Shown here: positions 1 through 64,000 of the stretch, piece by piece
How the letters are laid out: every line of letters begins with the position of its first letter
Position numbering within the stretch: position 1 is the stretch's first letter
Assembly: GCA_965644315.1 (NCBI GenBank)
Contig: CBFFRQ010000057.1
Coordinates: 434,001 to 498,000 of the forward strand
Length of the DNA stretch: 64,000 nt
Source: Caecitellus pseudoparvulus
Lineage: Eukaryota; Protista; Bigyra: Bicosoecida
Direction: 5' to 3'
Position numbers and translations under genes: made by a program
The notes under the pieces: model-generated
What the model saw: only the letters and a program-made list of their open reading frames with translations
What the model was told of the DNA's origin: nothing
The model's database searches: none

Positions 1-2000
1 ACAAGGTGCCAAGTTGGAACTGTCCCTGGGCATCGCCCTGCTTTGCTGCAGCTTCATACCAGCGGGCTGCCTCTGCATCATTTCGCTCCGTTCCCTTCCC
101 ATGCCTGAAGGCGTCTCCGAGGCTGCTTTGGCCGCCAGCATGCCCCTGCTCTGCCGCTGCTTGAAAGCACTCCAGCGCCTGCGCTGCGCTTCGCCGCACT
201 CCCTTTCCTTTCGAGAACATCAAGCCAAGTTTGAAGTGGCCCTCAGCGACTCCCTTCTCTGCGACAAGCCTGTACCAATGCACTGCTCGCTTCAAATCCT
301 TTTTGACCCCACGCCCGGCTTTGTACATGTCTCCAAGTAGGCACTGGGCCTCCACTTCCCCTTTTTCTGCAGCCTCCTTGAGCAGGCGAACTGCCTCAGC
401 CTCATCCTGCGCCACCCCTTGGGCTTGCAAGTACAATTTGGCAAGATGGCACTGCGCCAGGGCATCTCCCATCCCCGCTGCTTCTTGAAGGTATCGTGCA
501 CCTTCCTTCGCAGTGTCCCCTTGGCCATCTTTCTGCGTGTGCATGCAGCCGAGGAAGGTCTTGGCCCTCACATGCCCTTGCTTCGCTGCTGCCTTAAACC
601 AACGCAACGCAACAGCGTCATCCTGGGGCACGCCATATCCGTGCTTGTACATGGTGCCCAAGCTGCACTGCCCATCGGCATTGCCCAAAAGCGCTGCAGC
701 TCTGAAGCACCGCACTGCCTCGCTGTCACTTTGAGATACGCACGACCCAGCCCTGTACATGTCCCCCATGGCAACGTGTCCACCTGCATGCCCTAGCTCT
801 GCTGCAGCTGCGTAGAGCTCAAATGCCCTTTGAGGATTACGCTTTACTCCCCAGCCGTTGCTGTACATGGTCGCAAAGTTGAACAGCCCGTCGCTGTACC
901 TCTGCTCTGCGGCAGCTCGGTACCACCGCACTGCTTCCTTCACATCTTTCCATGTTCCGTGTCCATGACAGAATGCATCACCCAGCTTGCACTGTCCCTC
1001 TGGGTCCCCCTGTTCGGCTGCTGCCCGGTACCAACGTAGCGCTTCAGCCTCATCCTGTGCGATTCCGGTGCCTCCAGCGTACGCATCTCCAAGCGCAACC
1101 TGCCCACCAGAATGTCCCTGCTCTGCAGCTGCCCTGAAGAGGCGGAGCGCTTCACTTTCGTCCTGGCAGACACCAGTGCCAGTCTTGTACATGTCCCCCA
1201 GGCTCACTTGCGCGTCTGCAAGTCCCTGCTCCGCAGCAGCAACGAACCAGCGGTGAGCCTCAGCGTGGTCTTGGGACACACCCTGGCCAAGTCTGTGCAT
1301 GCAGCCAATGTGCCACTGACTGACAGCATCGCCCTTTTCAGCTGCCCTTCGGTACCACTCCGCAGCCTCTGTCCGGTTCTTCGCGGAGCCGGGGCCGTGC
1401 TCCAACATGATGCCCAGCTTTCGCTGAGCCTCAATGAGCCCCTGCTCAGCTGCGGCCCTAAACCACTTAACTGCTGCGGGTAGGTCTTGCATACCTCCAG
1501 TTCCATCCCTGAAGCTGTCTCCTAAAGCAAGCTGCGCTGCAGCGTGTCCTTGGGCTGCTGCCGCCTCGAACCATTGACGTGCACGGCCAGCATCCCGAAC
1601 CCCGCCAATCCCCTCTCCGTACATCTTTCCAAGACAATGCTGCGCTGCTGCTTGACCTTGCTCAGCCATGGAAACAAGCTCGGGGACAACGTCCGCGTTG
1701 CCTTGTTGTGCCATGGAAGCCAAGCTCTCCAAGGCGTCCGCCTGGCCTTGACGTGCAAGCGCCCAAAGTTGCTGCAATGCATCCCCATGTCCCTGCTCTG
1801 CCGCAGCCAAGAACAGGCGCGCTGCACTTGCGCAATCGTGAGCCACTCCATCGCCGCGCATGTGCGCGTCGGCCAAGAGGAACTGGCAAGAGGCATTCCC
1901 TTGCTGGGCAGCAACTTTGAGCCAGTGGCAACCCTCGGCGGCATTCTTCCTTATGCCCACTCCGTGACAAAGCATCCCAGCAAGCTCTAAGCAGTCCACC
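1..2000 (-). repeat. SEL1-like repeat array (108-nt coding period, ~17 units, continues beyond window)
   Basis: Recurrent AQxxLGxMYxxGxGVxQDxxEAxRWxxAAAEQG consensus; the units are diverged from one another at DNA level. Confidence 0.92.
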
Positions 2001-3919
2001 ATGTCACCTTTGCTTGCTGAATCCTTCATGTGCTGCAGGTGCAACATGTCTCGTTTCCCTGTCCACCGCAGACCTGCGTCTCCTCGTCTCTCCCGCAAAA
2101 CCTGCTCTATGCTGCCCTTCACGTCACCACCAGACACCAAACACGGCCAGAGGCCCACCAAACCCCCAACATCGGCATTCTCAGCTCCTTTCAGCGCGAG
2201 CGTTGCAACGCCTTCCATGGCCTGGCTGCTTGTCGTGCCCAGCAAGCTGCCTCCACACAAGAGAACGTCAGCCCGCCACCATCGCATGCCGCCCCACAAT
2301 CCTCGTACCACCTCACCTCCGCCGCGAACGACCGAGTCCCAGACCTGCCCCATAGCACCAGATGAAAGACTGTAGCGAGCCCACTCCATTCCTTCATCAG
2401 AACCACCCACTGACTGCAAAGCAGCAGCCACATCTTGGTGCTCGGCCACTTTCACGGAAGTGCCCCAGGACCCAACTTCCTCAAAGCTCTCCAACATGCC
2501 ACCAAGCGCACAGTCAGCCCCAACCCCCGCCGTTGCGTTGCCGAAAACATCCTGTAAGGCGGCTCCCCATCCACAGTCTTCACCATCCTCCTTCAGCATG
2601 TGTCCGACACTACCCGCGCACAGCCGAACAGTGGCAGCACCCTGCAGAACATCATTCACAACTTCCGCTGTCATCCCTGCACGCTTGCTGCCCTCAACGA
2701 CAAGTACCTTGCCTCCTGAGCCAAGCACGTAGCCAGCTCCAGACAGCTCGCACCGCTGGAGCACCGTAAGGCACTCTCGCGCCAGAGCTTCCTTCGCACA
2801 CACAGCCACATCCTCCCAGGCGTCACAGCCCACCACGTCATCCAATGGAATGCCTGGTGCAACGACTGCTTGAAGGACAAATGTGGTTTGAAGACCAAGT
2901 GGGTTGGCAGCGTTCGCGCCCTCTTGCTCAAGTTGGACGGCGAAACCCAGAACCTCCTGCACAGGCCCGGAGGCTCCAGCTGCCCTAGCCCAGGAGTTTA
3001 GCCTCTGACCAAGAAGCAGCCCGCGCACCACTTCCAGGCACCCCCGTGCCCAAACACCCTCTTCCTTATCACCTGCCCAAACACCAACCCTACATGGCCG
3101 CCGCCACTCAAGCATCAGCCCCCCCCCATCAGCAAGCCAGCGAGCTCGCCCAGCTCGAGGAAGCGCAATGTGCGCAGCACCGTCTGTGCTTTCGCCAGTC
3201 ACTACCGCTACTTCGGGCGTGCCCGTGGCTTCTAGCTCGCCCAGGGCTGAAGCAATACTCCTGAGTTCACCTGCTGCTTCCAGGCTCGACTCGCCGAGAA
3301 CGCGCAAAGAGGCCGCAATGGAGTTCAGCCTTTCCTGGACAGCAGCCATACCCTCGACGACTTGCACAGCCTGGCACTCATTCAGTACCCGTGCACCTCG
3401 GCTCAATGAAGGCATGCAGAATGAATACTCTGCAGCCCACAACGATACACTTCGCAGCAGCGCCTCCTGCCGCGGGGCGGTGGTGCCTGATGATGCACGA
3501 ACCCGACGCCAGGCTGCCACCGTGCCACCATACACACGGTGCAAGCGCTCACCATCTGTCCATTCACGTAAAACAAGAATCTCGCGAACGATGTCTCGCA
3601 CAGCACACTGCGCCAACTCGACACACCTGCTCAACTGCACCAAACCATCCAGAGCGCGCCGGCTCAGCTTGCTCTCCAACTCACCCAGTAGCCGCGTTGT
3701 GCCGGTTTTGATCCTCCCCAGTGCTTCAAGTTGACCCTCTACGCCCAGCCACTCTCCTGCCTCGGGCAAAGCCTCCCCCACCGCGCCAGCCAATCCTAGA
3801 AGTGCAGCGGTAATTTCACCCCGCACAGCCACACTGTCCACACACGGGCCTCGTGCAACGTCAATCAGTGCATCAACACAGCCTGGTCCCATGCTTCCGT
3901 CACTGCGCGGATCAGTCAT
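1..3919 (-). CDS. Helical N-domain + degenerate pseudokinase + SEL1-like repeat protein (3'-partial, >=1306 aa)
   Basis: Manual translation from ATG at 3919 (MTDPRSDGSMG...). I found no in-frame stop down to ~2030, and the frame runs off the window edge, which is why the ORF track omits it. Below ~2000 there are ~17 36-aa SEL1 repeats, e.g. AQVSLGDMYKTGTGVCQDESEALRLFRAAAEQGH. Confidence 0.88.
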   Translation of the reverse strand, partial: MTDPRSDGSMGPGCVDALIDVARGPCVDSVAVRGEITAALLGLAGAVGEALPEAGEWLGVEGQLEALGRIKTGTTRLLGELESKLSRRALDGLVQLSRCVELAQCAVRDIVREILVLREWTDGERLHRVYGGTVAAWRRVRASSGTTAPRQEALLRSVSLWAAEYSFCMPSLSRGARVLNECQAVQVVEGMAAVQERLNSIAASLRVLGESSLEAAGELRSIASALGELEATGTPEVAVVTGESTDGAAHIALPRAGRARWLADGGGLMLEWRRPCRVGVWAGDKEEGVWARGCLEVVRGLLLGQRLNSWARAAGASGPVQEVLGFAVQLEQEGANAANPLGLQTTFVLQAVVAPGIPLDDVVGCDAWEDVAVCAKEALARECLTVLQRCELSGAGYVLGSGGKVLVVEGSKRAGMTAEVVNDVLQGAATVRLCAGSVGHMLKEDGEDCGWGAALQDVFGNATAGVGADCALGGMLESFEEVGSWGTSVKVAEHQDVAAALQSVGGSDEGMEWARYSLSSGAMGQVWDSVVRGGGEVVRGLWGGMRWWRADVLLCGGSLLGTTSSQAMEGVATLALKGAENADVGGLVGLWPCLVSGGDVKGSIEQVLRERRGDAGLRWTGKRDMLHLQHMKDSASKGDMVDCLELAGMLCHGVGIRKNAAEGCHWLKVAAQQGNASCQFLLADAHMRGDGVAHDCASAARLFLAAAEQGHGDALQQLWALARQGQADALESLASMAQQGNADVVPELVSMAEQGQAAAQHCLGKMYGEGIGGVRDAGRARQWFEAAAAQGHAAAQLALGDSFRDGTGGMQDLPAAVKWFRAAAEQGLIEAQRKLGIMLEHGPGSAKNRTEAAEWYRRAAEKGDAVSQWHIGCMHRLGQGVSQDHAEAHRWFVAAAEQGLADAQVSLGDMYKTGTGVCQDESEALRLFRAAAEQGHSGGQVALGDAYAGGTGIAQDEAEALRWYRAAAEQGDPEGQCKLGDAFCHGHGTWKDVKEAVRWYRAAAEQRYSDGLFNFATMYSNGWGVKRNPQRAFELYAAAAELGHAGGHVAMGDMYRAGSCVSQSDSEAVRCFRAAALLGNADGQCSLGTMYKHGYGVPQDDAVALRWFKAAAKQGHVRAKTFLGCMHTQKDGQGDTAKEGARYLQEAAGMGDALAQCHLAKLYLQAQGVAQDEAEAVRLLKEAAEKGEVEAQCLLGDMYKAGRGVKKDLKRAVHWYRLVAEKGVAEGHFKLGLMFSKGKGVRRSAAQALECFQAAAEQGHAGGQSSLGDAFRHGKGTERNDAEAARWYEAAAKQGDAQGQFQLGTL

Positions 3920-4612
3920 GCTTAGAATGGAGGCTTCTGAACGCCGGTCGATTCCAGGGTTGACTTTGGAGCTTATCGCAAGCACTTGCTGCAAGACCGA
4001 TTTCCGCAACACCCCTCAGGGTGAACGCATGGGCCTGATCCCGGCCGACGAAAATAACTTGAAGGCGGGGGCGACCCATGTGTGTAAAGCTTCGCGATCG
4101 AAGTGTTGCTGACTCATTTTGGCCCGATTCTTTGAATGCGAGGACTGGATACCGAGCACACAGCTTTCATGAGAAAGTGCTCGAGTTCAGCCCACAGCAG
4201 AGGTTCTGCACGGCGCAACAGTGGCTTGCAATTTCCCCCTTCTTCTTTTTTTCTCGTCTTTCAATTTCGTGATCGTGCGGTGGGCGTGTGGCACCTGTTG
4301 CCACTGGGAATGGAATCTGACAGGTGCAACACGCTCGCGCAGAGCCAAAACTCTGACTTGAAGTCAAGAATGCCCACTACTTCATGCGCTGAGGCAATGC
4401 ATATGAAGGGCGCTATGCTGCGATTGGATGAAGCAGCAAGGGTTGTCGTTTCATAACGACTTTTCGCGCCTCTTCGGCAACGTCATGGAGTCGAATCATG
4501 GGAGAACACTGCAAGCGTCGAGGTCCATAGAAAACTGGGCTCACTTTCAAGCAAGAGCACACGTAGATGACAGAGACTGCATTCAATGGAGGCCGGAGGC
4601 GCACAGAGGAAG

Positions 4613-7600
4613 TCACCCTTGGTGTCTTGGGAGCGCGATGGTCGGTCGCGCAAGTGCAACCGTTTCGCCTCCCCACACACACAGCGGGTCAGGGAGGGGC
4701 ATCGCATGGGGTACTTCCTCGACCTCCACTGCAACGTGCTTTCCTAACTCCACTGTTTCAGGATCCCACTCTTCGTCCATCCAGTCAGCGTCGTGCAGCA
4801 CCAGGATGGAGTCGTCCTCTGGAGCGGGAAGCCCCACCGCCGCGTAGCAGGCCGCCACTTGCTCCGCAAAAGTCTGAGTTGGATCAAGCTGGACCGCGAT
4901 GGGGCCGGCCAACACTTCACGGAGACCTAAATTAGCATCGCCGGCCAGCTGCATGTTGCCTGCGTCCTGCTCTTCAACACTCACCACGTACAAGGCCACA
5001 TAGCTCGCCTGCCTTGGACGAACGTGGATACTTTGCAGCACCACGCCGGACAGGTCACTACCAGGCGCCTTGGTTCCAGCAGAGGTGCACAATTCCACGA
5101 CGAACTTGTCACGGGAAGATGCTGGAACGTGCACCAAGTCGAAAATTGCCCCCACGTCCACCCGCACGCGGATGTCGAGCTCGATCTCTGTTTGCGCTTC
5201 GAGCTCCCGCCCAGTTGGGCCGTCGCCAGGCAGGCCCAGCAGCAGCAGGGGAACTGTTTGCATGCATGCATCCGTGCTCACCACACCCACACTGAAGCCT
5301 TTCTCGCTCGGCGAGCGCAGGGCTGTCTGGAATGAAGCAAAGTTGGCTTCGTTCAGGGCCACTGGAGTCGGGATGCTAGCCCATTTGAGCATGAAGCAGT
5401 GCTCACTCGGAGGGCTGCGCTTCTTGAGGCCTTTCAGCACTGCAGCTTGGAACTCTGGGATGGACCCCAGCATGCTATCTGTCAGCCTGATCCTTCTGCT
5501 TCTTTGTGAACTGCGCAAGAAGCAGGAGTCCGAGCTTGGATCACTCGCACCAAGCAAAGTCAGGGAGAGTGTGATGCCTTTGCTTTCCTGGCCAGCACTG
5601 CTTGGCGCGTGCTGCTCAACCACGTCGTCTACGCCGTTTGTAAACTGGATCACATTGAAGTCTGACAAAACATCACGCAGGTCGCCATCCAAAGCCTCGC
5701 GGACACGCGAAGCGAGGTGCATGCTTTCGTCGTCCAGCGTGCCACAGGCCAAGGCAGACGCCTTCAGGTGCGCCAAAGCATCGATCACATCCTGCTCACA
5801 CTCAAGCGGCATTTCACCGGGAGACTGACCGATTCGACGCATCGGCTGTTCTTTCTTGGCCGCTGCCCCAGCCTGTGGGTGTCCACCGCCAAAATGTGAG
5901 CTTCCTCGTCCCCCAGTGCGCAATGGCTGAGGCATGGCTTGCCCTCCGCGTGACTGCGCTTGGGGCATTGCTTGGCCTCCAGTTGGCTCCAAGCGCGCAG
6001 CTTCCCTCTCTTGCTCCCGCATTTGCTTGTGAGCGTCCAATTTCAGAGCCTCATCTGCTGCCAAGGCGTGACCGAAGGGTGCGCTGTCCAAGAAGTCTGG
6101 TGTGCTTGCGTCTGACGCAAAACGGAGCTTAGGAGCATATTTGCCGCGCGAGCCCATCCCAGAGCTGTCACCCTGCTTCAAATCTTCCGCGCTCTGCAAG
6201 ATCGCCCGAAGGCGTTGAGAAAGTTGCTGGATGGTATTGGTGACAAGGACAAATGCGCCTACAAGCACGCCGTCGGCGGCCGACCCGTCAGCCTTGGTGA
6301 TGCCCAGCAAAACATGAGCCATGGAGTTCTTTGGCTTCTTTTCTCCGTACAGAGCTGCGTGAACGAATTGGTTATCGGCCAGCAGCGACTCTGAGGAGCT
6401 TTGGGACAGCCACGAGACGGATGCTTCCGCGAGTGCGTTCTTGAGGTGCTGCAGCATGTCCAGGTCACTCTGAGCACTCTTTGTGTTACTGTCAGTAACA
6501 AGCTCCTCAATCTTGCGAAGACGTTCGTCCACTTCTTCCATGATTGACGCTGGAAGAGCGTTCTCAGCCGCCTCCTTTTCCAGGTGCTTCTGGAACTGTC
6601 GCACGAAGGACCTGTAGCTCCCCACTGCCAGTCGTCTGAGCCTTCGTGAGGTACCGGACACTTTCCCGCTAAACAAGGCCTTGTCGAGGCTGGTAGCTAG
6701 GATGCCTTCCTCAAGCAGCTTCCTCACGGAATCTGTGGCGGAGCGCAGGAGTTCGCGCCACTGCTTGTCTGTGAGTGACGAAGCCATGATCTTGCTGTCC
6801 TTCCACTCAACACCAGCTTCTTCGCAGAGCAGCAGGGCTTGTTCAAGCAGGGACTGCTCCTCGGACACTTCGGGAGCTTCGGAAACTTCGGGAGCTTCGG
6901 GCTCTTTCTCTGCATGATCTTCATGTTGGTCAGACTGCGAACCCTCCTTGGACTCCGTTCCCGCAGGAACATCCAGAACTGGCTTGACCTCGCTGGGCGC
7001 CGCTTGCTCACTCTTTTGCTTGAACACAAAATCCTCTCCTAAATCTGACACCTCCAACCGCATTTTCCCCCGCATGATCAGCGGGAGGAGGAAGCGGGCC
7101 AGGTTCTCAATGTCCACGCTCACGTGCCCAGCAGCAAAGGGCTGCGAGTCTGCGGAGGCAGCTGTCCGTGCTGCGAGCCACTTTGCACGCGCCTCGTCAC
7201 TGCTCAAGCGAAGCTTGTACTTCTCCGGCAGGAATACATCCAGAGGTGGCTCACCTGGACTCGGTTTGGGAACCCGTGTGGCAGTGTAGCTGAAGCGTGT
7301 CCCGCATCCACGCTTCTTTCCGCTCTGCTTCTCGTCTTTCAGCCGTTTCGCAGTCTCGGCGGCACTCTCATGCGAGTGCTGGCCGCATACTCCTGCGTCA
7401 CAGTACATCGTCCTTTCCATGAGGCGCTGGCAGTCCGGGTTCGGGCAGATGCTGTACTTTTGCTCATGCATGAGCTGCTGCGTGCTTCGCCCTTCGTCGA
7501 AAGCAGCTTCTCGCTCCTGCTGATCAAGAATGTCGGCCTCCTCCAATGCCTTTGAGTCGTGCCCAGGTTCCACATCATTGTACTCCACATCCGCTTCCCA

Positions 7601-10600
7601 GCGCAGAAAGAATGGAATGAGTCGGCGAAGCTTGTCCACGAGTGAGAGAGGGGCGCCTTCGCCTTCTGCCTGATCAACGTAGGGATTGACCTCCCCGGTG
7701 TGCATGACAAGTTCACGGAACGAGACTGCCGTGCTGGCGACGTGCTTCAGCGCGCGACCGCCGTGCGTTGCTTCCAACAAGCATCCTCCTCGATTGATGC
7801 CAGTCAAGGCTGTCATCGCTCTCAGGTGCCGTGTTGCATCCAACTCCATCATCGCGTTCTGAGACTTGACCAGGCGCTCTCTGAGCATCCGCAGGGGCAG
7901 AGCTCTCTCCATTTCACTCTGGGTGAACGAAAAGCTTAATACATCGCTCACCATGAGCTGCTTGAAGCCGTCTTCGTTGCCGACGGAAAGCCTGGGAATG
8001 CCTTGCTCGAGTTCAGCTTGGTGGCCACACACAGCTTCGTACATGCCAAATGTTGCTTGCAGCAAGTTCCAACTCCTCACAAACTCGTCAAGCTTCTTCC
8101 TGCCTACATCGACCGTCACTTGATCAAGCCTCTCTCTAGACAGCGCATCCACCATTGGCAACTCCCAAGCTTCAGCCTCACTGACCTTGCCTGCGAGCTC
8201 CTCATTGCACCACTGGTAGAACGACAGCATGACGGGGATGTGGGTGGCGAAGTGCAAGGAGTTACCGTGCTGGCCATCTACAAGCTCGTGGAGCACCGCG
8301 CCTGCCAGGAGAGGCCCAGGCAGCTCCATTCCCTCTTCCGCTTTCAGCTTCGCGTCGCCTGCAGCTGCTTCTAGTCCGAGGACAAGCTGTGTGGTCGGAC
8401 TTCTCAGCCAGTGGGCGCAGCGGTGGCTCTTCAAGCCGGCGGCACAGCGACCGAGGGCGGGACGCAGAGCCAACACTTTCGAGCTGCAAGCCTTAACAAG
8501 AGCGACCAATTTGTCGTGAAAGTCATCAGCAGACAAGGGCGTCGAGACGAACTCCGCGCACACAGCCTTTGCTTCCTCTGAGCTTTCAGCAAAACAAGCC
8601 AAGTGCCAGGCCTCCAAACCCAAGTCCTTCAGAACGCTTTCATGTGCCAGAACTCTGGTTAGGCGGTCGTATCCCCTCTCTGAGCCTGCTATGTGTGCCA
8701 TGACCACTGCACCCCATGCAGGACTGGCCCCCTGGAGCCGCTTCATTGCTTCCTTCACAGGCCGTGCACGAACACTTTCGTGATCTGGATTCGATCCAAG
8801 CATTGCAGCGAGCAGTTCGCAGAACACCAAGCTCTGTGCAGCAAACCTGGCCTTGTCTAGGGGTGACCGCGCATCCGCGTGTCTGGAGGACAGTACTTCA
8901 GCGGCCGCTGGCTCCAGTGGGCATGTGTTTGTGGGTCCGATGCGAAGGACGTGCTCAGAAGTGTGCTTCGCAAGCATCCACACGAGCAAGTCGTAGGAAG
9001 CATGGGTCTCAAGATGCGCGACCTCCCACCCGTACAGCGCTGCAACCTGGCGTGACAGAGCAATACTGAGAGCAGTCGGCATGAACGTGGCACTGCCTGT
9101 CTTGAACGAGACTTGTGCAAGCTGCTCACTGAAACCAGGGTGGGTGTGCAACTGGCTCAGCAGCTGCACCCTTGCCAAACATGGCAGCGCACTCGGTGCA
9201 TCTTTGTTCAGAAGCCGCAGTAAACTCACTGGTGCCTTCCCTCCAGGCAAGGTCAAGGCGGCGCCCGACTCCATGAACAGGACTGCGCGGATGACTGCCT
9301 GCTTCGCTGTAACCGAGCCAAAGCCGCCCTCACAGCCAGGGAGGATCCACCGGAAGCAAGCCAGGAAGGCGGAAGACATCATGCAGCGGAATTCCTCCAA
9401 GAAGCCATCAGGGACGTCTGCAGAGAGTGATGCAAACTGCCCCAGCACAAACAGCATGGTGTCCAGTGGAAGCTGGCCCCGCAGACCAGGATCATTCGCC
9501 GCAGACCTCGTGCGGGCAATGAGCAGGCTCAGAATGCCTTCAGGGGCCCGCATGAGAACTTCAGACATGCACACCACCTGGACACACTTGCCAAATAACT
9601 GCTCGTCATGGCAAACCCCTTCTGCTGTCCTGCACGGCCCTTGGCGGGCAGCAGCCACCCGCCCCAGCCACTCGCACATCTGCGACTCAGACTCGGGGCC
9701 GATATGTAAGCCCTCGACTGCCGCTTGCACTGCGTCCAGGATTCGGCCAGCCCCACTTGCAGCACCAGAACCAGGAACAGCGGGAGCAGCGCCCAGTGAT
9801 CTGGAGCTGTACACAGAGGCGATGGCCTCGGAGACAAACCGAGTCAAGGCTCTGTGTCGAAGGAAGAACGTCAGTGGAACTGACCCAGGGAAGATGTGCT
9901 GGGTGGCCAATGCCCTGGCTCTCTGGAGCAGCTCCCCAGCTATGTGGTCGAATTCATGGGGCATCATCGGCACCACGGCTTTGGCAAAGCCTTGCAGATG
10001 CCGCCCCTCACTCACGAAATCTGCATCGTCAACTTCCACAACGTTGCAGTACAACTTCAAGAAATCGCGGGACAGGAGAAGCATGAGCTCGTCCCGCTCT
10101 TGCAGGAGCTCAAAACAAGACTGCATGTGCTCGAACCCAAGCTGCACATCACCGTCAGCTGCGAGCAAGGATCTTGCCAGTGCGAACTGTTCCTCCAACC
10201 CCTCAACACGCTGCTTGCAGGCGTCAGACACAAGCTTCAAACTGCGGAGGACAGTGAAGCCGAAAGGAAGCTCGGCTGCAGCTGGAACAACTGGAGAGGG
10301 CACTTTCTCACGGCCATGCTTGCGGGACACACTGGTCAAGGACACGTGCCTCCCGACTTCGATGTTCAGGACGCTCTTCACCGCCTCAGCTGCGAATTCG
10401 AGAAGCAAGGGCGATGATCCTTCAGTGTGCAGCTTGCACAAAGCCTCGAAGCCGAAGTCTCTCGCCGACCGAGCCAGGAACGCCTGCACGATGCCAAAGC
10501 TCAAGTCCTGCAACCGTTTTCGAAGGTGCACGACCATGCTCTCCGTCACTGCCGCACTCCACACACCCTCAGCGGCGTCGCTTGTGAGCGTCCCCACAAG

Positions 10601-13600
10601 CCCCCTCCACACCAGCGCAAACATGTCCATGAGGGCATCCAGTAGCACCCCATGAGCCACGGATTCTTGCATGACTTCTCGGGCTTTCTTTCGCAGAGGA
10701 GGAAAGCCTTGATAAATCGCAACAGACAACACCACTCCTCGCTTGGCCAGGGTCTCTGCCTTCATCCCCATCACAGATGCATCCAGGTTGGAGCATGCTT
10801 CTTCCACCCCACTCTCCACAGAGGGGCGCAGTTTAGACTTGAACCACGAAATGTCCTTCGACAGCTCTCGCTGGGCTGCTGCAAGCAGCCACTGCTTGGC
10901 TTCTTCATCCGCGCTTGCCTGGGCTGCCGCGTCACTCTCGCTTACCTCATCCACAGCGTCCGCCACAGTGTGCTGCCAATCCAGTCCAGTTGGGACGAAC
11001 GGGAACCGCTCCACCAAGTTGCGCTCATCCGAGCCGGTGTGCAGCACGAGCACAGCACGGGGCTGCACGGCCCTGAGGCGTTCGTGAAGCGCGCCCCACT
11101 TCCTTGATAGCATGCGTTTCATGAGCGCCACTTGCGGGTGACTGCCCTTGTGCACGTGTTCGTTGATGGTGAAAATCAGCGTCGGAAGCACTGCATCTGG
11201 CGAGCGGTCCGCAGTGGCAACTCGCGAGCACACCTCCAGGAACTCGTCCACGAGGTGCTCAGCCGTCGCCGCCGAGGGGCAGTCGGAAAGAGCAGCCACA
11301 AACGCACATGGCTGCCCAGATCCAAGATCCGAAACCTCCTTCCACTTCACTTCGCGGTGTCCCTTGGTCACGTGTACAACTGGGCAGCCAAGCATGATGC
11401 TGGCTCTCTCCTCATCTTGCTGCAGCTGCAACACACCAGTGGACGACCTGCAGGTCAACAGACTCAAAGGCCGAGCATTGCTTCCCCGCCCAGAAGCGGC
11501 GATGGCGTTTCGCAAGAACTGCGCCCCGCTGAAGTGCTCCTGCTCCTTCATGTACACATCGATGTACGAACTTGGAAGTCGCTTCAAGACACCACTTTGC
11601 ATCACAAAGTCGGGTCGCAGGATGCTCAGCAGCTCCATGTTGCACCGCTCAACGAGCTCAAGCGCCAGAGCATCATCCGTCATGGCTGGCGATGTGCCAC
11701 CCGACTCGGCAGCCTTGCTCAAAACTTGCAGGATCAACGCGGGGATCGTCTCACTGGAGTCAAAGCCAGTGAATGCAGCTTCTGGTTGGCTGCTACAAAC
11801 AAACGCTACAAAGTCTCGGACACCGTGCAAGACGTTCTGGAGCAGGCGGCTTTGCGCTGCGACCTCGCCCTGAAGGAACTCAAAGCTCTCCAGGTAGCTG
11901 TGCGCAGAAGCCTTGAGTATCTGAGCAGCACTCAGGGAGAACTTAGAGAAACGATTCAAGAGTGGGGAAGGTAGCTCTGGCAGCTTCCAGAAGGGCACGT
12001 GCACGACGAGTCTGAAGTCCTGGTGCACAGCAACCGCCAGCGACAAGGCTCCGATCGTGATGTTGGCGTAGTACGCATGTCCGCTGCCGGTGCTGATGGT
12101 GTGGTAGCGGCGATTCAACAAGTCGTACATGGCTGTGAAGATGACTTGATTGCAGTTCACCAACAGCAGTGTCTTGCCGCCTTCAGCTGCAGCCTTGACT
12201 TGACGCAACACTTCAGCGGTGCGCAGCTGCTCTGCATCCACCCCAAGGTCAGCCACGTTCACCTCGATGGTGAGGTCTTGCTGTAAAATTCCGCGCTGGA
12301 AGAGCCAGTGCACGCCTGCCTCAGTGTCAGATCGGTCGATGATCATGGTGTGGCGGTGCGGCGACTCGGACGGGTCGTCAGCAAAGACTGCTCGGATGTT
12401 GCTCTCCATGGCGCGCAAAATGTCCGGCTTCAGCTCTGTGGCGCTAATCTGGCGTTTCATGTCCACCACCTCTTCGCGCGACATGACCACTTCGAAGCCG
12501 CACCCAGGTGTAGCTACAACGCCCCCAGTCTCTGACGAAGATGTCACTCTGCCGTCCATGAAGGTCCGCGCGATGGCCTCAAACTCATCCATAGCGTCGG
12601 GGCTGCTCTCAACAACTTGCATGCAGCGCTGCAACGCAAGGAGCAAGATCTTTGGCGTAAGCGTGTCCAGCGGCTTCTGACCCAGCTCGTACCTCAGGAA
12701 GCGGCAAAAGTACACGAAGTCGCGAAGGTGCAGCCACTTGAAGCACCGGACCGCATCTTGCACGAGTTGGAACGCATCCGCTATCCCGCAGACAAGGTCG
12801 TAGCTTCGCTGGAGACGCTCTTCCAGCGGCTCGTCGGCCTTGACGATGATTCGGCTCACAGATGGGCGATTCCTTGGCAGCAACAGCAACGCAGAGCACA
12901 GTAGTCGCATGTCGTGGGAAGAAGCCGCAGTTTGTTGCACGTGCATGCACCGGTTGGTCTTGGCAGCGTCGAGAATGCTGTTCGACATCAAGATGGTCGG
13001 AACCCCGTTGGGGTCGTCCCACGTGTCATGAGCAGCTTTCAGCGCATGCTGCTTCTCATTGGGAAGCCCAGCCTCGTCCATGACAACGACAAGTCGAATG
13101 TGCGCACTTCCGGAACGAGTATGTCCTGCATGCTGCTCGTATGCCGTGGAGTACAGAGCCTCGATCTCCTCCGCTGACGTAGCCTGCGAGCACTGGTAGT
13201 TCAAAACCTTCATCCGTTTCAACTGGCGGAAGAGAGGCGAGCCAGACTCCCGGCCTTGGGAGTTCTTGGCACACATGCCCACAGCAAGGGTCTTCCCACA
13301 ACCTGGCGGGCCGGTGATCAACAATGACATGGCTGGCTCGACATTCACGCACAACACTGCGCTGAAGAAGTTCTCAAGCAATGGGACGGTCTCCGCCAAG
13401 CCGAGGGGCCGGAAAGAGATCTTGCTGAACAAGTGCCTCGTTGCAGCACTCACGGTGGTAGCGACGTCTTCACAGACAATTCCGACTCCCTCGCAGTGTT
13501 GACGCAGGGCTGCACTGAAGTCTGAGCGAAGGTCTGGGAGATCAGAGCCGTCGTAGCCCTTGTGGCCTTCACCTGGCAGGCGCATCCAGTACACACAGCC

Positions 13601-16600
13601 GATGGCGACAAGTGCGACCTGCACCACGTGTGCAAACAGCAACTCGGTGCTTGTGACGTGAATGCCAGGTGGAAGAAAGGGGTTCACGACACGGGTTTTG
13701 TCCGGCAACGAAGATCCTCGCAAGGTTGGGTGCACTTTCAGCTGCAAAAGCCACTTGAACAAGTTGGTCGCCCGGACAAGGTCTCGGAAGGAAAGGTGCA
13801 TGCGGTTCAAGTCATACGAGCGCACTTTCTCCTGTGCGAAGGAAAGCATGCTTCCAAACGCATCCAGCCCTTGCTGGAATGCGGCCATGACGCCAGCTTC
13901 CTCCTGCATGAGAACTGCTCCAGCCCCGACTCGAAGCTGGGCGACAATGTTGGGGAGCCTGCCTGAGGATGCCTGCTGCATGATGCGTTCTTTGATGCCG
14001 GCGATGAAAGCCTCTTCAACACCAGTGGTCAGCTTTGGAGAATTCACAAGGAGTCGCTCAAGAGGACCGGGCAAGTGCTTCACCACAAAACTTGTTGTGG
14101 CAAGGTGTTCATGCTCTGACGCACCTGCGCCAGCATGAGCTGCCCCTGTCGGCAGGCGCGACGGAACGTTAGTTTGATCCACTGAGCTCTTCGACTTCCC
14201 AGCCCGGAACCCGTGAGGATTGATAGCGCCAGCCAAGAAAAGGTCATCCGGCAAAGGCTCCCCGTCCATGGTGTGGTTTGAGAATGCCTCAGCGATCATG
14301 TGCAACGCACCGGCGGTGTTCAGCTCGTCGATGAACAGCACGTAGACGAAGTCATCGCCATCGCTGGCCAGCTCGGTGAGAGCCTGCACGTTGGCCTTGG
14401 CGTTGTTGACAATCGCCCTCCAAACATCAGGAGTCACACCGTCGTGCATCAGGTGGCGCTCGTACTGTGGTGGTGGTTGAGCAGTCACAGCTGCCTGGAC
14501 GAGTCGCACAGCATCTGAAAGCATCGTGGCCGTAACCGACAGTTTCGGGGCTGCAGCCCTTGACCTGCGACGTGCTGCTGCCTGGCCAGAACGCGCATTC
14601 TCGAGCTCCTGCGTCTTCTCATGCAGTTTTTTCAGCAGTCCATCCCTGAAGTTCATTCCAGGGAGCAGGCCCGCCCTCTTGATATCTTTCACAGACGCCA
14701 TGGCAATGGGTGCTGGGGCTTTGCTCTTCATGTAATGCTCCACAGCATCTGTCGCAAGTGTAGCCACTTCCGGCGGGATGAGCTTGGACAGGGCAGGGGA
14801 GTGCTCCAGCACGACAGCAAGCACAAAGAGAAGCATGTACACGAATGAGCTCTGCTCTTCGCCCTCAGACGCCTCCACCACAGCTTGGATTGCGCCAGAA
14901 AGATCCCGCGCAGAAGACGACGTTTGCAAGTTGAAGGTGAACGCAGATTCTGCAAGAACGGGGACTGCCCATTTTGGCCCTCTTTGAGTGGCCGCGGCAC
15001 CAGAGCCTTCGCTACCTGCAACAAACGCCCGAGCCTTCTCAATATTGCGGAGTTGACCGATGGCTGCCAATCGCTCGGCAACATGCTCAACTGTAGCGTC
15101 CAGTTCATCTTCTGGAGCTGCCTTCACAGCTGCAGACGTCGCGTGCACCAAGTACCTGCGCATTGCAAGGGCAATGATGGGCAGAACGTTCAGCTTCTGC
15201 ATGAATGTCGCATTGCGAACTGTGCTGTACGCCTGCATAATGAACGTCTTGCCCACTCCAGTGTCACCTGACATCAGCACAGGCTGCCGCGAAAGACAGC
15301 GCTGGTGCACGTTAAGCATGTTCATGAGCACGAATGGCGTGAGGATGAAACCACGAGATTCCAGGGCAGGCTGCAGGAGACTCGTGTTCAGCATGCCCAA
15401 AGTGGGCGCAATGGCCATTCGCATGTGGGCCAGCTTGACTTCATCCATAGCGCGATCTTCGCACACTGACAGCACGAATGGATGCGACGAGTCAATGCCG
15501 AACACTGTCGCAGGGGGTTCTTGTCGGTCTCGGCTGGATACCATGATGCTCCAATCAAGCACCTTGTTCTCACGATCGGACAAGGCTTTCACACCTGTGT
15601 CCATCACGGAACTGAACACGCTGCCGTACCTCACTTTCTCGCTCGAATCTGTGGCGACTCGGCAGCTCTCGGACAGGATGACGTTCAGCACTGGTCGCCA
15701 GAAGTCGTCGATGCACATGCTCACCAAGCGTGCCAATGCACCCACCTTCGCCAGGTTCTCGTCAGAGAAGCCTTCCGCATTAAACGCTTTTAAATGTTTC
15801 TTCTGGAGAGAGAACAGTTCCGGAGTGGGGGTGAGGTTAACGATGCTTGAAGCAGTGCCTGCGTGTGAAAGCCCCCGACCTCGTCGCTTCATCTGCTGAT
15901 CTGCAGGGGGTGGGATTCGAGCGGCGTTGTGCTCGCCCGCCTCGAGGAGTTTTCGCCACAGTCGAGACAGAACCTTGACAAAGGCTCCAAGATGGCCAAC
16001 GGTGGGTGTGCCGGTGCGCCAGCCGCCGCCTGCTGATGGCTGAGACTGCAGCGCTCGTAGCACGTCCAGGCTTGTCAGTCCTTGGTGCAGGATGTGCCGA
16101 CATGCATCGTCCGTTAATTCTGGAAGCTTGGAACGGACCAGTCGGCCCATCTCGCGGATGTCTTTCACGGACTCTTGAAACGCTTGGTGGACAGGGTCTG
16201 TCGCCCCGCCAAGAGCAGACGCGAGCCCGATCGCCAAGCATGCATCTCTCCATGCCTCATCGATGATGATGTGCTGCAGCCCTGAGTGAGTAGCGGTCCA
16301 CGTGGCTGGCAGCAGGGACAGACTGGGGAGCTTTGGTAAGAAGGGGTGATCTCGGGGCTCGGTAGTGCCGGCCTCGGGTGGCCACGCTGGCTGTTTTCCA
16401 TGCTTCACGATGGCAGGCAGCTCCACCACCACATGGAGCTTGAAGCCAGGGCGGAATCCAGAGACCGTGCCATGCGCTGAATCCCCTAGACAGTTGCACA
16501 AGGCGAGGTGTGCAAGAATGCTGTCAAGCATAGCCAAGTCAGCCCCTTCTGTGAGCGACAAGTGCAGCCCCCAAACTTTCAGGGAGCTGTCTCCGCACAG

Positions 16601-19600
16601 CGCAGTCGTGTACGCTTCAATCAGCGTATCTGCAGTGAAGCCCTCATGAACGTGAAAGCTGCTCACGTTTGAGCCTGCTACTTTGCTCAGCTTCTGTAGA
16701 GCTTCGGTGGTTTTGCCACACCCCGGGCCGCCTGTGATGACCTCAAGTCCGGCCAGGTGTTGCATGTTTTGGCCAATGTCTGCAGTCAAGGACTGGATCT
16801 CAGCCTCAGAAAGCTCCGGGCACAGCTGCAGCTCGGAAAGGTCAGAGAACAACCCTTCACCTGCAGGAGAAGTAAAGATGAGGTGAACATGCACACGCAA
16901 AGGTTGCCCGGCCACAGCAGCAGCGAGTTGCTCCAGCACAGTGGTCGGCAAGGTGTTGGGGGCAAGCACGTATGCGTAGCCAAAAGAGGCGTCAGCGCAC
17001 GCCAAGCAGGACAAGAAGTCACTCATTTCAGCAGGTGTTGTTGAGGCAGAGCATGAGAGCACTTGGTAGGGGGCAGGAAACGGATCCTCTTCTGCCCGGG
17101 AATGCAACAGGCACCCAGCAAGACAACTTCGCAGCGACGCGCCGGCACACTGCTGCCTGCTGGCATGGATGGGATCGGGCTCTTCCGGGTACTGTTGTGC
17201 GCTTTGCAGGGCTTTAGCAAAAGCCTCAGCCGCCCAATTGACTGCCTCACGTGCTGTGGTCACTTGCGCCAACGACTCACAGCTATCCGCCATGGAAGCT
17301 GCAACAGCGCTGCGGTTTTCGGCAGCGGGGCCAATTCTTGCAGCCAAGTCGAACACCGCAACCAAAGAGTCCAAGTGCAAGTCCTTCTGAACTGCGGCTT
17401 TCTCTGCATCGGGCTCAGGTTCGCTCGTGCCTTCCCCTGAGGCAGCACCGCCAGGAGCAGCCCTGTCCTTTGCCATGGTCAACACCAGTTCGAGAAGGCC
17501 CAGCAGCTGCTGTCGAGGCAAGTGAGACAGGTGTGGGGACAGACTGCGAGCTTTCTCCAGCGCTTCTTTCCACGCTGTCAACTCCTCCTCCAAAAAGCCA
17601 CAGAAAGCCTCCGTGGCCACAAGCAAGTTGCCTTCGTCAGACTCCACTCGCAGTGGGATGTCTCCCACCTTGGCCTGGTAGGCAGGATGCCCGAGCTGCT
17701 GCAAGTTGGACAACAGCTTCGCACAGAGCTGAGATGCTTCATAGCTTGCGATGAAGTCATCAATCGCCTGATTCTTGACGGACGTTCGAGACAGACGCGC
17801 ATTGAAAGCGTTCTCGTTCAACTGCTCTGGGGAGAGCACAAAGCTGGCTGATTCGCCTTGCGAGTACTTGAGCTGCACGCTTGCAGGACCACCCAGCGAT
17901 GACGTTCGAGCGATGAAAGTTCCGCTTTCGACGAAAACGGGGGCTTGCAACAGAATTGCCCCGTTGCCGGAGCCTGACGATACCCCTTCCAACGCGTTCC
18001 GGAGCAGATCCCAGTTTGCCCCCAGCTCTTCAAGGCTGATCACTAACTGGTCAGCCGTAGCAAAGGGCCCATTCGTGACAGCAGCATTCAGAAGGTCTCT
18101 CAATTTGTCCAGAGTAAGACTCGAGTGCGCCGCTGCTCCAGCTGCTCGCATGTGGGGCAGATTGGCCAGGAGGTCCTTCTGGCCCGCAAACTTGTCCAGA
18201 AGCTGCAAAACGAAGGGGTTCGCAGCTGAAGCTTTCTTCGCGATGTCAATCTTCTCGTCCAAGCTTCCATCGTGCTCATGCAGGAAGTCCGCTACCTTCT
18301 GGAGCTCAGCCAGCGCTCTGATTCCCCGGAGCTCGACCGAAGAGCAAGACGGAAAGGCGGCCCTGACTTCGTCAAGCAGCACCACGCAGTTACTCATTTG
18401 AATGCCTGCCATGTTGTTGATGCAGGGGGACAGCTTGGACTCGACGCGCCCAGCTTCGTCGCCGGACCACACTCCGAACTTGAGAAGAGCCCGGATGCTC
18501 GGGAAGATTACACCCTTGAATGCCCACAGCTCTAAGCCAGCATTCAGGGCAGCTAGGCGAGCTTCGAGGCTGGTTGTGGACGACCCTGGCTCGAGCTGGA
18601 AGAAAGTCGCCACCGATCGCATTTCCGTCGAAAGATCCGCCGAGTCAAACTTGGTGTCTGTCAGCAACCCAGTGAGTTGTGTGCCTGTAAAATCACCAAG
18701 CGTGCCCGTATCAGCCAGGACAAGCTCTTTCAATGCCTTGGTCGCCTCACTGACTCTGGCATCCACTCTCTTTTCAAGTGATTCCCCGTCGCGTGGCCGA
18801 GCGCGCTCGTTTGCGGAAGACAGCAAGCTCAGAAACAGCTGATTCAGCGGGCTGCTAAAGTGGCGAAGGGCTGTGTATGTCTCACGGGTCACATTCAGCG
18901 CTGAGCGGGCTTCGCGCACACAAGCGGTGGCGTCACACAGCAACATCTCCGACAGCTCGTCCAGTGTGGCAAGGCCAGTCAGCTCTGCGTCAGGCATGGC
19001 ATCCTTCAGGAGGATGAGGACGGCACCATGCTCATGAAGCAGGGCCGTGGTGTCTGCAAGCTCTGCCTCACACGCTGTGCGAGCCTCCTGAAACGTGCCG
19101 GGCTCCTCAACGCACAAGCTGTCGAGCGCCAGGGCGATGTCATCGTCCCACTCCTCTTCCCATTGCTGCACTTGCGATACAGAGACGCTTCGGTCTTGAA
19201 AGGAGATGAGTAGAGTACGAATGGACTTGCGGATACCTTCCACACTTTGAAGCATGCCAGGTAGTTGTGGTGAAGCGGTTGTCGCAAGAAGCAGCTCAGC
19301 CAGTCGAGGTGCATGGTGCCAAGTCAACCAGCCAGCTTGACGTCCGCTCTCCCCGATGCGCTTCAGGCAGTACAGCCCCAAGTCCTCTGATACAGACGAC
19401 AAGGCTCCTTGGGTCTTCACAATTTGCTCCAGTACTGCTTTCACGACTTCAAGTTGTGTGTCTATGTCTCCTGCACTTGACAAAAAGCAGGCGGTTAACG
19501 ATTTGCACAGCTTGCGGTATGAGTCCTGCAAAGACGGGGACGCGCTGCCCAAGGCGTGCTCAGCTTGCAAAATTATATCGCAGTTAAGCATACCCATGTT

Positions 19601-22600
19601 CGACAGCAAGGAGCGCAGGGCTCCTACAGGTGCGCTTTGACTGCCCAAGCGCGTGTCGAGCACAGTATCTGTGGAAGGTGCTCCAGAAGAAGCGTGCAGG
19701 GCCAAAAGGTGTGCGATAGCAGCAACCAGCTCCTTGTACTGATCCGAAGTTGGTGCCCTCGGGCCACTCAATGTGTCGCTCAAGACTTCCACCAAGGGAT
19801 GCTTCAGCCGCTGTCCAAGCTTGTCTGCAGGCAGCTTGCATAACTTGTCCCACACCGGAAGTGAGTCCCCCACAAAGTGCTCGACCGATGACCCAATCTC
19901 GCTCGTGACTCCGCCTACACTCCTTAGGACTTTGGACAAGATCCACTGGTGTGCAATCACAGCTGACTGTCGCACCTGAAGCAGAGGCAAGAGCGGGGCG
20001 AGTTGGGCACCAGGCGTCCCACAAACCCAGTCCCAATTCTCCGGAGACCACAGTTTAGCTCCAGCTTGCTTCACAAACCAGCCAGGAACCCCGTCAATTG
20101 AGAGCACGGTGCACAATGCAGTGATGCGGGAATCTTCTGGAGCCTCATCGAACACCTTCAATAAGCAGGTCCATGCCATTTTGAAAAGTGAAATGGAAAG
20201 AAGAATTGCCGTTTCACCCTTTTCCGCCTTGTAAGTTGTTGCCAAGCGCACGAGCTTATTAATGATGCCAGGAATCGCGGAGGGGTCCGCGAAGTGCAAC
20301 GGCTCATAGCGCTCAGCCACGTGCATCAAGACATTCTTCTTGTCCGACTCTTCCAAAGCTGCCAAAGCGCTTGCACACAGAGGCTCCTGCAAGAAATCCT
20401 GAACAAAGTGCCCGAGGAATGACTCAAATGTGTCGGCACCCGCTGTGCACAGATCAAAGCACTGCACCAACAGTTCCTTCGCAGCGTCCAGCCCAGCGTC
20501 CCCCTTGAACTCGTTATGCAGGCACAGCACAGCGGAGAGTGCAGACAATGTTGATGCCTTCAAATTCCCACTTTCAGTTCCAGATGTGGGCGCAGTCAGC
20601 AATCCCGACCAGCCGAGGATGTCATCCTCACGCCGAGCCCTTCTCAGCATGACAACCACCGTGGCGAGCACAAGCTGCGTTGGCACAGACCAAGCAGCTG
20701 CTACATGTCCCTGTTCGATGCAGTCCTGCAGCAAGCTGGCAGCGGACAGTGCGTAAGTCTCAGTGACTGCAAAGATCTCAATGGTCCAATCCCACAGTTC
20801 GCGAATAACTGCTGGCTGCATGGTCTCCAGCTCCACCTGCTGCGGAGTGGCAACTTCGAAGAAAGCCTTACAGGCACGCTCAAAGGCGCAAACCACATGT
20901 CCCTTAACTTCGTCTCGAATGCCGTCGCAATGGAGAATCACCTGAAGTGCTGGAAGAAGGCCAATCATCTCGGATGGAGCTGCGCCTGCTCCTCGCTCCA
21001 GTGCCTGGCAGACCCGCTGTGCAAACTCTTCCTGGAAATGCTCCGCCCAAGAAGCCACATCAGTGAGCTCGTCAGCATGCTCATGTGACAGAAAAGCCAC
21101 GCTACCCTTGTTGCCGAGTTGCGCTGCATGGTTTAAGCGTTGCCGAAGGGTGACAAGAACCTCTGGGTCGACTATCGGAGACTCGAAGCCAGAATCACTA
21201 ACGGAACCATCTGCCGTCTGAAACGAATCACTATCAATGTTTCCGCGGTCACGACTTGCAACGGCCGGCTGTTCTTGGCTTATGATGCCCTCGACGCCAA
21301 CTTCAGAGTCAAGCCCGCGCAACTGACCGCCACCTTGTGCAGACATTCCAAACCGTGAGCCGGCCTTGGTCACGAGGGCCTGAAGCGCGACACTGTCAAG
21401 CGGGCCCAGCTCATCTCCCCCACGCCCGTCTTGCTCTGCACCGGAAGATCGACGATCTGAAGAAAGGCCGCCTTGCGCCTTGCTGCCCTGCTTGTGACTG
21501 TCGGTAGCCTTGCTACCCCACACCACCCACTTGCCCCCGCGCAGCTTGTACGGCACACCCCCCACATCCACCACCCTCGCAGTGTTCCCATCAGACACCA
21601 ACGCAAGCCCATCATCCAGCACGTAGTACCCAATGTCACCGTTCCAAGTCACCCTCCCTGTGTACCACGCCGGCACTGCAGGCGCCTCACACGCCGGATC
21701 TGCTGCCGCCGCCGTGTCTTGAGATCCAGCATGTGGCGTCCTGGCATCCCCATCGCCAGCACCAGGCGACACCGCCGCACTGCCACCGCCACCTTCAACA
21801 CTCTCCTGCCCCGACCCCGCTGGCACTGCAGGCGCCTCACACGCCGGATCTGCTGCCGCCGCCGTGTCTTGAGATCCAGCATGTGGCGTCCTTGCATCCC
21901 CATCGACAGCACCGGGCGACACCGCAGCACTGCCACTGCCACTCTTGCCACCCCTCACCACCCACTTGCCCCCGCGCAGCTTGTACGTCACACCCCCCAC
22001 ATCCACCATTCTCGCTTTCTTCCCATCCGACACCAACGCGGCACCATCATGAAACACATAGTGCCTGATGACACTGTCCCACGTCACTGCATCTTTGAAC
22101 TCCACAGGAACAGCAGGTGCCTCAAACGTGCCTTCACGTTCTGCATGTGGCGTCCCACTGTCCCTCTCGACAGCATCAGGCGACACCGCCGCACTGCCAC
22201 CGCCACCTTCAACACTCTCCTGCCCCGACCCCGCTGGCACTGCAGGCGCCTCACCCGCCGGATCTGCTGCCGCCGCCGTGTCTTGAGATCCAGCATGTGG
22301 CGTCCTGGCACCCCCATCGCCAGCACCAGGCGACACAGCCGCACTGCCACCGCCACCTTCAACACTCTCCTGCCCCGACCCCGCTGGCACTGCAGGCGCC
22401 TCACACGCCGGATCTGCTGCCGCCGCCGTGTCTTGAGATCCAGCATGTGGCGTCCTGGCATCCCCATCGCCAGCACCAGGCGACACCGCCGCACTGCCAC
22501 TGCCACTCTTGCCGCCCTTCACCCCCCACTTGCCCCCGCGCAGCTTGTACGGCACACCCCCCACATCCACCACCCTCGCAGTGTTCCCATCAGACACCAA

Positions 22601-23512
22601 CGCAAGCCCATCATCCAGCACGTAGTACCCAATGTCACCGTTCCAAGTCACCCTCCCTGTGTACCACGCCGGCACTGCAGGCGCCTCACACGCCGGATCT
22701 GCTGCCGCCGCCGTGTCTTGAGATCCAGCATGTGGCGTCCTGGCATCCCCATCGCCAGCACCAGGCGACACAGCCGCACTGCCACCGCCACCTTCAACAC
22801 TCTCCTGCCCCGACCCCGCTGGCACTGCAGGCGCCTCACACGCCGGATCTGCTGCCGCCGCCGTGTCTTGCGATCCAGCACGTGGCGTCCTGGCATCCCC
22901 ATCGACAGCATCAGGCGACACCGCCGCACTGCCGCCGCCGCCACCTTCAACACCCTCCTGCCCCGACTTTGTTTGCTCTGCGGGTCGCTGCTTGTCAGAA
23001 AGTACACCTGAATCACGTTCAGATTTGTTTCTTGGATGGCTTTCATGAGTTGGTGACGTGGTGCGAGGTGGAAGCTGTGGTGGATGAGCTGATGTTTGTC
23101 GCAGTTCCTCTTCAACCTGCTGGCCAGGGGGCTGTGGCGGGTCAGGGCTAACAACAGATGCATGGATGGTTGCGAGCCCTTCTTCAATGGAAGGGCGCAG
23201 CTCGATGTCATCGTATCCGCTTGCCTTCAACTTCAGCTCGTGAAGGGTGTACTTGACTTTCCCTTCCTTGTAAGTTCGCTTGAGGGCGCTCGGGAAAGTG
23301 AACACCTGGCCATCGTGGGCGACGTACTTTTGGATTTCCTCCACCCAGAAAAGCAAGCCAAAGGTTCTGTGGCGCACAACATTCAAGCGAGTTTGCTTGA
23401 GCTTGAGCTCGAACCACTCCTCGTCGCTGTCCCAGTGAACATCCTCTTGGTCTGCACTTGGAACAGTGAGTCCTTCAAGATCGGACACAGGGGGAAATTG
23501 TTCGGCTGCCAT
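4613..23512 (-). CDS. RNF213/mysterin-like giant multi-AAA+ ATPase, putative E3 ubiquitin ligase (6299 aa, single ORF)
   Basis: RNF213-type motifs in the correct order: GGPGCGKT (~16720), GDTGVGKT (~15255), VLFIDELNT (~14330), ITGPPGCGKT (~13300), YQCSQATS, VVVMDEAGL (~13075), MSNSILDAAKTNR, LRDFVYF, MYDLLNRRY, VHQDFRLVV, PSPLLNRFSK. CTD-like segments FVRSWNLL and DIENLARFLLPLIMRGKMRL follow. Confidence 0.9.
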   Translation of the reverse strand: MAAEQFPPVSDLEGLTVPSADQEDVHWDSDEEWFELKLKQTRLNVVRHRTFGLLFWVEEIQKYVAHDGQVFTFPSALKRTYKEGKVKYTLHELKLKASGYDDIELRPSIEEGLATIHASVVSPDPPQPPGQQVEEELRQTSAHPPQLPPRTTSPTHESHPRNKSERDSGVLSDKQRPAEQTKSGQEGVEGGGGGSAAVSPDAVDGDARTPRAGSQDTAAAADPACEAPAVPAGSGQESVEGGGGSAAVSPGAGDGDARTPHAGSQDTAAAADPACEAPAVPAWYTGRVTWNGDIGYYVLDDGLALVSDGNTARVVDVGGVPYKLRGGKWGVKGGKSGSGSAAVSPGAGDGDARTPHAGSQDTAAAADPACEAPAVPAGSGQESVEGGGGSAAVSPGAGDGGARTPHAGSQDTAAAADPAGEAPAVPAGSGQESVEGGGGSAAVSPDAVERDSGTPHAEREGTFEAPAVPVEFKDAVTWDSVIRHYVFHDGAALVSDGKKARMVDVGGVTYKLRGGKWVVRGGKSGSGSAAVSPGAVDGDARTPHAGSQDTAAAADPACEAPAVPAGSGQESVEGGGGSAAVSPGAGDGDARTPHAGSQDTAAAADPACEAPAVPAWYTGRVTWNGDIGYYVLDDGLALVSDGNTARVVDVGGVPYKLRGGKWVVWGSKATDSHKQGSKAQGGLSSDRRSSGAEQDGRGGDELGPLDSVALQALVTKAGSRFGMSAQGGGQLRGLDSEVGVEGIISQEQPAVASRDRGNIDSDSFQTADGSVSDSGFESPIVDPEVLVTLRQRLNHAAQLGNKGSVAFLSHEHADELTDVASWAEHFQEEFAQRVCQALERGAGAAPSEMIGLLPALQVILHCDGIRDEVKGHVVCAFERACKAFFEVATPQQVELETMQPAVIRELWDWTIEIFAVTETYALSAASLLQDCIEQGHVAAAWSVPTQLVLATVVVMLRRARREDDILGWSGLLTAPTSGTESGNLKASTLSALSAVLCLHNEFKGDAGLDAAKELLVQCFDLCTAGADTFESFLGHFVQDFLQEPLCASALAALEESDKKNVLMHVAERYEPLHFADPSAIPGIINKLVRLATTYKAEKGETAILLSISLFKMAWTCLLKVFDEAPEDSRITALCTVLSIDGVPGWFVKQAGAKLWSPENWDWVCGTPGAQLAPLLPLLQVRQSAVIAHQWILSKVLRSVGGVTSEIGSSVEHFVGDSLPVWDKLCKLPADKLGQRLKHPLVEVLSDTLSGPRAPTSDQYKELVAAIAHLLALHASSGAPSTDTVLDTRLGSQSAPVGALRSLLSNMGMLNCDIILQAEHALGSASPSLQDSYRKLCKSLTACFLSSAGDIDTQLEVVKAVLEQIVKTQGALSSVSEDLGLYCLKRIGESGRQAGWLTWHHAPRLAELLLATTASPQLPGMLQSVEGIRKSIRTLLISFQDRSVSVSQVQQWEEEWDDDIALALDSLCVEEPGTFQEARTACEAELADTTALLHEHGAVLILLKDAMPDAELTGLATLDELSEMLLCDATACVREARSALNVTRETYTALRHFSSPLNQLFLSLLSSANERARPRDGESLEKRVDARVSEATKALKELVLADTGTLGDFTGTQLTGLLTDTKFDSADLSTEMRSVATFFQLEPGSSTTSLEARLAALNAGLELWAFKGVIFPSIRALLKFGVWSGDEAGRVESKLSPCINNMAGIQMSNCVVLLDEVRAAFPSCSSVELRGIRALAELQKVADFLHEHDGSLDEKIDIAKKASAANPFVLQLLDKFAGQKDLLANLPHMRAAGAAAHSSLTLDKLRDLLNAAVTNGPFATADQLVISLEELGANWDLLRNALEGVSSGSGNGAILLQAPVFVESGTFIARTSSLGGPASVQLKYSQGESASFVLSPEQLNENAFNARLSRTSVKNQAIDDFIASYEASQLCAKLLSNLQQLGHPAYQAKVGDIPLRVESDEGNLLVATEAFCGFLEEELTAWKEALEKARSLSPHLSHLPRQQLLGLLELVLTMAKDRAAPGGAASGEGTSEPEPDAEKAAVQKDLHLDSLVAVFDLAARIGPAAENRSAVAASMADSCESLAQVTTAREAVNWAAEAFAKALQSAQQYPEEPDPIHASRQQCAGASLRSCLAGCLLHSRAEEDPFPAPYQVLSCSASTTPAEMSDFLSCLACADASFGYAYVLAPNTLPTTVLEQLAAAVAGQPLRVHVHLIFTSPAGEGLFSDLSELQLCPELSEAEIQSLTADIGQNMQHLAGLEVITGGPGCGKTTEALQKLSKVAGSNVSSFHVHEGFTADTLIEAYTTALCGDSSLKVWGLHLSLTEGADLAMLDSILAHLALCNCLGDSAHGTVSGFRPGFKLHVVVELPAIVKHGKQPAWPPEAGTTEPRDHPFLPKLPSLSLLPATWTATHSGLQHIIIDEAWRDACLAIGLASALGGATDPVHQAFQESVKDIREMGRLVRSKLPELTDDACRHILHQGLTSLDVLRALQSQPSAGGGWRTGTPTVGHLGAFVKVLSRLWRKLLEAGEHNAARIPPPADQQMKRRGRGLSHAGTASSIVNLTPTPELFSLQKKHLKAFNAEGFSDENLAKVGALARLVSMCIDDFWRPVLNVILSESCRVATDSSEKVRYGSVFSSVMDTGVKALSDRENKVLDWSIMVSSRDRQEPPATVFGIDSSHPFVLSVCEDRAMDEVKLAHMRMAIAPTLGMLNTSLLQPALESRGFILTPFVLMNMLNVHQRCLSRQPVLMSGDTGVGKTFIMQAYSTVRNATFMQKLNVLPIIALAMRRYLVHATSAAVKAAPEDELDATVEHVAERLAAIGQLRNIEKARAFVAGSEGSGAAATQRGPKWAVPVLAESAFTFNLQTSSSARDLSGAIQAVVEASEGEEQSSFVYMLLFVLAVVLEHSPALSKLIPPEVATLATDAVEHYMKSKAPAPIAMASVKDIKRAGLLPGMNFRDGLLKKLHEKTQELENARSGQAAARRRSRAAAPKLSVTATMLSDAVRLVQAAVTAQPPPQYERHLMHDGVTPDVWRAIVNNAKANVQALTELASDGDDFVYVLFIDELNTAGALHMIAEAFSNHTMDGEPLPDDLFLAGAINPHGFRAGKSKSSVDQTNVPSRLPTGAAHAGAGASEHEHLATTSFVVKHLPGPLERLLVNSPKLTTGVEEAFIAGIKERIMQQASSGRLPNIVAQLRVGAGAVLMQEEAGVMAAFQQGLDAFGSMLSFAQEKVRSYDLNRMHLSFRDLVRATNLFKWLLQLKVHPTLRGSSLPDKTRVVNPFLPPGIHVTSTELLFAHVVQVALVAIGCVYWMRLPGEGHKGYDGSDLPDLRSDFSAALRQHCEGVGIVCEDVATTVSAATRHLFSKISFRPLGLAETVPLLENFFSAVLCVNVEPAMSLLITGPPGCGKTLAVGMCAKNSQGRESGSPLFRQLKRMKVLNYQCSQATSAEEIEALYSTAYEQHAGHTRSGSAHIRLVVVMDEAGLPNEKQHALKAAHDTWDDPNGVPTILMSNSILDAAKTNRCMHVQQTAASSHDMRLLCSALLLLPRNRPSVSRIIVKADEPLEERLQRSYDLVCGIADAFQLVQDAVRCFKWLHLRDFVYFCRFLRYELGQKPLDTLTPKILLLALQRCMQVVESSPDAMDEFEAIARTFMDGRVTSSSETGGVVATPGCGFEVVMSREEVVDMKRQISATELKPDILRAMESNIRAVFADDPSESPHRHTMIIDRSDTEAGVHWLFQRGILQQDLTIEVNVADLGVDAEQLRTAEVLRQVKAAAEGGKTLLLVNCNQVIFTAMYDLLNRRYHTISTGSGHAYYANITIGALSLAVAVHQDFRLVVHVPFWKLPELPSPLLNRFSKFSLSAAQILKASAHSYLESFEFLQGEVAAQSRLLQNVLHGVRDFVAFVCSSQPEAAFTGFDSSETIPALILQVLSKAAESGGTSPAMTDDALALELVERCNMELLSILRPDFVMQSGVLKRLPSSYIDVYMKEQEHFSGAQFLRNAIAASGRGSNARPLSLLTCRSSTGVLQLQQDEERASIMLGCPVVHVTKGHREVKWKEVSDLGSGQPCAFVAALSDCPSAATAEHLVDEFLEVCSRVATADRSPDAVLPTLIFTINEHVHKGSHPQVALMKRMLSRKWGALHERLRAVQPRAVLVLHTGSDERNLVERFPFVPTGLDWQHTVADAVDEVSESDAAAQASADEEAKQWLLAAAQRELSKDISWFKSKLRPSVESGVEEACSNLDASVMGMKAETLAKRGVVLSVAIYQGFPPLRKKAREVMQESVAHGVLLDALMDMFALVWRGLVGTLTSDAAEGVWSAAVTESMVVHLRKRLQDLSFGIVQAFLARSARDFGFEALCKLHTEGSSPLLLEFAAEAVKSVLNIEVGRHVSLTSVSRKHGREKVPSPVVPAAAELPFGFTVLRSLKLVSDACKQRVEGLEEQFALARSLLAADGDVQLGFEHMQSCFELLQERDELMLLLSRDFLKLYCNVVEVDDADFVSEGRHLQGFAKAVVPMMPHEFDHIAGELLQRARALATQHIFPGSVPLTFFLRHRALTRFVSEAIASVYSSRSLGAAPAVPGSGAASGAGRILDAVQAAVEGLHIGPESESQMCEWLGRVAAARQGPCRTAEGVCHDEQLFGKCVQVVCMSEVLMRAPEGILSLLIARTRSAANDPGLRGQLPLDTMLFVLGQFASLSADVPDGFLEEFRCMMSSAFLACFRWILPGCEGGFGSVTAKQAVIRAVLFMESGAALTLPGGKAPVSLLRLLNKDAPSALPCLARVQLLSQLHTHPGFSEQLAQVSFKTGSATFMPTALSIALSRQVAALYGWEVAHLETHASYDLLVWMLAKHTSEHVLRIGPTNTCPLEPAAAEVLSSRHADARSPLDKARFAAQSLVFCELLAAMLGSNPDHESVRARPVKEAMKRLQGASPAWGAVVMAHIAGSERGYDRLTRVLAHESVLKDLGLEAWHLACFAESSEEAKAVCAEFVSTPLSADDFHDKLVALVKACSSKVLALRPALGRCAAGLKSHRCAHWLRSPTTQLVLGLEAAAGDAKLKAEEGMELPGPLLAGAVLHELVDGQHGNSLHFATHIPVMLSFYQWCNEELAGKVSEAEAWELPMVDALSRERLDQVTVDVGRKKLDEFVRSWNLLQATFGMYEAVCGHQAELEQGIPRLSVGNEDGFKQLMVSDVLSFSFTQSEMERALPLRMLRERLVKSQNAMMELDATRHLRAMTALTGINRGGCLLEATHGGRALKHVASTAVSFRELVMHTGEVNPYVDQAEGEGAPLSLVDKLRRLIPFFLRWEADVEYNDVEPGHDSKALEEADILDQQEREAAFDEGRSTQQLMHEQKYSICPNPDCQRLMERTMYCDAGVCGQHSHESAAETAKRLKDEKQSGKKRGCGTRFSYTATRVPKPSPGEPPLDVFLPEKYKLRLSSDEARAKWLAARTAASADSQPFAAGHVSVDIENLARFLLPLIMRGKMRLEVSDLGEDFVFKQKSEQAAPSEVKPVLDVPAGTESKEGSQSDQHEDHAEKEPEAPEVSEAPEVSEEQSLLEQALLLCEEAGVEWKDSKIMASSLTDKQWRELLRSATDSVRKLLEEGILATSLDKALFSGKVSGTSRRLRRLAVGSYRSFVRQFQKHLEKEAAENALPASIMEEVDERLRKIEELVTDSNTKSAQSDLDMLQHLKNALAEASVSWLSQSSSESLLADNQFVHAALYGEKKPKNSMAHVLLGITKADGSAADGVLVGAFVLVTNTIQQLSQRLRAILQSAEDLKQGDSSGMGSRGKYAPKLRFASDASTPDFLDSAPFGHALAADEALKLDAHKQMREQEREAARLEPTGGQAMPQAQSRGGQAMPQPLRTGGRGSSHFGGGHPQAGAAAKKEQPMRRIGQSPGEMPLECEQDVIDALAHLKASALACGTLDDESMHLASRVREALDGDLRDVLSDFNVIQFTNGVDDVVEQHAPSSAGQESKGITLSLTLLGASDPSSDSCFLRSSQRSRRIRLTDSMLGSIPEFQAAVLKGLKKRSPPSEHCFMLKWASIPTPVALNEANFASFQTALRSPSEKGFSVGVVSTDACMQTVPLLLLGLPGDGPTGRELEAQTEIELDIRVRVDVGAIFDLVHVPASSRDKFVVELCTSAGTKAPGSDLSGVVLQSIHVRPRQASYVALYVVSVEEQDAGNMQLAGDANLGLREVLAGPIAVQLDPTQTFAEQVAACYAAVGLPAPEDDSILVLHDADWMDEEWDPETVELGKHVAVEVEEVPHAMPLPDPLCVWGGETVALARPTIALPRHQG
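21515..22970 (-). repeat. Coding mosaic tandem repeat: ~7 x 150-nt (50-aa) Gly/Ala/Asp spacers interleaved with 3 copies of a ~55-aa aromatic module
   Basis: TGCCCCGACCCCGCTGGCAC recurs at 22221 and 22371 (150 nt apart). The module WYTGRVTWNGDIGYYVLDDGLALVSDGNTARVVDVGGVPYKLRGGKW is duplicated near-identically 999 nt apart. Confidence 0.95.
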
Positions 23513-24248
23513 GTTTCAGTGGGCGAGAGTTCCTGTCGATGGCGTGTCACTGCGCTCGTGGGCGAAGACACGACACGTGTGATGCAGTGCTGCACTGTCA
23601 CAAGCACTTGCGGAATGTCCTTGCACTTTGCCTCGACGGACGCAGCGCCGGACAGACAGAAGAAGGAAGGTACAGGAAGAGCACAGAAAACATAGCAGTG
23701 GCCGAGGACGAGATCACTCACAACTCTTGCCAGGCCCTTCGGAGCACCTGCTCGAGGAAACCTGGATTCCCGCCCCACGCGTGCTAACCTTCAAGGTCGT
23801 CCTGCGCCGCGGCACTAGAGAGTGCCTGGCTGATGAGGAAGGGCACAATGCAAAGGGTGCATTCCCTGTGGGTCTTCGAACAGACCTTGGTGAGTTGATA
23901 GTTTTATTTGGATCCTCGCAGTGTTTGCTACGACGTTTCGCTGTGAAACGCCGAGATCTCAGCGTCTTTCATTGCTCCTCTGAGTGGCGACGCAGGCTTC
24001 ACTCAGCTGAGGACTGCACAGTGGCCACACCTACGTGAGTTTAAAGCTCAATCGGCGTGTTTAGCCTCATTCAGTCCGCCGAGCAGGGCCAGCGTCATGG
24101 TCGCCTGCCCAGACACCTCCCATGGCAAACTGCGAGCAAAACTAAATCCCTTGCACAGGCGCTGTCTCAGATTGAGTCTCTGTAGCTTGTGCGAAGTCTC
24201 CACTCTCCTTTCACCACCACAGTCTGTTCAGCTACCACTTTGGCTGCC

Positions 24249-25691
24249 ATGGGTGCAGCCTTCCTTCGTGTGCTGCTTGTGGTTATATTGGTAGCGTTTG
24301 CAGCCGCGATTCCCCGACCCCGGGCAAGTTTGAGAGGACCATTCGTGAAGACATGTTCCTCCTGGTCCACTCCTTATTCCATTTCGGTGGCTGTGAGCGG
24401 GGGAGTGGCTGTGGTGCGCAACCCTGAGGGGTGCGGAACTTCTGCGCCCCAGCCCACCACGCCAGGTGCATTGGCGAGCAGTGTCACGGTACCAGGCATT
24501 TCTTTGCTGGATGCCTGCTCAGGGCGCTTCAAAGAAACTGTCCCAGTTGCTTTGAACGCAAGTACATGCCCAGCAGATGAAGCACCAACTTGCGTTGGAG
24601 GCATTTACGGTGGTTCCATCGGCGGGCGGCAGGTTGTGACGGGGGTTGGCTCGTGTGGCCTCGCTGGTGCCCATCGGCTCGTGTTCAGCTCTCCAATGGC
24701 TCATACCCAGGGATTTGGCAGTGGGCGCTGGACGATGTCACTGCCCCACGGCCAAGCAGGGTACTCAGCCTTAGATGGTGGCAGGGTTTTTACAGTGCCC
24801 GCCGCGGGAACAGAGGGAACCCTTGTTGTTGTCGGTGGAAAGGGTGACTTGGTGGGCATGCATGCTGCCACGGGAACTACTTATTGGGATGGGGTGTATG
24901 TCCCTGGTGATGACATGGCGTACCACTGTCACCTTGATGCGAGCGTGTTGGTGAGTGGGTTGGCTCAGGCTGAGGAGCTGGGCGGCACAGCGAGCGGGAC
25001 ATCATTGTTCATGGGGTGCAGTACCCCCAGCGGAAGCAGCACCGGCCCGACACTGCCGCCAGTGGCCCTCACAGCTGTAAATGCGACGTCAGGCCGTGTT
25101 GCGTGGTTCACGGATCTACAGGAGGAAGTGTCTGGATCCCACCGAATGACGCCTGGTGCCGGCGTGCTACTTGCGGCACTTGGGGCGGAAGAAACTGAAT
25201 TGCTCGCCTCCATCCAAGGTGGTGGGTTGGCCAGTGTGCTAGTGCTGGTAAGCACGGAGTCTGGGGCCGTCCTGCACCACCACGAGTTGCCCCGAGGGGT
25301 CGTGCTTACCGCGGGGGTGGCTCTGGCCAACAGAACGTGGGCATTCACTGCCTCTGTGAATGCCACCACATCGTGTGCTTTCCAGTGGAGGCCTTCCGGT
25401 GCGCAACCCCCGACACAGGTTCAAGGATCGTGTGGTCCAAGCTCTGCAGTGTCCCTAGTTTCGCTGCCACTTGCCGCCGGATTTGGCAGCGGTGGTGCGC
25501 TTGCTTGTCTGGCTTCGAAAACTCAGGACCTGAACTGCGTCCGGCTTTCCTGGCCGTATGATCGTATTGTGTCTCGAACCAGTTTCTCCGCCATTGGGGG
25601 CGGCGCAGTGGTGACCGCCTGCACTCAGCATGGAGTTTTGGTCCGCAGCGACAGTGGCACGCACCACATGCCGTGGAGTGCTTTAAGTTAG
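24249..25691 (+). CDS. Secreted protein with PQQ-like beta-propeller blades
   Basis: Signal peptide MGAAFLRVLLVVILVAFAAA; blade motifs LVGMHAATGTTYW, LTAVNATSGRVAW, VLVSTESGAVL; several N-x-S/T sequons. Confidence 0.65.
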   Translation: MGAAFLRVLLVVILVAFAAAIPRPRASLRGPFVKTCSSWSTPYSISVAVSGGVAVVRNPEGCGTSAPQPTTPGALASSVTVPGISLLDACSGRFKETVPVALNASTCPADEAPTCVGGIYGGSIGGRQVVTGVGSCGLAGAHRLVFSSPMAHTQGFGSGRWTMSLPHGQAGYSALDGGRVFTVPAAGTEGTLVVVGGKGDLVGMHAATGTTYWDGVYVPGDDMAYHCHLDASVLVSGLAQAEELGGTASGTSLFMGCSTPSGSSTGPTLPPVALTAVNATSGRVAWFTDLQEEVSGSHRMTPGAGVLLAALGAEETELLASIQGGGLASVLVLVSTESGAVLHHHELPRGVVLTAGVALANRTWAFTASVNATTSCAFQWRPSGAQPPTQVQGSCGPSSAVSLVSLPLAAGFGSGGALACLASKTQDLNCVRLSWPYDRIVSRTSFSAIGGGAVVTACTQHGVLVRSDSGTHHMPWSALS

Positions 25692-25966
25692 ATACTGCAC
25701 TGACCCACTGTTGTGGGGAAGGCCGCGCTTGGGTTCATCCCTCTGCTGGCAAGGCTCGAGCTTGGCTGAGTGGCTATTCGGAAGCCTAGACATGCTGGGC
25801 GAGAAGTGCCCACAAAGACACGAGCTTTTGAATGCAAGTGCTTTAGGGTTTGCAAGCACCCCTTTGGGCTGTGCCACCTGCCATCGTGAGGAGGGCGCCA
25901 CATGCCACTCGCAACGAATGCTGGATTGTACAGATCCAGACAGCAGACCCCCTGACAGCACAACGC

Positions 25967-27462
25967 TCAGGCCAGCAACCTTGCCACAAAAGCCCCAACA
26001 TCAGCCCTTGCTGCCACAACACCAGGGGGGTCGTAAGGAGTCGCCACATTGCACGCTGAGCAGTGGGCCCCGACATCAGCTTGAACAACGCTGACATTGT
26101 GATGCGGGTTGCCAGCGGCAGGTGCCAGTGCAGTCCACGGGTCCAGTCCGCCATTCACAAACATCACGTTGGACAGTGCCCTGCCGCCCTCGGCGCCAGT
26201 TCCAAAGGCGGCTGCAGTGGCTTGGATGCCTGACGTCACTTCGCCAGAGCTGAGACCGAAGACCTGCAGACACATTCTGAAGAAATGGGGCAGATCCAGC
26301 GACCCAGGAGGCAACGGAGAAGACGCACTTCCGACATGAAACCATCCAAGAGCAGTGCACTTGAGCCAGTAGTACTGCCGCGACCATGAGGAGGGGGGCG
26401 GGTGAAGAGGGGCCAAGTCTGACACAAAAGCGGAGAAGTTGGAGTCCACGCAGCCTCCACCACCAAACACGCGCACCGCCTGAGCCCAGGCATCCAATGG
26501 GGCCAAGGATGTGTCGTTCAGCAGGTAGTTGCAGAAGTACCCGACCAAGTACCTGGGCAGGTTGCTTTGAACAATGGAAAAGCCGACAGTCACATCCAGG
26601 GTGCTGCGCAGGAAGACGTCCACATCGTCCACTTTGGGCGTAAGCGGTGTGCACGTGTTGAAGGCTTGATCAAGCTGGCGCAGACCTTGTGGGCCTCGTT
26701 GAATGGCTTGGGAAACAGCCTTCAATGCCGCCGTTGCTGTGGCGGAGCAGCGAGCGCTGCCTCCAGCCGCGGGCACAGCAAGCGGTTTGAGCACCCGCTC
26801 ATTGTATGCTGTAAAGGCTGCGATGGGGGTTATGGGGGCTGAGTTGGCTATGCTTCCGATGACAGGGCTGGGGAGTCCATCTGCTGTCCCGTTGCGCAAC
26901 CAGGCAGCGAGGACACCGCTGTACGAGCAGCCAAAGGCAACCCAGGGTGCGTCCGGGCTGATGCCCAGGTCAGAGATCAAAGTACGCTTTGCCGATGCAA
27001 TGTCTAGCAAGGCTGTGCGAGGGGAAAACTGTGCCTCTACGAAGGCTGCAGTGGACAAGTTCTCGGTGGGCCAGCTGTGGCCGAAAAACCTGCCTTCAAC
27101 AGCCAGCACCAGCGCTGAGTGCTGCACGGCCAAAGGAAGCACCTGCCCTTCAAGGATGCTCCACCAGGTGGCAATGTCCATCTCCCCCCCGACCATGAGG
27201 AAGACGGGGGCTGTTGGGCCGCCGTGGAAAGTCGCGTTCATCTGCGCGGTGCCGAGAGGCGATAGTTTGGCGGGGTGTGCGGGGAACCAAGTTCCGCAGA
27301 GCACCGCACCAGAACTTGCTGCTTGAACGACCCAGCAGAGGGGTTTCCATGCACGATTGGCTGCTCGATGAACCTTGACTCAAACGTGCTGCTCCTGATG
27401 CCCTTTGCCGCCGCAGCCGCACAGAGCCCAAGGGCCAGCAAGCAGAAGCGTGAGACTCTCAT
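25967..27462 (-). CDS. Serine carboxypeptidase S28 family (PRCP/TSSP-like), 2 exons
   Basis: Signal peptide MRVSRFCLLALGL; intron 27242-27309 (GTGCGG...GCAG); motifs PVFLMVGGE, EGRFFGHSWP, nucleophile FGCSYSG, NGGLDPW, AHC. Confidence 0.92.
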
Positions 27463-27595
27463 TGTGCGCTGACCCACCTGCGCTGCGTAGCCTGTCACGC
27501 TCCAAAAAGCTGGGAGCCCTTCATTGATGGGCTACTTCGTCGCCTTTCGTAGTGTTCGTTGTTTGTGTGCCCGCCGCCAACGCAGCCTGCGAGGG

Positions 27596-27602
27596 AAAAA
27601 AA
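27596..27602 (-). terminator. RNA polymerase III oligo-T terminator
   Basis: T7 run 2 nt downstream of the tRNA 3' end. Confidence 0.85.
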
Positions 27603-27604
27603 CA

Positions 27605-27698
27605 TGCTGCAGGCGAGATTCGAACTCGCTACCGTCGCGTGGATCGGTAAGTAAGGTTTCTTATAAGCACGATGCACATCCTGATGTGCTTCAGCAGC
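27605..27698 (-). tRNA. tRNA-Ile(UAU) with a 21-nt intron (27641-27661)
   Basis: Cloverleaf: acceptor GCTGCTG/CTGCAGC+A; D-arm GCAC-ATCAGGAT-GTGC; anticodon arm TCGTG-CT TAT A|intron|A-CGCGA; T-arm GCGAG-TTCGAAT-CTCGC. Mature length is 73 nt. Confidence 0.92.
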
Positions 27699-27990
27699 AA
27701 TTATTTCTCGCGAAAATCTTGCAAATATATTACTCTGCTTTATTTCAACAAGATGAAGATCGGTAGACTGTCGTCGAAACAGTGGCCCTCCCAAAAATGA
27801 AATGCTGCTAAACCGTGGAACCTGGCTGGCTTCCTCAGAACGCACAATTCCGGCGTAGACATTCCCCTTCAACAGCAGTGCGCTGCCTGGTTCGCATGCA
27901 AGTGCGAGAAAAGAGGCGCAAGTCCAGGACTGTCCATACGCCACCCGATCCAGGCACCTGCACCCCAACCGCCGGCACCTAACACACGAT

Positions 27991-30900
27991 ATGCCGCATG
28001 ATGAGAGGCTCATCGACTACTTTGCAGTTGTCCGGGTTTCACAGGGTGTGTGCAGCTGGCGCCGCTCGTCCAAAGGAGGCAAGCAAGCACGCAGTACGCC
28101 CGTGCTTTGCGCAGGTGCCGATGGGGCTCACTGGACTCATCTCGATCGTTTTCCGTTGCACGATCACCCTGATTCCCCTTTCAATCCAGACCAGCTGCCT
28201 GTACGAGCGGCAGCCGCCCTGCGTTTCAGTGCCGTTTCGCACCCCTCCCCGTGGCCACCCTGTTGCAGATGTGCATGCAACGGGCATGGGAAGGCGGTCA
28301 GAGCTGTGGGGCAGATATGGACTTTTATTCCGTAGCTTTCACTGATGCCGCCTATGTGACGACCTTCGCAGCATGTTTGCGGTTCAGCGACAATACAAGC
28401 GCTTCGGATGAGGCTTGGCAGCGACGCTTCCCTGCCTTGCTGGCCAGCGGCGAAGGCTCGCAGGCGCCACCTCCTTCAGACGCGTGTGACTCGCAGGACG
28501 AGGCGTCCACGGTGTGCATCATCTTCTCGCACTGGCCCTTGTTCGAGGTGTTCCACTCGCTGCTGCTGCAACTGCACCAGCTATACGTGCGGCCAACGGG
28601 CCACTGGCGGCACAGGTGGCTGGCTGAAGCCGGGCTGGCGGGCGGCTTGCCGCAGCACACAGCCATGAAGAGCGCCATCCCAATGGAGTCCCTGGTGCGG
28701 GCCGTGGCTGGCCTCCGGGCGCCGCAGCCCGGGCAGCTGCTGGCACTGTCGCTGCCCTGTGGCGAGGTGCCCGCAGCCAGGGACCAGCTGGCGTGGCCGA
28801 CGATGGATGACAGCGCCTTCGCCACACTCTTCGGCTGCCTCCGCCCAGCTCACGTCGCGCGCGTGCTGGCCAGCTTGCTGCTGGAGTGGCCTGTGCTCCT
28901 GCACAGTGCCAGCCAGTGGCGCCTGCAGGCTGCCTGCAGCGCGGTGTGTGCGCTCCTGGCGCCGCTGCAGTGGGAGTCGGTGGTGGTGCCTGTGCTGCCC
29001 CTGGAGTTGGTGGACATGATTGAGGCCCCTGTGCCTCACTTGGTGGGAGTCCTCACGCCCCACATGCACCTGCCAGCCGTGCAGGATGCGGCAGTGGAGG
29101 GCGGCTGCGTCGTCGTGTCCCTGGACACGGACCGCCTGGACGGACCAGGGGGGCGCTGGGGCGACAGCATGACCGACTCCCGGTCCGAAGCCACGTCTCT
29201 GACGGAGGCGGTGCGCATGGCGGGCGGGGGGCTTGAGCAGGACTCCCCGCGGGATGTGTTGTTCGGGGGAGGGGGGGTGATGTCCCCCCCCACGCCTGGG
29301 GCGCCGGGGCTGGACGTGGTGGGGGATGTCGCCGGCCGCGTGCCGTGCCTGCCCCCACCACTGCACTGCTCCTTGGTGGCGGCCCTGGCGGAGGTGGCCC
29401 CCGCCCCCCACCACGTAGTGGTGGTGGACGCACAGCCCTTCGCCAAGGCGGGGCTGCTCACAGAGACACTGCTCAGCGCGCCGGGCATGCAGGGGCCGCC
29501 CCACACGCTGACTGTCGGGCCGGCCTTCACCCAGTGTGGCGGCGCAGCGCCCCCTGCTCTGGGCAGTATGCTGTGCGTTGTGGAGGAGGAGGGGCATGGG
29601 AGCGGGGACGGGGGGACGTCAGTGGCCAGCTCGGCGGCCCGCCTGCCCATGCCGCCCACCCCGGGCCCACCGGTGGACGAGGGGGACGGGGATGACCACT
29701 GGCGAGACCTGTTCACCATCGCCACGCCCAGTGCCCCGGCACCCCTGCCGCCCAGTGCCGCGGCGCCCACACCCGCCGCCGCCACAGGGCAGGCAGAGGC
29801 CAGCCACACGACGGAGTTGCTGCTGGCCTTGCGACAGGAGCACGGCATGGGCCCAGTGTGGGCCAGGCAGGGGGGGGCGCCCTGGGCTGTGTACGTGCCG
29901 TGGGGGCACCCCGTCACCCAGCTCGGCGTGGAAGTGATGCATGCCACCCTGCACCAGCAGCGCCTCGCCGCCCTGCAGGAGCAGACAGAGCCCCCTCTGC
30001 CGGCGAAAGTGCCAGCGCCCCAGCCGGCCGCCGGCAGTCCCTCTCGACAGCGCTCCAATGCCGAGAGTGGCGGGGAGCTGCAGTTGCCAGGCGGGGTGGG
30101 CGCCCTGGGCGAGGCGCCCCGCGGCGTGCTGGGCGGCGCCACGTCCGCCTTCTCCGGCTGGGTGCGCAGTGCGCGAGCCATCGTCATGGAGGGCGTGCTG
30201 CAACTGCTGGCAACCGCGCCGGACTACTTGAGGCAGGTGCCCCGCGAAGCGGCACACTCGCCGCCCCCCGCCACCGGGTACGTGGACCTGACGGGGGGCA
30301 CTTGGTTTGACCGCCTGGCCTTCGCACAGGCAGCCCCGGCGCTGTGGCGGCCCTTCCTGCTGGGCCTCACACAAGGCCAGATCTTCACAAACTTCATCGG
30401 GCACCTGGCTGCCCTGCCGCCGGCGGCCACCGCCGCCGTGTCGGCCGCATCCTTGGGACACCCAGCCCCCTCTGGCCAGGACATGTGGCCTGCCAACTAC
30501 ACACCCTCCCGCACAGACGAGGCGTGCTGCATGTACCTGCACGTCAACGCGTTGTGGACAGCGGCGCAGGGGGGCATGGGGGGTGGCGCGGGGGCCCCCC
30601 CCTCCTTGCCCCTCCCCGCCCGCACCCAGCGCCGCCTGTGGCCTACCTTTCGCCGCGCCCAGGCTCAAGGGGACACGGCCGATGGGCAGGAGGGCGAGGC
30701 GGAGCAGCCGCGTGGGCGGCCGTGGGAGGCGCAGGCGGGGCCAGGTCGCGCGTACGCGGCGGGGTCCAGACCAGCCGTCACCGCCGCTGTGCTGCTGGGC
30801 GTGGCTACGTGCCCCACGCTGCCGCGGCAGCGGCCGCCAGCGCCACCCGTGACAGAGGGCTCAGGCGGCGCCCTGCATGTGCCTGGTATGCAGTGTGTGG

Positions 30901-32951
30901 CAGTGCCGCTGCTTGGCTGTGGGGGGGTGCTGCCCACCCCCCTGCACGTGCATGACGCACCCCCCCTCACGCCAGCCAGGGCGGCGCAGGGTGCGTGGCT
31001 GGGGTGCCTGCGCAAGGCAGTGACACAGCCCGCCGCGCAGTGGTATGTGGTGGGGGATGCTGCCATGGCCTCCGCAGACGTGCCTGCCTTGCCTCAGTTG
31101 CCGCCGCCCCAGCTGGCCCTGCCCTCTGCGAACTGCAGAGCCCGCCTGCCGAGGTGGGACCCGACGCTGCTGCTGGCGCCAGGGCCACAACCAGAGGGGG
31201 TGGCGCTGCCGCCTGTCCAGCTGCAGCACCTGCGCTCTGGCGCGGCTGTGCCGGATCGGGCGCTGAGGGGCAGCGCTGAGGCGCCTGCGGCCGTGGCTGG
31301 GGGCGGTGCCGCCGGCGCGCCCCTCACGCCGACACAGTCCCCGCCGCCCACAGCGCCCTCCACGCCGCCCCCCACTGCCCCTGCCGCCGTGGCCAAGGAG
31401 CTCAACGCTCTGCTCGCCACGGGCAAGCTCCGCCGCGTGAGCATGCGCCTGTCCCAGGCCAAGGCGGCCTGGGCTTCCAGCGAGGAGCAGGGGGGTGCGC
31501 AGGGGGTGGGCAGGGAAGACAGCAGCCCCCGCCAGCGCGCAGCCACGATCCATGCCACCCCCAGCCCCACACGCAGGCAAGGCAGCCACCGCCGGTCGGT
31601 CAGCGGCTCTGGCACGCTGCCTGTCGTCGGCCGGGCAACACCCACCTCGCCACGCGGGGCGGCCCCCACCCCAGACGCTGTGCAGAGCCGGCCCCGCTCA
31701 GGCAGCGACACCCTCCTGCCCGTGGTCGAGCAGGGCGTCGCAGGAGAGGGGTCGGGCGCCCTTGTGCAGGCCCTCATGCAGCAGTTGGCGTCTGCCCGCA
31801 GCGCCAGTGGCCCTCTGCTGGCTCAGCTGGGCATGGCGCGGTCGCGTGCCGCCTCCACCCTGGCCGCCCTCGCAGACACCCAGGCGCGCATGCGGACGGC
31901 ACAGGCAGAGGCGCGCACCGCGTCACGCCACGCCGCCGAGTCCAAGGCACAGGTGTCGGCGCTGGTGCTGCGCCTGCACGAGGCGCGGGATGACGTGGCC
32001 ATCCTGCGCGCGCAGGTGCAGGCGCTGGAGGAGGAGGTGGCAGATGCTGCCCTGGCAGGCCGTGGAGTGGGGGCCGCCGACACTGCGCCAGAGTTCAAGG
32101 GCACCCTGGGCGTCACTGCCCCCGCCCCGCCGCCGCCCAGCCCCAGTGACGCCTCCCTACACTCGTACATCCAGGAGCTGCAGGTGCAGCTGCAGGAGGA
32201 GCGGCAGCTGCGCGAAGCCCTGCTGCGGGATGTGCAGCGCACCGCCGGCGTGACGCAGCGTGAGGTGCCCGCCCACGTGCACGCGGTGCAAGACCTGCAC
32301 GCCAAGCTGAAGGCCATGGCGGGGGCCGTCGCGGAGAAGGCGGTGTTGCTGCACACCGCCTACGGCCACATGCTACCGCGGCAGCCCCTGCGCCAGGACA
32401 GGCAGCTGCTGCAGGCCCTCTTGCAGCAGGAGCAGGGCGGCGGGCGGGAGCAGCCAGAGGGGCAGCGCCAGGCGGCGGAGGGGGCCGCCTTCGCAGCTGC
32501 CGTGGCGCGGAACCTGCGCAGCGTGCTGCCAGCGCCGCGGGCCGGCGCCCCCCGTGCGTGGCAGGGGGCGCACGTCGTGGCGGCGCTGCGGGCCGACGTG
32601 GCCATGCTGGCGCACGGGCTGCTGCACCTGTCCCAACTGCTGGAGGGCGTGGAGGGCGCTGCCCGCGGCGCGCCCCTCAGCCAGACGCTGCCCTCCCCCA
32701 AGGCGCGCCGGACGTCGCCCCCCACCCGGCGCCTGGACACCACCCCCTCCCCCTCCCGGACACCTGCCGTGCCCCTGAGCATGACGGCCCCCGCCTCCCC
32801 CAAGCACAGCCCGCCGTCCGGGCGTGTGGCGGGGGTGGTGCACCGCGTTGCTGAGCGCGTGCAGGCGGGGCAGAGAGCGCCAGCCGGGGCTCGCCGGCGC
32901 CTGCACAGTGAGCGCCAGGCGCTGCAAGACCTGCTGCAGGGGACGCAGTGA
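27991..32951 (+). CDS. DENN-domain protein (putative Rab GEF) with low-complexity and coiled-coil C-terminus
   Basis: uDENN LIDYFAVV / RFPLHDHPDSPF; cDENN CIIFSHWPLFEVF, LLLEWPVLL, ALLAPLQWESVVVPVLP, EAPVPHLVG; dDENN FLLGLTQGQIFTNFI. Introns ~28046-28114 and 28201-28268. Confidence 0.88.
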
Positions 32952-32958
32952 ATGCATT
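32951..32958. promoter_or_regulatory. Palindromic AATGCATT, candidate bidirectional polyadenylation signal
   Basis: Lies in the 27-nt gap between convergent stops; the same palindrome is at 52965-52972 and a split form at 47342-47354. Confidence 0.5.
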
Positions 32959-32978
32959 GTCGTCGCTGCCGCCGGCGC

Positions 32979-34708
32979 TCAGTGCGTGGGCGCGCCCAGC
33001 AAGGATGTGCCAGGCCGCGCCGTGTGGCCGAAGCCACCCCCTCCCGCCCGGGCCTGCAGCGCTGCGAACTGGCTCGCATTGCGGGCGTACAGGGGGTTGT
33101 GCTGGCTGGGCAAGGGGGCCACGGGGACCGGCGCAGGTGGCGCAGCTGCCGGCGACGGCTCTGCCGTGGCTGGTGCAGCCGCCGGCGCCGGCTGCTTCAA
33201 GTACTCGCCCAGGTCTGCCAGGCTGACCACCCGGGCGGCGGGGCTAGCCCGCATCTCCCGCGGGGTGTGGTCGGCCCGGAAGCCCAGCCACATCTCCCCC
33301 TGGTCCATGGCGGGGTCTGCTGGCAGACCCGCGTTGTTCTTGGTACTCGTCTGGCTGGCAGTGGGGTCCCGGAACAGCGAGCTGAGCCGCTGTTCCTGCG
33401 CCGCCGCCTCCGGCGTCACTGCCGGCGCCGCCACCTGCCCCTCCTCCCCCGGCAGGGCCAGCGGCCGAGGCGGCACATACACCTGCAGCGGCACCATGAG
33501 GGCAGCTTCCCCTGCAGCTGCCTTCTCCAGCTTGGCCTCGCCCAGCCCCCCCTCGGCGCGGCGCAGGGCTGTGAAGTTGGCGTGGCTGCCGTCCCCCGTG
33601 CGCAGGTCGCTGAGGTCCCCCGACTTCTCCCGCGTGACGGCCTCGGGCGGCAGCCGCGCGTCGAACAGGCGCACGTCCGTCAGGCCCGTCCCTGCGCTGA
33701 GGTCCTTGCGGTCCTTGCTGGACTTGTCGCCCTTGCCGTCGCCCCACTTCACGAAGTACGTCTTGGCTTTGGCCTCCCCGCCCCCGCCGCCGCCGCTGCC
33801 ACTGCCCTTGCGCACGAGGATGCCCTTCACTGGCGCCGCGGCGGCTGCCGCAGAGGGCCGGGGGCGCGAGGACGCTGCCTGGCTCGCAGCGGCGTCTGAC
33901 GCAGCGGCCGCTGCCGCCGCCTCAGGCACGCGTGGCAGGGCGTTCCCCCCACTGCCGCTGCCGGGGGTGGAGGGCGGCGCAGGGGCAGGGGCAGGTGGTT
34001 CCGCTGGTGCTGGCGCGCTGGCCCCTGCGAAGCCTGACGCCAGCTTGCCGAAGCCTGCGAAGGCGCCCGCTGCCGAGGCGGAGGAGGCAGCGTCCCCCCC
34101 CGACGTGCGCGGCACCGACCGGCGGGCGTCACTGCCACTGGCGGCGCCTGGCGCGGGGCGCTTGCGCTTGCGGTCCTTGCGTGCCGTCACGAAGTCCTTC
34201 AGCTGCTCCTCCACCTGGCGAGCCAGCGGCGCTGCCGCCGCGTCGCCCTCCTTGCCCAGCTGGCGCATGCGCTTGCCCAGCTTGCTGGCCTTGGTCACCT
34301 GGAACAGCTCCTCGTTGTCGAAGTTCCGGGCAGCGTACACGCGCGTGAGCACCTGCAGGGCAGCCGGGTGGGCATGGTGAGCACTGCACGGCAAGACGCC
34401 GAGCCTGGCGCTGTGGCAAGCTCCCTCACCTTCAGCGCGGCTGGGTAGGCGTCCGTGTAGCGACTGGAGTGCAGCAGGGGCATGAGGCTGGCCAGGCCGT
34501 CCTTCACCATGAACCGCAGTACATCTTGGTCCCGGGCGCCAGCCAGTGTGCGCACGGCCCCACGGGCATCCTGCGAGGGGACGCACAGCGTTGTGCTGGC
34601 ATGACCACAGCGGAAATAGGAGCCACGCCCCCCACTCACATCTTTCCCCTTTTTCAAAGCCGCAATCACAGCCGACCTGCTGAAGGCAGCAGAACCTTCG
34701 GCTGCCAT
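32979..34708 (-). CDS. PNUTS/PPP1R10-like protein (TFIIS-N-like domain + PP1-docking motif)
   Basis: N-terminal LFQVTKASKLGKRMRQL (TFIIS-N like); KGILV...FVKW...LTDVRLF resembles SILK/RVxW docking. Introns 34571-34639 and 34353-34429. Confidence 0.6.
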
Positions 34709-35341
34709 CTCTCTGTGCAGCTGCCTGCAGGCACAAAGGCTGGGCCCAGAAGCAAGCGCGAGGGCGCCGCCGAGCGAGCTGCGGTATTTGAGCCCACTCG
34801 GTGCGCAGACAGCCCCACTGCACACACAAGCGTCCAGAGAGCTGAAGGCCGCACAGGAACGCAGGCAGGGTGCAAGCACAATGTTGAGTTGCCTGCCACG
34901 CTGCTGATCACACCGATTGGCCCGGAGTGTGTTGTGCAGGGGTGGAGCAAGTGCGGCGCAGACTTGTGGCTCCTGCGCAGGAGCCACGCCGCGTGTGTGG
35001 GCGTGCCGCACGGCAGCGCTCGACCACGGCATGGGTGGGGGGGGTGAAGGGCGCCTTCAAGCAGCCGCTGCATTGGGGGTGGAGCGTTCGGGGTGCCCTC
35101 ACCGTCCAGCTAAGCTGGAGCGGGTGGGGACAGCCACCGAAGGCACACCCTAAACCTGACCAGGTTTCGCGGTCAACCCATCACAATCACATGCCACCCA
35201 AACCTGAGGGTGGCCAACAGCAAGGCAGGCCGACGCCTGCAGCCAAGACTGGGCAGCCAAAGGCCGTACAGCCTGGGCGTGCAGGCGCCAGCTCAGGCCG
35301 ACGGGACGGGAGCCCTGCCCCGTCGGCCCCTGCACACCAGC

Positions 35342-36243
35342 TCACTCTGCATCTTCGTCGTCTCCTTCCATGTCCCACGTGGCGTCCTCGCCGTCCTGGC
35401 TCGGCGGCAACAGCAAGGCTGCAGCTTTTGAAGCGATGGACGTGGAAGCCAGGGACGCCTCTGCCTCCTCCGAGCTGGTGAGGTCCTGGGGGGCTGACGG
35501 AGCAGAGGGCGAGCAGGAGCAGGTGAAGTGCACAATCTCCTTGCGGCTACGGTTGACGAAGAAGTAATTGAAGCTCCACCTGCGCAGGCGGCGGGGTGAC
35601 GCACGGGTGCGGAAAGTGGTGGCGTTTCTCGACAACGGCACGCGACGTACAAGTTCGGCGCGCCGCCGTCCTCCTCGGGCTGGTCGCCCACGAAGGTGAA
35701 GATGTCACACTCCTTCAAGCCCACAGCCCTGTCAATGCTGCTCCACAGCGTCGTGAGCAGGCTCGCGCCGTCCACATCAGCCAGCCTTGCGTTCACTGCC
35801 TGTGCCACGTCCATGAGGCTGCCCGCGCGGACAAAGTCCGCGGGGGACACGCCGCTGTGCAAGGAAGCGGCGGCAGCGAGGGACGTGAGGGGGGCCTTGT
35901 CCACACCTGCATGGCCTGCGCGGCTTGGGCTCGCGCCAGGCACGCACTCAAAGGTGAGATCAGGCGAAGCAGAGTTCAAGGTGGTGATGAGATTCGCCAG
36001 CAACTTTCGAGACGCCTGCAGGTGCATGTCTCCCAGGGCCGAGTAAGTCAGCTCAGGGGAGTCAGGCTGTTCCTCCAGGTGCCTCAGAATGCGATCCTCG
36101 ATCTCGCGTGCACTGTGGCGGCTGCGACGGGCCATCTTGCCAGCCAAGTACTTGTCAATGCGGCACACTCGCGAAACGCCATTCTGGCGGCCTGAAATCA
36201 CAGCCGCCAGAAGGCCCAACGCGGGTACCTCAATGTATTTCAT
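35342..36243 (-). CDS. MAF1: Repressor of RNA polymerase III transcription MAF1
   Basis: MKYIE start; RKLLANLITTLNSASPD, LWSSIDRAVGLKECDIFTF, spliced NLWSFNYFFVNRSRKEIVHFTC, acidic tail. Introns 35855-35947 and 35580-35650. Confidence 0.9.
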
Positions 36244-36561
36244 GCTTGGTGGGCTAGGTTTGTTTGGTCATCAATGGAGTAAGGGCCGTCCGGGGGAAGG
36301 TCCAAGCAATGGGCAGAAAGGCTCGGCTGAAACGCCGGCTTACTGCCGCTGCATGCTGGGGGAGCTGCCGGGGCACACGCACCGGCTGTAGGCACCACGT
36401 TGCAACGCACGCCACTCATTGGCAGTGCGAGGTCCTTCGTAAATTACATCGCCGCCAGTTTGCAGACTGCGCAACGCACGCCACGCCGAGGGGGTGGTGA
36501 GGGGGGGGTCGTGCAAAGGCGTGGCAACGCCATGCGCTGAGAAACGCGCTGGTGCGCTGGG

Positions 36562-38305
36562 TCAATCATCCACGTCAGTCCAGCGCAGAAGGAGGGGCTG
36601 CTCCGGCGCCAAGACGCCGCGCTCCAGCTTCACAGGCGGCTCCGCACTTGCAGCGAAGGAGACAGGCGCATAGTGGTGCGTCGGCGCCTTGCCGGAGTGA
36701 ATCACGACGATGTTCCCAGACAGCTCCTCCTCCAGCTCCGATGCGTACGTGCGCAGGGCCAAGCCGAAGCCGCTCGTGCCGCCAGCCTTGCCGCCTTGCC
36801 GCTCCGTCGTGTAGCCCTTGTTGGCGTGCTGGGTGGCGGAGGCCGCCGCGGCGGCACCAGTCGTGATTTCAATGCGCCCTTTCGTGGCTCCGCGCTGCAG
36901 CACCCGCCGGTTGGCCTGCACACGACTCGCCCGCCCCTCGCTGGGCTGCCGGCTGGGCGCCTCTGCGAACTTGATGCGGGACCGAGGCGCCCCTGCTTCG
37001 CCACCTGCCTCGGCAGCTGGCTGTGGAGCAGGCGCTGGCGCTGCCGGGGCAGGCGCAGCGTCGCCCGGCCCTCCAGCTGCAGGCTGCTCAGGCGCCGGCG
37101 CAACGCTGGCACTCTTGCGCCTGCTGGCAGAGGGCGCTTCGCCGCCCAGCAGTCGCATGCCGTGCATGGTGCTCATGGCCTCAGCGCCATCTGGGATGTC
37201 GGCTGCCGCTGGCAGGGCCGTGGTGTAGTTCACAACGTGCGTGCGGCGAGGGGGCAGCAGCCCCGCCATTTCCAGCACCACGGCCACGAACTCAGCGCTG
37301 ACGATGCCCTCCACGTCGTGCTCCAGCGGCACGCGGGTCAGTGGGATCTTCGATATGCCATCAATCAGCTCTGCGTGAAGGGGGTGGCGGGGGGGGGAGG
37401 AACAGTGCCTGTGCCGAGCAGTGCAGCGCCAGGCTGCGCACCGCCACCGCACCTGTCAGCGAAATGCGCCCGTCTTGGTCCACGTCAATGAGGCGCTGCA
37501 GAGCAGCCGCCTCGGCAGTGCTCACAGATGAGCCCTTCAGGTCCGCCAGCATGTCCTTGATTTCGCCAGGCTCAATGTACCCTGACCGGTCAGCGTCGGC
37601 ACGGTTGAAGGCGCGAGTCAACTCCAGCCGGGCTTGGGGCGGCACCTCCTGCAGCGCAGCAGCCACGCGAGTCAGCACCTTGCCCATGAGCACTTGTGCA
37701 AAGGGGGGCAAGTCGCTGCGCCCCGCGAACACCGCTGCAGACTGCGTCCGCGATGTGTCCTCCCCTGCCCGGCCGCTGATGTCCGCGCCGCGTGCCGAGG
37801 CAGCTGCCTCCTGCTCCTGCCACGTCACGCCCCGCGCAGCCACCTTCAGCACGCGCAGCAGCACTTCGTTCGCTTGGATGCGCTCTGCTCGAGACAACCT
37901 CAGCTTGCGCACGTACACCTGGGCGGGGCGAGGGCAGTGCCGCGGTGCGCTGCTCGCCGTCGCCGCGACGCTCCCCGGACAACTCACCTCAGTGCCGCTC
38001 TTCATCAGGCGCTTGAACCAGCGGCGGCCAGGGAGCAGCTCCAAGCCCCCAGTGGACATGAAGGCAACGTACAGCTTGTGGCGGTGCTCCAGAACCATGG
38101 CCACGTGCGAGAACTGCTGCATGTGGTGCAGCTCTGCTGAGAAGTACCTGCCCGATGTGGCAGAGAAGATGGTGCGGGCGATGTTCACATTCATCGCAGC
38201 GTCCCCGTCCACTCGCACTGCCTGCCGCAAGAGCAAGATGTCTCCGTTTTCCAATTCCGTCACCTGCACTGGCTTCGCCGCCGGCTTGCTGTCGCTGGCG
38301 CCCAT
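36562..38305 (-). CDS. N-myristoylated EF-hand protein with permuted papain-like (YiiX/NlpC-P60-type) fold
   Basis: MGASDS; LENGDILLL...FSHVAMV...VYVRKL...IVSAEFVAVVLEMAGLLP; EF hands DADRSGYIEPGE and DVDQDGRISLTE. Introns 37919-37987 and 37371-37452. Confidence 0.7.
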
Positions 38306-38983
38306 TGTGTGTGTGTAACGTGCTGCTCGGGCTCAGCTGCGCTTGCCTTCCTGCAGGAGTGTAGGGGTCAATGAAGACCAAAAAGTACGACACACTAGCA
38401 CCACCCAGTGCTAAGTCCGCCTCAGGCAGGGAACTCGCGGCAGGCTTCCCTCAGACGGCGCAGCGCTGGACTGAGCGATTGGATCTGAGTGCAACGCGCA
38501 TGAAACGCTGGCTCCGAACTGCACCCTGCTTGGAAGGAGCAGCGACACGAGTCACAGGAAGTAAAGCAGCCAAGAAGTTTCAGCGAGGGGAACTTTCATT
38601 CGAGGGCGTTTTTGTGTTGCCTTTCATAGTGATGCGTCGTGAGGAGGGACCAAATCCACGTGCCAAGTTCCCGCTCCAATCTGATGGATATGAAAATCTC
38701 GAGAGCGCGGGAATCTTTCGCGGAGGGCTCGGCCAGGTGAGTCCTATACCAACGAACATTTTCCTTCACACGGCTGACGACCAGGCTAAGCCGCACACGA
38801 TGCTGCCTGTCGTTCTTTCTGGCCGAGCACGCACTCTTTCACCTTTCGCAACGCAGGAGAGTGGCCAGCAGCGCACAATTTCCGCAGGTCTGCAAGTCAC
38901 CTGGCGAGACGGGCCGTTGCCCTTTAACTGCCTCATCCCGCGGTGACAGGGAAGTGGGGTTTGTGGCCAGCTTCCTTCATCTC

Positions 38984-41900
38984 ATGCGCACGCCCGAGGG
39001 ATCCCCCAGCGGCTCCCTGCCCGACGTTGGGGAAGCGCGTGCCTGTGCCGCGCAAGACGGCAAATGTGGACCACACAACCCGGCCGAGGAGGGTGCGCAG
39101 CCTGCTAGCGGAAAAGCAAAGGTCCACCCGACACATGAACCACAGACCACGCCTGTCAAGGCCTCCATGCGGTCTTTGGCGAGTGTCCGCAGTCACTTTC
39201 GTGCGGCGAGGGTGGCGGCAGCTCACGCCACCGGCACGGCCCCAGCATCATTCTTGCGTGCCCAGATCGACCCCGTTTTCATGACGTTTACGAACAAGGA
39301 CCTGGAGCACAGATATAGGATACACAAACTCCCCCTCCTTCGCGTGCGAGCCGTAGCGAGCGCGGTTGGCTTTGCCGTCGCGGGGCTGCTTCTGGCGGGC
39401 GTCGAAGCTTCCCAGCTCGCTTCGGCGCACCACCTCGCAGTGGTCTTGCCGCTGCGTGCAGTGGCAATCGCAAGCCTGCCCATTCTTGCGATATTCTCCA
39501 TCCGTTCAACCAGCCCAGCCTTCATCCAAGGCTCACACGCGGCGGCGTTCACTTGGCTGGGTTTGCTGCAGCTTGCCGCCATGCTCGTGTGTTCGGGGTC
39601 GGACGCTGGACCGCTGACACCAGGGGCCACCCTCTACCTCTCCTGGGGCCACCTGCAGCACCTGGCGCTTCTCCTCTCGCCCTGTCTCTTCTGGCAGCAA
39701 CTGTTTGTCTCATCCTGTGCCATCGTGGGCATGCAAGGCATTCCTGTGCTCTTGCAGCCCTGGCCTGAGCGCCTGCATGCGGGCGCCTTCCTTGCGGTCT
39801 GCCTCTTCGCAGGCTTCGTCGCAGCAGTGAAGCGCAGGCTGGAGTGGGCTTCTCGTCGGCGGTTCGTGCACAAGTCCAACGTCAGCGTCGGCTTTGCACG
39901 GGTGGAGGAGCTGCTCCACTCCATGCTGCCCAGCATGTTCAAGCAGGAGCTGCTGGCTCGGCAGTCAGGGGGCAGCAGTTCCCTGCGCCGCATCCTGCAG
40001 CACCGTAGCAGCGAGGGGGACCTCCCCGCAGGCCCACAGCAGCGTCGGCCTCCCTGCTGGAGCTGCTTGTCTGCTCTGCACCAAGCATCCCGCCAACAGA
40101 ACGGGGGGCGCGTGTCCCACATACCCAGCGCTGACTTGGATAGCACAGGGAGCAGCACGGCAGCGGCCCCTCATGCCGCAGGTGTCAACGGAGTGCGCCG
40201 TATACGGTTCGCACGGCACCTCTCTCGTCGCGAGCGGGCGGTCGGCGGCACGCTCGAGGAGCTCCTGGCTGCTCGCAAGGCTGTCTTGCCCACTTCGAGC
40301 TCGAAGCCGGTGGGCTTTCCCAGGAGGTCTCCCTCCCCACGCCGCCGCGCCCACAGTCAGTCAAGAATAAGTTCTCCCAAAGATTCCACGCCCCCTACAC
40401 GAACCCCCCAGAGGTCTCCCCTGCGGCGAGTGGCGAAGCCACCCAGAATGCCAGCGCCGTTGCAGTTGGGCGATGCGCACCCTCTGGCAGGGGGCAGCGG
40501 CTCTAGCTCCCTCTCACAGTCTCCTGGCCTCCCAACACCCATGACTAAGCGCCTTCCGAAGATCACCCGGGCCTTTTCCCGGGTAGTGCTTGGCCTGGAG
40601 GAGGGGTTGGGCGGCACGTCACCTGCTCTGGGAGCCGCTTGCCGTTCCAGGGAGGCAGACAGCGCCGGCTCCGACGATGATTCTGAGCTCGTGCGCGCCC
40701 TTGACTCGGAGGACTCGCTGACATTTCCGGGTTCTATTGAAGGCAGCACGCCTGGTACGCCTGCGCTTGTGACCAGCTCCACCCCGGAACACGACCCTCC
40801 TGGATTGTGTGCGGCCAGCTCCGCTGCCCAGCCCTCGCTGACACATGCACACACTTCCCCTGCGACACCCACTGCCCAGGGGAAGCTGGGACCCCGCCAT
40901 GCATCTGTGCTGGGACAGTTCTTGAGTTCAAGAGCCATAGAGCACCAGCATGGGAGTTCCGTGTCGTCCAGGCACTTCCGAAGTGAGCGCGCACTCGGCT
41001 TCGCAGCCGACGAGGCCACTGTGCTCTTCCTGCTCGTGGACAACTTCCACGTCGTCGCCGCCGAAGTGGACCCTCTCGTCCTAGTTTCTTGCCTCAACGA
41101 CCTGTACATCCGTTTGGACTCCCTGGCAGAGCGGTTCGGGGTATACAAGGTCATGGCGCAGGGAAACATGTACATGTGCGTGTCGGGCGTCCCAGAGCCC
41201 CAGGCTGACCACGTCTTGCGGGCGTGCAGCATGGCAGCTGAAGTGCAGGAAGACCTGGCAGAGAACCCCCTGAGACTAGGGAGCACGCACGTGGTGGCTG
41301 TGAAGGCTGGCATCCACACTGGGCCGGTTGCCGCAGGAGTCATTGGGACGCGCTCCCTGAACTTCCACGTCTTTGGAGACACTGTCAACGTTGCTTCCCG
41401 CATGGCAAGCACAGGACAATGCGGCGCTGTGCACCTGTCTGCAGCTGCTGCAATGGCGTTGGAAGCCCACGGGGACGGCGTGCTGGCCACCGAAACACGG
41501 GGAGTCATCCATGTCAAGGGAAAAGGGGGCATGCGCACCCGGTGGCTGCAGTGGAGCGCCGCCCCAAGCTGCTCTCGGCAAAGCCTAAACAGCGCACACA
41601 TGGATGATGGCAACAAGGCTGTGCCAAGTCTCGGCAGCCAGGGACAGCTGCATCTTGCTTCGTTGCACTTGGAAGATGTGCTCAACGATGTGACCTTGGA
41701 GTTCAAGTCGAAGGTCTTGGAGGGCCTCTTCCTGGAAGAAACCAAGAGGAAGCTGCGCCGAAGCTCCATGCTGTGCTCGCCAGCCACTGCAGGGGTTCTG
41801 GCGGCACTGTCTGTGCTTGCAGGGTTGTCCATGAGGGCAGGAGCGCCGCTGGCGGAAACAGTGTCACTTGCAGCTGCTGCAGTGCTTTGCCTGGTCGCGG

Positions 41901-43432
41901 GCGGACTTGCAGCGGCCTTCAAGAAAGGCTCCTTGCACCTGTTTGCGTTGGGGTGCGCCGCTCTGCTCGTTGGGGCCTTTATTGCCGTGCACGCCAGCTT
42001 ACTGTGGCCGAGCGGCACTGCCCACCCGGGTCCCCCAGCAGGCTACGCTGAGCTGCTCCTGCTCGGCGCCCTGTACTGCACGCCACCGTTTCGATTTACT
42101 GCCCCCGTCGCACTTGCTGTCACGGGGGCCATCATTGGCCTTGCTGCTATCAAACTGAGCTCCAGCGAAATCTGGTCGAGGGTGGTGCTGGCTGCGACCA
42201 CGCTTGGGGTGGTGTGGGTCGAGAGCTATGCCGCAGAACTGACATGGCGACAGAAGTTTCACTTCCGAACCCGGGCAAGAACTGAGCAGACGCACTGTGA
42301 GCGCATCCTGGAGAACATGCTGCCCTCCCCGTCCCACGCGCGCACTCTCATGCGTGGGGGCGTCATCGTGGAAGCCCTGCCAGAGGTCACGGTGCTCTGC
42401 GCCGATGTGTGCGACTTCACACCTCTGTGCAGCCGCCTGACGCCTGAGCAACTCATTCGCCTTCTGGACGCCATTTACTCTGCCTTTGACGACCGCATTG
42501 ACCAGTACGGGGTGTACAAGGTCGACACCATCGGCGACGCGGTGGTCGTCGTGTCAGGCATGAAGGGTCACGCATCATTCGGCAACCACCAACTTGCCAT
42601 GGCACTGTATGCCATGGACATGGTGCGTGAGCTGGAGCGCATTCGCAAGGACCTGGGCATCGACGTGGAGATGCGCATTGGCATGCACTCGGGACACAAC
42701 GTGGTGGGGGCGGTGCTGGGCGCTCACCGGCCGCGGTACTTGATTTGGGGCAGGGTGGCAGAGGTGGCCAACTTGGTTGAAAGCTCGGGTGTGCCTTCTC
42801 AGATTCACGTCTCCGAGTCCACGTACACTGCCCTGCAGCAGCACGGCTTCGACCTGGAGCGCCGAGGCTTCGTCAACGCCATGAACAGACCCCTGGCCAC
42901 TGCGCTGTTGCGCGGGATCGGAGGGTACAGAGTCCCTCAGTCCCCCTTCCTGAACCGCTCACCACCGAAAGGCGCCGGCGCCTCGCCCGCCACCAGGCGC
43001 CGCGCCCAAAGCTCCGCTCTGGGTGAACCAGGCGACGCCGCCATGCCAGTCTCGCGGTCCACACGGTCCAACTCGCATGCAGTCGTGGATTCGCCGGGCG
43101 GCGCGTCACCTGGCCCCTTCACAGCACTGCCAGCCTTGGGCGCGGCACAGTTTCACCTTGCAGCCACAGCGCCTGACTCGGTAGCAGTTGGCGGCGGCGT
43201 GCAGGCCGCGCTGCACGCCGCTTCGGCATTGAACGCCTCCGACTCCCAACTTGCTTCGAAGCCCACCTTCAAGCAAGAAGCGCAGGCGCGGCAAAGCATG
43301 CTGGCTGGCGCCACCCTCTCGCCTTCGCAGCTGTTGCATGAGGGGGATCAGCGCCCTGTCCTGCTGGCGGCGGCATCCGCAGCCTCCCTCGAGAGCTTCC
43401 CCCCTTCACACATGCACAGTGACGGAGTGTAG
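38984..43432 (+). CDS. Membrane class III nucleotide cyclase (TM block-cyclase-TM block-cyclase), probably guanylyl-type
   Basis: Two hydrophobic TM blocks; LLHSMLP / ILENMLP linkers; GIHTGPVAAGVIG, FGDTVNVASRM; VTVLCADVCDFT, YKVDTIGDA, RIGMHSG. Start placed at the first ATG in the frame. Confidence 0.9.
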   Translation: MRTPEGSPSGSLPDVGEARACAAQDGKCGPHNPAEEGAQPASGKAKVHPTHEPQTTPVKASMRSLASVRSHFRAARVAAAHATGTAPASFLRAQIDPVFMTFTNKDLEHRYRIHKLPLLRVRAVASAVGFAVAGLLLAGVEASQLASAHHLAVVLPLRAVAIASLPILAIFSIRSTSPAFIQGSHAAAFTWLGLLQLAAMLVCSGSDAGPLTPGATLYLSWGHLQHLALLLSPCLFWQQLFVSSCAIVGMQGIPVLLQPWPERLHAGAFLAVCLFAGFVAAVKRRLEWASRRRFVHKSNVSVGFARVEELLHSMLPSMFKQELLARQSGGSSSLRRILQHRSSEGDLPAGPQQRRPPCWSCLSALHQASRQQNGGRVSHIPSADLDSTGSSTAAAPHAAGVNGVRRIRFARHLSRRERAVGGTLEELLAARKAVLPTSSSKPVGFPRRSPSPRRRAHSQSRISSPKDSTPPTRTPQRSPLRRVAKPPRMPAPLQLGDAHPLAGGSGSSSLSQSPGLPTPMTKRLPKITRAFSRVVLGLEEGLGGTSPALGAACRSREADSAGSDDDSELVRALDSEDSLTFPGSIEGSTPGTPALVTSSTPEHDPPGLCAASSAAQPSLTHAHTSPATPTAQGKLGPRHASVLGQFLSSRAIEHQHGSSVSSRHFRSERALGFAADEATVLFLLVDNFHVVAAEVDPLVLVSCLNDLYIRLDSLAERFGVYKVMAQGNMYMCVSGVPEPQADHVLRACSMAAEVQEDLAENPLRLGSTHVVAVKAGIHTGPVAAGVIGTRSLNFHVFGDTVNVASRMASTGQCGAVHLSAAAAMALEAHGDGVLATETRGVIHVKGKGGMRTRWLQWSAAPSCSRQSLNSAHMDDGNKAVPSLGSQGQLHLASLHLEDVLNDVTLEFKSKVLEGLFLEETKRKLRRSSMLCSPATAGVLAALSVLAGLSMRAGAPLAETVSLAAAAVLCLVAGGLAAAFKKGSLHLFALGCAALLVGAFIAVHASLLWPSGTAHPGPPAGYAELLLLGALYCTPPFRFTAPVALAVTGAIIGLAAIKLSSSEIWSRVVLAATTLGVVWVESYAAELTWRQKFHFRTRARTEQTHCERILENMLPSPSHARTLMRGGVIVEALPEVTVLCADVCDFTPLCSRLTPEQLIRLLDAIYSAFDDRIDQYGVYKVDTIGDAVVVVSGMKGHASFGNHQLAMALYAMDMVRELERIRKDLGIDVEMRIGMHSGHNVVGAVLGAHRPRYLIWGRVAEVANLVESSGVPSQIHVSESTYTALQQHGFDLERRGFVNAMNRPLATALLRGIGGYRVPQSPFLNRSPPKGAGASPATRRRAQSSALGEPGDAAMPVSRSTRSNSHAVVDSPGGASPGPFTALPALGAAQFHLAATAPDSVAVGGGVQAALHAASALNASDSQLASKPTFKQEAQARQSMLAGATLSPSQLLHEGDQRPVLLAAASAASLESFPPSHMHSDGV

Positions 43433-43676
43433 ACTGCGTCATGGCTGGCAGGAAGGCCTGCCCTTTTCGCCGCTGCCCTCGCTCTGTGAGAGCAATGCAC
43501 TGGGCGTGTGAGGCAGCCTCGCACTGCACGGCGCAACGCCACTTGGCCATGCTCCACCGGCACCCAAAACAGTCCGCCCTCTGTAGATGCTTGGTTGGCC
43601 ACCCTCCTCTTGGTGCAGTGCCACCGCCACCCGCTCCTCAGCATCCGAGCGTGCGCCGCCTGGCATCCCAAGCACC

Positions 43677-46600
43677 ATGGCTGCATCAGCACCCGCTCCC
43701 CCCACCGGCGCTGCCGAGATGGAGGCAGCCATGCTGCAGCTGCTGGTGTCACACACCCAGACCTCCATGGCAGCTCGTGTGCAGCTGAAGGAGGCCCTTC
43801 GCCAGCCGTACTGTGCTGCAGCGTTGCTGTTCCTCGTGCAGCACAGCCAGCGGGTGGAGGTGCGTCGGCGTGCTGGAGGCTGCATTCTGCGTTCTGTTCG
43901 ATTTCCGCAGGCAGCACATGGCAGCCCCCACCCACCCTTCCGCAGGCCCGGCAAATGTCTGCGCTGTTTTTGAGGAAGAAAATCAACTCGTACTGGAAGT
44001 CTCTCGCGCCTGCCGAACGCGCAGCCATCAAGGCAGTGCGTACCCAGCCCGGCACCTGCAAGCTGGCTCCTTCCTATGGCGCTGCCCCGCACATGCGCCC
44101 ACCCTGCCTGCCTGCGCCTTGCCCTTGCTCAGATGCTCTTGCAGCGACTGGAAAGCGACCCCCACCGTGCGGTGCGCCGGGCCATTGCGGCAGTTGTGTG
44201 CAGCGTTGCCTCGCACCAGCTGCAGGACGCCGAGTGGCCCGAGCTGCTGCAGTTCGTGGAGTTGGCTGCCAAGCACGCCAGCGCCGATTACCGAGAGCTG
44301 GGCTTCATGGTGCTGTGCGGCATTCTGGAAGCCGTCGGCATCGGCTGGCGCGACCGCCTGCCCTCCCTCAAGCCACTGCTGGAAGGCGGCCTGCGTGACT
44401 CGCACGAGGACGTGCGCATTGAGACGCTCAAGAGCGTGAACCAGGTCATTCTGCTGCTGGAGAACCGGGACCACTTGCTGGCGTACAAGGATCTAGTGGG
44501 GGACATCCTGACAGTGGTGGCGCAGTGCGCGGAGAACATGAACAACGGCATGCTGTGCGACGCCTTCGAGGCGCTGACGGAGATGGCAGAGTCGGAGCTG
44601 CCCCTGCTGAAGGACCACCTGGTGCCCACGGTGCGCCTGGTGCACTCGGTGCTCATGAACGAGAGCCTGGGCGTGGGCGCGCGCCGGGCAGCCAGCGTCA
44701 CGCTGCAGACCCTCATCAGCACGCGCCCCCGCGCCCTGGCCAACCGCGGCCTCATCCCAGACATGGTCAAGGCCCTCTGCGACCTGGCCACGGAGCACTT
44801 CACAGACCCCAACTTGACCTCTGGCCGCTCAGGGGGCGTCTCTGGCATGCGTGGGCAGGACGAGGAGACGGCGGCAGCTGCCCGCAGCGGCGGCTCCGCT
44901 GACGACGACGACGACGCCCAGATCGTGCGCCTGGCGGCCTTCACCCTGGACACCATGTTCCTGAACATGCCCGTGAAGAAGACGTGGAAGGCCCTCGTGC
45001 CAGAGGCCATGGCCCGCATCTCCTCGACGGAGTGGGCCCAGCGCAGGGCTGGGCTCATGGCCCTGGCAGTGTCCACGGAGGGCTGCCGCTCTGAGGTGGC
45101 CAGCAGCCTGACTGACCTCCTGCTCCTCTTCATCCGCAGCGCACAGGACTCCGTGCCAGCGGTGCGGGAGACGGCCTTCTGGGCCATTTCTCAGACTGCC
45201 GAGTACATCCCCCACTCCGTGGGCAAGTACCACAAGGACCTCTTCCCCATCATCGTGCAGGGCATGACAGACGCCAGCTCGGCAGTGGCCACCAAGGCCA
45301 CCTTCGTCCTGGAGATGTACGCGGAAGCCATGGACGAGGCAGAGCTGCGCCCGTACGTGACCTCGTCCATCGATGCCATCGGGGTGGCCCTGCGCTCGGG
45401 ACACGCCCTCATCACTGAGTACGCTCTGGGCGCGCTCGCGTCCATCTGCATCAACGCGGGGGAGTCCATCCTACCCCGCCTGGCGGAAATCACGGGCACC
45501 CTCCTGCCGTACATGGAGGCGACAGACAAGACCCTGCTGGGGCCCAAGGCCCGCGCCATCGACTGCATGGGGTACGTCCTGGCGGCGGCGGGGAAGGCCA
45601 GCGTCGTGGCGCTGCTGGCCACCAACAACTTCGTCCCCACCGTGTATGCGGCGCTGCAGTTCGATGACCCCAACGTGACAGAGGCCGTTCTGGCCTTCTT
45701 TGGGCAGCTGGCGTCCGTCATGAAGGAGGACTTCGCCGACAGCGTGCACCAGCTGGCGGCGTACTGCATGGACATCATCCGGTCCAAGACCACCGCCCGC
45801 GTCACGTCGCGCCTGCAGCATACAGGCCTCGTTTCAGCGGAGGAGGATGCACACCTCAGCAGCCTCATGGGGGAGGAGGGCGCCGCAGGGGGCTCCAGCA
45901 ACGGCAAGTTCTCCTTGCACGTGCACCACGCGTACGTGGAGGCGAGCGAACAAGCCCTGGTGACACTGGGGCAGCTGGCGCACAACGCACCCATAGCCTT
46001 CAGCCGGGAGGTGTCTCACGCCCTGCCCATCGTGCACAACGCGGCCAGCCACTACCACGACGGCCTGCGTGTGCACTCTGTGCCGACGTGGCAGTACCTG
46101 TTGGAGTCAGCTGTGTTGGCGGAGGTGGCGACTACTGGCACCGTGTCGGCCGGGGTGCTGGAGGCGGTAGGCACCTTCCTGTACGTGCTCATGGCCTTGC
46201 TCGAGGAAGACGACTGCAAAGAGGTCGTTGCGCGGGCTCTTGGGGCGGCGCGCTTCATGATGGAGCTGGAGCCCATCTCCAAGGCAGACATCCTCGCAAA
46301 GCACGCCGACACGCTGACACAGCGCCTGCTGCTGCTGCTGCAGGGCAAGGCTGAGTGCCAGCATCCCGACGACAGCGACGAGGAGGAGGACGAGGGCCCC
46401 GAACACGACCACATCCTCATGGATGCGCTCATGGACTGCATTGCCGGCATGGCCAAGTGGCTGCAGGGCGACTTCGCGCCCCTCTTCGTGGACATCCACA
46501 AGGAGCTCATCGGCCTCTGCTCCACGGCGCGCCCGTCGGCTGACCGACGGGTAGCCCTCGGCTGCCTCGCAGAGGTACTGGACTTCATGGGGCCCACCCA

Positions 46601-47312
46601 CGCGGCCCAATTCGTGCCCAGCACCCTCCCAGTGGCTGCCACTGCGACGTCGGCCGATTCCTATGATGTGCGTCAGAACGCTGTCTTCTGTGTCGGCACC
46701 GCCATGGCAGCCCTGCCCTCTGCCTCGGCAGACGACGTGGCTCAGGTGTTGGCTGTGCTGCTGCCGCACCTCACCCTCAGGCCACAGGAGGAGGCTGGCG
46801 TCGTGGACAACACCGTCGGCGCACTCGCCCGCATCCACACCAAGCACTCCCACGCCCTCAGCGCGGGGGCACTGCTGAAGCACGTGTACCCCGCCCTGCC
46901 CCTGCAGCACGATCGCGCTGAGAACACGCCCCTGTACGCCGCACTGCTGGCAGGGCTGGACCGCAGGGACCCGGACGTCGTCTCAGCACTGCCCCAGCTC
47001 CTGCCCGTCTTTGCACACGACCTGGCCGAGGACCGCTTCAACGAAGACGAGACTCCTGCCACATTGGCAGCACTCCTGCGGGCGCTCGTTGGTGCCGACG
47101 AAGCCAGCATGACCAGCATGTTATCAGCGCTGCCCGGTGAGCAGCAGGCAGTGCTCATGGCTGCCATTCGGGGGCAGCCCGTGTCTCCCTCTCGGTCCAC
47201 GGGCGCGCCTGGCACCCCTGGCGCTGCCACAGCCTCCCCTGCATCCCATGCAGGTGCCGCGGGCGCGGGGTCCCCGCTGGGAGTGGTGAGTCCACCAACC
47301 CTGCCGCACTAG
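43677..47312 (+). CDS. IPO4: Importin-4 / Kap123-like karyopherin beta
   Basis: IBN-N ARQMSALFLRKKI, EWPELL, WAQRRAGLMALAVSTEGC, acidic loop DDSDEEEDEGPEHDHILMD, VRQNAVFCVG, VVDNTVGALAR. Introns 43860-43945 and 44036-44132. Confidence 0.85.
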
Positions 47313-47363
47313 AGCCCCCCCCCGTGTGCCACAAAGGTGTGTGCATTGAATGCAGCTGTCCCG

Positions 47364-49997
47364 TCAAGCCAGCACGGCGCGTGTCTCAGCTGCCACTGTG
47401 GCCAAGCTCCCAGTGCTGTCTTCCGCAGACAGCGGCGCAGCCACGCTCTCCACAAGGGCGCTGAGGTCCAGGGATTGAGCTGAAGCCTTCCCTTCGGGGC
47501 AAGCGAGCACAGCGGTGCCCACAGCAACGATGGCGTTCTTGGCCGTCTGCAGGTTCCCGGCCAAGTCAGGCTGCGACAGGGCGACGAGAGCCACCCCCAG
47601 CAGGGCTTCACACGTGTCCAGGCTAGTGCTCCCCGTCTGCTGGGCCATGAGCGTGGCGCAATTCAGCAGCACGTGTGTGGCAGCGGCATGCGCCTTGGCG
47701 AGGACACCCGAGGAGGAGGCGTCCAAGTTCATGACAGTGGACACGGCATCCAGGATGCTGGGCAGGTTGGAGGCCAGGTGGCTGTGCATGCTGGACTTGG
47801 AGAAGGCGTTCACCAGGGCCCGCGTTGCCAGCACGCGCAAGCCTGCAGATGAGGCCTCTGCCGTCATGTGCTGCAGCAGCACTTGCACGACGTCCACGCC
47901 GAAGGTGGCTGGGGAGGACATGGCCGCCGCGGCGTTCGTGTGCATGAACAAGAGCCGGGTGACGTCCAGCACCGGCCCGATGCTGGCTGCAGGCCACTGC
48001 AGCAGCTTCCGGGACAGCACGGCACTGGCAGAGGGCGGGAAGGGAGACGAGTGGTAGAAGGCGCGCTTCTCAGCGACCTCCTGCAGGGCTTGTAGACCTG
48101 CTTCGTCGGCGGCACCAGCCAGCGCCACGCCGCTGCCCTCCGCTGCGAGGGCCTCGTTGTTGCTCTTGAGTTTGCGAAAGGCACCCCCGAAGTTGATGGT
48201 GTCCATGAACGTGTGCTGGGCGTTGGGCAAGGTGGAGTACTGGGGGGCGGCTGGTGCGGGGGCTGCCGCACTGCCTGGGCCCATCTGCTGCAGCACAAAG
48301 TCCCGCACTTGGTCGTAGTTCTCCATGCCCAGGCCGTTCTGCAGCAAGAAGCGCTTGGTGACATCCACGGCCGTCTCGCCGTCGTTCCAAGCCAACGTCA
48401 TGGACTGCATGCGGCCGCTGCCGGCATCCACGTCCACAGTGCGGGAGTGCTGGTACGTCTTGCCATCTGGGGCTGTGTATGTGGGGCTTGCCTCCATGCC
48501 GCCTCCTGCATCACCTGGCCCGTCCGTCACCTGCCCGATGTCGACCCACGCGCCCTGCTTGGCATCCCACGCACATGCCCAGATGCCACCATCGTCCTTG
48601 TGGAAAAAGCCATACTGCCCATCGGCACTGCCAGGGATGCTGGCTCGAGTGTCATAGTGGCCCTGGGACTTGATGGCAGAGGCGCCACCCCCTCCTGAAC
48701 CGCCGCCACCCCCTGCAGTGCCTTTGGGGGGCGGGGCCAGGTCCTTCTCGAACTTTGCGAGGGCCACGTCGTCCGCTCGGTTGGCAGCAGAGCTGGAGAA
48801 CAAGTACACGTGCCCACGACGTGAGGTGCCCGCTTGATTGCAGGCAATGGCCAGGCGCCCCGCTCCGACGGGTACCACCGCCCATGGCACACCCGCCACT
48901 GGGATGGTGGCCACGAGGCCCTTCCCCACCACCTCGCTGGAGCCAGCGCCACCCGACCATGCCAGCTCATACAACCGCACACACCCGTCCTCACAGCATG
49001 CAGCCACGTACCCTGGGTGGTCGCCAGCAGCCGCGCCCTCCACACTGGGGTCAGCCACAGAGGCTGGCAGATGTGTTACGCCAAACACGAAGGCCGGCAC
49101 GCCGCTAGCGTAGTCGGGCGCAGGCATTTCCCACGTTGTGATGGTAGTGCCGCTGCTGCCTCGCAGCTTGACAGTGCCGTCGTTGCTGCCCGTGGCACAG
49201 CCGCCTCCCGGCACTGCCGTCACGCTGCGAACTGCTTGGTTGTGGTCCTGCAGCGTCAGGGTGCAGGTGTACGCTGACGTGCCAGTGGGGGCCCAAATGC
49301 GCACTTTGTAGTCCACATGCTGGTTCGAGGCGTTCTTGCGGCCGGTGGAGCCGGTGACGATGTTGCCAGACGGCAAGCAGGCCACGCACACTGCGTTTTC
49401 GTGGTCACCCAGGGTGGCCACCGCAGACTTGGTTGCTAAGTCCCACACGACTGCGGTGCCATCCCAGGAGCCTGAGACGAGGCGTGAGCCATCGTGAGAG
49501 ATGGCGAGGTCCACCACGCCCCCCGTGTGGCCCGCCAGGAGTCCTTGGCTGGCGCCAGTCATGTCGTACAGGCGCACCTTGCCATCCAGCGACGCGACGG
49601 CAGCGCCACCCTCTGCGAACCCTGGCGACCCCGCTGGAATGAAGAGAGCTGCCCTCAGCGCCTTTTGGGCGTCGGGTGTGACGTGGTACGATGCCAGCAT
49701 CTGCGGGGGGTGGGGGGCTATGTTTGGCGTTTCGCCTTTGGCGTGTCAGCAACGGCGAAACGCACGTTGGAGTCGGGCACCACACTCCAGAAACTCGTCA
49801 TGCCGTCGTCTGCACCAGAGATCAGCCGGCTTTCACCATCACTGGCCAGGGCGTGGACCTGCTCCGCGAGCACAGGCAGGGGGTGCGGGGAGGGCGTGAG
49901 GGCGCAAGCGTGAGGCATGAAGGCTCACCCCGCCTTCCGGCTCCGGTGTCGCTTCCCCAGCGAAGAAAAAAGGAATGCTGGAATCTGCCGCTGCCAT
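47364..49997 (-). CDS. PLAA: Phospholipase A2-activating protein / Doa1-Ufd3 (WD40-PFU-PUL)
   Basis: WD40s (LVSGSWDGTAVVW, HENAVCVA, ATGSNDGTVKL); PFU (WVDIGQV, DGKTYQH..VDV, FLLQNGLGMENYDQVRDFV); PUL (QWPAASIGPVLDVTRL). Two short 5' introns inferred. Confidence 0.9.
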
Positions 49998-50250
49998 CCT
50001 GGTAACAATCGGCAGTGGAAGACGCTGGACGAGCTGTGCTGGGCGACAAAGCCGTCAGTGCTGAGCGCTCACCTGCACTGGTGTTGCAGCCGGTGCACAC
50101 CGACGAGCAGTTGCGGTACCAGGCACTGTGCGGCTCTCCAAACGAAGCAAGCAGAGCGTGCAGCAAGTGAAGAAACAGTTGGGGTAGGAATTTTTGTGGA
50201 GGCTGTTTGAGTGTGCGTGCCCCTGGACGCCCGCCAAGGTGCCTCGGCAC

Positions 50251-51462
50251 CTACTCCAAGCGCGCACGCTTGGAGGGCGTGCCACCCACGGCAGCCTCTG
50301 TCGTGGCGGCTGCAGCTCCCGACCCGCTAGCGGCCGTGGAGCCACCGCTGGCGTCTGCAGCACTTGGTGCCGTCGTCGCTGGGCTGGGGCCCGTGCTGCC
50401 GGCATGCGGCGCTGCATGTGGAGCCTGCCCACCAGCCTGCGCTGACTCCCCCTCCTCAGACACCTTGAGGAAGCGCATCATGAGGCCATACTCCTCTTCG
50501 GTCAGGTCCAGCTTGGCCCGCCAGGCATCACCTTCGGGTGTGCCCTTGGCAGGCCACCCCGCCCGCTGCGCAGCGAAACGCACACAGCCCTGCGCCACCT
50601 TCCAACTGTTCAGGAGGAGGCACAAGGGAGTTCTGATGGCGGTGTTTGCGCACCTGGTGGCCATTCGAAAGATTTTCTTGTCGCCGTCCACACGGGCCAG
50701 GGCCATGCGCAGGAACTGCCACGGATTGGAGATGTTGAAGTCGAATTCACACACTCGGAGCACCTCGAACTCCGCCCTCTCGATGGACAGCTGCGCCTTC
50801 TTGAACGCCTGTGTGGTGGGAGGGCGCGCCGTTGCCGAGGCAAGGACTTGCGCTTGGCAAGACCGTCAGTGCACGCACCTCGGACTCTCGGGAGCCAGCG
50901 TGCTGCAGTCCGCGCAGGGCCATGAACACGCCAACGACGTCACGCAGCTTGATGCTCTTCACATCCTCTGCCTTGAATGCGACCAGCAGGCTGCCAGCAG
51001 TGATGAACTGCGACAGGCGGGGGGGCGGTGTCGTCCCGGACGGCTGGCGTTTCGTTGCGTTTCTCTGCGCACCCTTCGGTCAAACTGCAGGAACGACCGC
51101 CGGATGAAGAAGCGGTGCACCAGTGCACAGGCAGTCCCGACGACCTTCCTGTGCTGCGCCAGGGGGAGCTTCGCCGGGTCGAACGGCTTTTCCTTCTGGC
51201 TGGACTGCCCCTTCCGTCTCCGCTGCTCCCTCTCTTCTTTGCGCCTGTCGTCTTCCCTCCCCCACTTGTCCTGCAGCTTGTGCGTCATGTCGCTGACAAG
51301 CTGGCAGCAGTCACTGCGCCAAAGCAGCTCATCCTCCATGCTCACGCCCTCCTTCCGGCTGGGGGAGTGCTCCAGCTCTTGCATGGAGAACTGCCACTCC
51401 TCTGGCAGCGCCACCTGTTCCTTGGGTGGGCCGGGCAGCACCTGTGCCGCAGCCTGAGCCAT
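50251..51462 (-). CDS. Transcriptional cyclin (cyclin T/K/L family)
   Basis: WQFSMQELEHSPSRKEGVSMEDE, VGTACALVHRFF, AFKAED..KLRDVV, EVLRVCEFDFNISNPW; at least two introns. Confidence 0.85.
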
Positions 51463-51698
51463 GACACCCACCGCCGAGGCAGGCGCCCCCCCACGTCAAA
51501 ACCAAGCACGCAGCAGAGCACCGCTCGAACCCCAGCCTTCTCTTGTGTACCCACCTCACATACCGGGTGATTCACTCGGCGGGGTTGATTTTGGGCGGCA
51601 CACAGCTCTGCTTTCCCTTCCGCGCGGCGGCGGTGACACCCGCTGCGCTGCAGGCACCCCACACGCAGTGTCTGCGGCATACCAACATCAAGTGCAGC

Positions 51699-52888
51699 AT
51701 GGACGCAACCATTGACCGTGTTCTATCCCAGTCTGTCGCAGGGAACGTCTCTGCGGCAGCTGCAGGGACCAAGGCAGCGCTGCAGTGCGTGCTGGTAACG
51801 TGTGCCTCAATTTCCGCAGGTGCCCACTCACGCCCCACCCCCCCTGCCACCTCAGAGCCCCCACTGACCACGGCGAGGGGCAGCCCAAGAAGCGCTGGAG
51901 CCTCGAAGACTTTGACATTGGGCGGCCGCTGGGCAGGGGCAAGTTCGGCAACGTTTACCTGTGTCGCGAGAAGCGCAGCAAGTTCATCGTGGCGTTGAAG
52001 GTGCTGCACAAGGCTCAGCTGGCCAAGGCTGGCGTGGAGCACCAGCTGCGGCGGGAGATCGAGATCCAGAGCCACCTGCGACACCGCAACATCCTGCGCC
52101 TGTACGGGTACTTCTGGGACGAGAAGCGCGTGTACTTGATCCTGGAGTACGCGCCCAAGGGGGAGCTGTACCGGGAGCTGGTGCGGCGCACGCGCTTCTC
52201 AGAGCGCCGGGCAGCGCAGTACGTCGCGTCCCTGGCGCGCGCCTTGAAGTACTGCCACACCAAGCACGTCATCCACCGCGACATCAAGCCTGAGAACCTG
52301 CTGCTGGGGTACAAGGGTGAGCTGAAGATCGCCGACTTCGGCTGGTCCGTGCACGCGCCTTCCTCCCGCCGCCGCACTCTGTGCGGCACCCTGGACTACC
52401 TGCCGCCGGAGATGATCGAGAACAAGGCCCACGACCACAACGTGGACGTGTGGAGCCTGGGAGTGCTGGCGTACGAGTTCCTGGTGGGCAACCCGCCCTT
52501 CGAGGCGGAGGGGCACAGCGAGACGTACCGCCGCATCATCAAGGTGGACCTGCGCTTCCCTGCACACGTGTCCCCCGAGGCGCGCCTGTTCATCCGCAAG
52601 CTGCTGGTGAAGGACCCCAGCCAGCGCCTGCCCCTGGACCAGGTGGCTTCCCAGCCGTGGGTGGTGAAGCACTTGAAGGCGGCTCGCGACGCCAAGCTGG
52701 CTGCAGGGAGCAAGGGCCGGGCCACGACTCAGGTCGTCTCCCACACGCGCAGCGTCACAGGCGGCGTGGCGGCGGCGGCGGCGTCGGCCGGCAAGGTGCC
52801 TGCCATGGTGGCCCCTGCAACCGTTGCAGGCAAGGCGGCCGCCGCCCGTGTCCCGGCACACCTCCGCCCAGGGGGCTTGGCAAGGTGA
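51699..52888 (+). CDS. Aurora kinase
   Basis: [76 protein letters not shown]; intron 51785-51855 restores frame from ATG 51699. Confidence 0.96.
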
Positions 52889-52983
52889 GGCGGCGCGCGG
52901 GCGGAGCGGGGGACGGGGGGGTAGCGTGTGCTCAGTTCGGCTTGCGCCCAGCTTGGTCCGCGGCAATGCATTCCCACCCACCC

Positions 52984-55254
52984 TCACGCCTGCACGGCCA
53001 GTCCGGCAGCCTGTGTCTGCGCCACCCCCTCCATGGCCGCCTGCCCACTCTGCTGCGCGCTTGCGAGGGCAGCGGCGGCAGCTGAGGCGGCGGCCTCTGG
53101 AGGCATGGCTGCCCAGGCACTGGTGAAGCTGCTGACACCCTCGTCCGTCCGCGGCACCTTGGGAGGCGGCGGCGCCAGCACCGCTCGCCCGTCCCATGCC
53201 GTGGGCAGAGGGTGCGCCGCCACGACACCCCGTGCCCGCTGACTGGCCTGGTGGCGGGCCCGCCGCCGCTGGGGCGTGTCCAGCGGCACGGACGCGCCTT
53301 CCTCCCCTCCCTGCTCCTGCACGCTGGCGGCAGCTGGCGGCACGGGGGGCAGGGGCTCACAGCCAAAGGTGCTCCACAGGGGTTGTCCGCCGGGGCCCAC
53401 ACGGTAAGGGTTGCGGGCTAGCACGTCAGCTGCCGTGTCAGGCTGCTGCTGCCTGCTGCTGGTGCTGTGCCTGGCCCGGCTGCGTTTGGAGCGCCGGATG
53501 GGGTCCCCGCCGCTCCCTGGTGTGGGTGTGGGTGTGGCTGACGTGGCTGGTGAGTCACCGCCGCCCCCCTGTTCCGCCGTGTCCCCCCCCTCATCCTCCT
53601 CAGCTTGCACTTGCCGCTGCAGTGCGGCGGCGAAGGAGCGGCTGGCGATGAGGTGATTGTGCAGGGCAGCGGGGGCGACAGCCTGGCACCACAGCACCAC
53701 CGTTTCGCCCGCTGCAATGGGGTCGTACCGGTACCTGCGCAGGCGCCGACGGGAGGGCGCCCCTGGCTTCCTCAGGAGGGCCACCCGTCGCCGAGTGGCC
53801 ACTTCGAGGCCGAACGCCTCGCCATCCCCCGCTGGCCGCACGACCTTCATCTGCCCGTCCTCCAAAGCGTCTTGCTGCTTCTCGTACGCAGCCAGCTTGG
53901 CACGGCGGGCTTCCCAGGAGCGCGCGGCAGCCTTCAGCCCCTCTCGCGGTGCCAAGTGCCACGGCGTGAAGCGCTTGCGCCGCCGTGCTGCCGTCATGCT
54001 GGCCTCACGCTGGGAGCGCTGCAGGGCCAACTTGCGCAGCATGGCACGGGCGCGCTCTTCAGCCAGGCGCTGGTCCCGGGCCTCCTCTGACTCCAGCGCC
54101 AGCAGGACAGCCTGGGCGGTGGTGCCCAGGCGCTCAGCGGCGGCCCGGGCCACCTCCATGGGCGGGTCCTGTGGCAGGTGCATGGCCTTCAAGGCCTGCC
54201 TCTGTGTCTTGGTCAGGGACAGCGAGGCGTGCTCCATGCCTGCCCCCTGCGCCGCTGCCGCCTCCTTCTCAAGCTGCGCGCGCAGGGCAGGCTTGAGGCA
54301 CTGGCTGGAGCGCAGGCGGTCCAGCACCTCCTGCTGGTGCGCAAGGGACTCCTTGGCCTGCACAGGGGCGGTGCCGGCCGCCACCGCCTCCTCCTGCTCC
54401 TGCAGCTTGCGCATGAGGGCGGCGATGTCAGCCTCGTACTTGCGGTCCCGGGCACGGTAGTTGATGATGGCGGGCGGCACGTCCCGGCGGTGCTTGCCCG
54501 ACGAGCTGTACTCCAGCTCGATGCGGTACCGGCCCGGCTTGACGAAGACGGGCGCGCCGAAGTAGATGCTGCCCGTGCGGCGAAAGAAGTGCGACCGGTC
54601 CTGCACCAGCAACTCGTCCTCCAGGGCCGAGCCCTGGCCCGCCTGTGCCTCCTGCGCCGTGCTGGCCAGCTGCCACACCCGGAAGCGCAGCGTCTCGCCG
54701 GCCTTGAAAGGGTGCACCTTGCCACTGGGCACGTGCAGCAGGCGCACGGCGTGCCAGCCGCCCCACACGACGTCCTGGGTGACGTTGCGGCGGCTGCGGA
54801 TGTCCTTCTCGCCGGAGGCAGGCTCCGTCACGGTCTTGTACTTCGGGTCCTTCTTCATGAACTGCATGCGCCACTCCGACTCCCGGGCAGCTGCGGACAT
54901 GGGCAGCGGCTGGGGCACCTCCCGCACTGGCGCCGCTGGGCTGCCACCTTCGCCGCCCGTCTGCCCCGGTTCCTCGGCAGGCGTCGCGGTGGACGCGGGC
55001 GGGGGGGCAGTGGACGTGGGCATGAGGCCCACTGGGACATCCGCTGCGAAGGGCGGCTGGAACACGCCCTCTGCCGAGTTCAGCGCTGGAGCGCCGCTGG
55101 CACCATCGCTGCCTTGCGCCCGAAACCCGGGCTGCACGAGGAACGTCGCTGACAGCGCGCCCGTGCCCGGGGCAGGGTTCACCCGCTGGATGACAGGGAC
55201 GGAAGCAGGGGCACTGGCTTGTTCCTTGGACAGGGGGGCGTCTGAGCCTGCCAT
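52984..55254 (-). CDS. Hypothetical protein (small beta-rich domain, coiled coils, basic/low-complexity tail)
   Basis: Long ORF with GC3-biased codons filling the gap between Aurora and the ATPase; no family recognised. Confidence 0.65.
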   Translation of the reverse strand: MAGSDAPLSKEQASAPASVPVIQRVNPAPGTGALSATFLVQPGFRAQGSDGASGAPALNSAEGVFQPPFAADVPVGLMPTSTAPPPASTATPAEEPGQTGGEGGSPAAPVREVPQPLPMSAAARESEWRMQFMKKDPKYKTVTEPASGEKDIRSRRNVTQDVVWGGWHAVRLLHVPSGKVHPFKAGETLRFRVWQLASTAQEAQAGQGSALEDELLVQDRSHFFRRTGSIYFGAPVFVKPGRYRIELEYSSSGKHRRDVPPAIINYRARDRKYEADIAALMRKLQEQEEAVAAGTAPVQAKESLAHQQEVLDRLRSSQCLKPALRAQLEKEAAAAQGAGMEHASLSLTKTQRQALKAMHLPQDPPMEVARAAAERLGTTAQAVLLALESEEARDQRLAEERARAMLRKLALQRSQREASMTAARRRKRFTPWHLAPREGLKAAARSWEARRAKLAAYEKQQDALEDGQMKVVRPAGDGEAFGLEVATRRRVALLRKPGAPSRRRLRRYRYDPIAAGETVVLWCQAVAPAALHNHLIASRSFAAALQRQVQAEEDEGGDTAEQGGGGDSPATSATPTPTPGSGGDPIRRSKRSRARHSTSSRQQQPDTAADVLARNPYRVGPGGQPLWSTFGCEPLPPVPPAAASVQEQGGEEGASVPLDTPQRRRARHQASQRARGVVAAHPLPTAWDGRAVLAPPPPKVPRTDEGVSSFTSAWAAMPPEAAASAAAAALASAQQSGQAAMEGVAQTQAAGLAVQA

Positions 55255-55689
55255 GGCCTGCAGGCTGGCCTGATGCTGGCGTTCAAATGGTCCCTGCCCG
55301 AGCAACTTTGCAAGTGCTGCCAGGGCACTGGAGTAGCACCAGGAGCGCTGGGCAGCTCAAAAGTACAGGGCCACAAGACTGGATGCGGCGAGTGGCGTTG
55401 AATTGTCGTGAGCGGTTGTGCAGCAGGGGAGGAGTGGCACGCGCAGGGGCCGGGTCAATTTCCGCAACTTCGGCCTGGCTCCTCCCCTCAACTCCGCTCA
55501 GTGAGCAAAATGGCGGCCCAGGGTGCACAGCCAGGCAGACGCTCACAACGACGCTGCTTCATCGTCAGGCGAGGGGCACCCCCCTCGTTCACAGCAAGTG
55601 TGGCCTCAGCGCCGGTGGGCTTCAACACTCGCATTCACAGGCCGCTGCAGCCGGCGTCGTGCAGGGCCACCCCGCGGCCGCCCTGCACC

Positions 55690-58600
55690 ATGCAGGGCTT
55701 TGGGAGGGGCTCCAGCTCTGTGCAACTGGCTGTGTATGGAGTGGGTGATGTCGAGGGCGGGGGGCCAGGGTACACGCCGCTGCTTGGGCAGGAGCAGGCG
55801 ACCCGGGCAGCCAGCCAGGAAGCTGCAACCGGCGCGCAGCAGCTGCAGCGGGACATGGCCGTGTTGGAACGGCACCCAGACCGCAGTTCTAATTTTTCAC
55901 GGGGGCTAAGCTCTTACGAGGTGACTCACCGAAGGTGCGGCGGAGCTGTGTCGCAAGGTGCAGTGCAGGCAACCAATTTCCGCGGCTGCCCTGGGGTGGG
56001 CAGGATGCCGGCGCGGTCGCCGTGACGCGCTCTGCGGTGAGCTGCACACAGACCCCTGCACGCACCACAGGAATCAGTACGGGCCCAATGAAGTGGACAT
56101 GGCATCGCCGCCTTCCAAGCTGCAGGTGAGCCGGGCGCAGACCTTGCACTGCGTCTGCGACAGCTTGCTTTGGCACTTGAGCGTGGCCCCGCCTGTGATA
56201 CAGTTCCTGCACTTCCTGTGGGGGCCACTGCCAGCGATGATCTGGGCTGCCATTGGCATTGAAATCGTCAAGGGCGCTCTGACAGGTGCGTCGCGGGCGG
56301 GTGGACGGCCCTGCCGCGATTCACTACCTCGGCTGCAGTGCACGCAACACCCCCCTCCTGCACCATTTGCAGGGCAGGACTGGGAGGACGTGGGCGTCTT
56401 GCTGGCGCTGCAAGGCATGAACGCCGTCATTTCCTGGTACGAATCACGGACGGCAGAGCAGGCCATGACCACCCTGGCGTCGGCGCTGGCACCAACCTGC
56501 TTCGTCACCCGCGACGGCTCCTGGCAGCAGGTGCCGACGCGGGAGCTGGTGCCAGGCGACGTCATCGACGTGCGCCCGGGCAGCATCCTGCCTGCTGACT
56601 GCATCTTGCTGGGCAGCGACGACGACCACATCGTGCTGGACACATCTGCCCTGACGGGGGAGGCGCTGCCGCAGCCCAAGTACCACCACGAGAAGGTGTT
56701 CGCCAACTCCGTTGTGCGGCGTGGCGAGCTGCGGGCTGTCGTGGTGACGACGGGGCCCTCTGCAGGCCTCGGGGCTCTGAAGCCGTCAAGCGCATCGCAG
56801 ACTGCCGCGCCGCGCCTGCAGGCTGTCCTGTACCGCCTCTGCCTGGGCCTCTTGTGCGTGTCAGTGGTGCTGAACGGAGTCATCTTCCTGCGCCTGCTGA
56901 CACAGAGCGCGACGCAGAGCATCACACCAGAGCACGACCGGTGGCTCCACACACTCTCTGTCGTCGCTGTGCTGCTGGTGGCGTCAGCGCCCATCGCCGT
57001 GCAGGCGGTATGCACTGCCACCCTGGCAGTGGGGGCGCGCAGCCTGGCACGGCATGGCGCGGTGCTGTCTCGCCTGGAGGCCATCGAGGAGCTGGCGGGC
57101 ATGGACGTGCTGTGTTGTGCCAAGACGGGTGTGCTGACGAAGAACCAGGTGGAGCTGCACTCGGTGGTGGTCGTCGGTTCCTGCGAAGAGGAGGACATGG
57201 TGCTGTATGCAGCCCTGGCGTCGCGGCGGGAGGGGCAGCAGGATGCCGTGGACAGGTGCATCACGGAGGCCCTGCTGGCCCCTGGCCCACACGCACTGGA
57301 GCGCCTGAACGGCTTCCAGGAGGTGTCGTTTTCCCCCTTCGACCCCGCGACCAAGTGCACGTGTGCCACCCTGGTGTCCCCTGCTGTGACGGGCCCTGAC
57401 GGCACCTCCACCCGCCACCTGTTCCGAGTGGCCAAGGGAGCGCCCCAAGTCATCCTGTCCATGGTGCTGCACGACGAGCAGTCGGGGTACACTGCTGAGC
57501 AGCTGGAGATGCTGGAGGCACGCTGTGCCCGCACGACGCAGGAGCTCGCCGACCGTGGCCTGCGGGCTGTGGCCATGGCCATCAAGTACGCGATCAGAGG
57601 CGGCACGGCTGAGGCGGCCGGCGAGCCTGTGCAGTGGGAGGGCTGGGAGTTCGTGGGGTTCCTGGCCCTGCACGATCCGCCACGCGACGACTCGCGCACC
57701 ACCATCGCAGACGCCGTCGCCAGTGGGCTGGAGGTGAAGATGGTGACAGGGGACCTCACGGCGGTGGCCAAGGGGACGTGTGCCGCCCTGGGCATGGGCA
57801 CCAACGTCCTGCCTGCGCACCACCTCAGGTCCACCGCCAGTGGGTACGGCCTGGACCGGGGTGTCGCGCGGCTGGTCATGCAGTGCCACGGCATCGCGGA
57901 GATGTCCCCTGCCGACCGAGCCACCGTCGCGGCGGGGCTGCGGGAAGCCGGTCACGTCGTTGGCATGACGGGGGACGGCGTGGGGGACGCCGTCGCCCTG
58001 CAGCGGGCCAGCGTGGGCATCGCCGTCAGCGACGCGACGGACGCAGCCAAAGCTGCAGCAGACGTCATCCTGACGGCGCCGGGACTGGGCGTCATTGTGC
58101 GGGCGGCACACCGCGCCCGCAAGGTGTTCCAGCGCATGCGCAGCTACGTCACTTACCGTGTCGCCTGCTCCCTGAGCCTGCTGGCTTTCTTCTTCCTGGC
58201 AGTGACGGCGCTGGACCCGGACCAGTTCTACCAGCCCAACTTGAGCTGGGCGGACGCACATGCCCCAGCGGGCAGCACCTCCCGCAGCCTGGGCCCCAAC
58301 GCCCACCCGCAGTCCTTCACCCTGCCAGTCATCGCCCTCGTCATCCTGGCCCTGCTGAATGACGGCGCCATTCTCGCAGTGGCCTACGACAAGGTCACGC
58401 CACAGCAGGCGCCGGTCGGGTGGCGCCTGTGGCCCTTGCTCGGCACAGCCGCCGCCCTTGCCTTCGTGTCCACGCTGGGGGCCCTCATCCTCCTCGTCGC
58501 GGGCATGGCAGCCAATGTGCAGAACTCCGGCAGTTGGTTCGGGCGCCTGGTGGGGTCCCACGGGCACGCCTTCGTGACGTTCGGGGAGGTGCAGAGCATG

Positions 58601-59263
58601 GTGTACCTGCAGCTGTCCCTCAGCCACTTCGCCACCATCTTTGCCGCCCGTACGAGCTGGTTCTTCTTCCAGCGGCGCCCGGGCCGGGCTCTGCTGGCGG
58701 CGGCCCTCGTGGCCTGTGCCGGGGCCACACTCCTGGCACTGTTCTGGCCGGTGCCTGGGGCGGGGGCACGCCGAGGCACGGTCTTGTCGCGCCAGGGCGT
58801 GCGGTACGTGGACAACACGGCCGCCTTCATGGCGCCCCTGCAGCACTCGGAAGGCGCCGTCGGCACGGTGTGGGCGTGGGCCATCCTCGTCTTCCTGGCG
58901 CAGGACGCGTTCAAAGTCGTTGCAGGGTGGGCCATGGCGCGCATGGGCCCCCCTGAAGCCACACTCTCCGGCAGTCCAGGTGCAGCCAGCACCGCTGCCG
59001 TGTCCCTGCGCATGGCAGGGTACGAAGCGGCCCAGCGGCAGGAGGAGCGGGAGGTGGGCAGTGAGGGTTCTGCCCGGCGGCAGGATGCCATCCTGACGGC
59101 AGCAGGCAGTGTGCCTGCCCTGTCTGCGGGCGGCACTGCCGGCGCAGCTGAGCTGCGTGCGCTGCGCGGGCGTGTACGGGATTTGGAAGCTCGCCTGGAG
59201 CAAACGACAAGCCTGGTGAGCATGCTCATGCGGCAGGCCCAGGCCCAGACAGAGCACGAATAA
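55690..59263 (+). CDS. P3A-type plasma-membrane H+-ATPase homolog with degenerate catalytic motifs
   Basis: GLSSYEV..YGPNEV, ELVPGDVI, LEAIEELAGMDVLCC(A)KTG, FSPFDP, VAKGAPQVI, DPPRDDS, VKMVTGD, GMTGDG, ARKVFQRMRSY, LLNDG. Introns 55935-56070, 56126-56203, 56286-56372. Start uncertain (55510 is an alternative). Confidence 0.88.
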
Positions 59264-59393
59264 GGAGTAGAGTGCATTGGGGGGCGGCAGGGAGGGGGAG
59301 GCTGCCCCGCATGCGTGGGGATGCACGCATGCGGGGCTCAACCGCCAACCTCACGCTGCTGTGCAGCAGCAGTGCCAGCGGCACCCCTGCTTG

Positions 59394-60854
59394 CTACGAG
59401 GGAGGGGCAACTTGCCCACCGGACATGGCAGCAGGCGGAGGGCGCTCAGTGCAATCCATGACGCTTTCCCGCACGCCGTCAGGGCAGGAGCTCGGCGGGC
59501 TGTCCACCCCCGCCTTGGCGACTGGCTGCTGGCACATCGGCGTTGGCGGATCTTCGACCGGGCTGCGCTGGGCCGGTGTGCCGCGCACAGGGCCGTTTGG
59601 CCTCGTGTCAGGGGCTTTTGGAGCCTCTTCATGCCCTTTCGATGGGACCACGCCCTGTGACGCTGCCAGCAAGTGCTGCAGGCGCACCACGCCCGTGGGT
59701 TGCCGTTGGGGCATGTGGCTGTTGCCCACCAACGCCTGTGCCTGCTGCAGCAAGGCCATGAAACCGGGTAAGTTGCCGGCCTGGATGTAGGCGGCCTCCA
59801 ACACTGCCATGGCAACCTCAGACGGCCACAACTTCAAGAACTCCTTATCTGTGCAAGGCGGGTGCGGCGGAAAAAGCGTGCAGCCCTGACCCAAACCCAA
59901 CGGACTGCCGCCAGCGAGCAGCTCGCGACTGGCAACGCCTGGGGCTTCAGCAGCCGGCCACCCAGGCACTCACCTGTCTCCACTAATCTAATGAGAGGCT
60001 GCACAGCGCTGAGGGCTGCGGCAGCCTCGCTCCAAGGCATAAGGCAGTGCAGCAAACGCCGGATGAAGGCGATGGGGGTGAAGGACGCTGTGTTCCAATG
60101 CAAGCCCTTCACCAGCAGCTTCAGCTCCAAGACGCGGCACTCTGCAGCCGTGGCAAACGACCCAAAGTACTTCTCAATGTCCTTGCTGCGCACAACACGC
60201 TGCTCGTGCATCTTCGAGGCTGTCCAGATGCACACCAGAGCGGCCACTTGAAGCTGCTCCACGCCGATCTCCACCTCTGACAGGAAGCGGTCGAAGAACT
60301 GCACGGCGATGCTGCAGGTTTCGAAATCGAACTTGAACCCGTCGCAGACCTGCGCAGGGCGAGGCGGCGTCGCCGTGCATGTGGTGCGTCGTGCTGTGCT
60401 TTTCGATGGGCTGGGGCGTCATGCGGCTGACGGTGCCACCACGCCGCCGCCACAACAGAGGCGAGAACGGCCGCGGCAAGGAACACCCAGCGCCAAACGG
60501 GCCGAGGGGGGCTTTGTGCACATGTACATGCACCACTGCACCACCAACACCCCTGGCCAGCCCTCGGAACTCGCACAAACACCACTCAAAGCGAGTGCGG
60601 CGGCCAAGGGAAAGTCCCTCAGGCGCCCGCCCCCGCGGTGCCTGCGCACGCACCTCGTGTATCCACTTCACCACCTGCTTATGCCAGCGAGGCAACAGCC
60701 TTCCCGTTCGCAAGGCAGCCTCCAGCTTTTCGTAGCTTGGCAGCGTCGCCTCTGAGCGCTCCCGGGAGAGGCAGGTACGCAGACTCCGCACCACTTCGAA
60801 GGGCTTGGCAGCGTACAGGGCAGCCTCCCAAGGAGCAGCCTCCTGGGCAGCCAT
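59394..60854 (-). CDS. Cyclin (D-like / cyclin N-terminal box)
   Basis: HKQVVKWIHE|VCDGFKFDFETCSIAVQFFDRFLS, LQVAALVCIWTASKMHE, LELKLLVKGLHWN..TP; intron 60350-60653 plus a second short intron. Confidence 0.85.
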
Positions 60855-61167
60855 AGTGCACAGGTGGCCTAGTGGCCCAAGGTGCCGGCTCCAGGGGCGC
60901 TTGGTGCTCGTCAGGGTGCGGGGTGCGGCCCCTGTGTTCACTGTCGTGGCGTGTCTCACCTGCACGGGCTGCCGTGACACGCTGCCCGGGCTTTCCGAGT
61001 TCAGCTGCACCCTGCGTCAGTGGGCGCTGGGCAGTGGTCCGGAAAGGCTCAAATCGCATGTGCACGATCTTTCTTTCATTCTTGTGGAGCGATTCGTCCT
61101 GTTCCTGGCCGTGACTCTGTGCAGGGTCCACCTACCCCCCCCCATCACGCCTCAGCGTTTCACCGTC

Positions 61168-61558
61168 ATGCAGCCTGGGCAGTCCCAAGCTGGCGCTGCC
61201 GCGCCCAAGAAGGGCGAGGGCAAGAAGCTGACAAAGTGAGTGCCTGGAACCCTTCAGTAGACCCGCGTGCTGCATCTTGCACCGCGTGTCCCCGCTCTCT
61301 GCTCCCTGCAGGTCGACGTGAGTGGAGGAGAACATGAAACGCCGGCGCAACACGCTGCACCTGCACCACCCCTGCACGCCCTGCCCCCCCTCCCTCCCGC
61401 ACAGGACTTCATTCGCGGCTCTTGCGTCCACTGTCGGTGGTCTCTTTGACCGCAGCAACGAGCAGGTGCAGAAGACACAAGACATCATCGTCAATGGCGG
61501 CTTCTTCGTCCTGTCTTGCTACATCATCTACCAATACGGGCACAAGCTGGCCGTCTAG
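61168..61558 (+). CDS. Small C-tail-anchored membrane protein, TOM5-like (3 exons)
   Basis: Exons 61168-61235, 61312-61317, 61405-61558 join in frame. The C-terminus IIVNGGFFVLSCYIIYQYGHKLAV resembles the plant TOM5 TM/tail from memory; this family call is weak. Confidence 0.5.
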
Positions 61559-61877
61559 AGGCCCTGCACCGGACGGCCGCGGCGCGACAAAGCGGTGGCC
61601 GGCGGCCCAGCACCTCCCTCACTGTGTGCGTGTGCGTGCGGGCAGCCCCGAGAGGCTCGCCTTGTGGGCAATCAAGGCAGCCAGGTGCAGGCCCCCCCCC
61701 CGGGCACCTTAGCACTCTGGGCCAACGGGGAGGGGGGGGGGAGCAAGCTGTGTGCCATATCACATTCATCTTCCATGCAGTACGGGGCCCTTCCCCGCTA
61801 CCAATGCATTGACCCCCACCCAAGGTTAGCGAGTTATCCTGCTGCGTGCCAGTGGGAGGGAGCCACGCCAGCCAACC

Positions 61878-63142
61878 ATGGCTGCAGCGTCAGGGACCGG
61901 CGCGAAGCGCCTTCTGACCATCAAGTTCAGCCACTACAATGGTGCGCTGGCAGACGCGCAGCCGCAAATGTCGCGCGGCCCGATGCGGAACTTGTCCCCG
62001 CTCATGCACCTCCCCCATCGCCACTCACAGAGGCTGCACGGTGGGCCATGGACCGCTGCGGGGTGGCATACGCAGAGGAAGCGTACCTTCCCATGTTGCA
62101 CATGCCTGGCGTGTGGTGGAGCACCCTGGGCTGGACTGGGCGCCAAGCCAGCAACGTTTCCTCATCCTTCTCCACGCCCCTGCTCATGCTGCCTGGCGAG
62201 TCGCCTCAGCTGCTGCACAGCAGCATTGGCATTGTGCAGTACGCAGACGAGCACCGCAGTGAGGGGGCACCGAGCCTCATGGCTGGCGCGCCCACGCCGG
62301 GTGTGCCTTCGCAGCAAGAGGCGGCCCTTTTCACCTGGCTGCGTGAGCACTTGAGCCCCGCACCGCCAACCCAGCAACCCGTGCCGGATGCGCCCCTCCC
62401 AGAGCACAAGCACCCTGGCCTGGCGGGCCTGGCCACCTGCGATGCCTGGGATGCCGCCACGCTGCCTGATGTGCCAGAGGCTGTCCTGGCTGCACTGCCG
62501 CCTCCTGCGCAGCGGACTCTGGCCCACCCCTGCGCCACCCCGCCAACGCGCCTGCCCCTGGAGACGGAGCCAGCCAACCTGGAGGGCCTGGACGCCCTGG
62601 CCCTCATGCAGCACATGCACGACCGTGTCGGGCCGCTGTCCAGGCGGGCGGGCTACCACGAAGTGTTCCGGCAGCCTGGCCTGTTCGGCAAGCTCGCCGC
62701 CGCCAACGTGGCTGGCCTCCAGGCCTGGATCGCAGCCTCCCCCGCCCAGACCCTCATCATCCAGGGGGTGCGCAGCCTGAACATCAACGCCGCATCAGCA
62801 GCCAAGGCCCGCAAGCACCTGCTGGCGGAGTTCGAGGCCGTGGGGCGCCGGCTGGAGGCGGGGGGGCCCTTCCTCTGCCCGGGCGGCTTCGGCGCGGCTG
62901 ACCTGTACTGGGCGGCCATGGTGGCGCCTGCCTTGATGGTGCAGCCTGGGGAGGGCATGGGGGCGGTGTACCCCTGGGACGACCTGGCCGAGGAGTTCAA
63001 GGAGTACGCCCTGACCCTGCGGGGGAGCCTGGCTGGGCGCCATGCCCTGGCCTGCTTCGCGTTGTATCGCCACGCGTACTTGCAAGTGCCTGCGGCAGCA
63101 GCGACGGGGGGGGAGGGGGGCAAGCCAGACGCAAAGCTGTGA
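61878..63142 (+). CDS. Glutathione S-transferase-like protein
   Basis: LLTIKFSHYN|EAARWAMDRCGV-Y-EE-YLP (thioredoxin-like GST N-domain), STPLL, HSSIGIVQYAD; C-domain LEAGGPFLCPGGFGAADLYWAAMVAP; one intron near 61942-62030. Confidence 0.8.
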
Positions 63143-63272
63143 TGAGGGCAAATGAAACACCCCCACCGTTTCACCACCCCTGCCCGTCCTGCCCGTCCTG
63201 CGCCGTCCAGTGAACGGAGTTGTGTCGGCTCCGCAGGTGAGCAGCAGCACCCCACCACGCCATCGTCGCACC

Positions 63273-64000
63273 ATGGCGTCAGAGTCCCTCTCCAGCAATG
63301 AGAAGAAGCTGTTTGAGAAGTACATCGGCAGTGTGAAGGGAAAGACCTGTGGTGGTCACTCTGCCCCAACAGTGTTGAAGCACCTCATCAAGAAGCACAA
63401 TGGCAACGAGGGAAAGCTGACCGATGCCATCGCACTGTGGCTCACAGGTACGGGTGCCTGACACACCAGCGCCAGCGCAGCAGCCTGGCACGGGACTCGC
63501 CCTTGGGTGCGCAGAGGAACTGAACGTCGACGACTTGAGCACATGGTCCAAGGCCCCCTCCACAAAGACCCGAGGCAAGGTGTGTACTGACGCGGCGATG
63601 CGCGAGGGCTGTGCACGCTGACGAAACGCCACCTCACACGCTGTTCTGCTTCCCCCCGCCTCCCCTCGTGCCAGGCCTCACACAAGCACAGCCAAGGCGG
63701 CAGCTACAGGCGAGATGACCACCAGCGCTCCTCCAGGCCGGGGCCCAGGCGCCAGGACGGCCCAGCAGGGTGCGTGACGAGCCCTGCCTGCAGCGGCGAC
63801 TTTTCCGCGTTGGTGCCAGCAGTTGGCAGTGGCAGTCACCTGCAGCGGCGCATGCCAGGCAGTGTTCAGCGCGCGTCTCGCACGTATCACTTTCATACGC
63901 CCCACATCGCAGGGCGAGGAAGCCTGGCATGGGCCGTGGCAGTGGCAGCGCTCAGGCACCTGCCCCAGCAGCTGCCACTGGTCGAGCAAGTGGCCGGGCA
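63273..64000 (+). CDS. Partial multi-exon gene, N-terminal UBA/CUE-like helical segment
   Basis: ATG 63273; LIKKHNGNEGKLTDAIALWL then WSKAPSTK; canonical splice sites near 63448, 63514, 63580, 63675; appears to run off the window. Confidence 0.45.

What the first reader, a model, noticed from the sequence alone, without database searches (positions are those of the whole stretch)
1..23512. Candidate protist innate-immunity cassette: RNF213-like sensor/E3 next to an MLKL-like pseudokinase-SEL1 gene
Seen: two adjacent, co-oriented, uninterrupted reading frames ~700 bp apart in a lower-GC block. Each carries a repeat array (SEL1 array; mosaic N-terminal array). Known: animal RNF213 ubiquitylates the surfaces of intracellular pathogens, and MLKL (helical bundle + pseudokinase) executes lytic cell death. 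Inference: a linked sense-tag-kill module against viruses or bacteria in a unicellular eukaryote, with both partners showing non-animal architectures.
Basis: partly seen in the sequence, partly recalled or inferred. Interest (0 to 1): 0.88.

Follow-up and report, generated by a model that had tools for sequence, protein, structure and literature searches.

The report
Protist RNF213 with swapped catalytic domain
A marine single-celled eukaryote has a giant relative of the human pathogen-tagging enzyme RNF213 whose usual catalytic zinc finger is replaced by one borrowed from Parkin-type ligases, a swap shared by a whole unstudied protist branch of the family; the neighbouring 'MLKL-like' gene is real but looks like a chance neighbour in a fast-evolving gene island rather than a fixed partner.

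Summary
Both reading frames are real and adjacent (693 bp apart), and the junction recurs in independent marine metagenome assemblies, so it is not a chimera. The 6,299-aa protein is an RNF213 homologue (PDB E 1e-21; three Walker A motifs as in RNF213) with no RING and no RZ finger. Instead it carries an RBR-type Rcat (RING2) module with Cys5371 in register with the catalytic cysteines of HOIL-1, HHARI and Parkin. That cysteine is kept in 22 of 23 homologues from other protists, which group together on a tree; two short subtelomeric paralogues have Ser there. The neighbour has Sel1 repeats behind a helical plus kinase-like region, but no tool confirmed a kinase or MLKL fold. The 'cassette' is weakly supported: 1 of about 7 RNF213-like loci and 1 of 11 neighbour-type genes are paired, the RNF213-like gene was copied without the neighbour, no other species shows the link, and RNA contigs cover only the RNF213-like gene. 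An immune role is inferred, not shown. The scan noted paralogues of both genes on other contigs, and the Rcat motif on this window.

The parts
4613..23512 (-). ORF1: intronless RNF213-like giant AAA+/E3 protein, 6,299 aa
   Evidence: phmmer vs PDB best hits RNF213, E 8.5e-22; RNA contigs on its 3' part
23183..23443 (-). N-terminal aromatic beta-rich module (res ~24-110), the only N-terminal piece kept by the short paralogues; 34-51% identical between paralogues whose cores are 92-95% identical
21500..22981 (-). Mosaic repeat array (res ~178-671): seven ~50-aa Gly/Ala/Pro-rich units and three ~55-aa aromatic beta modules (res 283-338, 473-526, 616-671); no Pfam match; candidate variable sensor
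11264..17080 (-). Dynein-like AAA+ core (res ~2145-4083) with Walker A at res 2261, 2749, 3401 and Walker B acidic pairs at res 3062-3063 and 3479-3480 (AAA2, AAA3, AAA4 equivalents)
   Evidence: RNF213 has Walker A in AAA2-4 (bioRxiv 10.1101/2021.05.10.443411)
6923..8272 (-). Distal E3 module (res 5081-5530), homologous in its first 145 residues to the region of animal RNF213 that follows the RZ finger
   Evidence: hhalign probability 92%, E 6e-7 to Mytilus RNF213 residues 5092-5234; AlphaFold pLDDT 77
7277..7552 (-). Inserted RBR-type linker helix plus Rcat (RING2) module, res 5321-5412; predicted Zn ligands C5356, C5361, C5376, C5403
7400..7402 (-). Cys5371, predicted catalytic cysteine; Ser in paralogues C184 and C197
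   Evidence: in register with the catalytic Cys of HOIL-1, HHARI and Parkin RING2; kept in 22 of 23 homologues
4616..6175 (-). C-terminal extension (res ~5780-6299) absent from animal RNF213; no Pfam or PDB match
3920..4612 (.). 693-bp spacer; similarity to the paralogous loci stops at 4552-4565
1..3919 (-). ORF2, 1,382 aa (ends 226 bases left of the window): helical region + kinase-like region + Sel1 array; one of 11 genes with this N-terminus
3215..3919 (-). ORF2 predicted all-helical N-terminal region (res 1-235, eight helices); no MLKL_N or HeLo match
2360..3112 (-). ORF2 putative degenerate kinase-like region (res ~270-520): helix/strand order fits a kinase, no VAIK lysine, HRD or DFG; fold unconfirmed
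   Evidence: secondary structure; negative
1..1969 (-). ORF2 Sel1 repeat array (res ~651-1382)

Best explanation
ORF1 is a member of a protist branch of the RNF213 family that works as an ATP-gated, transthiolating ubiquitin ligase but uses a different catalytic part from animals. Steps: (1) the variable N-terminal beta-module array binds a target surface (inferred by analogy to the CBM20/stalk of RNF213); (2) ATP binding at AAA3/AAA4 switches the ligase on (motifs shown, function inferred from RNF213); (3) an E2~ubiquitin docks on the C-terminal scaffold as in RNF213, since there is no RING1 (inferred, untested); (4) ubiquitin passes to Cys5371 of an RBR-derived one-zinc Rcat module and from there to the target (domain identity shown by sequence and model, catalysis inferred). 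Short subtelomeric paralogues with Ser at that position and no stalk would be non-catalytic helpers or decoys. The most likely job is cell-autonomous defence in a bacterivore: tagging escaped bacteria, parasites or virus factories for autophagy. ORF2 belongs to a separate, ~90-member family of helical + dead-kinase-like + repeat (Sel1 or ankyrin) proteins that may be receptors; the two genes are neighbours because both families collect in the same low-GC accessory islands and subtelomeres, not because they form a fixed cassette.
For: RNF213 homology and three Walker A motifs. No RING or RZ motif in ORF1 or nine related protist proteins, while the same scan finds both in Mytilus RNF213. Profiles of the distal E3 region hit only RING2 domains in PDB: HOIL-1 E 0.03, with its linker helix; HHARI, Parkin, HOIL-1; Pfam IBR_1 in 11 of 25 members, best E 6e-5. 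The modelled insert (pLDDT 88-97) superposes on the IBR/RING2 fold of Parkin, rmsd 1.6-2.0 A over ~40 residues. Proteins hit through the insert alone are RING-IBR-Rcat ligases. Cys kept in 22 of 23 homologues, 9 with the RBR Cys-x-His dyad. Rcat-bearing members split from animal, sponge, amoebozoan and Chromera members with SH support 0.99. Paralogues are intact and under purifying selection, dN/dS 0.28-0.30, 0.15-0.18 in the insert. No fixed linkage. RNA contigs only on ORF1.
Against: Single PDB matches of the insert are individually weak (E 0.03-5). ORF1 itself has Ala, not His, two residues after the Cys (as HOIL-1 also lacks that His). Foldseek/VIA gave no significant match of the whole modelled region to RNF213 (RNF213 only at E 3.6; chains over 3,000 aa were not aligned by VIA). 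E2 docking residues were not traced. Nothing here shows immune function; dN/dS shows no positive selection in the core. Two of about seven RNF213-like loci do have a pseudokinase-repeat gene within 5 kb, more than a uniform null gives (P about 0.016).
Confidence: 0.6

Rival explanations
1. One reading: ORF1 senses and tags a pathogen, ORF2 is its dedicated MLKL-like executioner, and the two are inherited and regulated together.
For: Real, co-oriented adjacency kept in wild populations; shared low GC3; the C173 paralogue also has a same-strand pseudokinase-ankyrin gene 3.2 kb downstream, and a second such gene lies tail-to-tail with ORF2; uniform-null P 0.016-0.025.
Against: ORF1 was duplicated three times without ORF2; 10 of 11 ORF2-type genes have no RNF213-like gene on their contig; the C173 neighbour is a different subfamily, not the ORF2 orthologue; no link in 7 loci from other organisms (flanks of 0.5-10 kb); RNA contigs on ORF1 only; MLKL fold unconfirmed; repeat-sensor genes number in the hundreds and crowd contig ends, so the uniform null is too lenient.
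Confidence: 0.12
2. ORF1 is a transthiolating ligase of this Rcat type but with a non-immune job (lipid droplet, glycan, organelle or protein quality control), and its copies spread simply by subtelomeric recombination.
For: Core under purifying selection; expressed in ordinary marine RNA samples; HOIL-1-type Rcat domains ubiquitylate glycogen-like sugars in housekeeping roles (PMC12203941); paralogues lie 17-29 kb from telomere repeats beside retroelements.
Against: N-terminal sensor region differs far more between paralogues than the core and varies in length, as does the positively selected N-terminus of simian RNF213 (PMC11549300); location among expanded repeat-sensor genes.
Confidence: 0.2
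3. The inserted zinc module is a non-catalytic IBR-like ubiquitin- or protein-binding domain, and ORF1 is an AAA+ scaffold or uses another active site.
For: IBR and Rcat share one fold, and the structural match was to Parkin's IBR; two paralogues under purifying selection lack the Cys; some RNF213-like proteins (sponges, Chromera) show no catalytic finger at all.
Against: The extra, non-ligand Cys is nearly invariant and often followed by the RBR His; sequence hits are to RING2, not IBR, and to the C-terminal Rcat of protist RBR ligases.
Confidence: 0.08

Closest known systems
RNF213/mysterin (human, mouse; PDB 6TAX, 8S24, 9G08)
   Same: Giant single chain, dynein-like AAA+ core with Walker A in AAA2-4, helical stalk, E3 module homology after the RZ position, variable N-terminus.
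   Different: No RING, no RZ finger, no CBM20 match; RBR-type Rcat inserted about 400 residues C-terminal of the RZ site; N-terminal beta-module array; ~500-aa C-terminal extension; multi-copy with short Cys-to-Ser paralogues.
RBR ligases HOIL-1, HHARI/ARIH1, Parkin (Rcat/RING2 domain)
   Same: Linker helix followed by CP-x-C, a non-ligand Cys in catalytic register, Cys-x-His dyad in many homologues, IBR/RING2 fold.
   Different: No RING1 or IBR; only the first zinc site is kept (as in a class of protist RBR proteins found here); embedded in an AAA+ giant.
ZNFX1 and MYCBP2 (other non-canonical transthiolating E3s; own knowledge)
   Same: Large scaffold that delivers E2~Ub to a small zinc domain with a catalytic Cys.
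   Different: Different scaffold and different catalytic domain (RZ; RCR).
MLKL and fungal/plant HeLo-like or 4HB-kinase proteins; kinase-Sel1 proteins of early-diverging fungi (own knowledge)
   Same: ORF2 layout: helical N-terminus, kinase-like middle without catalytic motifs, here followed by Sel1 repeats.
   Different: No detectable sequence or fold match to MLKL, HeLo or kinases in any test run; eight predicted helices rather than a four-helix bundle plus brace; family restricted to this organism and its close kin in the databases searched; Sel1 and ankyrin arrays are interchangeable in the family.

Membership tests
RNF213 family | Dynein-like six-AAA core homologous to RNF213 | tested here: met
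   phmmer vs PDB E 8.5e-22, four collinear stretches; next best midasin E 1e-3
RNF213 family | Walker A in AAA2, AAA3, AAA4; Walker B in AAA3, AAA4 | tested here: met
   res 2261, 2749, 3401; DE at 3062 and 3479
RNF213 family | RING domain in the E3 module | tested here: not met
   no Pfam RING hit, no motif; control Mytilus protein positive
RNF213 family | RZ finger with catalytic Cys/His | tested here: not met
   no PF20173 hit, no motif; control positive
RNF213 family | E3 core / CTD scaffold with E2 docking site | tested here: inconclusive
   pre-CTD region homologous (hhalign 92%); CTD proper and docking residues not alignable
RNF213 family | CBM20 domain in the N-terminus | tested here: not met
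   no Pfam hit in res 1-3000 or in the N-terminal modules; a very divergent copy cannot be excluded
RNF213 family | Ubiquitylation of pathogen surfaces | not testable with these tools
   needs biochemistry and infection assays
RBR ligase | Rcat/RING2 with catalytic Cys | tested here: met
   (first zinc site and catalytic Cys only)
RBR ligase | RING1 and IBR upstream of Rcat | tested here: not met
   no other Cys cluster in ORF1
MLKL | N-terminal four-helix bundle plus brace (MLKL_N / HeLo-like) | tested here: inconclusive
   helical by prediction, but no Pfam hit at E 10, model pLDDT 39, only generic bundle matches
MLKL | C-terminal pseudokinase domain | tested here: inconclusive
   element order fits a kinase and catalytic motifs are absent, but Pfam, PDB, Foldseek, ESM Atlas and hhalign were all negative
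MLKL | Activation by an upstream kinase and membrane permeabilisation | not testable with these tools
   needs experiments
Conserved two-gene immune cassette | Linkage repeated among paralogues and in other species | tested here: not met
   1 of ~7 and 1 of 11 in this genome; 0 of 7 loci elsewhere
Conserved two-gene immune cassette | Co-expression or co-induction | tested here: inconclusive
   two RNA(-like) runs have contigs on ORF1, none on ORF2; contigs show presence only

The most novel reading that the evidence does not exclude
Protists run an RNF213-type cell-autonomous immune system in which the AAA+/E2-docking chassis is ancient and the catalytic tip is interchangeable (RZ in animals, RBR Rcat in this clade), with catalytic and Cys-to-Ser decoy paralogues, and in this organism it signals with a ~90-member family of helical-pseudokinase-repeat receptors/executioners to give a tag-and-kill response against bacteria or giant viruses.
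Probability: 0.15. Interest if true: 0.9.

Novelty: new variant of a known kind. Interest (0 to 1): 0.64.

Why it matters
RNF213 is the only known ligase that ubiquitylates bacterial LPS, and its RZ finger is treated as a class of its own. A protist clade in which the same chassis carries an RBR Rcat instead would show that the scaffold, not the catalytic finger, is the conserved unit, would give the first RBR-type active site that works without RING1, and would push RNF213-type surveillance back to unicellular eukaryotes. It is directly testable with one point mutant (C5371S) and an E2~Ub probe, and natural Ser paralogues already exist. I found no paper on RNF213 homologues in protists or on an Rcat in RNF213 in the library searched, which lacks most subscription papers.

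Tried and rejected
Chimera or contaminant join: rejected (eukaryotic intronless housekeeping genes on both sides; paralogues on telomere-bearing contigs). Pseudogene status of paralogues: rejected for the three read (open frames, dN/dS about 0.3). Viral origin: no relatives of ORF2 in viral contigs; only weak generic AAA hits for ORF1. Hypervariable Sel1 array in ORF2: not seen against three wild alleles (5-6 replacement vs 3-13 silent changes). Kinase/MLKL fold for ORF2: Pfam, PDB phmmer and hmmsearch, ESM Atlas (twice), AlphaFold with 5 sequences, Foldseek, VIA and hhalign to the window's own kinase all gave nothing; this is absence of evidence from a shallow alignment. ORF2 relatives in JGI metagenomes: none. 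Fold of the C-terminal extension and N-terminal modules: no match. Searches were slips of frame or size; searches found no usable pattern; IQ-TREE runs failed at display, so the tree is FastTree only. P0003 was too long for the contig look-up.

Full report
Observation. The window holds a 6,299-aa uninterrupted frame at 4613-23512 (-) and, 693 bp downstream on the same strand, a second frame from ATG 3919 that leaves the window and ends 226 bases further on, 1,382 aa in all. The second carries a Sel1 array. The first begins with a mosaic of seven ~50-aa low-complexity units and three ~55-aa aromatic beta modules. Both genes sit in a ~30-kb block of lower GC (GC3 0.57-0.66 against 0.71-0.84 in the flanks) that also holds an ankyrin-type relative of ORF2 (tail-to-tail with it, just left of the window), a beta-propeller gene and an S28 peptidase. 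The rest of the window is ordinary intronless eukaryotic genes (DENN, adenylate cyclase, importin, PLAA, kinase, H+-ATPase). The genome is 30.6 Mb with TTAGGG-type telomeres and occurs in marine metagenomes. I did not identify the species.

The join is real. Three ENA metagenome contigs are 98.6-99.0% collinear with the locus, and L021 runs from the 3' end of ORF1 through the spacer and ORF2. One 8.5-kb contig of another run spans 2500-4739.

ORF1 is an RNF213 homologue. Its middle matches RNF213 in PDB at E 8.5e-22 over four collinear stretches, far ahead of midasin. It has three Walker A motifs (res 2261, 2749, 3401) and two Walker B pairs, the pattern of RNF213 AAA2-4 (bioRxiv 10.1101/2021.05.10.443411). 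Full-length relatives include unnamed metagenome proteins, a Mallomonas annulata protein, sponge proteins and Mytilus RNF213. ORF1 has neither RING nor RZ finger; the same motif scan finds both in the Mytilus protein.

What replaces them. About 400 residues after the place where animals have the RZ finger (Mytilus RZ at 4832; ORF1 5081-5225 aligns with Mytilus 5092-5234, hhalign 92%) ORF1 has an insert of a long helix and a zinc module (res 5321-5412). A 4-sequence profile of the region hit only HOIL-1 RING2 in PDB, including its preceding helix and with Cys5371 on the catalytic cysteine (the C-to-A mutant entry 8EAZ aligns Ala there). A search of 1.8 billion representatives found about 20 more proteins with the whole region; the 25-sequence profile hits the RING2 domains of HHARI, Parkin and HOIL-1, and Pfam IBR_1 in 11 members. 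The four predicted zinc ligands and the extra Cys are nearly invariant; the extra Cys is kept in 22 of 23 homologues and 9 have the RBR Cys-x-His dyad. Proteins hit only through the insert are ordinary RING-IBR-Rcat ligases whose Rcat likewise keeps one zinc site, the likely donor class. AlphaFold models the insert at pLDDT 88-97 and it superposes on Parkin's IBR, the fold shared with RING2, at 1.6-2.0 A over ~40 residues. Whole-region fold searches gave no significant hit. Seven loci from other organisms (GC 37-68%) carry both the AAA core and this module in one gene. On a FastTree of AAA4-5 (468 columns, 18 rows; P0017 left out, no overlap) the Rcat-bearing proteins are separated from Chromera, amoebozoan, sponge and mollusc proteins with support 0.99; the tree is unrooted, so order of events is open. 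I reached this reading, before seeing that a first-stage note (s1-668527) had flagged the same motif.

Mechanism. In mouse RNF213 the E2 docks on the C-terminal domain and hands ubiquitin to a non-ligand Cys of the RZ finger, gated by ATP binding. The simplest reading is that ORF1 keeps this logic with an Rcat as acceptor: the insert lies shortly before the region equivalent to the CTD (by the rough alignment), and no RING1 exists to bring the E2. Domain identity is shown; catalysis, E2 docking and substrate are inferred.

Family in this genome. AAA-core matches lie on C173, C184, C197 (92-95%) and twice on C62 (39%); further pieces lie on C129, C95 and C64, about seven loci in all. C173, C184 and C197 begin with telomere repeats and carry retroelement-like frames. 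C184 and C197 lack residues ~110-1850 and have Ser for Cys5371 while keeping all zinc ligands, yet are under purifying selection (dN/dS 0.28-0.30), which fits non-catalytic helpers; the change is probably one event. The first 120 residues are only 34-51% identical between paralogues and the array differs in length, echoing the fast-evolving N-terminus of simian RNF213 (PMC11549300). Synonymous divergence in the insert is two to three times the gene average, which suggests patchwise exchange between paralogues.

ORF2. Its N-terminal 660 residues define 11 genes at 33-48% identity and are distantly related to 78 genes that mostly carry ankyrin repeats instead; two of those carry Sel1 arrays (C13, C154), so the repeat part is swappable. 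Outside this organism and its wild populations nothing was found. By eye, and from recalled kinase consensus only, residues ~270-520 follow the kinase order (helix C, strands 4-5, helices D-E, strands 7-8) without catalytic motifs, and the predicted secondary structure agrees. No tool confirmed it: the model has pLDDT 39 and Pfam, PDB, Foldseek, VIA, Atlas and hhalign were negative. An earlier follow-up (s1-652547) calls the ankyrin-type family a novel helical domain plus dead kinase; I could not verify that. 'MLKL-like' therefore describes a layout, not a shown homology. Against three wild alleles the Sel1 array is conserved, and the kinase-like part has 8-10 replacement against 2-3 silent changes, small numbers.

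Linkage. None of the other ten ORF2-type genes is on a contig with an RNF213-like match. The three close ORF1 paralogues share sequence only to 50-60 bases past the stop (loose ends at 4564-4568), so ORF1 was copied alone. C173 has a same-strand ankyrin-type gene 3.2 kb downstream, and C184/C197 have an ankyrin-only gene just upstream. Two of seven loci with a pseudokinase-repeat neighbour within 5 kb has P about 0.016 under uniform placement, but these genes and several hundred ankyrin genes crowd contig ends and low-GC islands, so shared compartments explain it without a functional tie. Seven loci from other organisms show no ORF2-like or Sel1 neighbour in 0.5-10 kb of downstream flank. In one metatranscriptome and one run guessed to be RNA, contigs cover 4601-8398 and none lies on ORF2 or the spacer; they may come from any close paralogue, and absence in contigs proves little.

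Limits. The literature library lacks most subscription papers.

Verdict. The cassette is unlikely (about 0.12). The durable result is a protist RNF213 clade with an RBR-type Rcat in place of the RZ finger: a new variant of a known kind, easy to test, interest 0.64.

Noticed in passing
L003:7044-9638 (+), 360 bases left of the window: Ankyrin-type member of the helical + kinase-like family, tail-to-tail with ORF2; the pair is kept in wild contig L020 under purifying selection (dN/dS 0.18).
   Followed up: partly
G000 C13:967512-972473 and C154:18722-24340: Genes with the ankyrin-type N-terminus but Sel1 arrays: repeat sensors are swapped within the family; C13 is 76% identical in the N-terminus to the ankyrin-bearing C173 gene.
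   Followed up: no
window 14324-15268 (-): About 310 residues separate Walker A and Walker B of AAA3, far more than in RNF213; a large insertion in the main ATPase.
   Followed up: no
window 4616-6175 (-): C-terminal extension of ORF1 with no database match; part of it resembles a PB1-type beta-grasp by eye only. Paralogue C197 stops 131 residues earlier.
   Followed up: partly
P0074, P0095, P0098, P0103, P0120, P0121, P0127, P0134: A large class of metagenomic RBR ligases whose Rcat keeps one zinc site and ends in G-C-G-x-x-F-x-W, often with ZZ, WWE or UBA domains.
   Followed up: partly
P0006 (Oscarella), P0008 (Sycon), P0007, P0054 (Chromera): RNF213-like proteins in which no RING, RZ or Rcat motif was found; their catalytic part, if any, is unknown. 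P0006 ends in SAM domains.
   Followed up: no
C197:1348-10480 (L017/L007), C184:1319-16168, C173:1964-11112: Subtelomeric retroelement-like frames interleaved with telomere repeats, and a repeated 634-aa frame shared at 99.9% by C173 and C184.
   Followed up: no
C197:21640-24144 (-) and 44782-52668 (-): An ankyrin + multi-pass membrane protein, and a >2,600-aa probable surface protein 99% identical between C197 and C184.
   Followed up: no
window 24189-27304: A signal-peptide beta-propeller gene and an S28 serine carboxypeptidase share the low GC3 of the island.
   Followed up: no
G000 C114:47-5058 and C32:34238-39945: Near-identical tandem Sel1 units at ~600-bp period on two contigs.
   Followed up: no

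Follow-up and report, generated by a model that had tools for sequence, protein, structure and literature searches.

RNF213 (mysterin) is a gene of major importance in human disease and innate immunity, and the protein owes its E3 activity to an unusual Cys finger with one zinc ion. This RZ finger (PF20173), found also as the active-site finger of ZNFX1, has a single zinc ion, a free nucleophilic Cys and a flexible tether, and in RNF213 it works without the RING (PMC11549300). The CTD of RNF213 is the docking domain for UBE2L3 during transthiolation (PMC12075652). The Rcat (RING2) is the active-site domain of RBR (RING1-IBR-Rcat) proteins. Rcats of ARIH1/HHARI, Parkin, HOIP, HOIL-1 and RNF216 have in common the topology of their first zinc site, C-x2-C...x9...C(active)x4C...C. 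We describe here a giant RNF213-like protein from the bicosoecid Caecitellus pseudoparvulus in which a Cys module resembling the first half of an Rcat adjoins the region that corresponds to the E2-docking region of RNF213.

The stretch of DNA analyzed (the window) is 64,000 nucleotides long, and all features given below lie on its minus strand. An open reading frame at positions 4613 to 23512, uninterrupted, intronless and beginning with ATG according to the list of open reading frames and its translation, encodes 6,299 amino acids (aa). Scanned with Pfam, the complete protein matched only AAA-type P-loop models. When residues 3001 to 6299 were compared with all PDB sequences using phmmer, the strong matches were RNF213 chains alone (E values of 1e-17 to 1e-20), in three collinear stretches. 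These take in the Walker B region of a first AAA unit, all of the unit after it and the units that follow. The part of the AAA core that aligns with AAA3 to AAA6 of human and mouse RNF213 spans aa 3023 to 4001 (positions 11510 to 14446; E value of 1e-20). One Walker A motif, GDTGVGKT (aa 2749 to 2756; positions 15245 to 15268), belongs to the unit whose Walker B region (aa 3058 to 3065) aligns with RNF213 AAA3; another, GPPGCGKT (aa 3401 to 3408; positions 13289 to 13312), belongs to the unit that aligns with AAA4, has its Walker B at aa 3475 to 3482 and matches the Pfam AAA model with an E value of 1.1e-5. We found 73 giant homologues of the protein, and its nearest named relatives are from the chrysophyte Mallomonas and from diatoms. 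The DNA of the gene (comparison region, window positions 6000 to 9000; 3,001 letters) recurs in assembled contigs of marine metagenomes and metatranscriptomes, matches that prove only that near-identical DNA or RNA is present in the sea. Some of these contigs derive from RNA libraries; they match portions of the gene with 95 to 99% identity, scarcely touch the module and are no proof of transcription.

The module lies at residues 5356 to 5409 (positions 7286 to 7447), where the peptide CPNPDC...YCD...VCGQHSH...GCGTRFSY, to which an earlier reading of the sequence alone had drawn attention, is indeed encoded. Its putative zinc ligands are C5356, the Cys of the CP in the first knuckle (7445 to 7447); C5361, which closes that knuckle (7430 to 7432); C5376, in an invariant CG (7385 to 7387); and C5403, in an invariant GCG followed by TRF-S (7304 to 7306) and placed both by the family alignment and by the VIA alignment to Parkin 330-369. 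A fifth, spare Cys, C5371 (codon TGT; 7400 to 7402), stands between the second and third ligands at the position of the Rcat active site and is a candidate nucleophile. Between the third and fourth ligands is a predicted helical insert (aa 5384 to 5397, H41-54 of the AlphaFold2 module model; 7322 to 7363) whose length varies, as gaps in the alignment show. A long predicted helix (aa 5325 to 5350; 7463 to 7540; H336-361 of the larger model, pLDDT of 82 to 94) leads into the module, with a mostly conserved Q and H before the first Cys. Downstream, in place of a second zinc half, is a conserved tail, TRVPKP...FLPEKYK (7214 to 7279), with the family consensus NRVPxP...F.P and a near-invariant R (R70). 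The spacing C-x(2-4)-C-x9-C-x4-C was present in 7 of 2,000 shuffles of the protein. Since the spacing is rare in shuffles and is conserved in paralogues and in proteins of other organisms, the module is not a chance pattern.

The sequence-only reading had seen no RING, no RZ finger and no RING1 in this protein, and our searches agree. Pattern scans of all 6,299 aa found neither a C3HC4/C4HC3 RING, a type that Pfam also did not report, nor the RZ pattern C-x3-H-x6-C-x8-C-x2-C(-x8-H), so that no cryptic canonical RING or RZ turned up elsewhere in the protein. Pattern scan and Pfam likewise found no RING1 or IBR upstream of the module. Outside the module, the only CxxC in the whole protein is CLAC at residue 2169, which stands alone. 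A search of the whole host genome (30.6 Mb in 215 contigs) with PF20173 was also empty, a result that does not of itself prove that RZ-type fingers are absent.

Within the same genome, there are five close copies of the gene, 78 to 94% identical over the module region, and one distant paralogue, a 5,957-aa open reading frame on contig 62 that is 31% identical; all six keep the module. A word-indexed protein search with region 5050-5650 returned zero matches. An exhaustive profile search with the C-terminal region found 34 relatives among 1.8 billion representatives. A hidden Markov model (HMM) of the module detected it in 19 of the retrieved proteins, including a 6,047-aa protein, a 5,680-aa Mallomonas protein and two diatom proteins labelled "RNF213" by NCBI. 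At least 18 proteins from other organisms carry the module. Our literature search found no description of a module of this kind in an RNF213-like protein, which is not proof that there is none.

We aligned 16 module sequences, which are 25 to 49% identical to the query. C5356, P5357, C5361, C5376, G5377 and C5403 are invariant in this alignment, C5371 is near-invariant, and the x9 and x4 spacings of Rcats are present in 16 of 16 sequences. The family consensus reads CP-x-C-x9-(G)C-x4-CG, then a stretch that varies from 10 to 30 residues, GCG and NRVPxP. The first knuckle is CPxPxC, with five residues, in the query and in one further sequence, and CPxC in the rest. The spare Cys is kept in every homologue except L003 and L004, two close, recent paralogues on contigs C184 and C197 with intact reading frames, in which it has become Ser (TGT to TCT). 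Pairwise dN/dS among the close paralogues is 0.25 to 0.37, from which we concluded that these paralogues are under purifying selection. The family's conservation bears on the idea that the module is a decayed remnant of a complete RBR or of an Rcat, functionless and drifting. Such decay would suit a half domain whose distribution within its clade is patchy and none of whose members rises above the Pfam thresholds. However, proteins from a chrysophyte, diatoms and other marine eukaryotes that are 25 to 35% identical have conserved the four ligands, the GCG, the NRVP tail and the G that follows the third ligand; the fold is predicted confidently by AlphaFold2; and the paralogues are under the purifying selection just described. 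We consider decay improbable.

The sequence-only reading had compared the module with the IBR and RING2 domains of RBR proteins, and an HMM search had been proposed as a check. The gathering thresholds of Pfam are 24.3 bits for IBR and 27 bits for IBR_1 and IBR_2. The query alone did match IBR, at a score below threshold (13.9 bits; E value of 0.058). When homologues were scanned singly, six matched IBR_1 (PF22191; best E value of 8.4e-6, 26.0 bits against the cutoff of 27), always over profile positions 1 to 25 of 47, and six also matched IBR_2 (PF22605). No family member passed a Pfam threshold, and the module of the contig 62 paralogue, scanned alone, gave no IBR match. As controls, we used RBR domains of the same genome: true Rcats had IBR_1 as their best match (49 to 59 bits), and true IBR middle domains had PF01485 as theirs, with IBR_1 matched weakly.

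Profile comparisons distinguished the two kinds of domain. Against six Rcats of the same genome, the module gave a profile-profile probability of 93.5% (E value of 2.2e-7; 32 columns), versus 2.8% against five IBR middle domains. The earlier reading had allowed that IBR/Rcat similarity might prove absent, and the former comparison shows that it is present. When the module profile was run against PDB sequences, the ARIH1 Rcat ranked first (E value of 0.029), its active-site Cys aligned to the spare Cys of the module; the Cys-to-Ser mutant ARIH1 chain 2m9y aligned with C5371 at the same column, and ribosomal zinc ribbons ranked after the ARIH1 Rcat (E values of 0.15 to 0.3). In a six-frame search of the genome, the same profile found the six family copies, and the next match was a true Rcat.

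The module and Rcats also have in common a G that usually precedes the spare Cys, a C-x3-F after the fourth ligand and a zinc-ribbon fold, which is predicted in the case of the module. In contrast to Rcats, the module family lacks the second zinc site, RING1 and IBR, and has the helical insert of 10 to 30 aa and the NRVPxP tail. No Cys/His cluster that could form the second site (C-x2-C ... C ... H/C) was found after the fourth ligand (TRFSY...TRVPKP), and the TRF-S after C5403 stands in the place of the x3-[FW]-C-x2-C of Rcat and IBR domains. The query itself departs further, with a C-x4-C knuckle and, in C-D-A, Ala instead of the His that Rcats have two residues after the Cys; four relatives have C-[EQS]-H there (e.g., CEHL, CQHV and CSHV). 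An IBR domain (PF01485, e.g., Parkin 328-377), unlike the module, holds two zinc ions and has no spare Cys at -5. Judged by its sequence, the module appears either to share ancestry with the N-terminal zinc half of the Rcat or, at the least, to resemble it very closely. We concluded that it is half an Rcat and is not a family member by Pfam criteria. Hence, what stands of the proposed Rcat-like Cys module is the similarity itself and the Cys at the aligned active-site position, for the first zinc half of the domain and at scores below the Pfam thresholds.

All the structural evidence consists of predicted models. AlphaFold2, run on the 16-sequence alignment, gave the module a mean pLDDT of 85.6, and inside a 651-residue model the module was again confident (pLDDT of 83 to 94). 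The predicted module has the IBR/Rcat zinc-ribbon fold, and its best structural match was the IBR of Parkin (VIA alignment, Parkin 330-369). A Foldseek search with the module returned nothing significant, and its top rows were nearly all Parkin, HOIL-1, ARIH1/2 and RNF216; with the 651-aa model, Foldseek also returned nothing significant, and human RNF213 was at rank 3 (E value of 2.6; probability of 0.33). Searching the ESM Atlas by shape gave no useful match, and searching it by features gave weak scores (0.81 or less) whose named matches were IBR/Rcat clusters, which we take as a lead only. We consider an Rcat-like zinc module very probable.

Alternatively, the module could be a zinc ribbon that descends from an IBR or Rcat and serves only structure or binding, for instance as a knob that binds ubiquitin, an E2 or a ligand, that forms no thioester and in which the fifth Cys is kept for redox sensing, as an alternative ligand or for packing. 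The match to Parkin's IBR, which is non-catalytic, would fit such a ribbon, as would the IBR-style CPxPxC knuckle of the query, the missing second zinc site and Cys+2 His, the Cys-to-Ser change tolerated in two paralogues at a dN/dS of about 0.3, and the many clade members that have no module. However, the spare Cys stands exactly where the spacing of Rcats puts it (x9 from the knuckle and x4 to the next ligand) in a family where every homologue bar two recent paralogues has it, several relatives retain the C-x-H of Rcats, and the profile comparison put Rcats five orders of magnitude ahead of IBR middle domains. A structural ribbon is, in our view, unlikely, though a serious alternative.

We next placed the module relative to the domains of RNF213, using domain limits from PMC7311170 and a comparison set of seven RZ-bearing RNF213-type proteins from the AAA-region search. 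A segment at aa 5073 to 5224 (positions 7841 to 8296), with the signature "HIP...Y.W ... F..AW ... RML..RL," is homologous to the part of the RNF213 E3 module that lies 260 to 390 aa after the RZ finger (hhalign probability of 95.5%; E value of 1.6e-8; 129 columns). This match recurs in local hhalign, and the segment has a pLDDT of about 85 to 95 in the AlphaFold2 model. Together with the match of the AAA core to RNF213 structures, it bears out the earlier assignment of the protein as RNF213-like. The post-AAA segment of the query also matches RNF213, with a probability of 72 to 88%. For approximately 770 aa between the RNF213-matching segments and the CTD, no RNF213 similarity was detectable, and HMM profiles of the C-terminal 1,600 aa and the 39-sequence family alignment found no RNF213 match among PDB sequences.

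Downstream of the module is the motif VDIENLARFLLPLIMRGKMRL (aa 5466 to 5486; positions 7055 to 7117), here called the DIENLARFLL motif, which is also present in module-less relatives. It is collinear with, and weakly similar to, a motif "D....E..L......KP.I.L" near the E3/CTD boundary of RNF213 (hhalign E value of 0.0025; probability of 12%). The module thus lies directly upstream of the DIENLARFLL motif, where the sequence-only reading had placed it, and near the start of the RNF213 CTD; counted from the C terminus, its position would fall approximately where the E3 module of RNF213 ends and its CTD begins. In RNF213, the counterpart of the motif lies about 50 residues past the distal E3 segment, whereas about 240 residues separate these landmarks in the query, which indicates that the module and its flanking helices form an insertion of approximately 190 aa. 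Module-less family members have a short, Cys-free linker at this site. Because the module is downstream of a segment that itself follows the RZ finger by 260 to 390 aa, it is not a replacement of the RZ finger in place, and to that extent the proposed swap fails.

In overall architecture, RNF213 and the query are alike in being giant single-chain AAA proteins, with homologous AAA3 to AAA6, post-AAA segment and distal E3 segment, and in having a one-zinc module with a free Cys, which in the query is predicted. They differ in that the query has no RING or RZ finger and carries its zinc module, which is of another type, at another place; the query is also longer by about 700 residues at its C terminus and has long repeats at its N terminus.

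We then built a tree of the AAA region from 73 giant proteins, using a quick IQ-TREE search and leaving the tree unrooted. Its deepest branch (SH-aLRT of 100) separates animal RNF213 and every one of the 14 RZ-bearing proteins from 46 proteins that include the query and all nine module-bearing proteins. The clade of 46 contains stramenopiles, Naegleria, dictyostelids, chytrids, a sponge and others. On this quick, unrooted tree, the query thus belongs to a clade that is sister to RZ-bearing RNF213. Three separate subclades of the sister clade have the module, and most members of the sister clade have no comparable Cys cluster. Since most members have no zinc module, gain fits better than a swap. 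Of the proposal that a different E3 unit had been swapped in, what remains is that RING and RZ are absent and a Cys module is present, with "gained" the better word.

Order and tree also bear on whether the module might be a strongly diverged RZ finger. Both begin with CPN and have one zinc ion each, putative in the module, as well as a free Cys and then a later CG. However, the RZ pattern C-x3-H-x6-C-x8-C-x2-C-x8-H does not occur in the module, whose ligands are C-x2/4-C...C...C rather than C-x3-H...C-x2-C, and no sequence relationship was detectable: the family alignment around the module showed no similarity to RZ-centered RNF213 alignments (hhalign probability of 1.8%), and the sole local module-RZ alignment had a probability of 0.4%, paired the wrong knuckles and was out of order. 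Moreover, the module lies beyond the conserved segment, so the order is not collinear, and the deepest split of the AAA tree separates the RZ finger from the half Rcat. We rejected a diverged RZ finger, now highly improbable, on pattern, hhalign, order and tree. The resemblance between the two would be one of analogy, in that the single zinc ion, free nucleophilic Cys and flexible tether of the RZ finger (PMC11549300) each have a putative counterpart in the module.

The reading that we prefer, to which we give a probability of roughly 0.55, is that aa 5356 to 5409 form a small zinc-binding domain like the N-terminal half of an Rcat and act as a Cys relay. C5356, C5361, C5376 and C5403 would hold one zinc ion, and C5371 would occupy a loop, five residues ahead of the third ligand, at the location of the Rcat active site. 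An E2~ubiquitin conjugate might dock on the scaffold, as UBE2L3 does on the CTD of RNF213; ubiquitin would then be passed to C5371 as a thioester and from there to a substrate, and the AAA core, by analogy with RNF213, may act as a regulator. Because the ligands never vary while C5371 has changed in two recent paralogues, C5371 is probably not structural. The Ser codons equally show that C5371 is dispensable for whatever function L003 and L004 perform. The Cys/Ser pattern is the one expected of an active site in a family that also yields inactive members, and on this reading the two Ser paralogues would be inactive or altered. That the module itself catalyzes transfer has, in our estimate, slightly less than an even chance.

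A broader and more tentative reading, with the odds leaning against it, is that the half Rcat is an active single-zinc, Cys-dependent relay for ubiquitin or a ubiquitin-like protein, that the RNF213 chassis has recruited such relays at least twice and that the paralogues are a defense family. The animal/alveolate clade would have gained the RZ finger, and the sister clade that contains the stramenopiles a truncated Rcat. The multicopy, fast-evolving paralogues, some with Ser in place of the nucleophile, might then serve cell-autonomous defense in the protist, in analogy to mammalian RNF213.

A deep sister clade of the RNF213 chassis thus exists in protists, and a subset of it has a different one-zinc Cys module, which appears to be derived from, or convergent with, the active-site domain of RBR proteins. 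The natural pairs of Cys and Ser paralogues amount to a built-in mutant series. If the module is active, it would be a small catalytic fragment open to testing, half an Rcat would suffice for transthiolation, and the module would represent a new minimal class of transthiolating E3 unit. Giant AAA scaffolds would then be general platforms for interchangeable Cys-relay units.

The gene is a member of a recently expanded family in the host genome (G000). Four further close copies (loci L002 to L005) lie on contigs C173, C184, C197 and C129, all of them small, and are 78 to 94% identical to the query over the C-terminal 1600 aa, with dS of 0.12 to 0.31 and dN/dS of 0.25 to 0.37. An old paralogue of 5957 aa is encoded at C62:442156-460026 (loci L007 to L009) and matches the C-terminal region of the query with 26% identity by alignment A1 and 31% by BLAST. 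The putative active-site Cys is replaced by Ser in two copies of the family. G+C content is 57 to 60% at window positions 1-28000, which include the gene, and 61 to 75% across the remainder, the step falling at ~28000.

Parts of the gene (window 6000-9000) were matched at 95 to 99% identity by marine metatranscriptome contigs (runs X17 and X18) and by contigs of other marine runs, with thin coverage over the half-Rcat module itself. The contigs carry many synonymous-looking differences from the gene, and such matches indicate that related strains or paralogues occur in the ocean.

In the unit aligned with RNF213 AAA3, Walker A (aa 2749, window 15245-15268) and the Walker B region (aa 3058, window 14318-14341) are separated by ~300 residues, a gap that points to a large insertion within the AAA fold. 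The query N-terminus carries a tandem array (aa ~170-700, window ~21400-23000) built of two alternating kinds of unit: long, low-complexity, near-identical ones (GSGQESVEGGGGSAAVSP...EAPAVPA) and an aromatic, beta-like one (WYTGRVTWNGDIGYYVLDDG...YKLRGGKW).

Other Cys motifs were seen among relatives. P0024, a 337-aa metagenomic fragment, has a Cys-rich, RING-like cluster (residues ~60-130) immediately N-terminal to its region of homology with aa 5073-5224 of the query; judged from this placement, one more zinc module may be present in some relatives, at a third scaffold position. Another conserved Cys motif, C-G-x-CP-x-G-[YF]-SW-x-RCG-x-GWRC-x-GGSH, forms the C-terminal end of some vWA-domain proteins in the same AAA clade (P0059 residue 4311; P0061 residue 6044).

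Several genuine IBR/Rcat domains elsewhere in the host genome, at C30:54824-55198, C92:108881-109015, C31:703959-704111, C89:172459-172584 and C34:222330-222449, are encoded within very long open frames (3128, 4327, 2639, 2120 and 1986 aa), and some of these loci have one Rcat match only. The lengths of these frames indicate that giant RBR-type ligases exist in the host genome, too.
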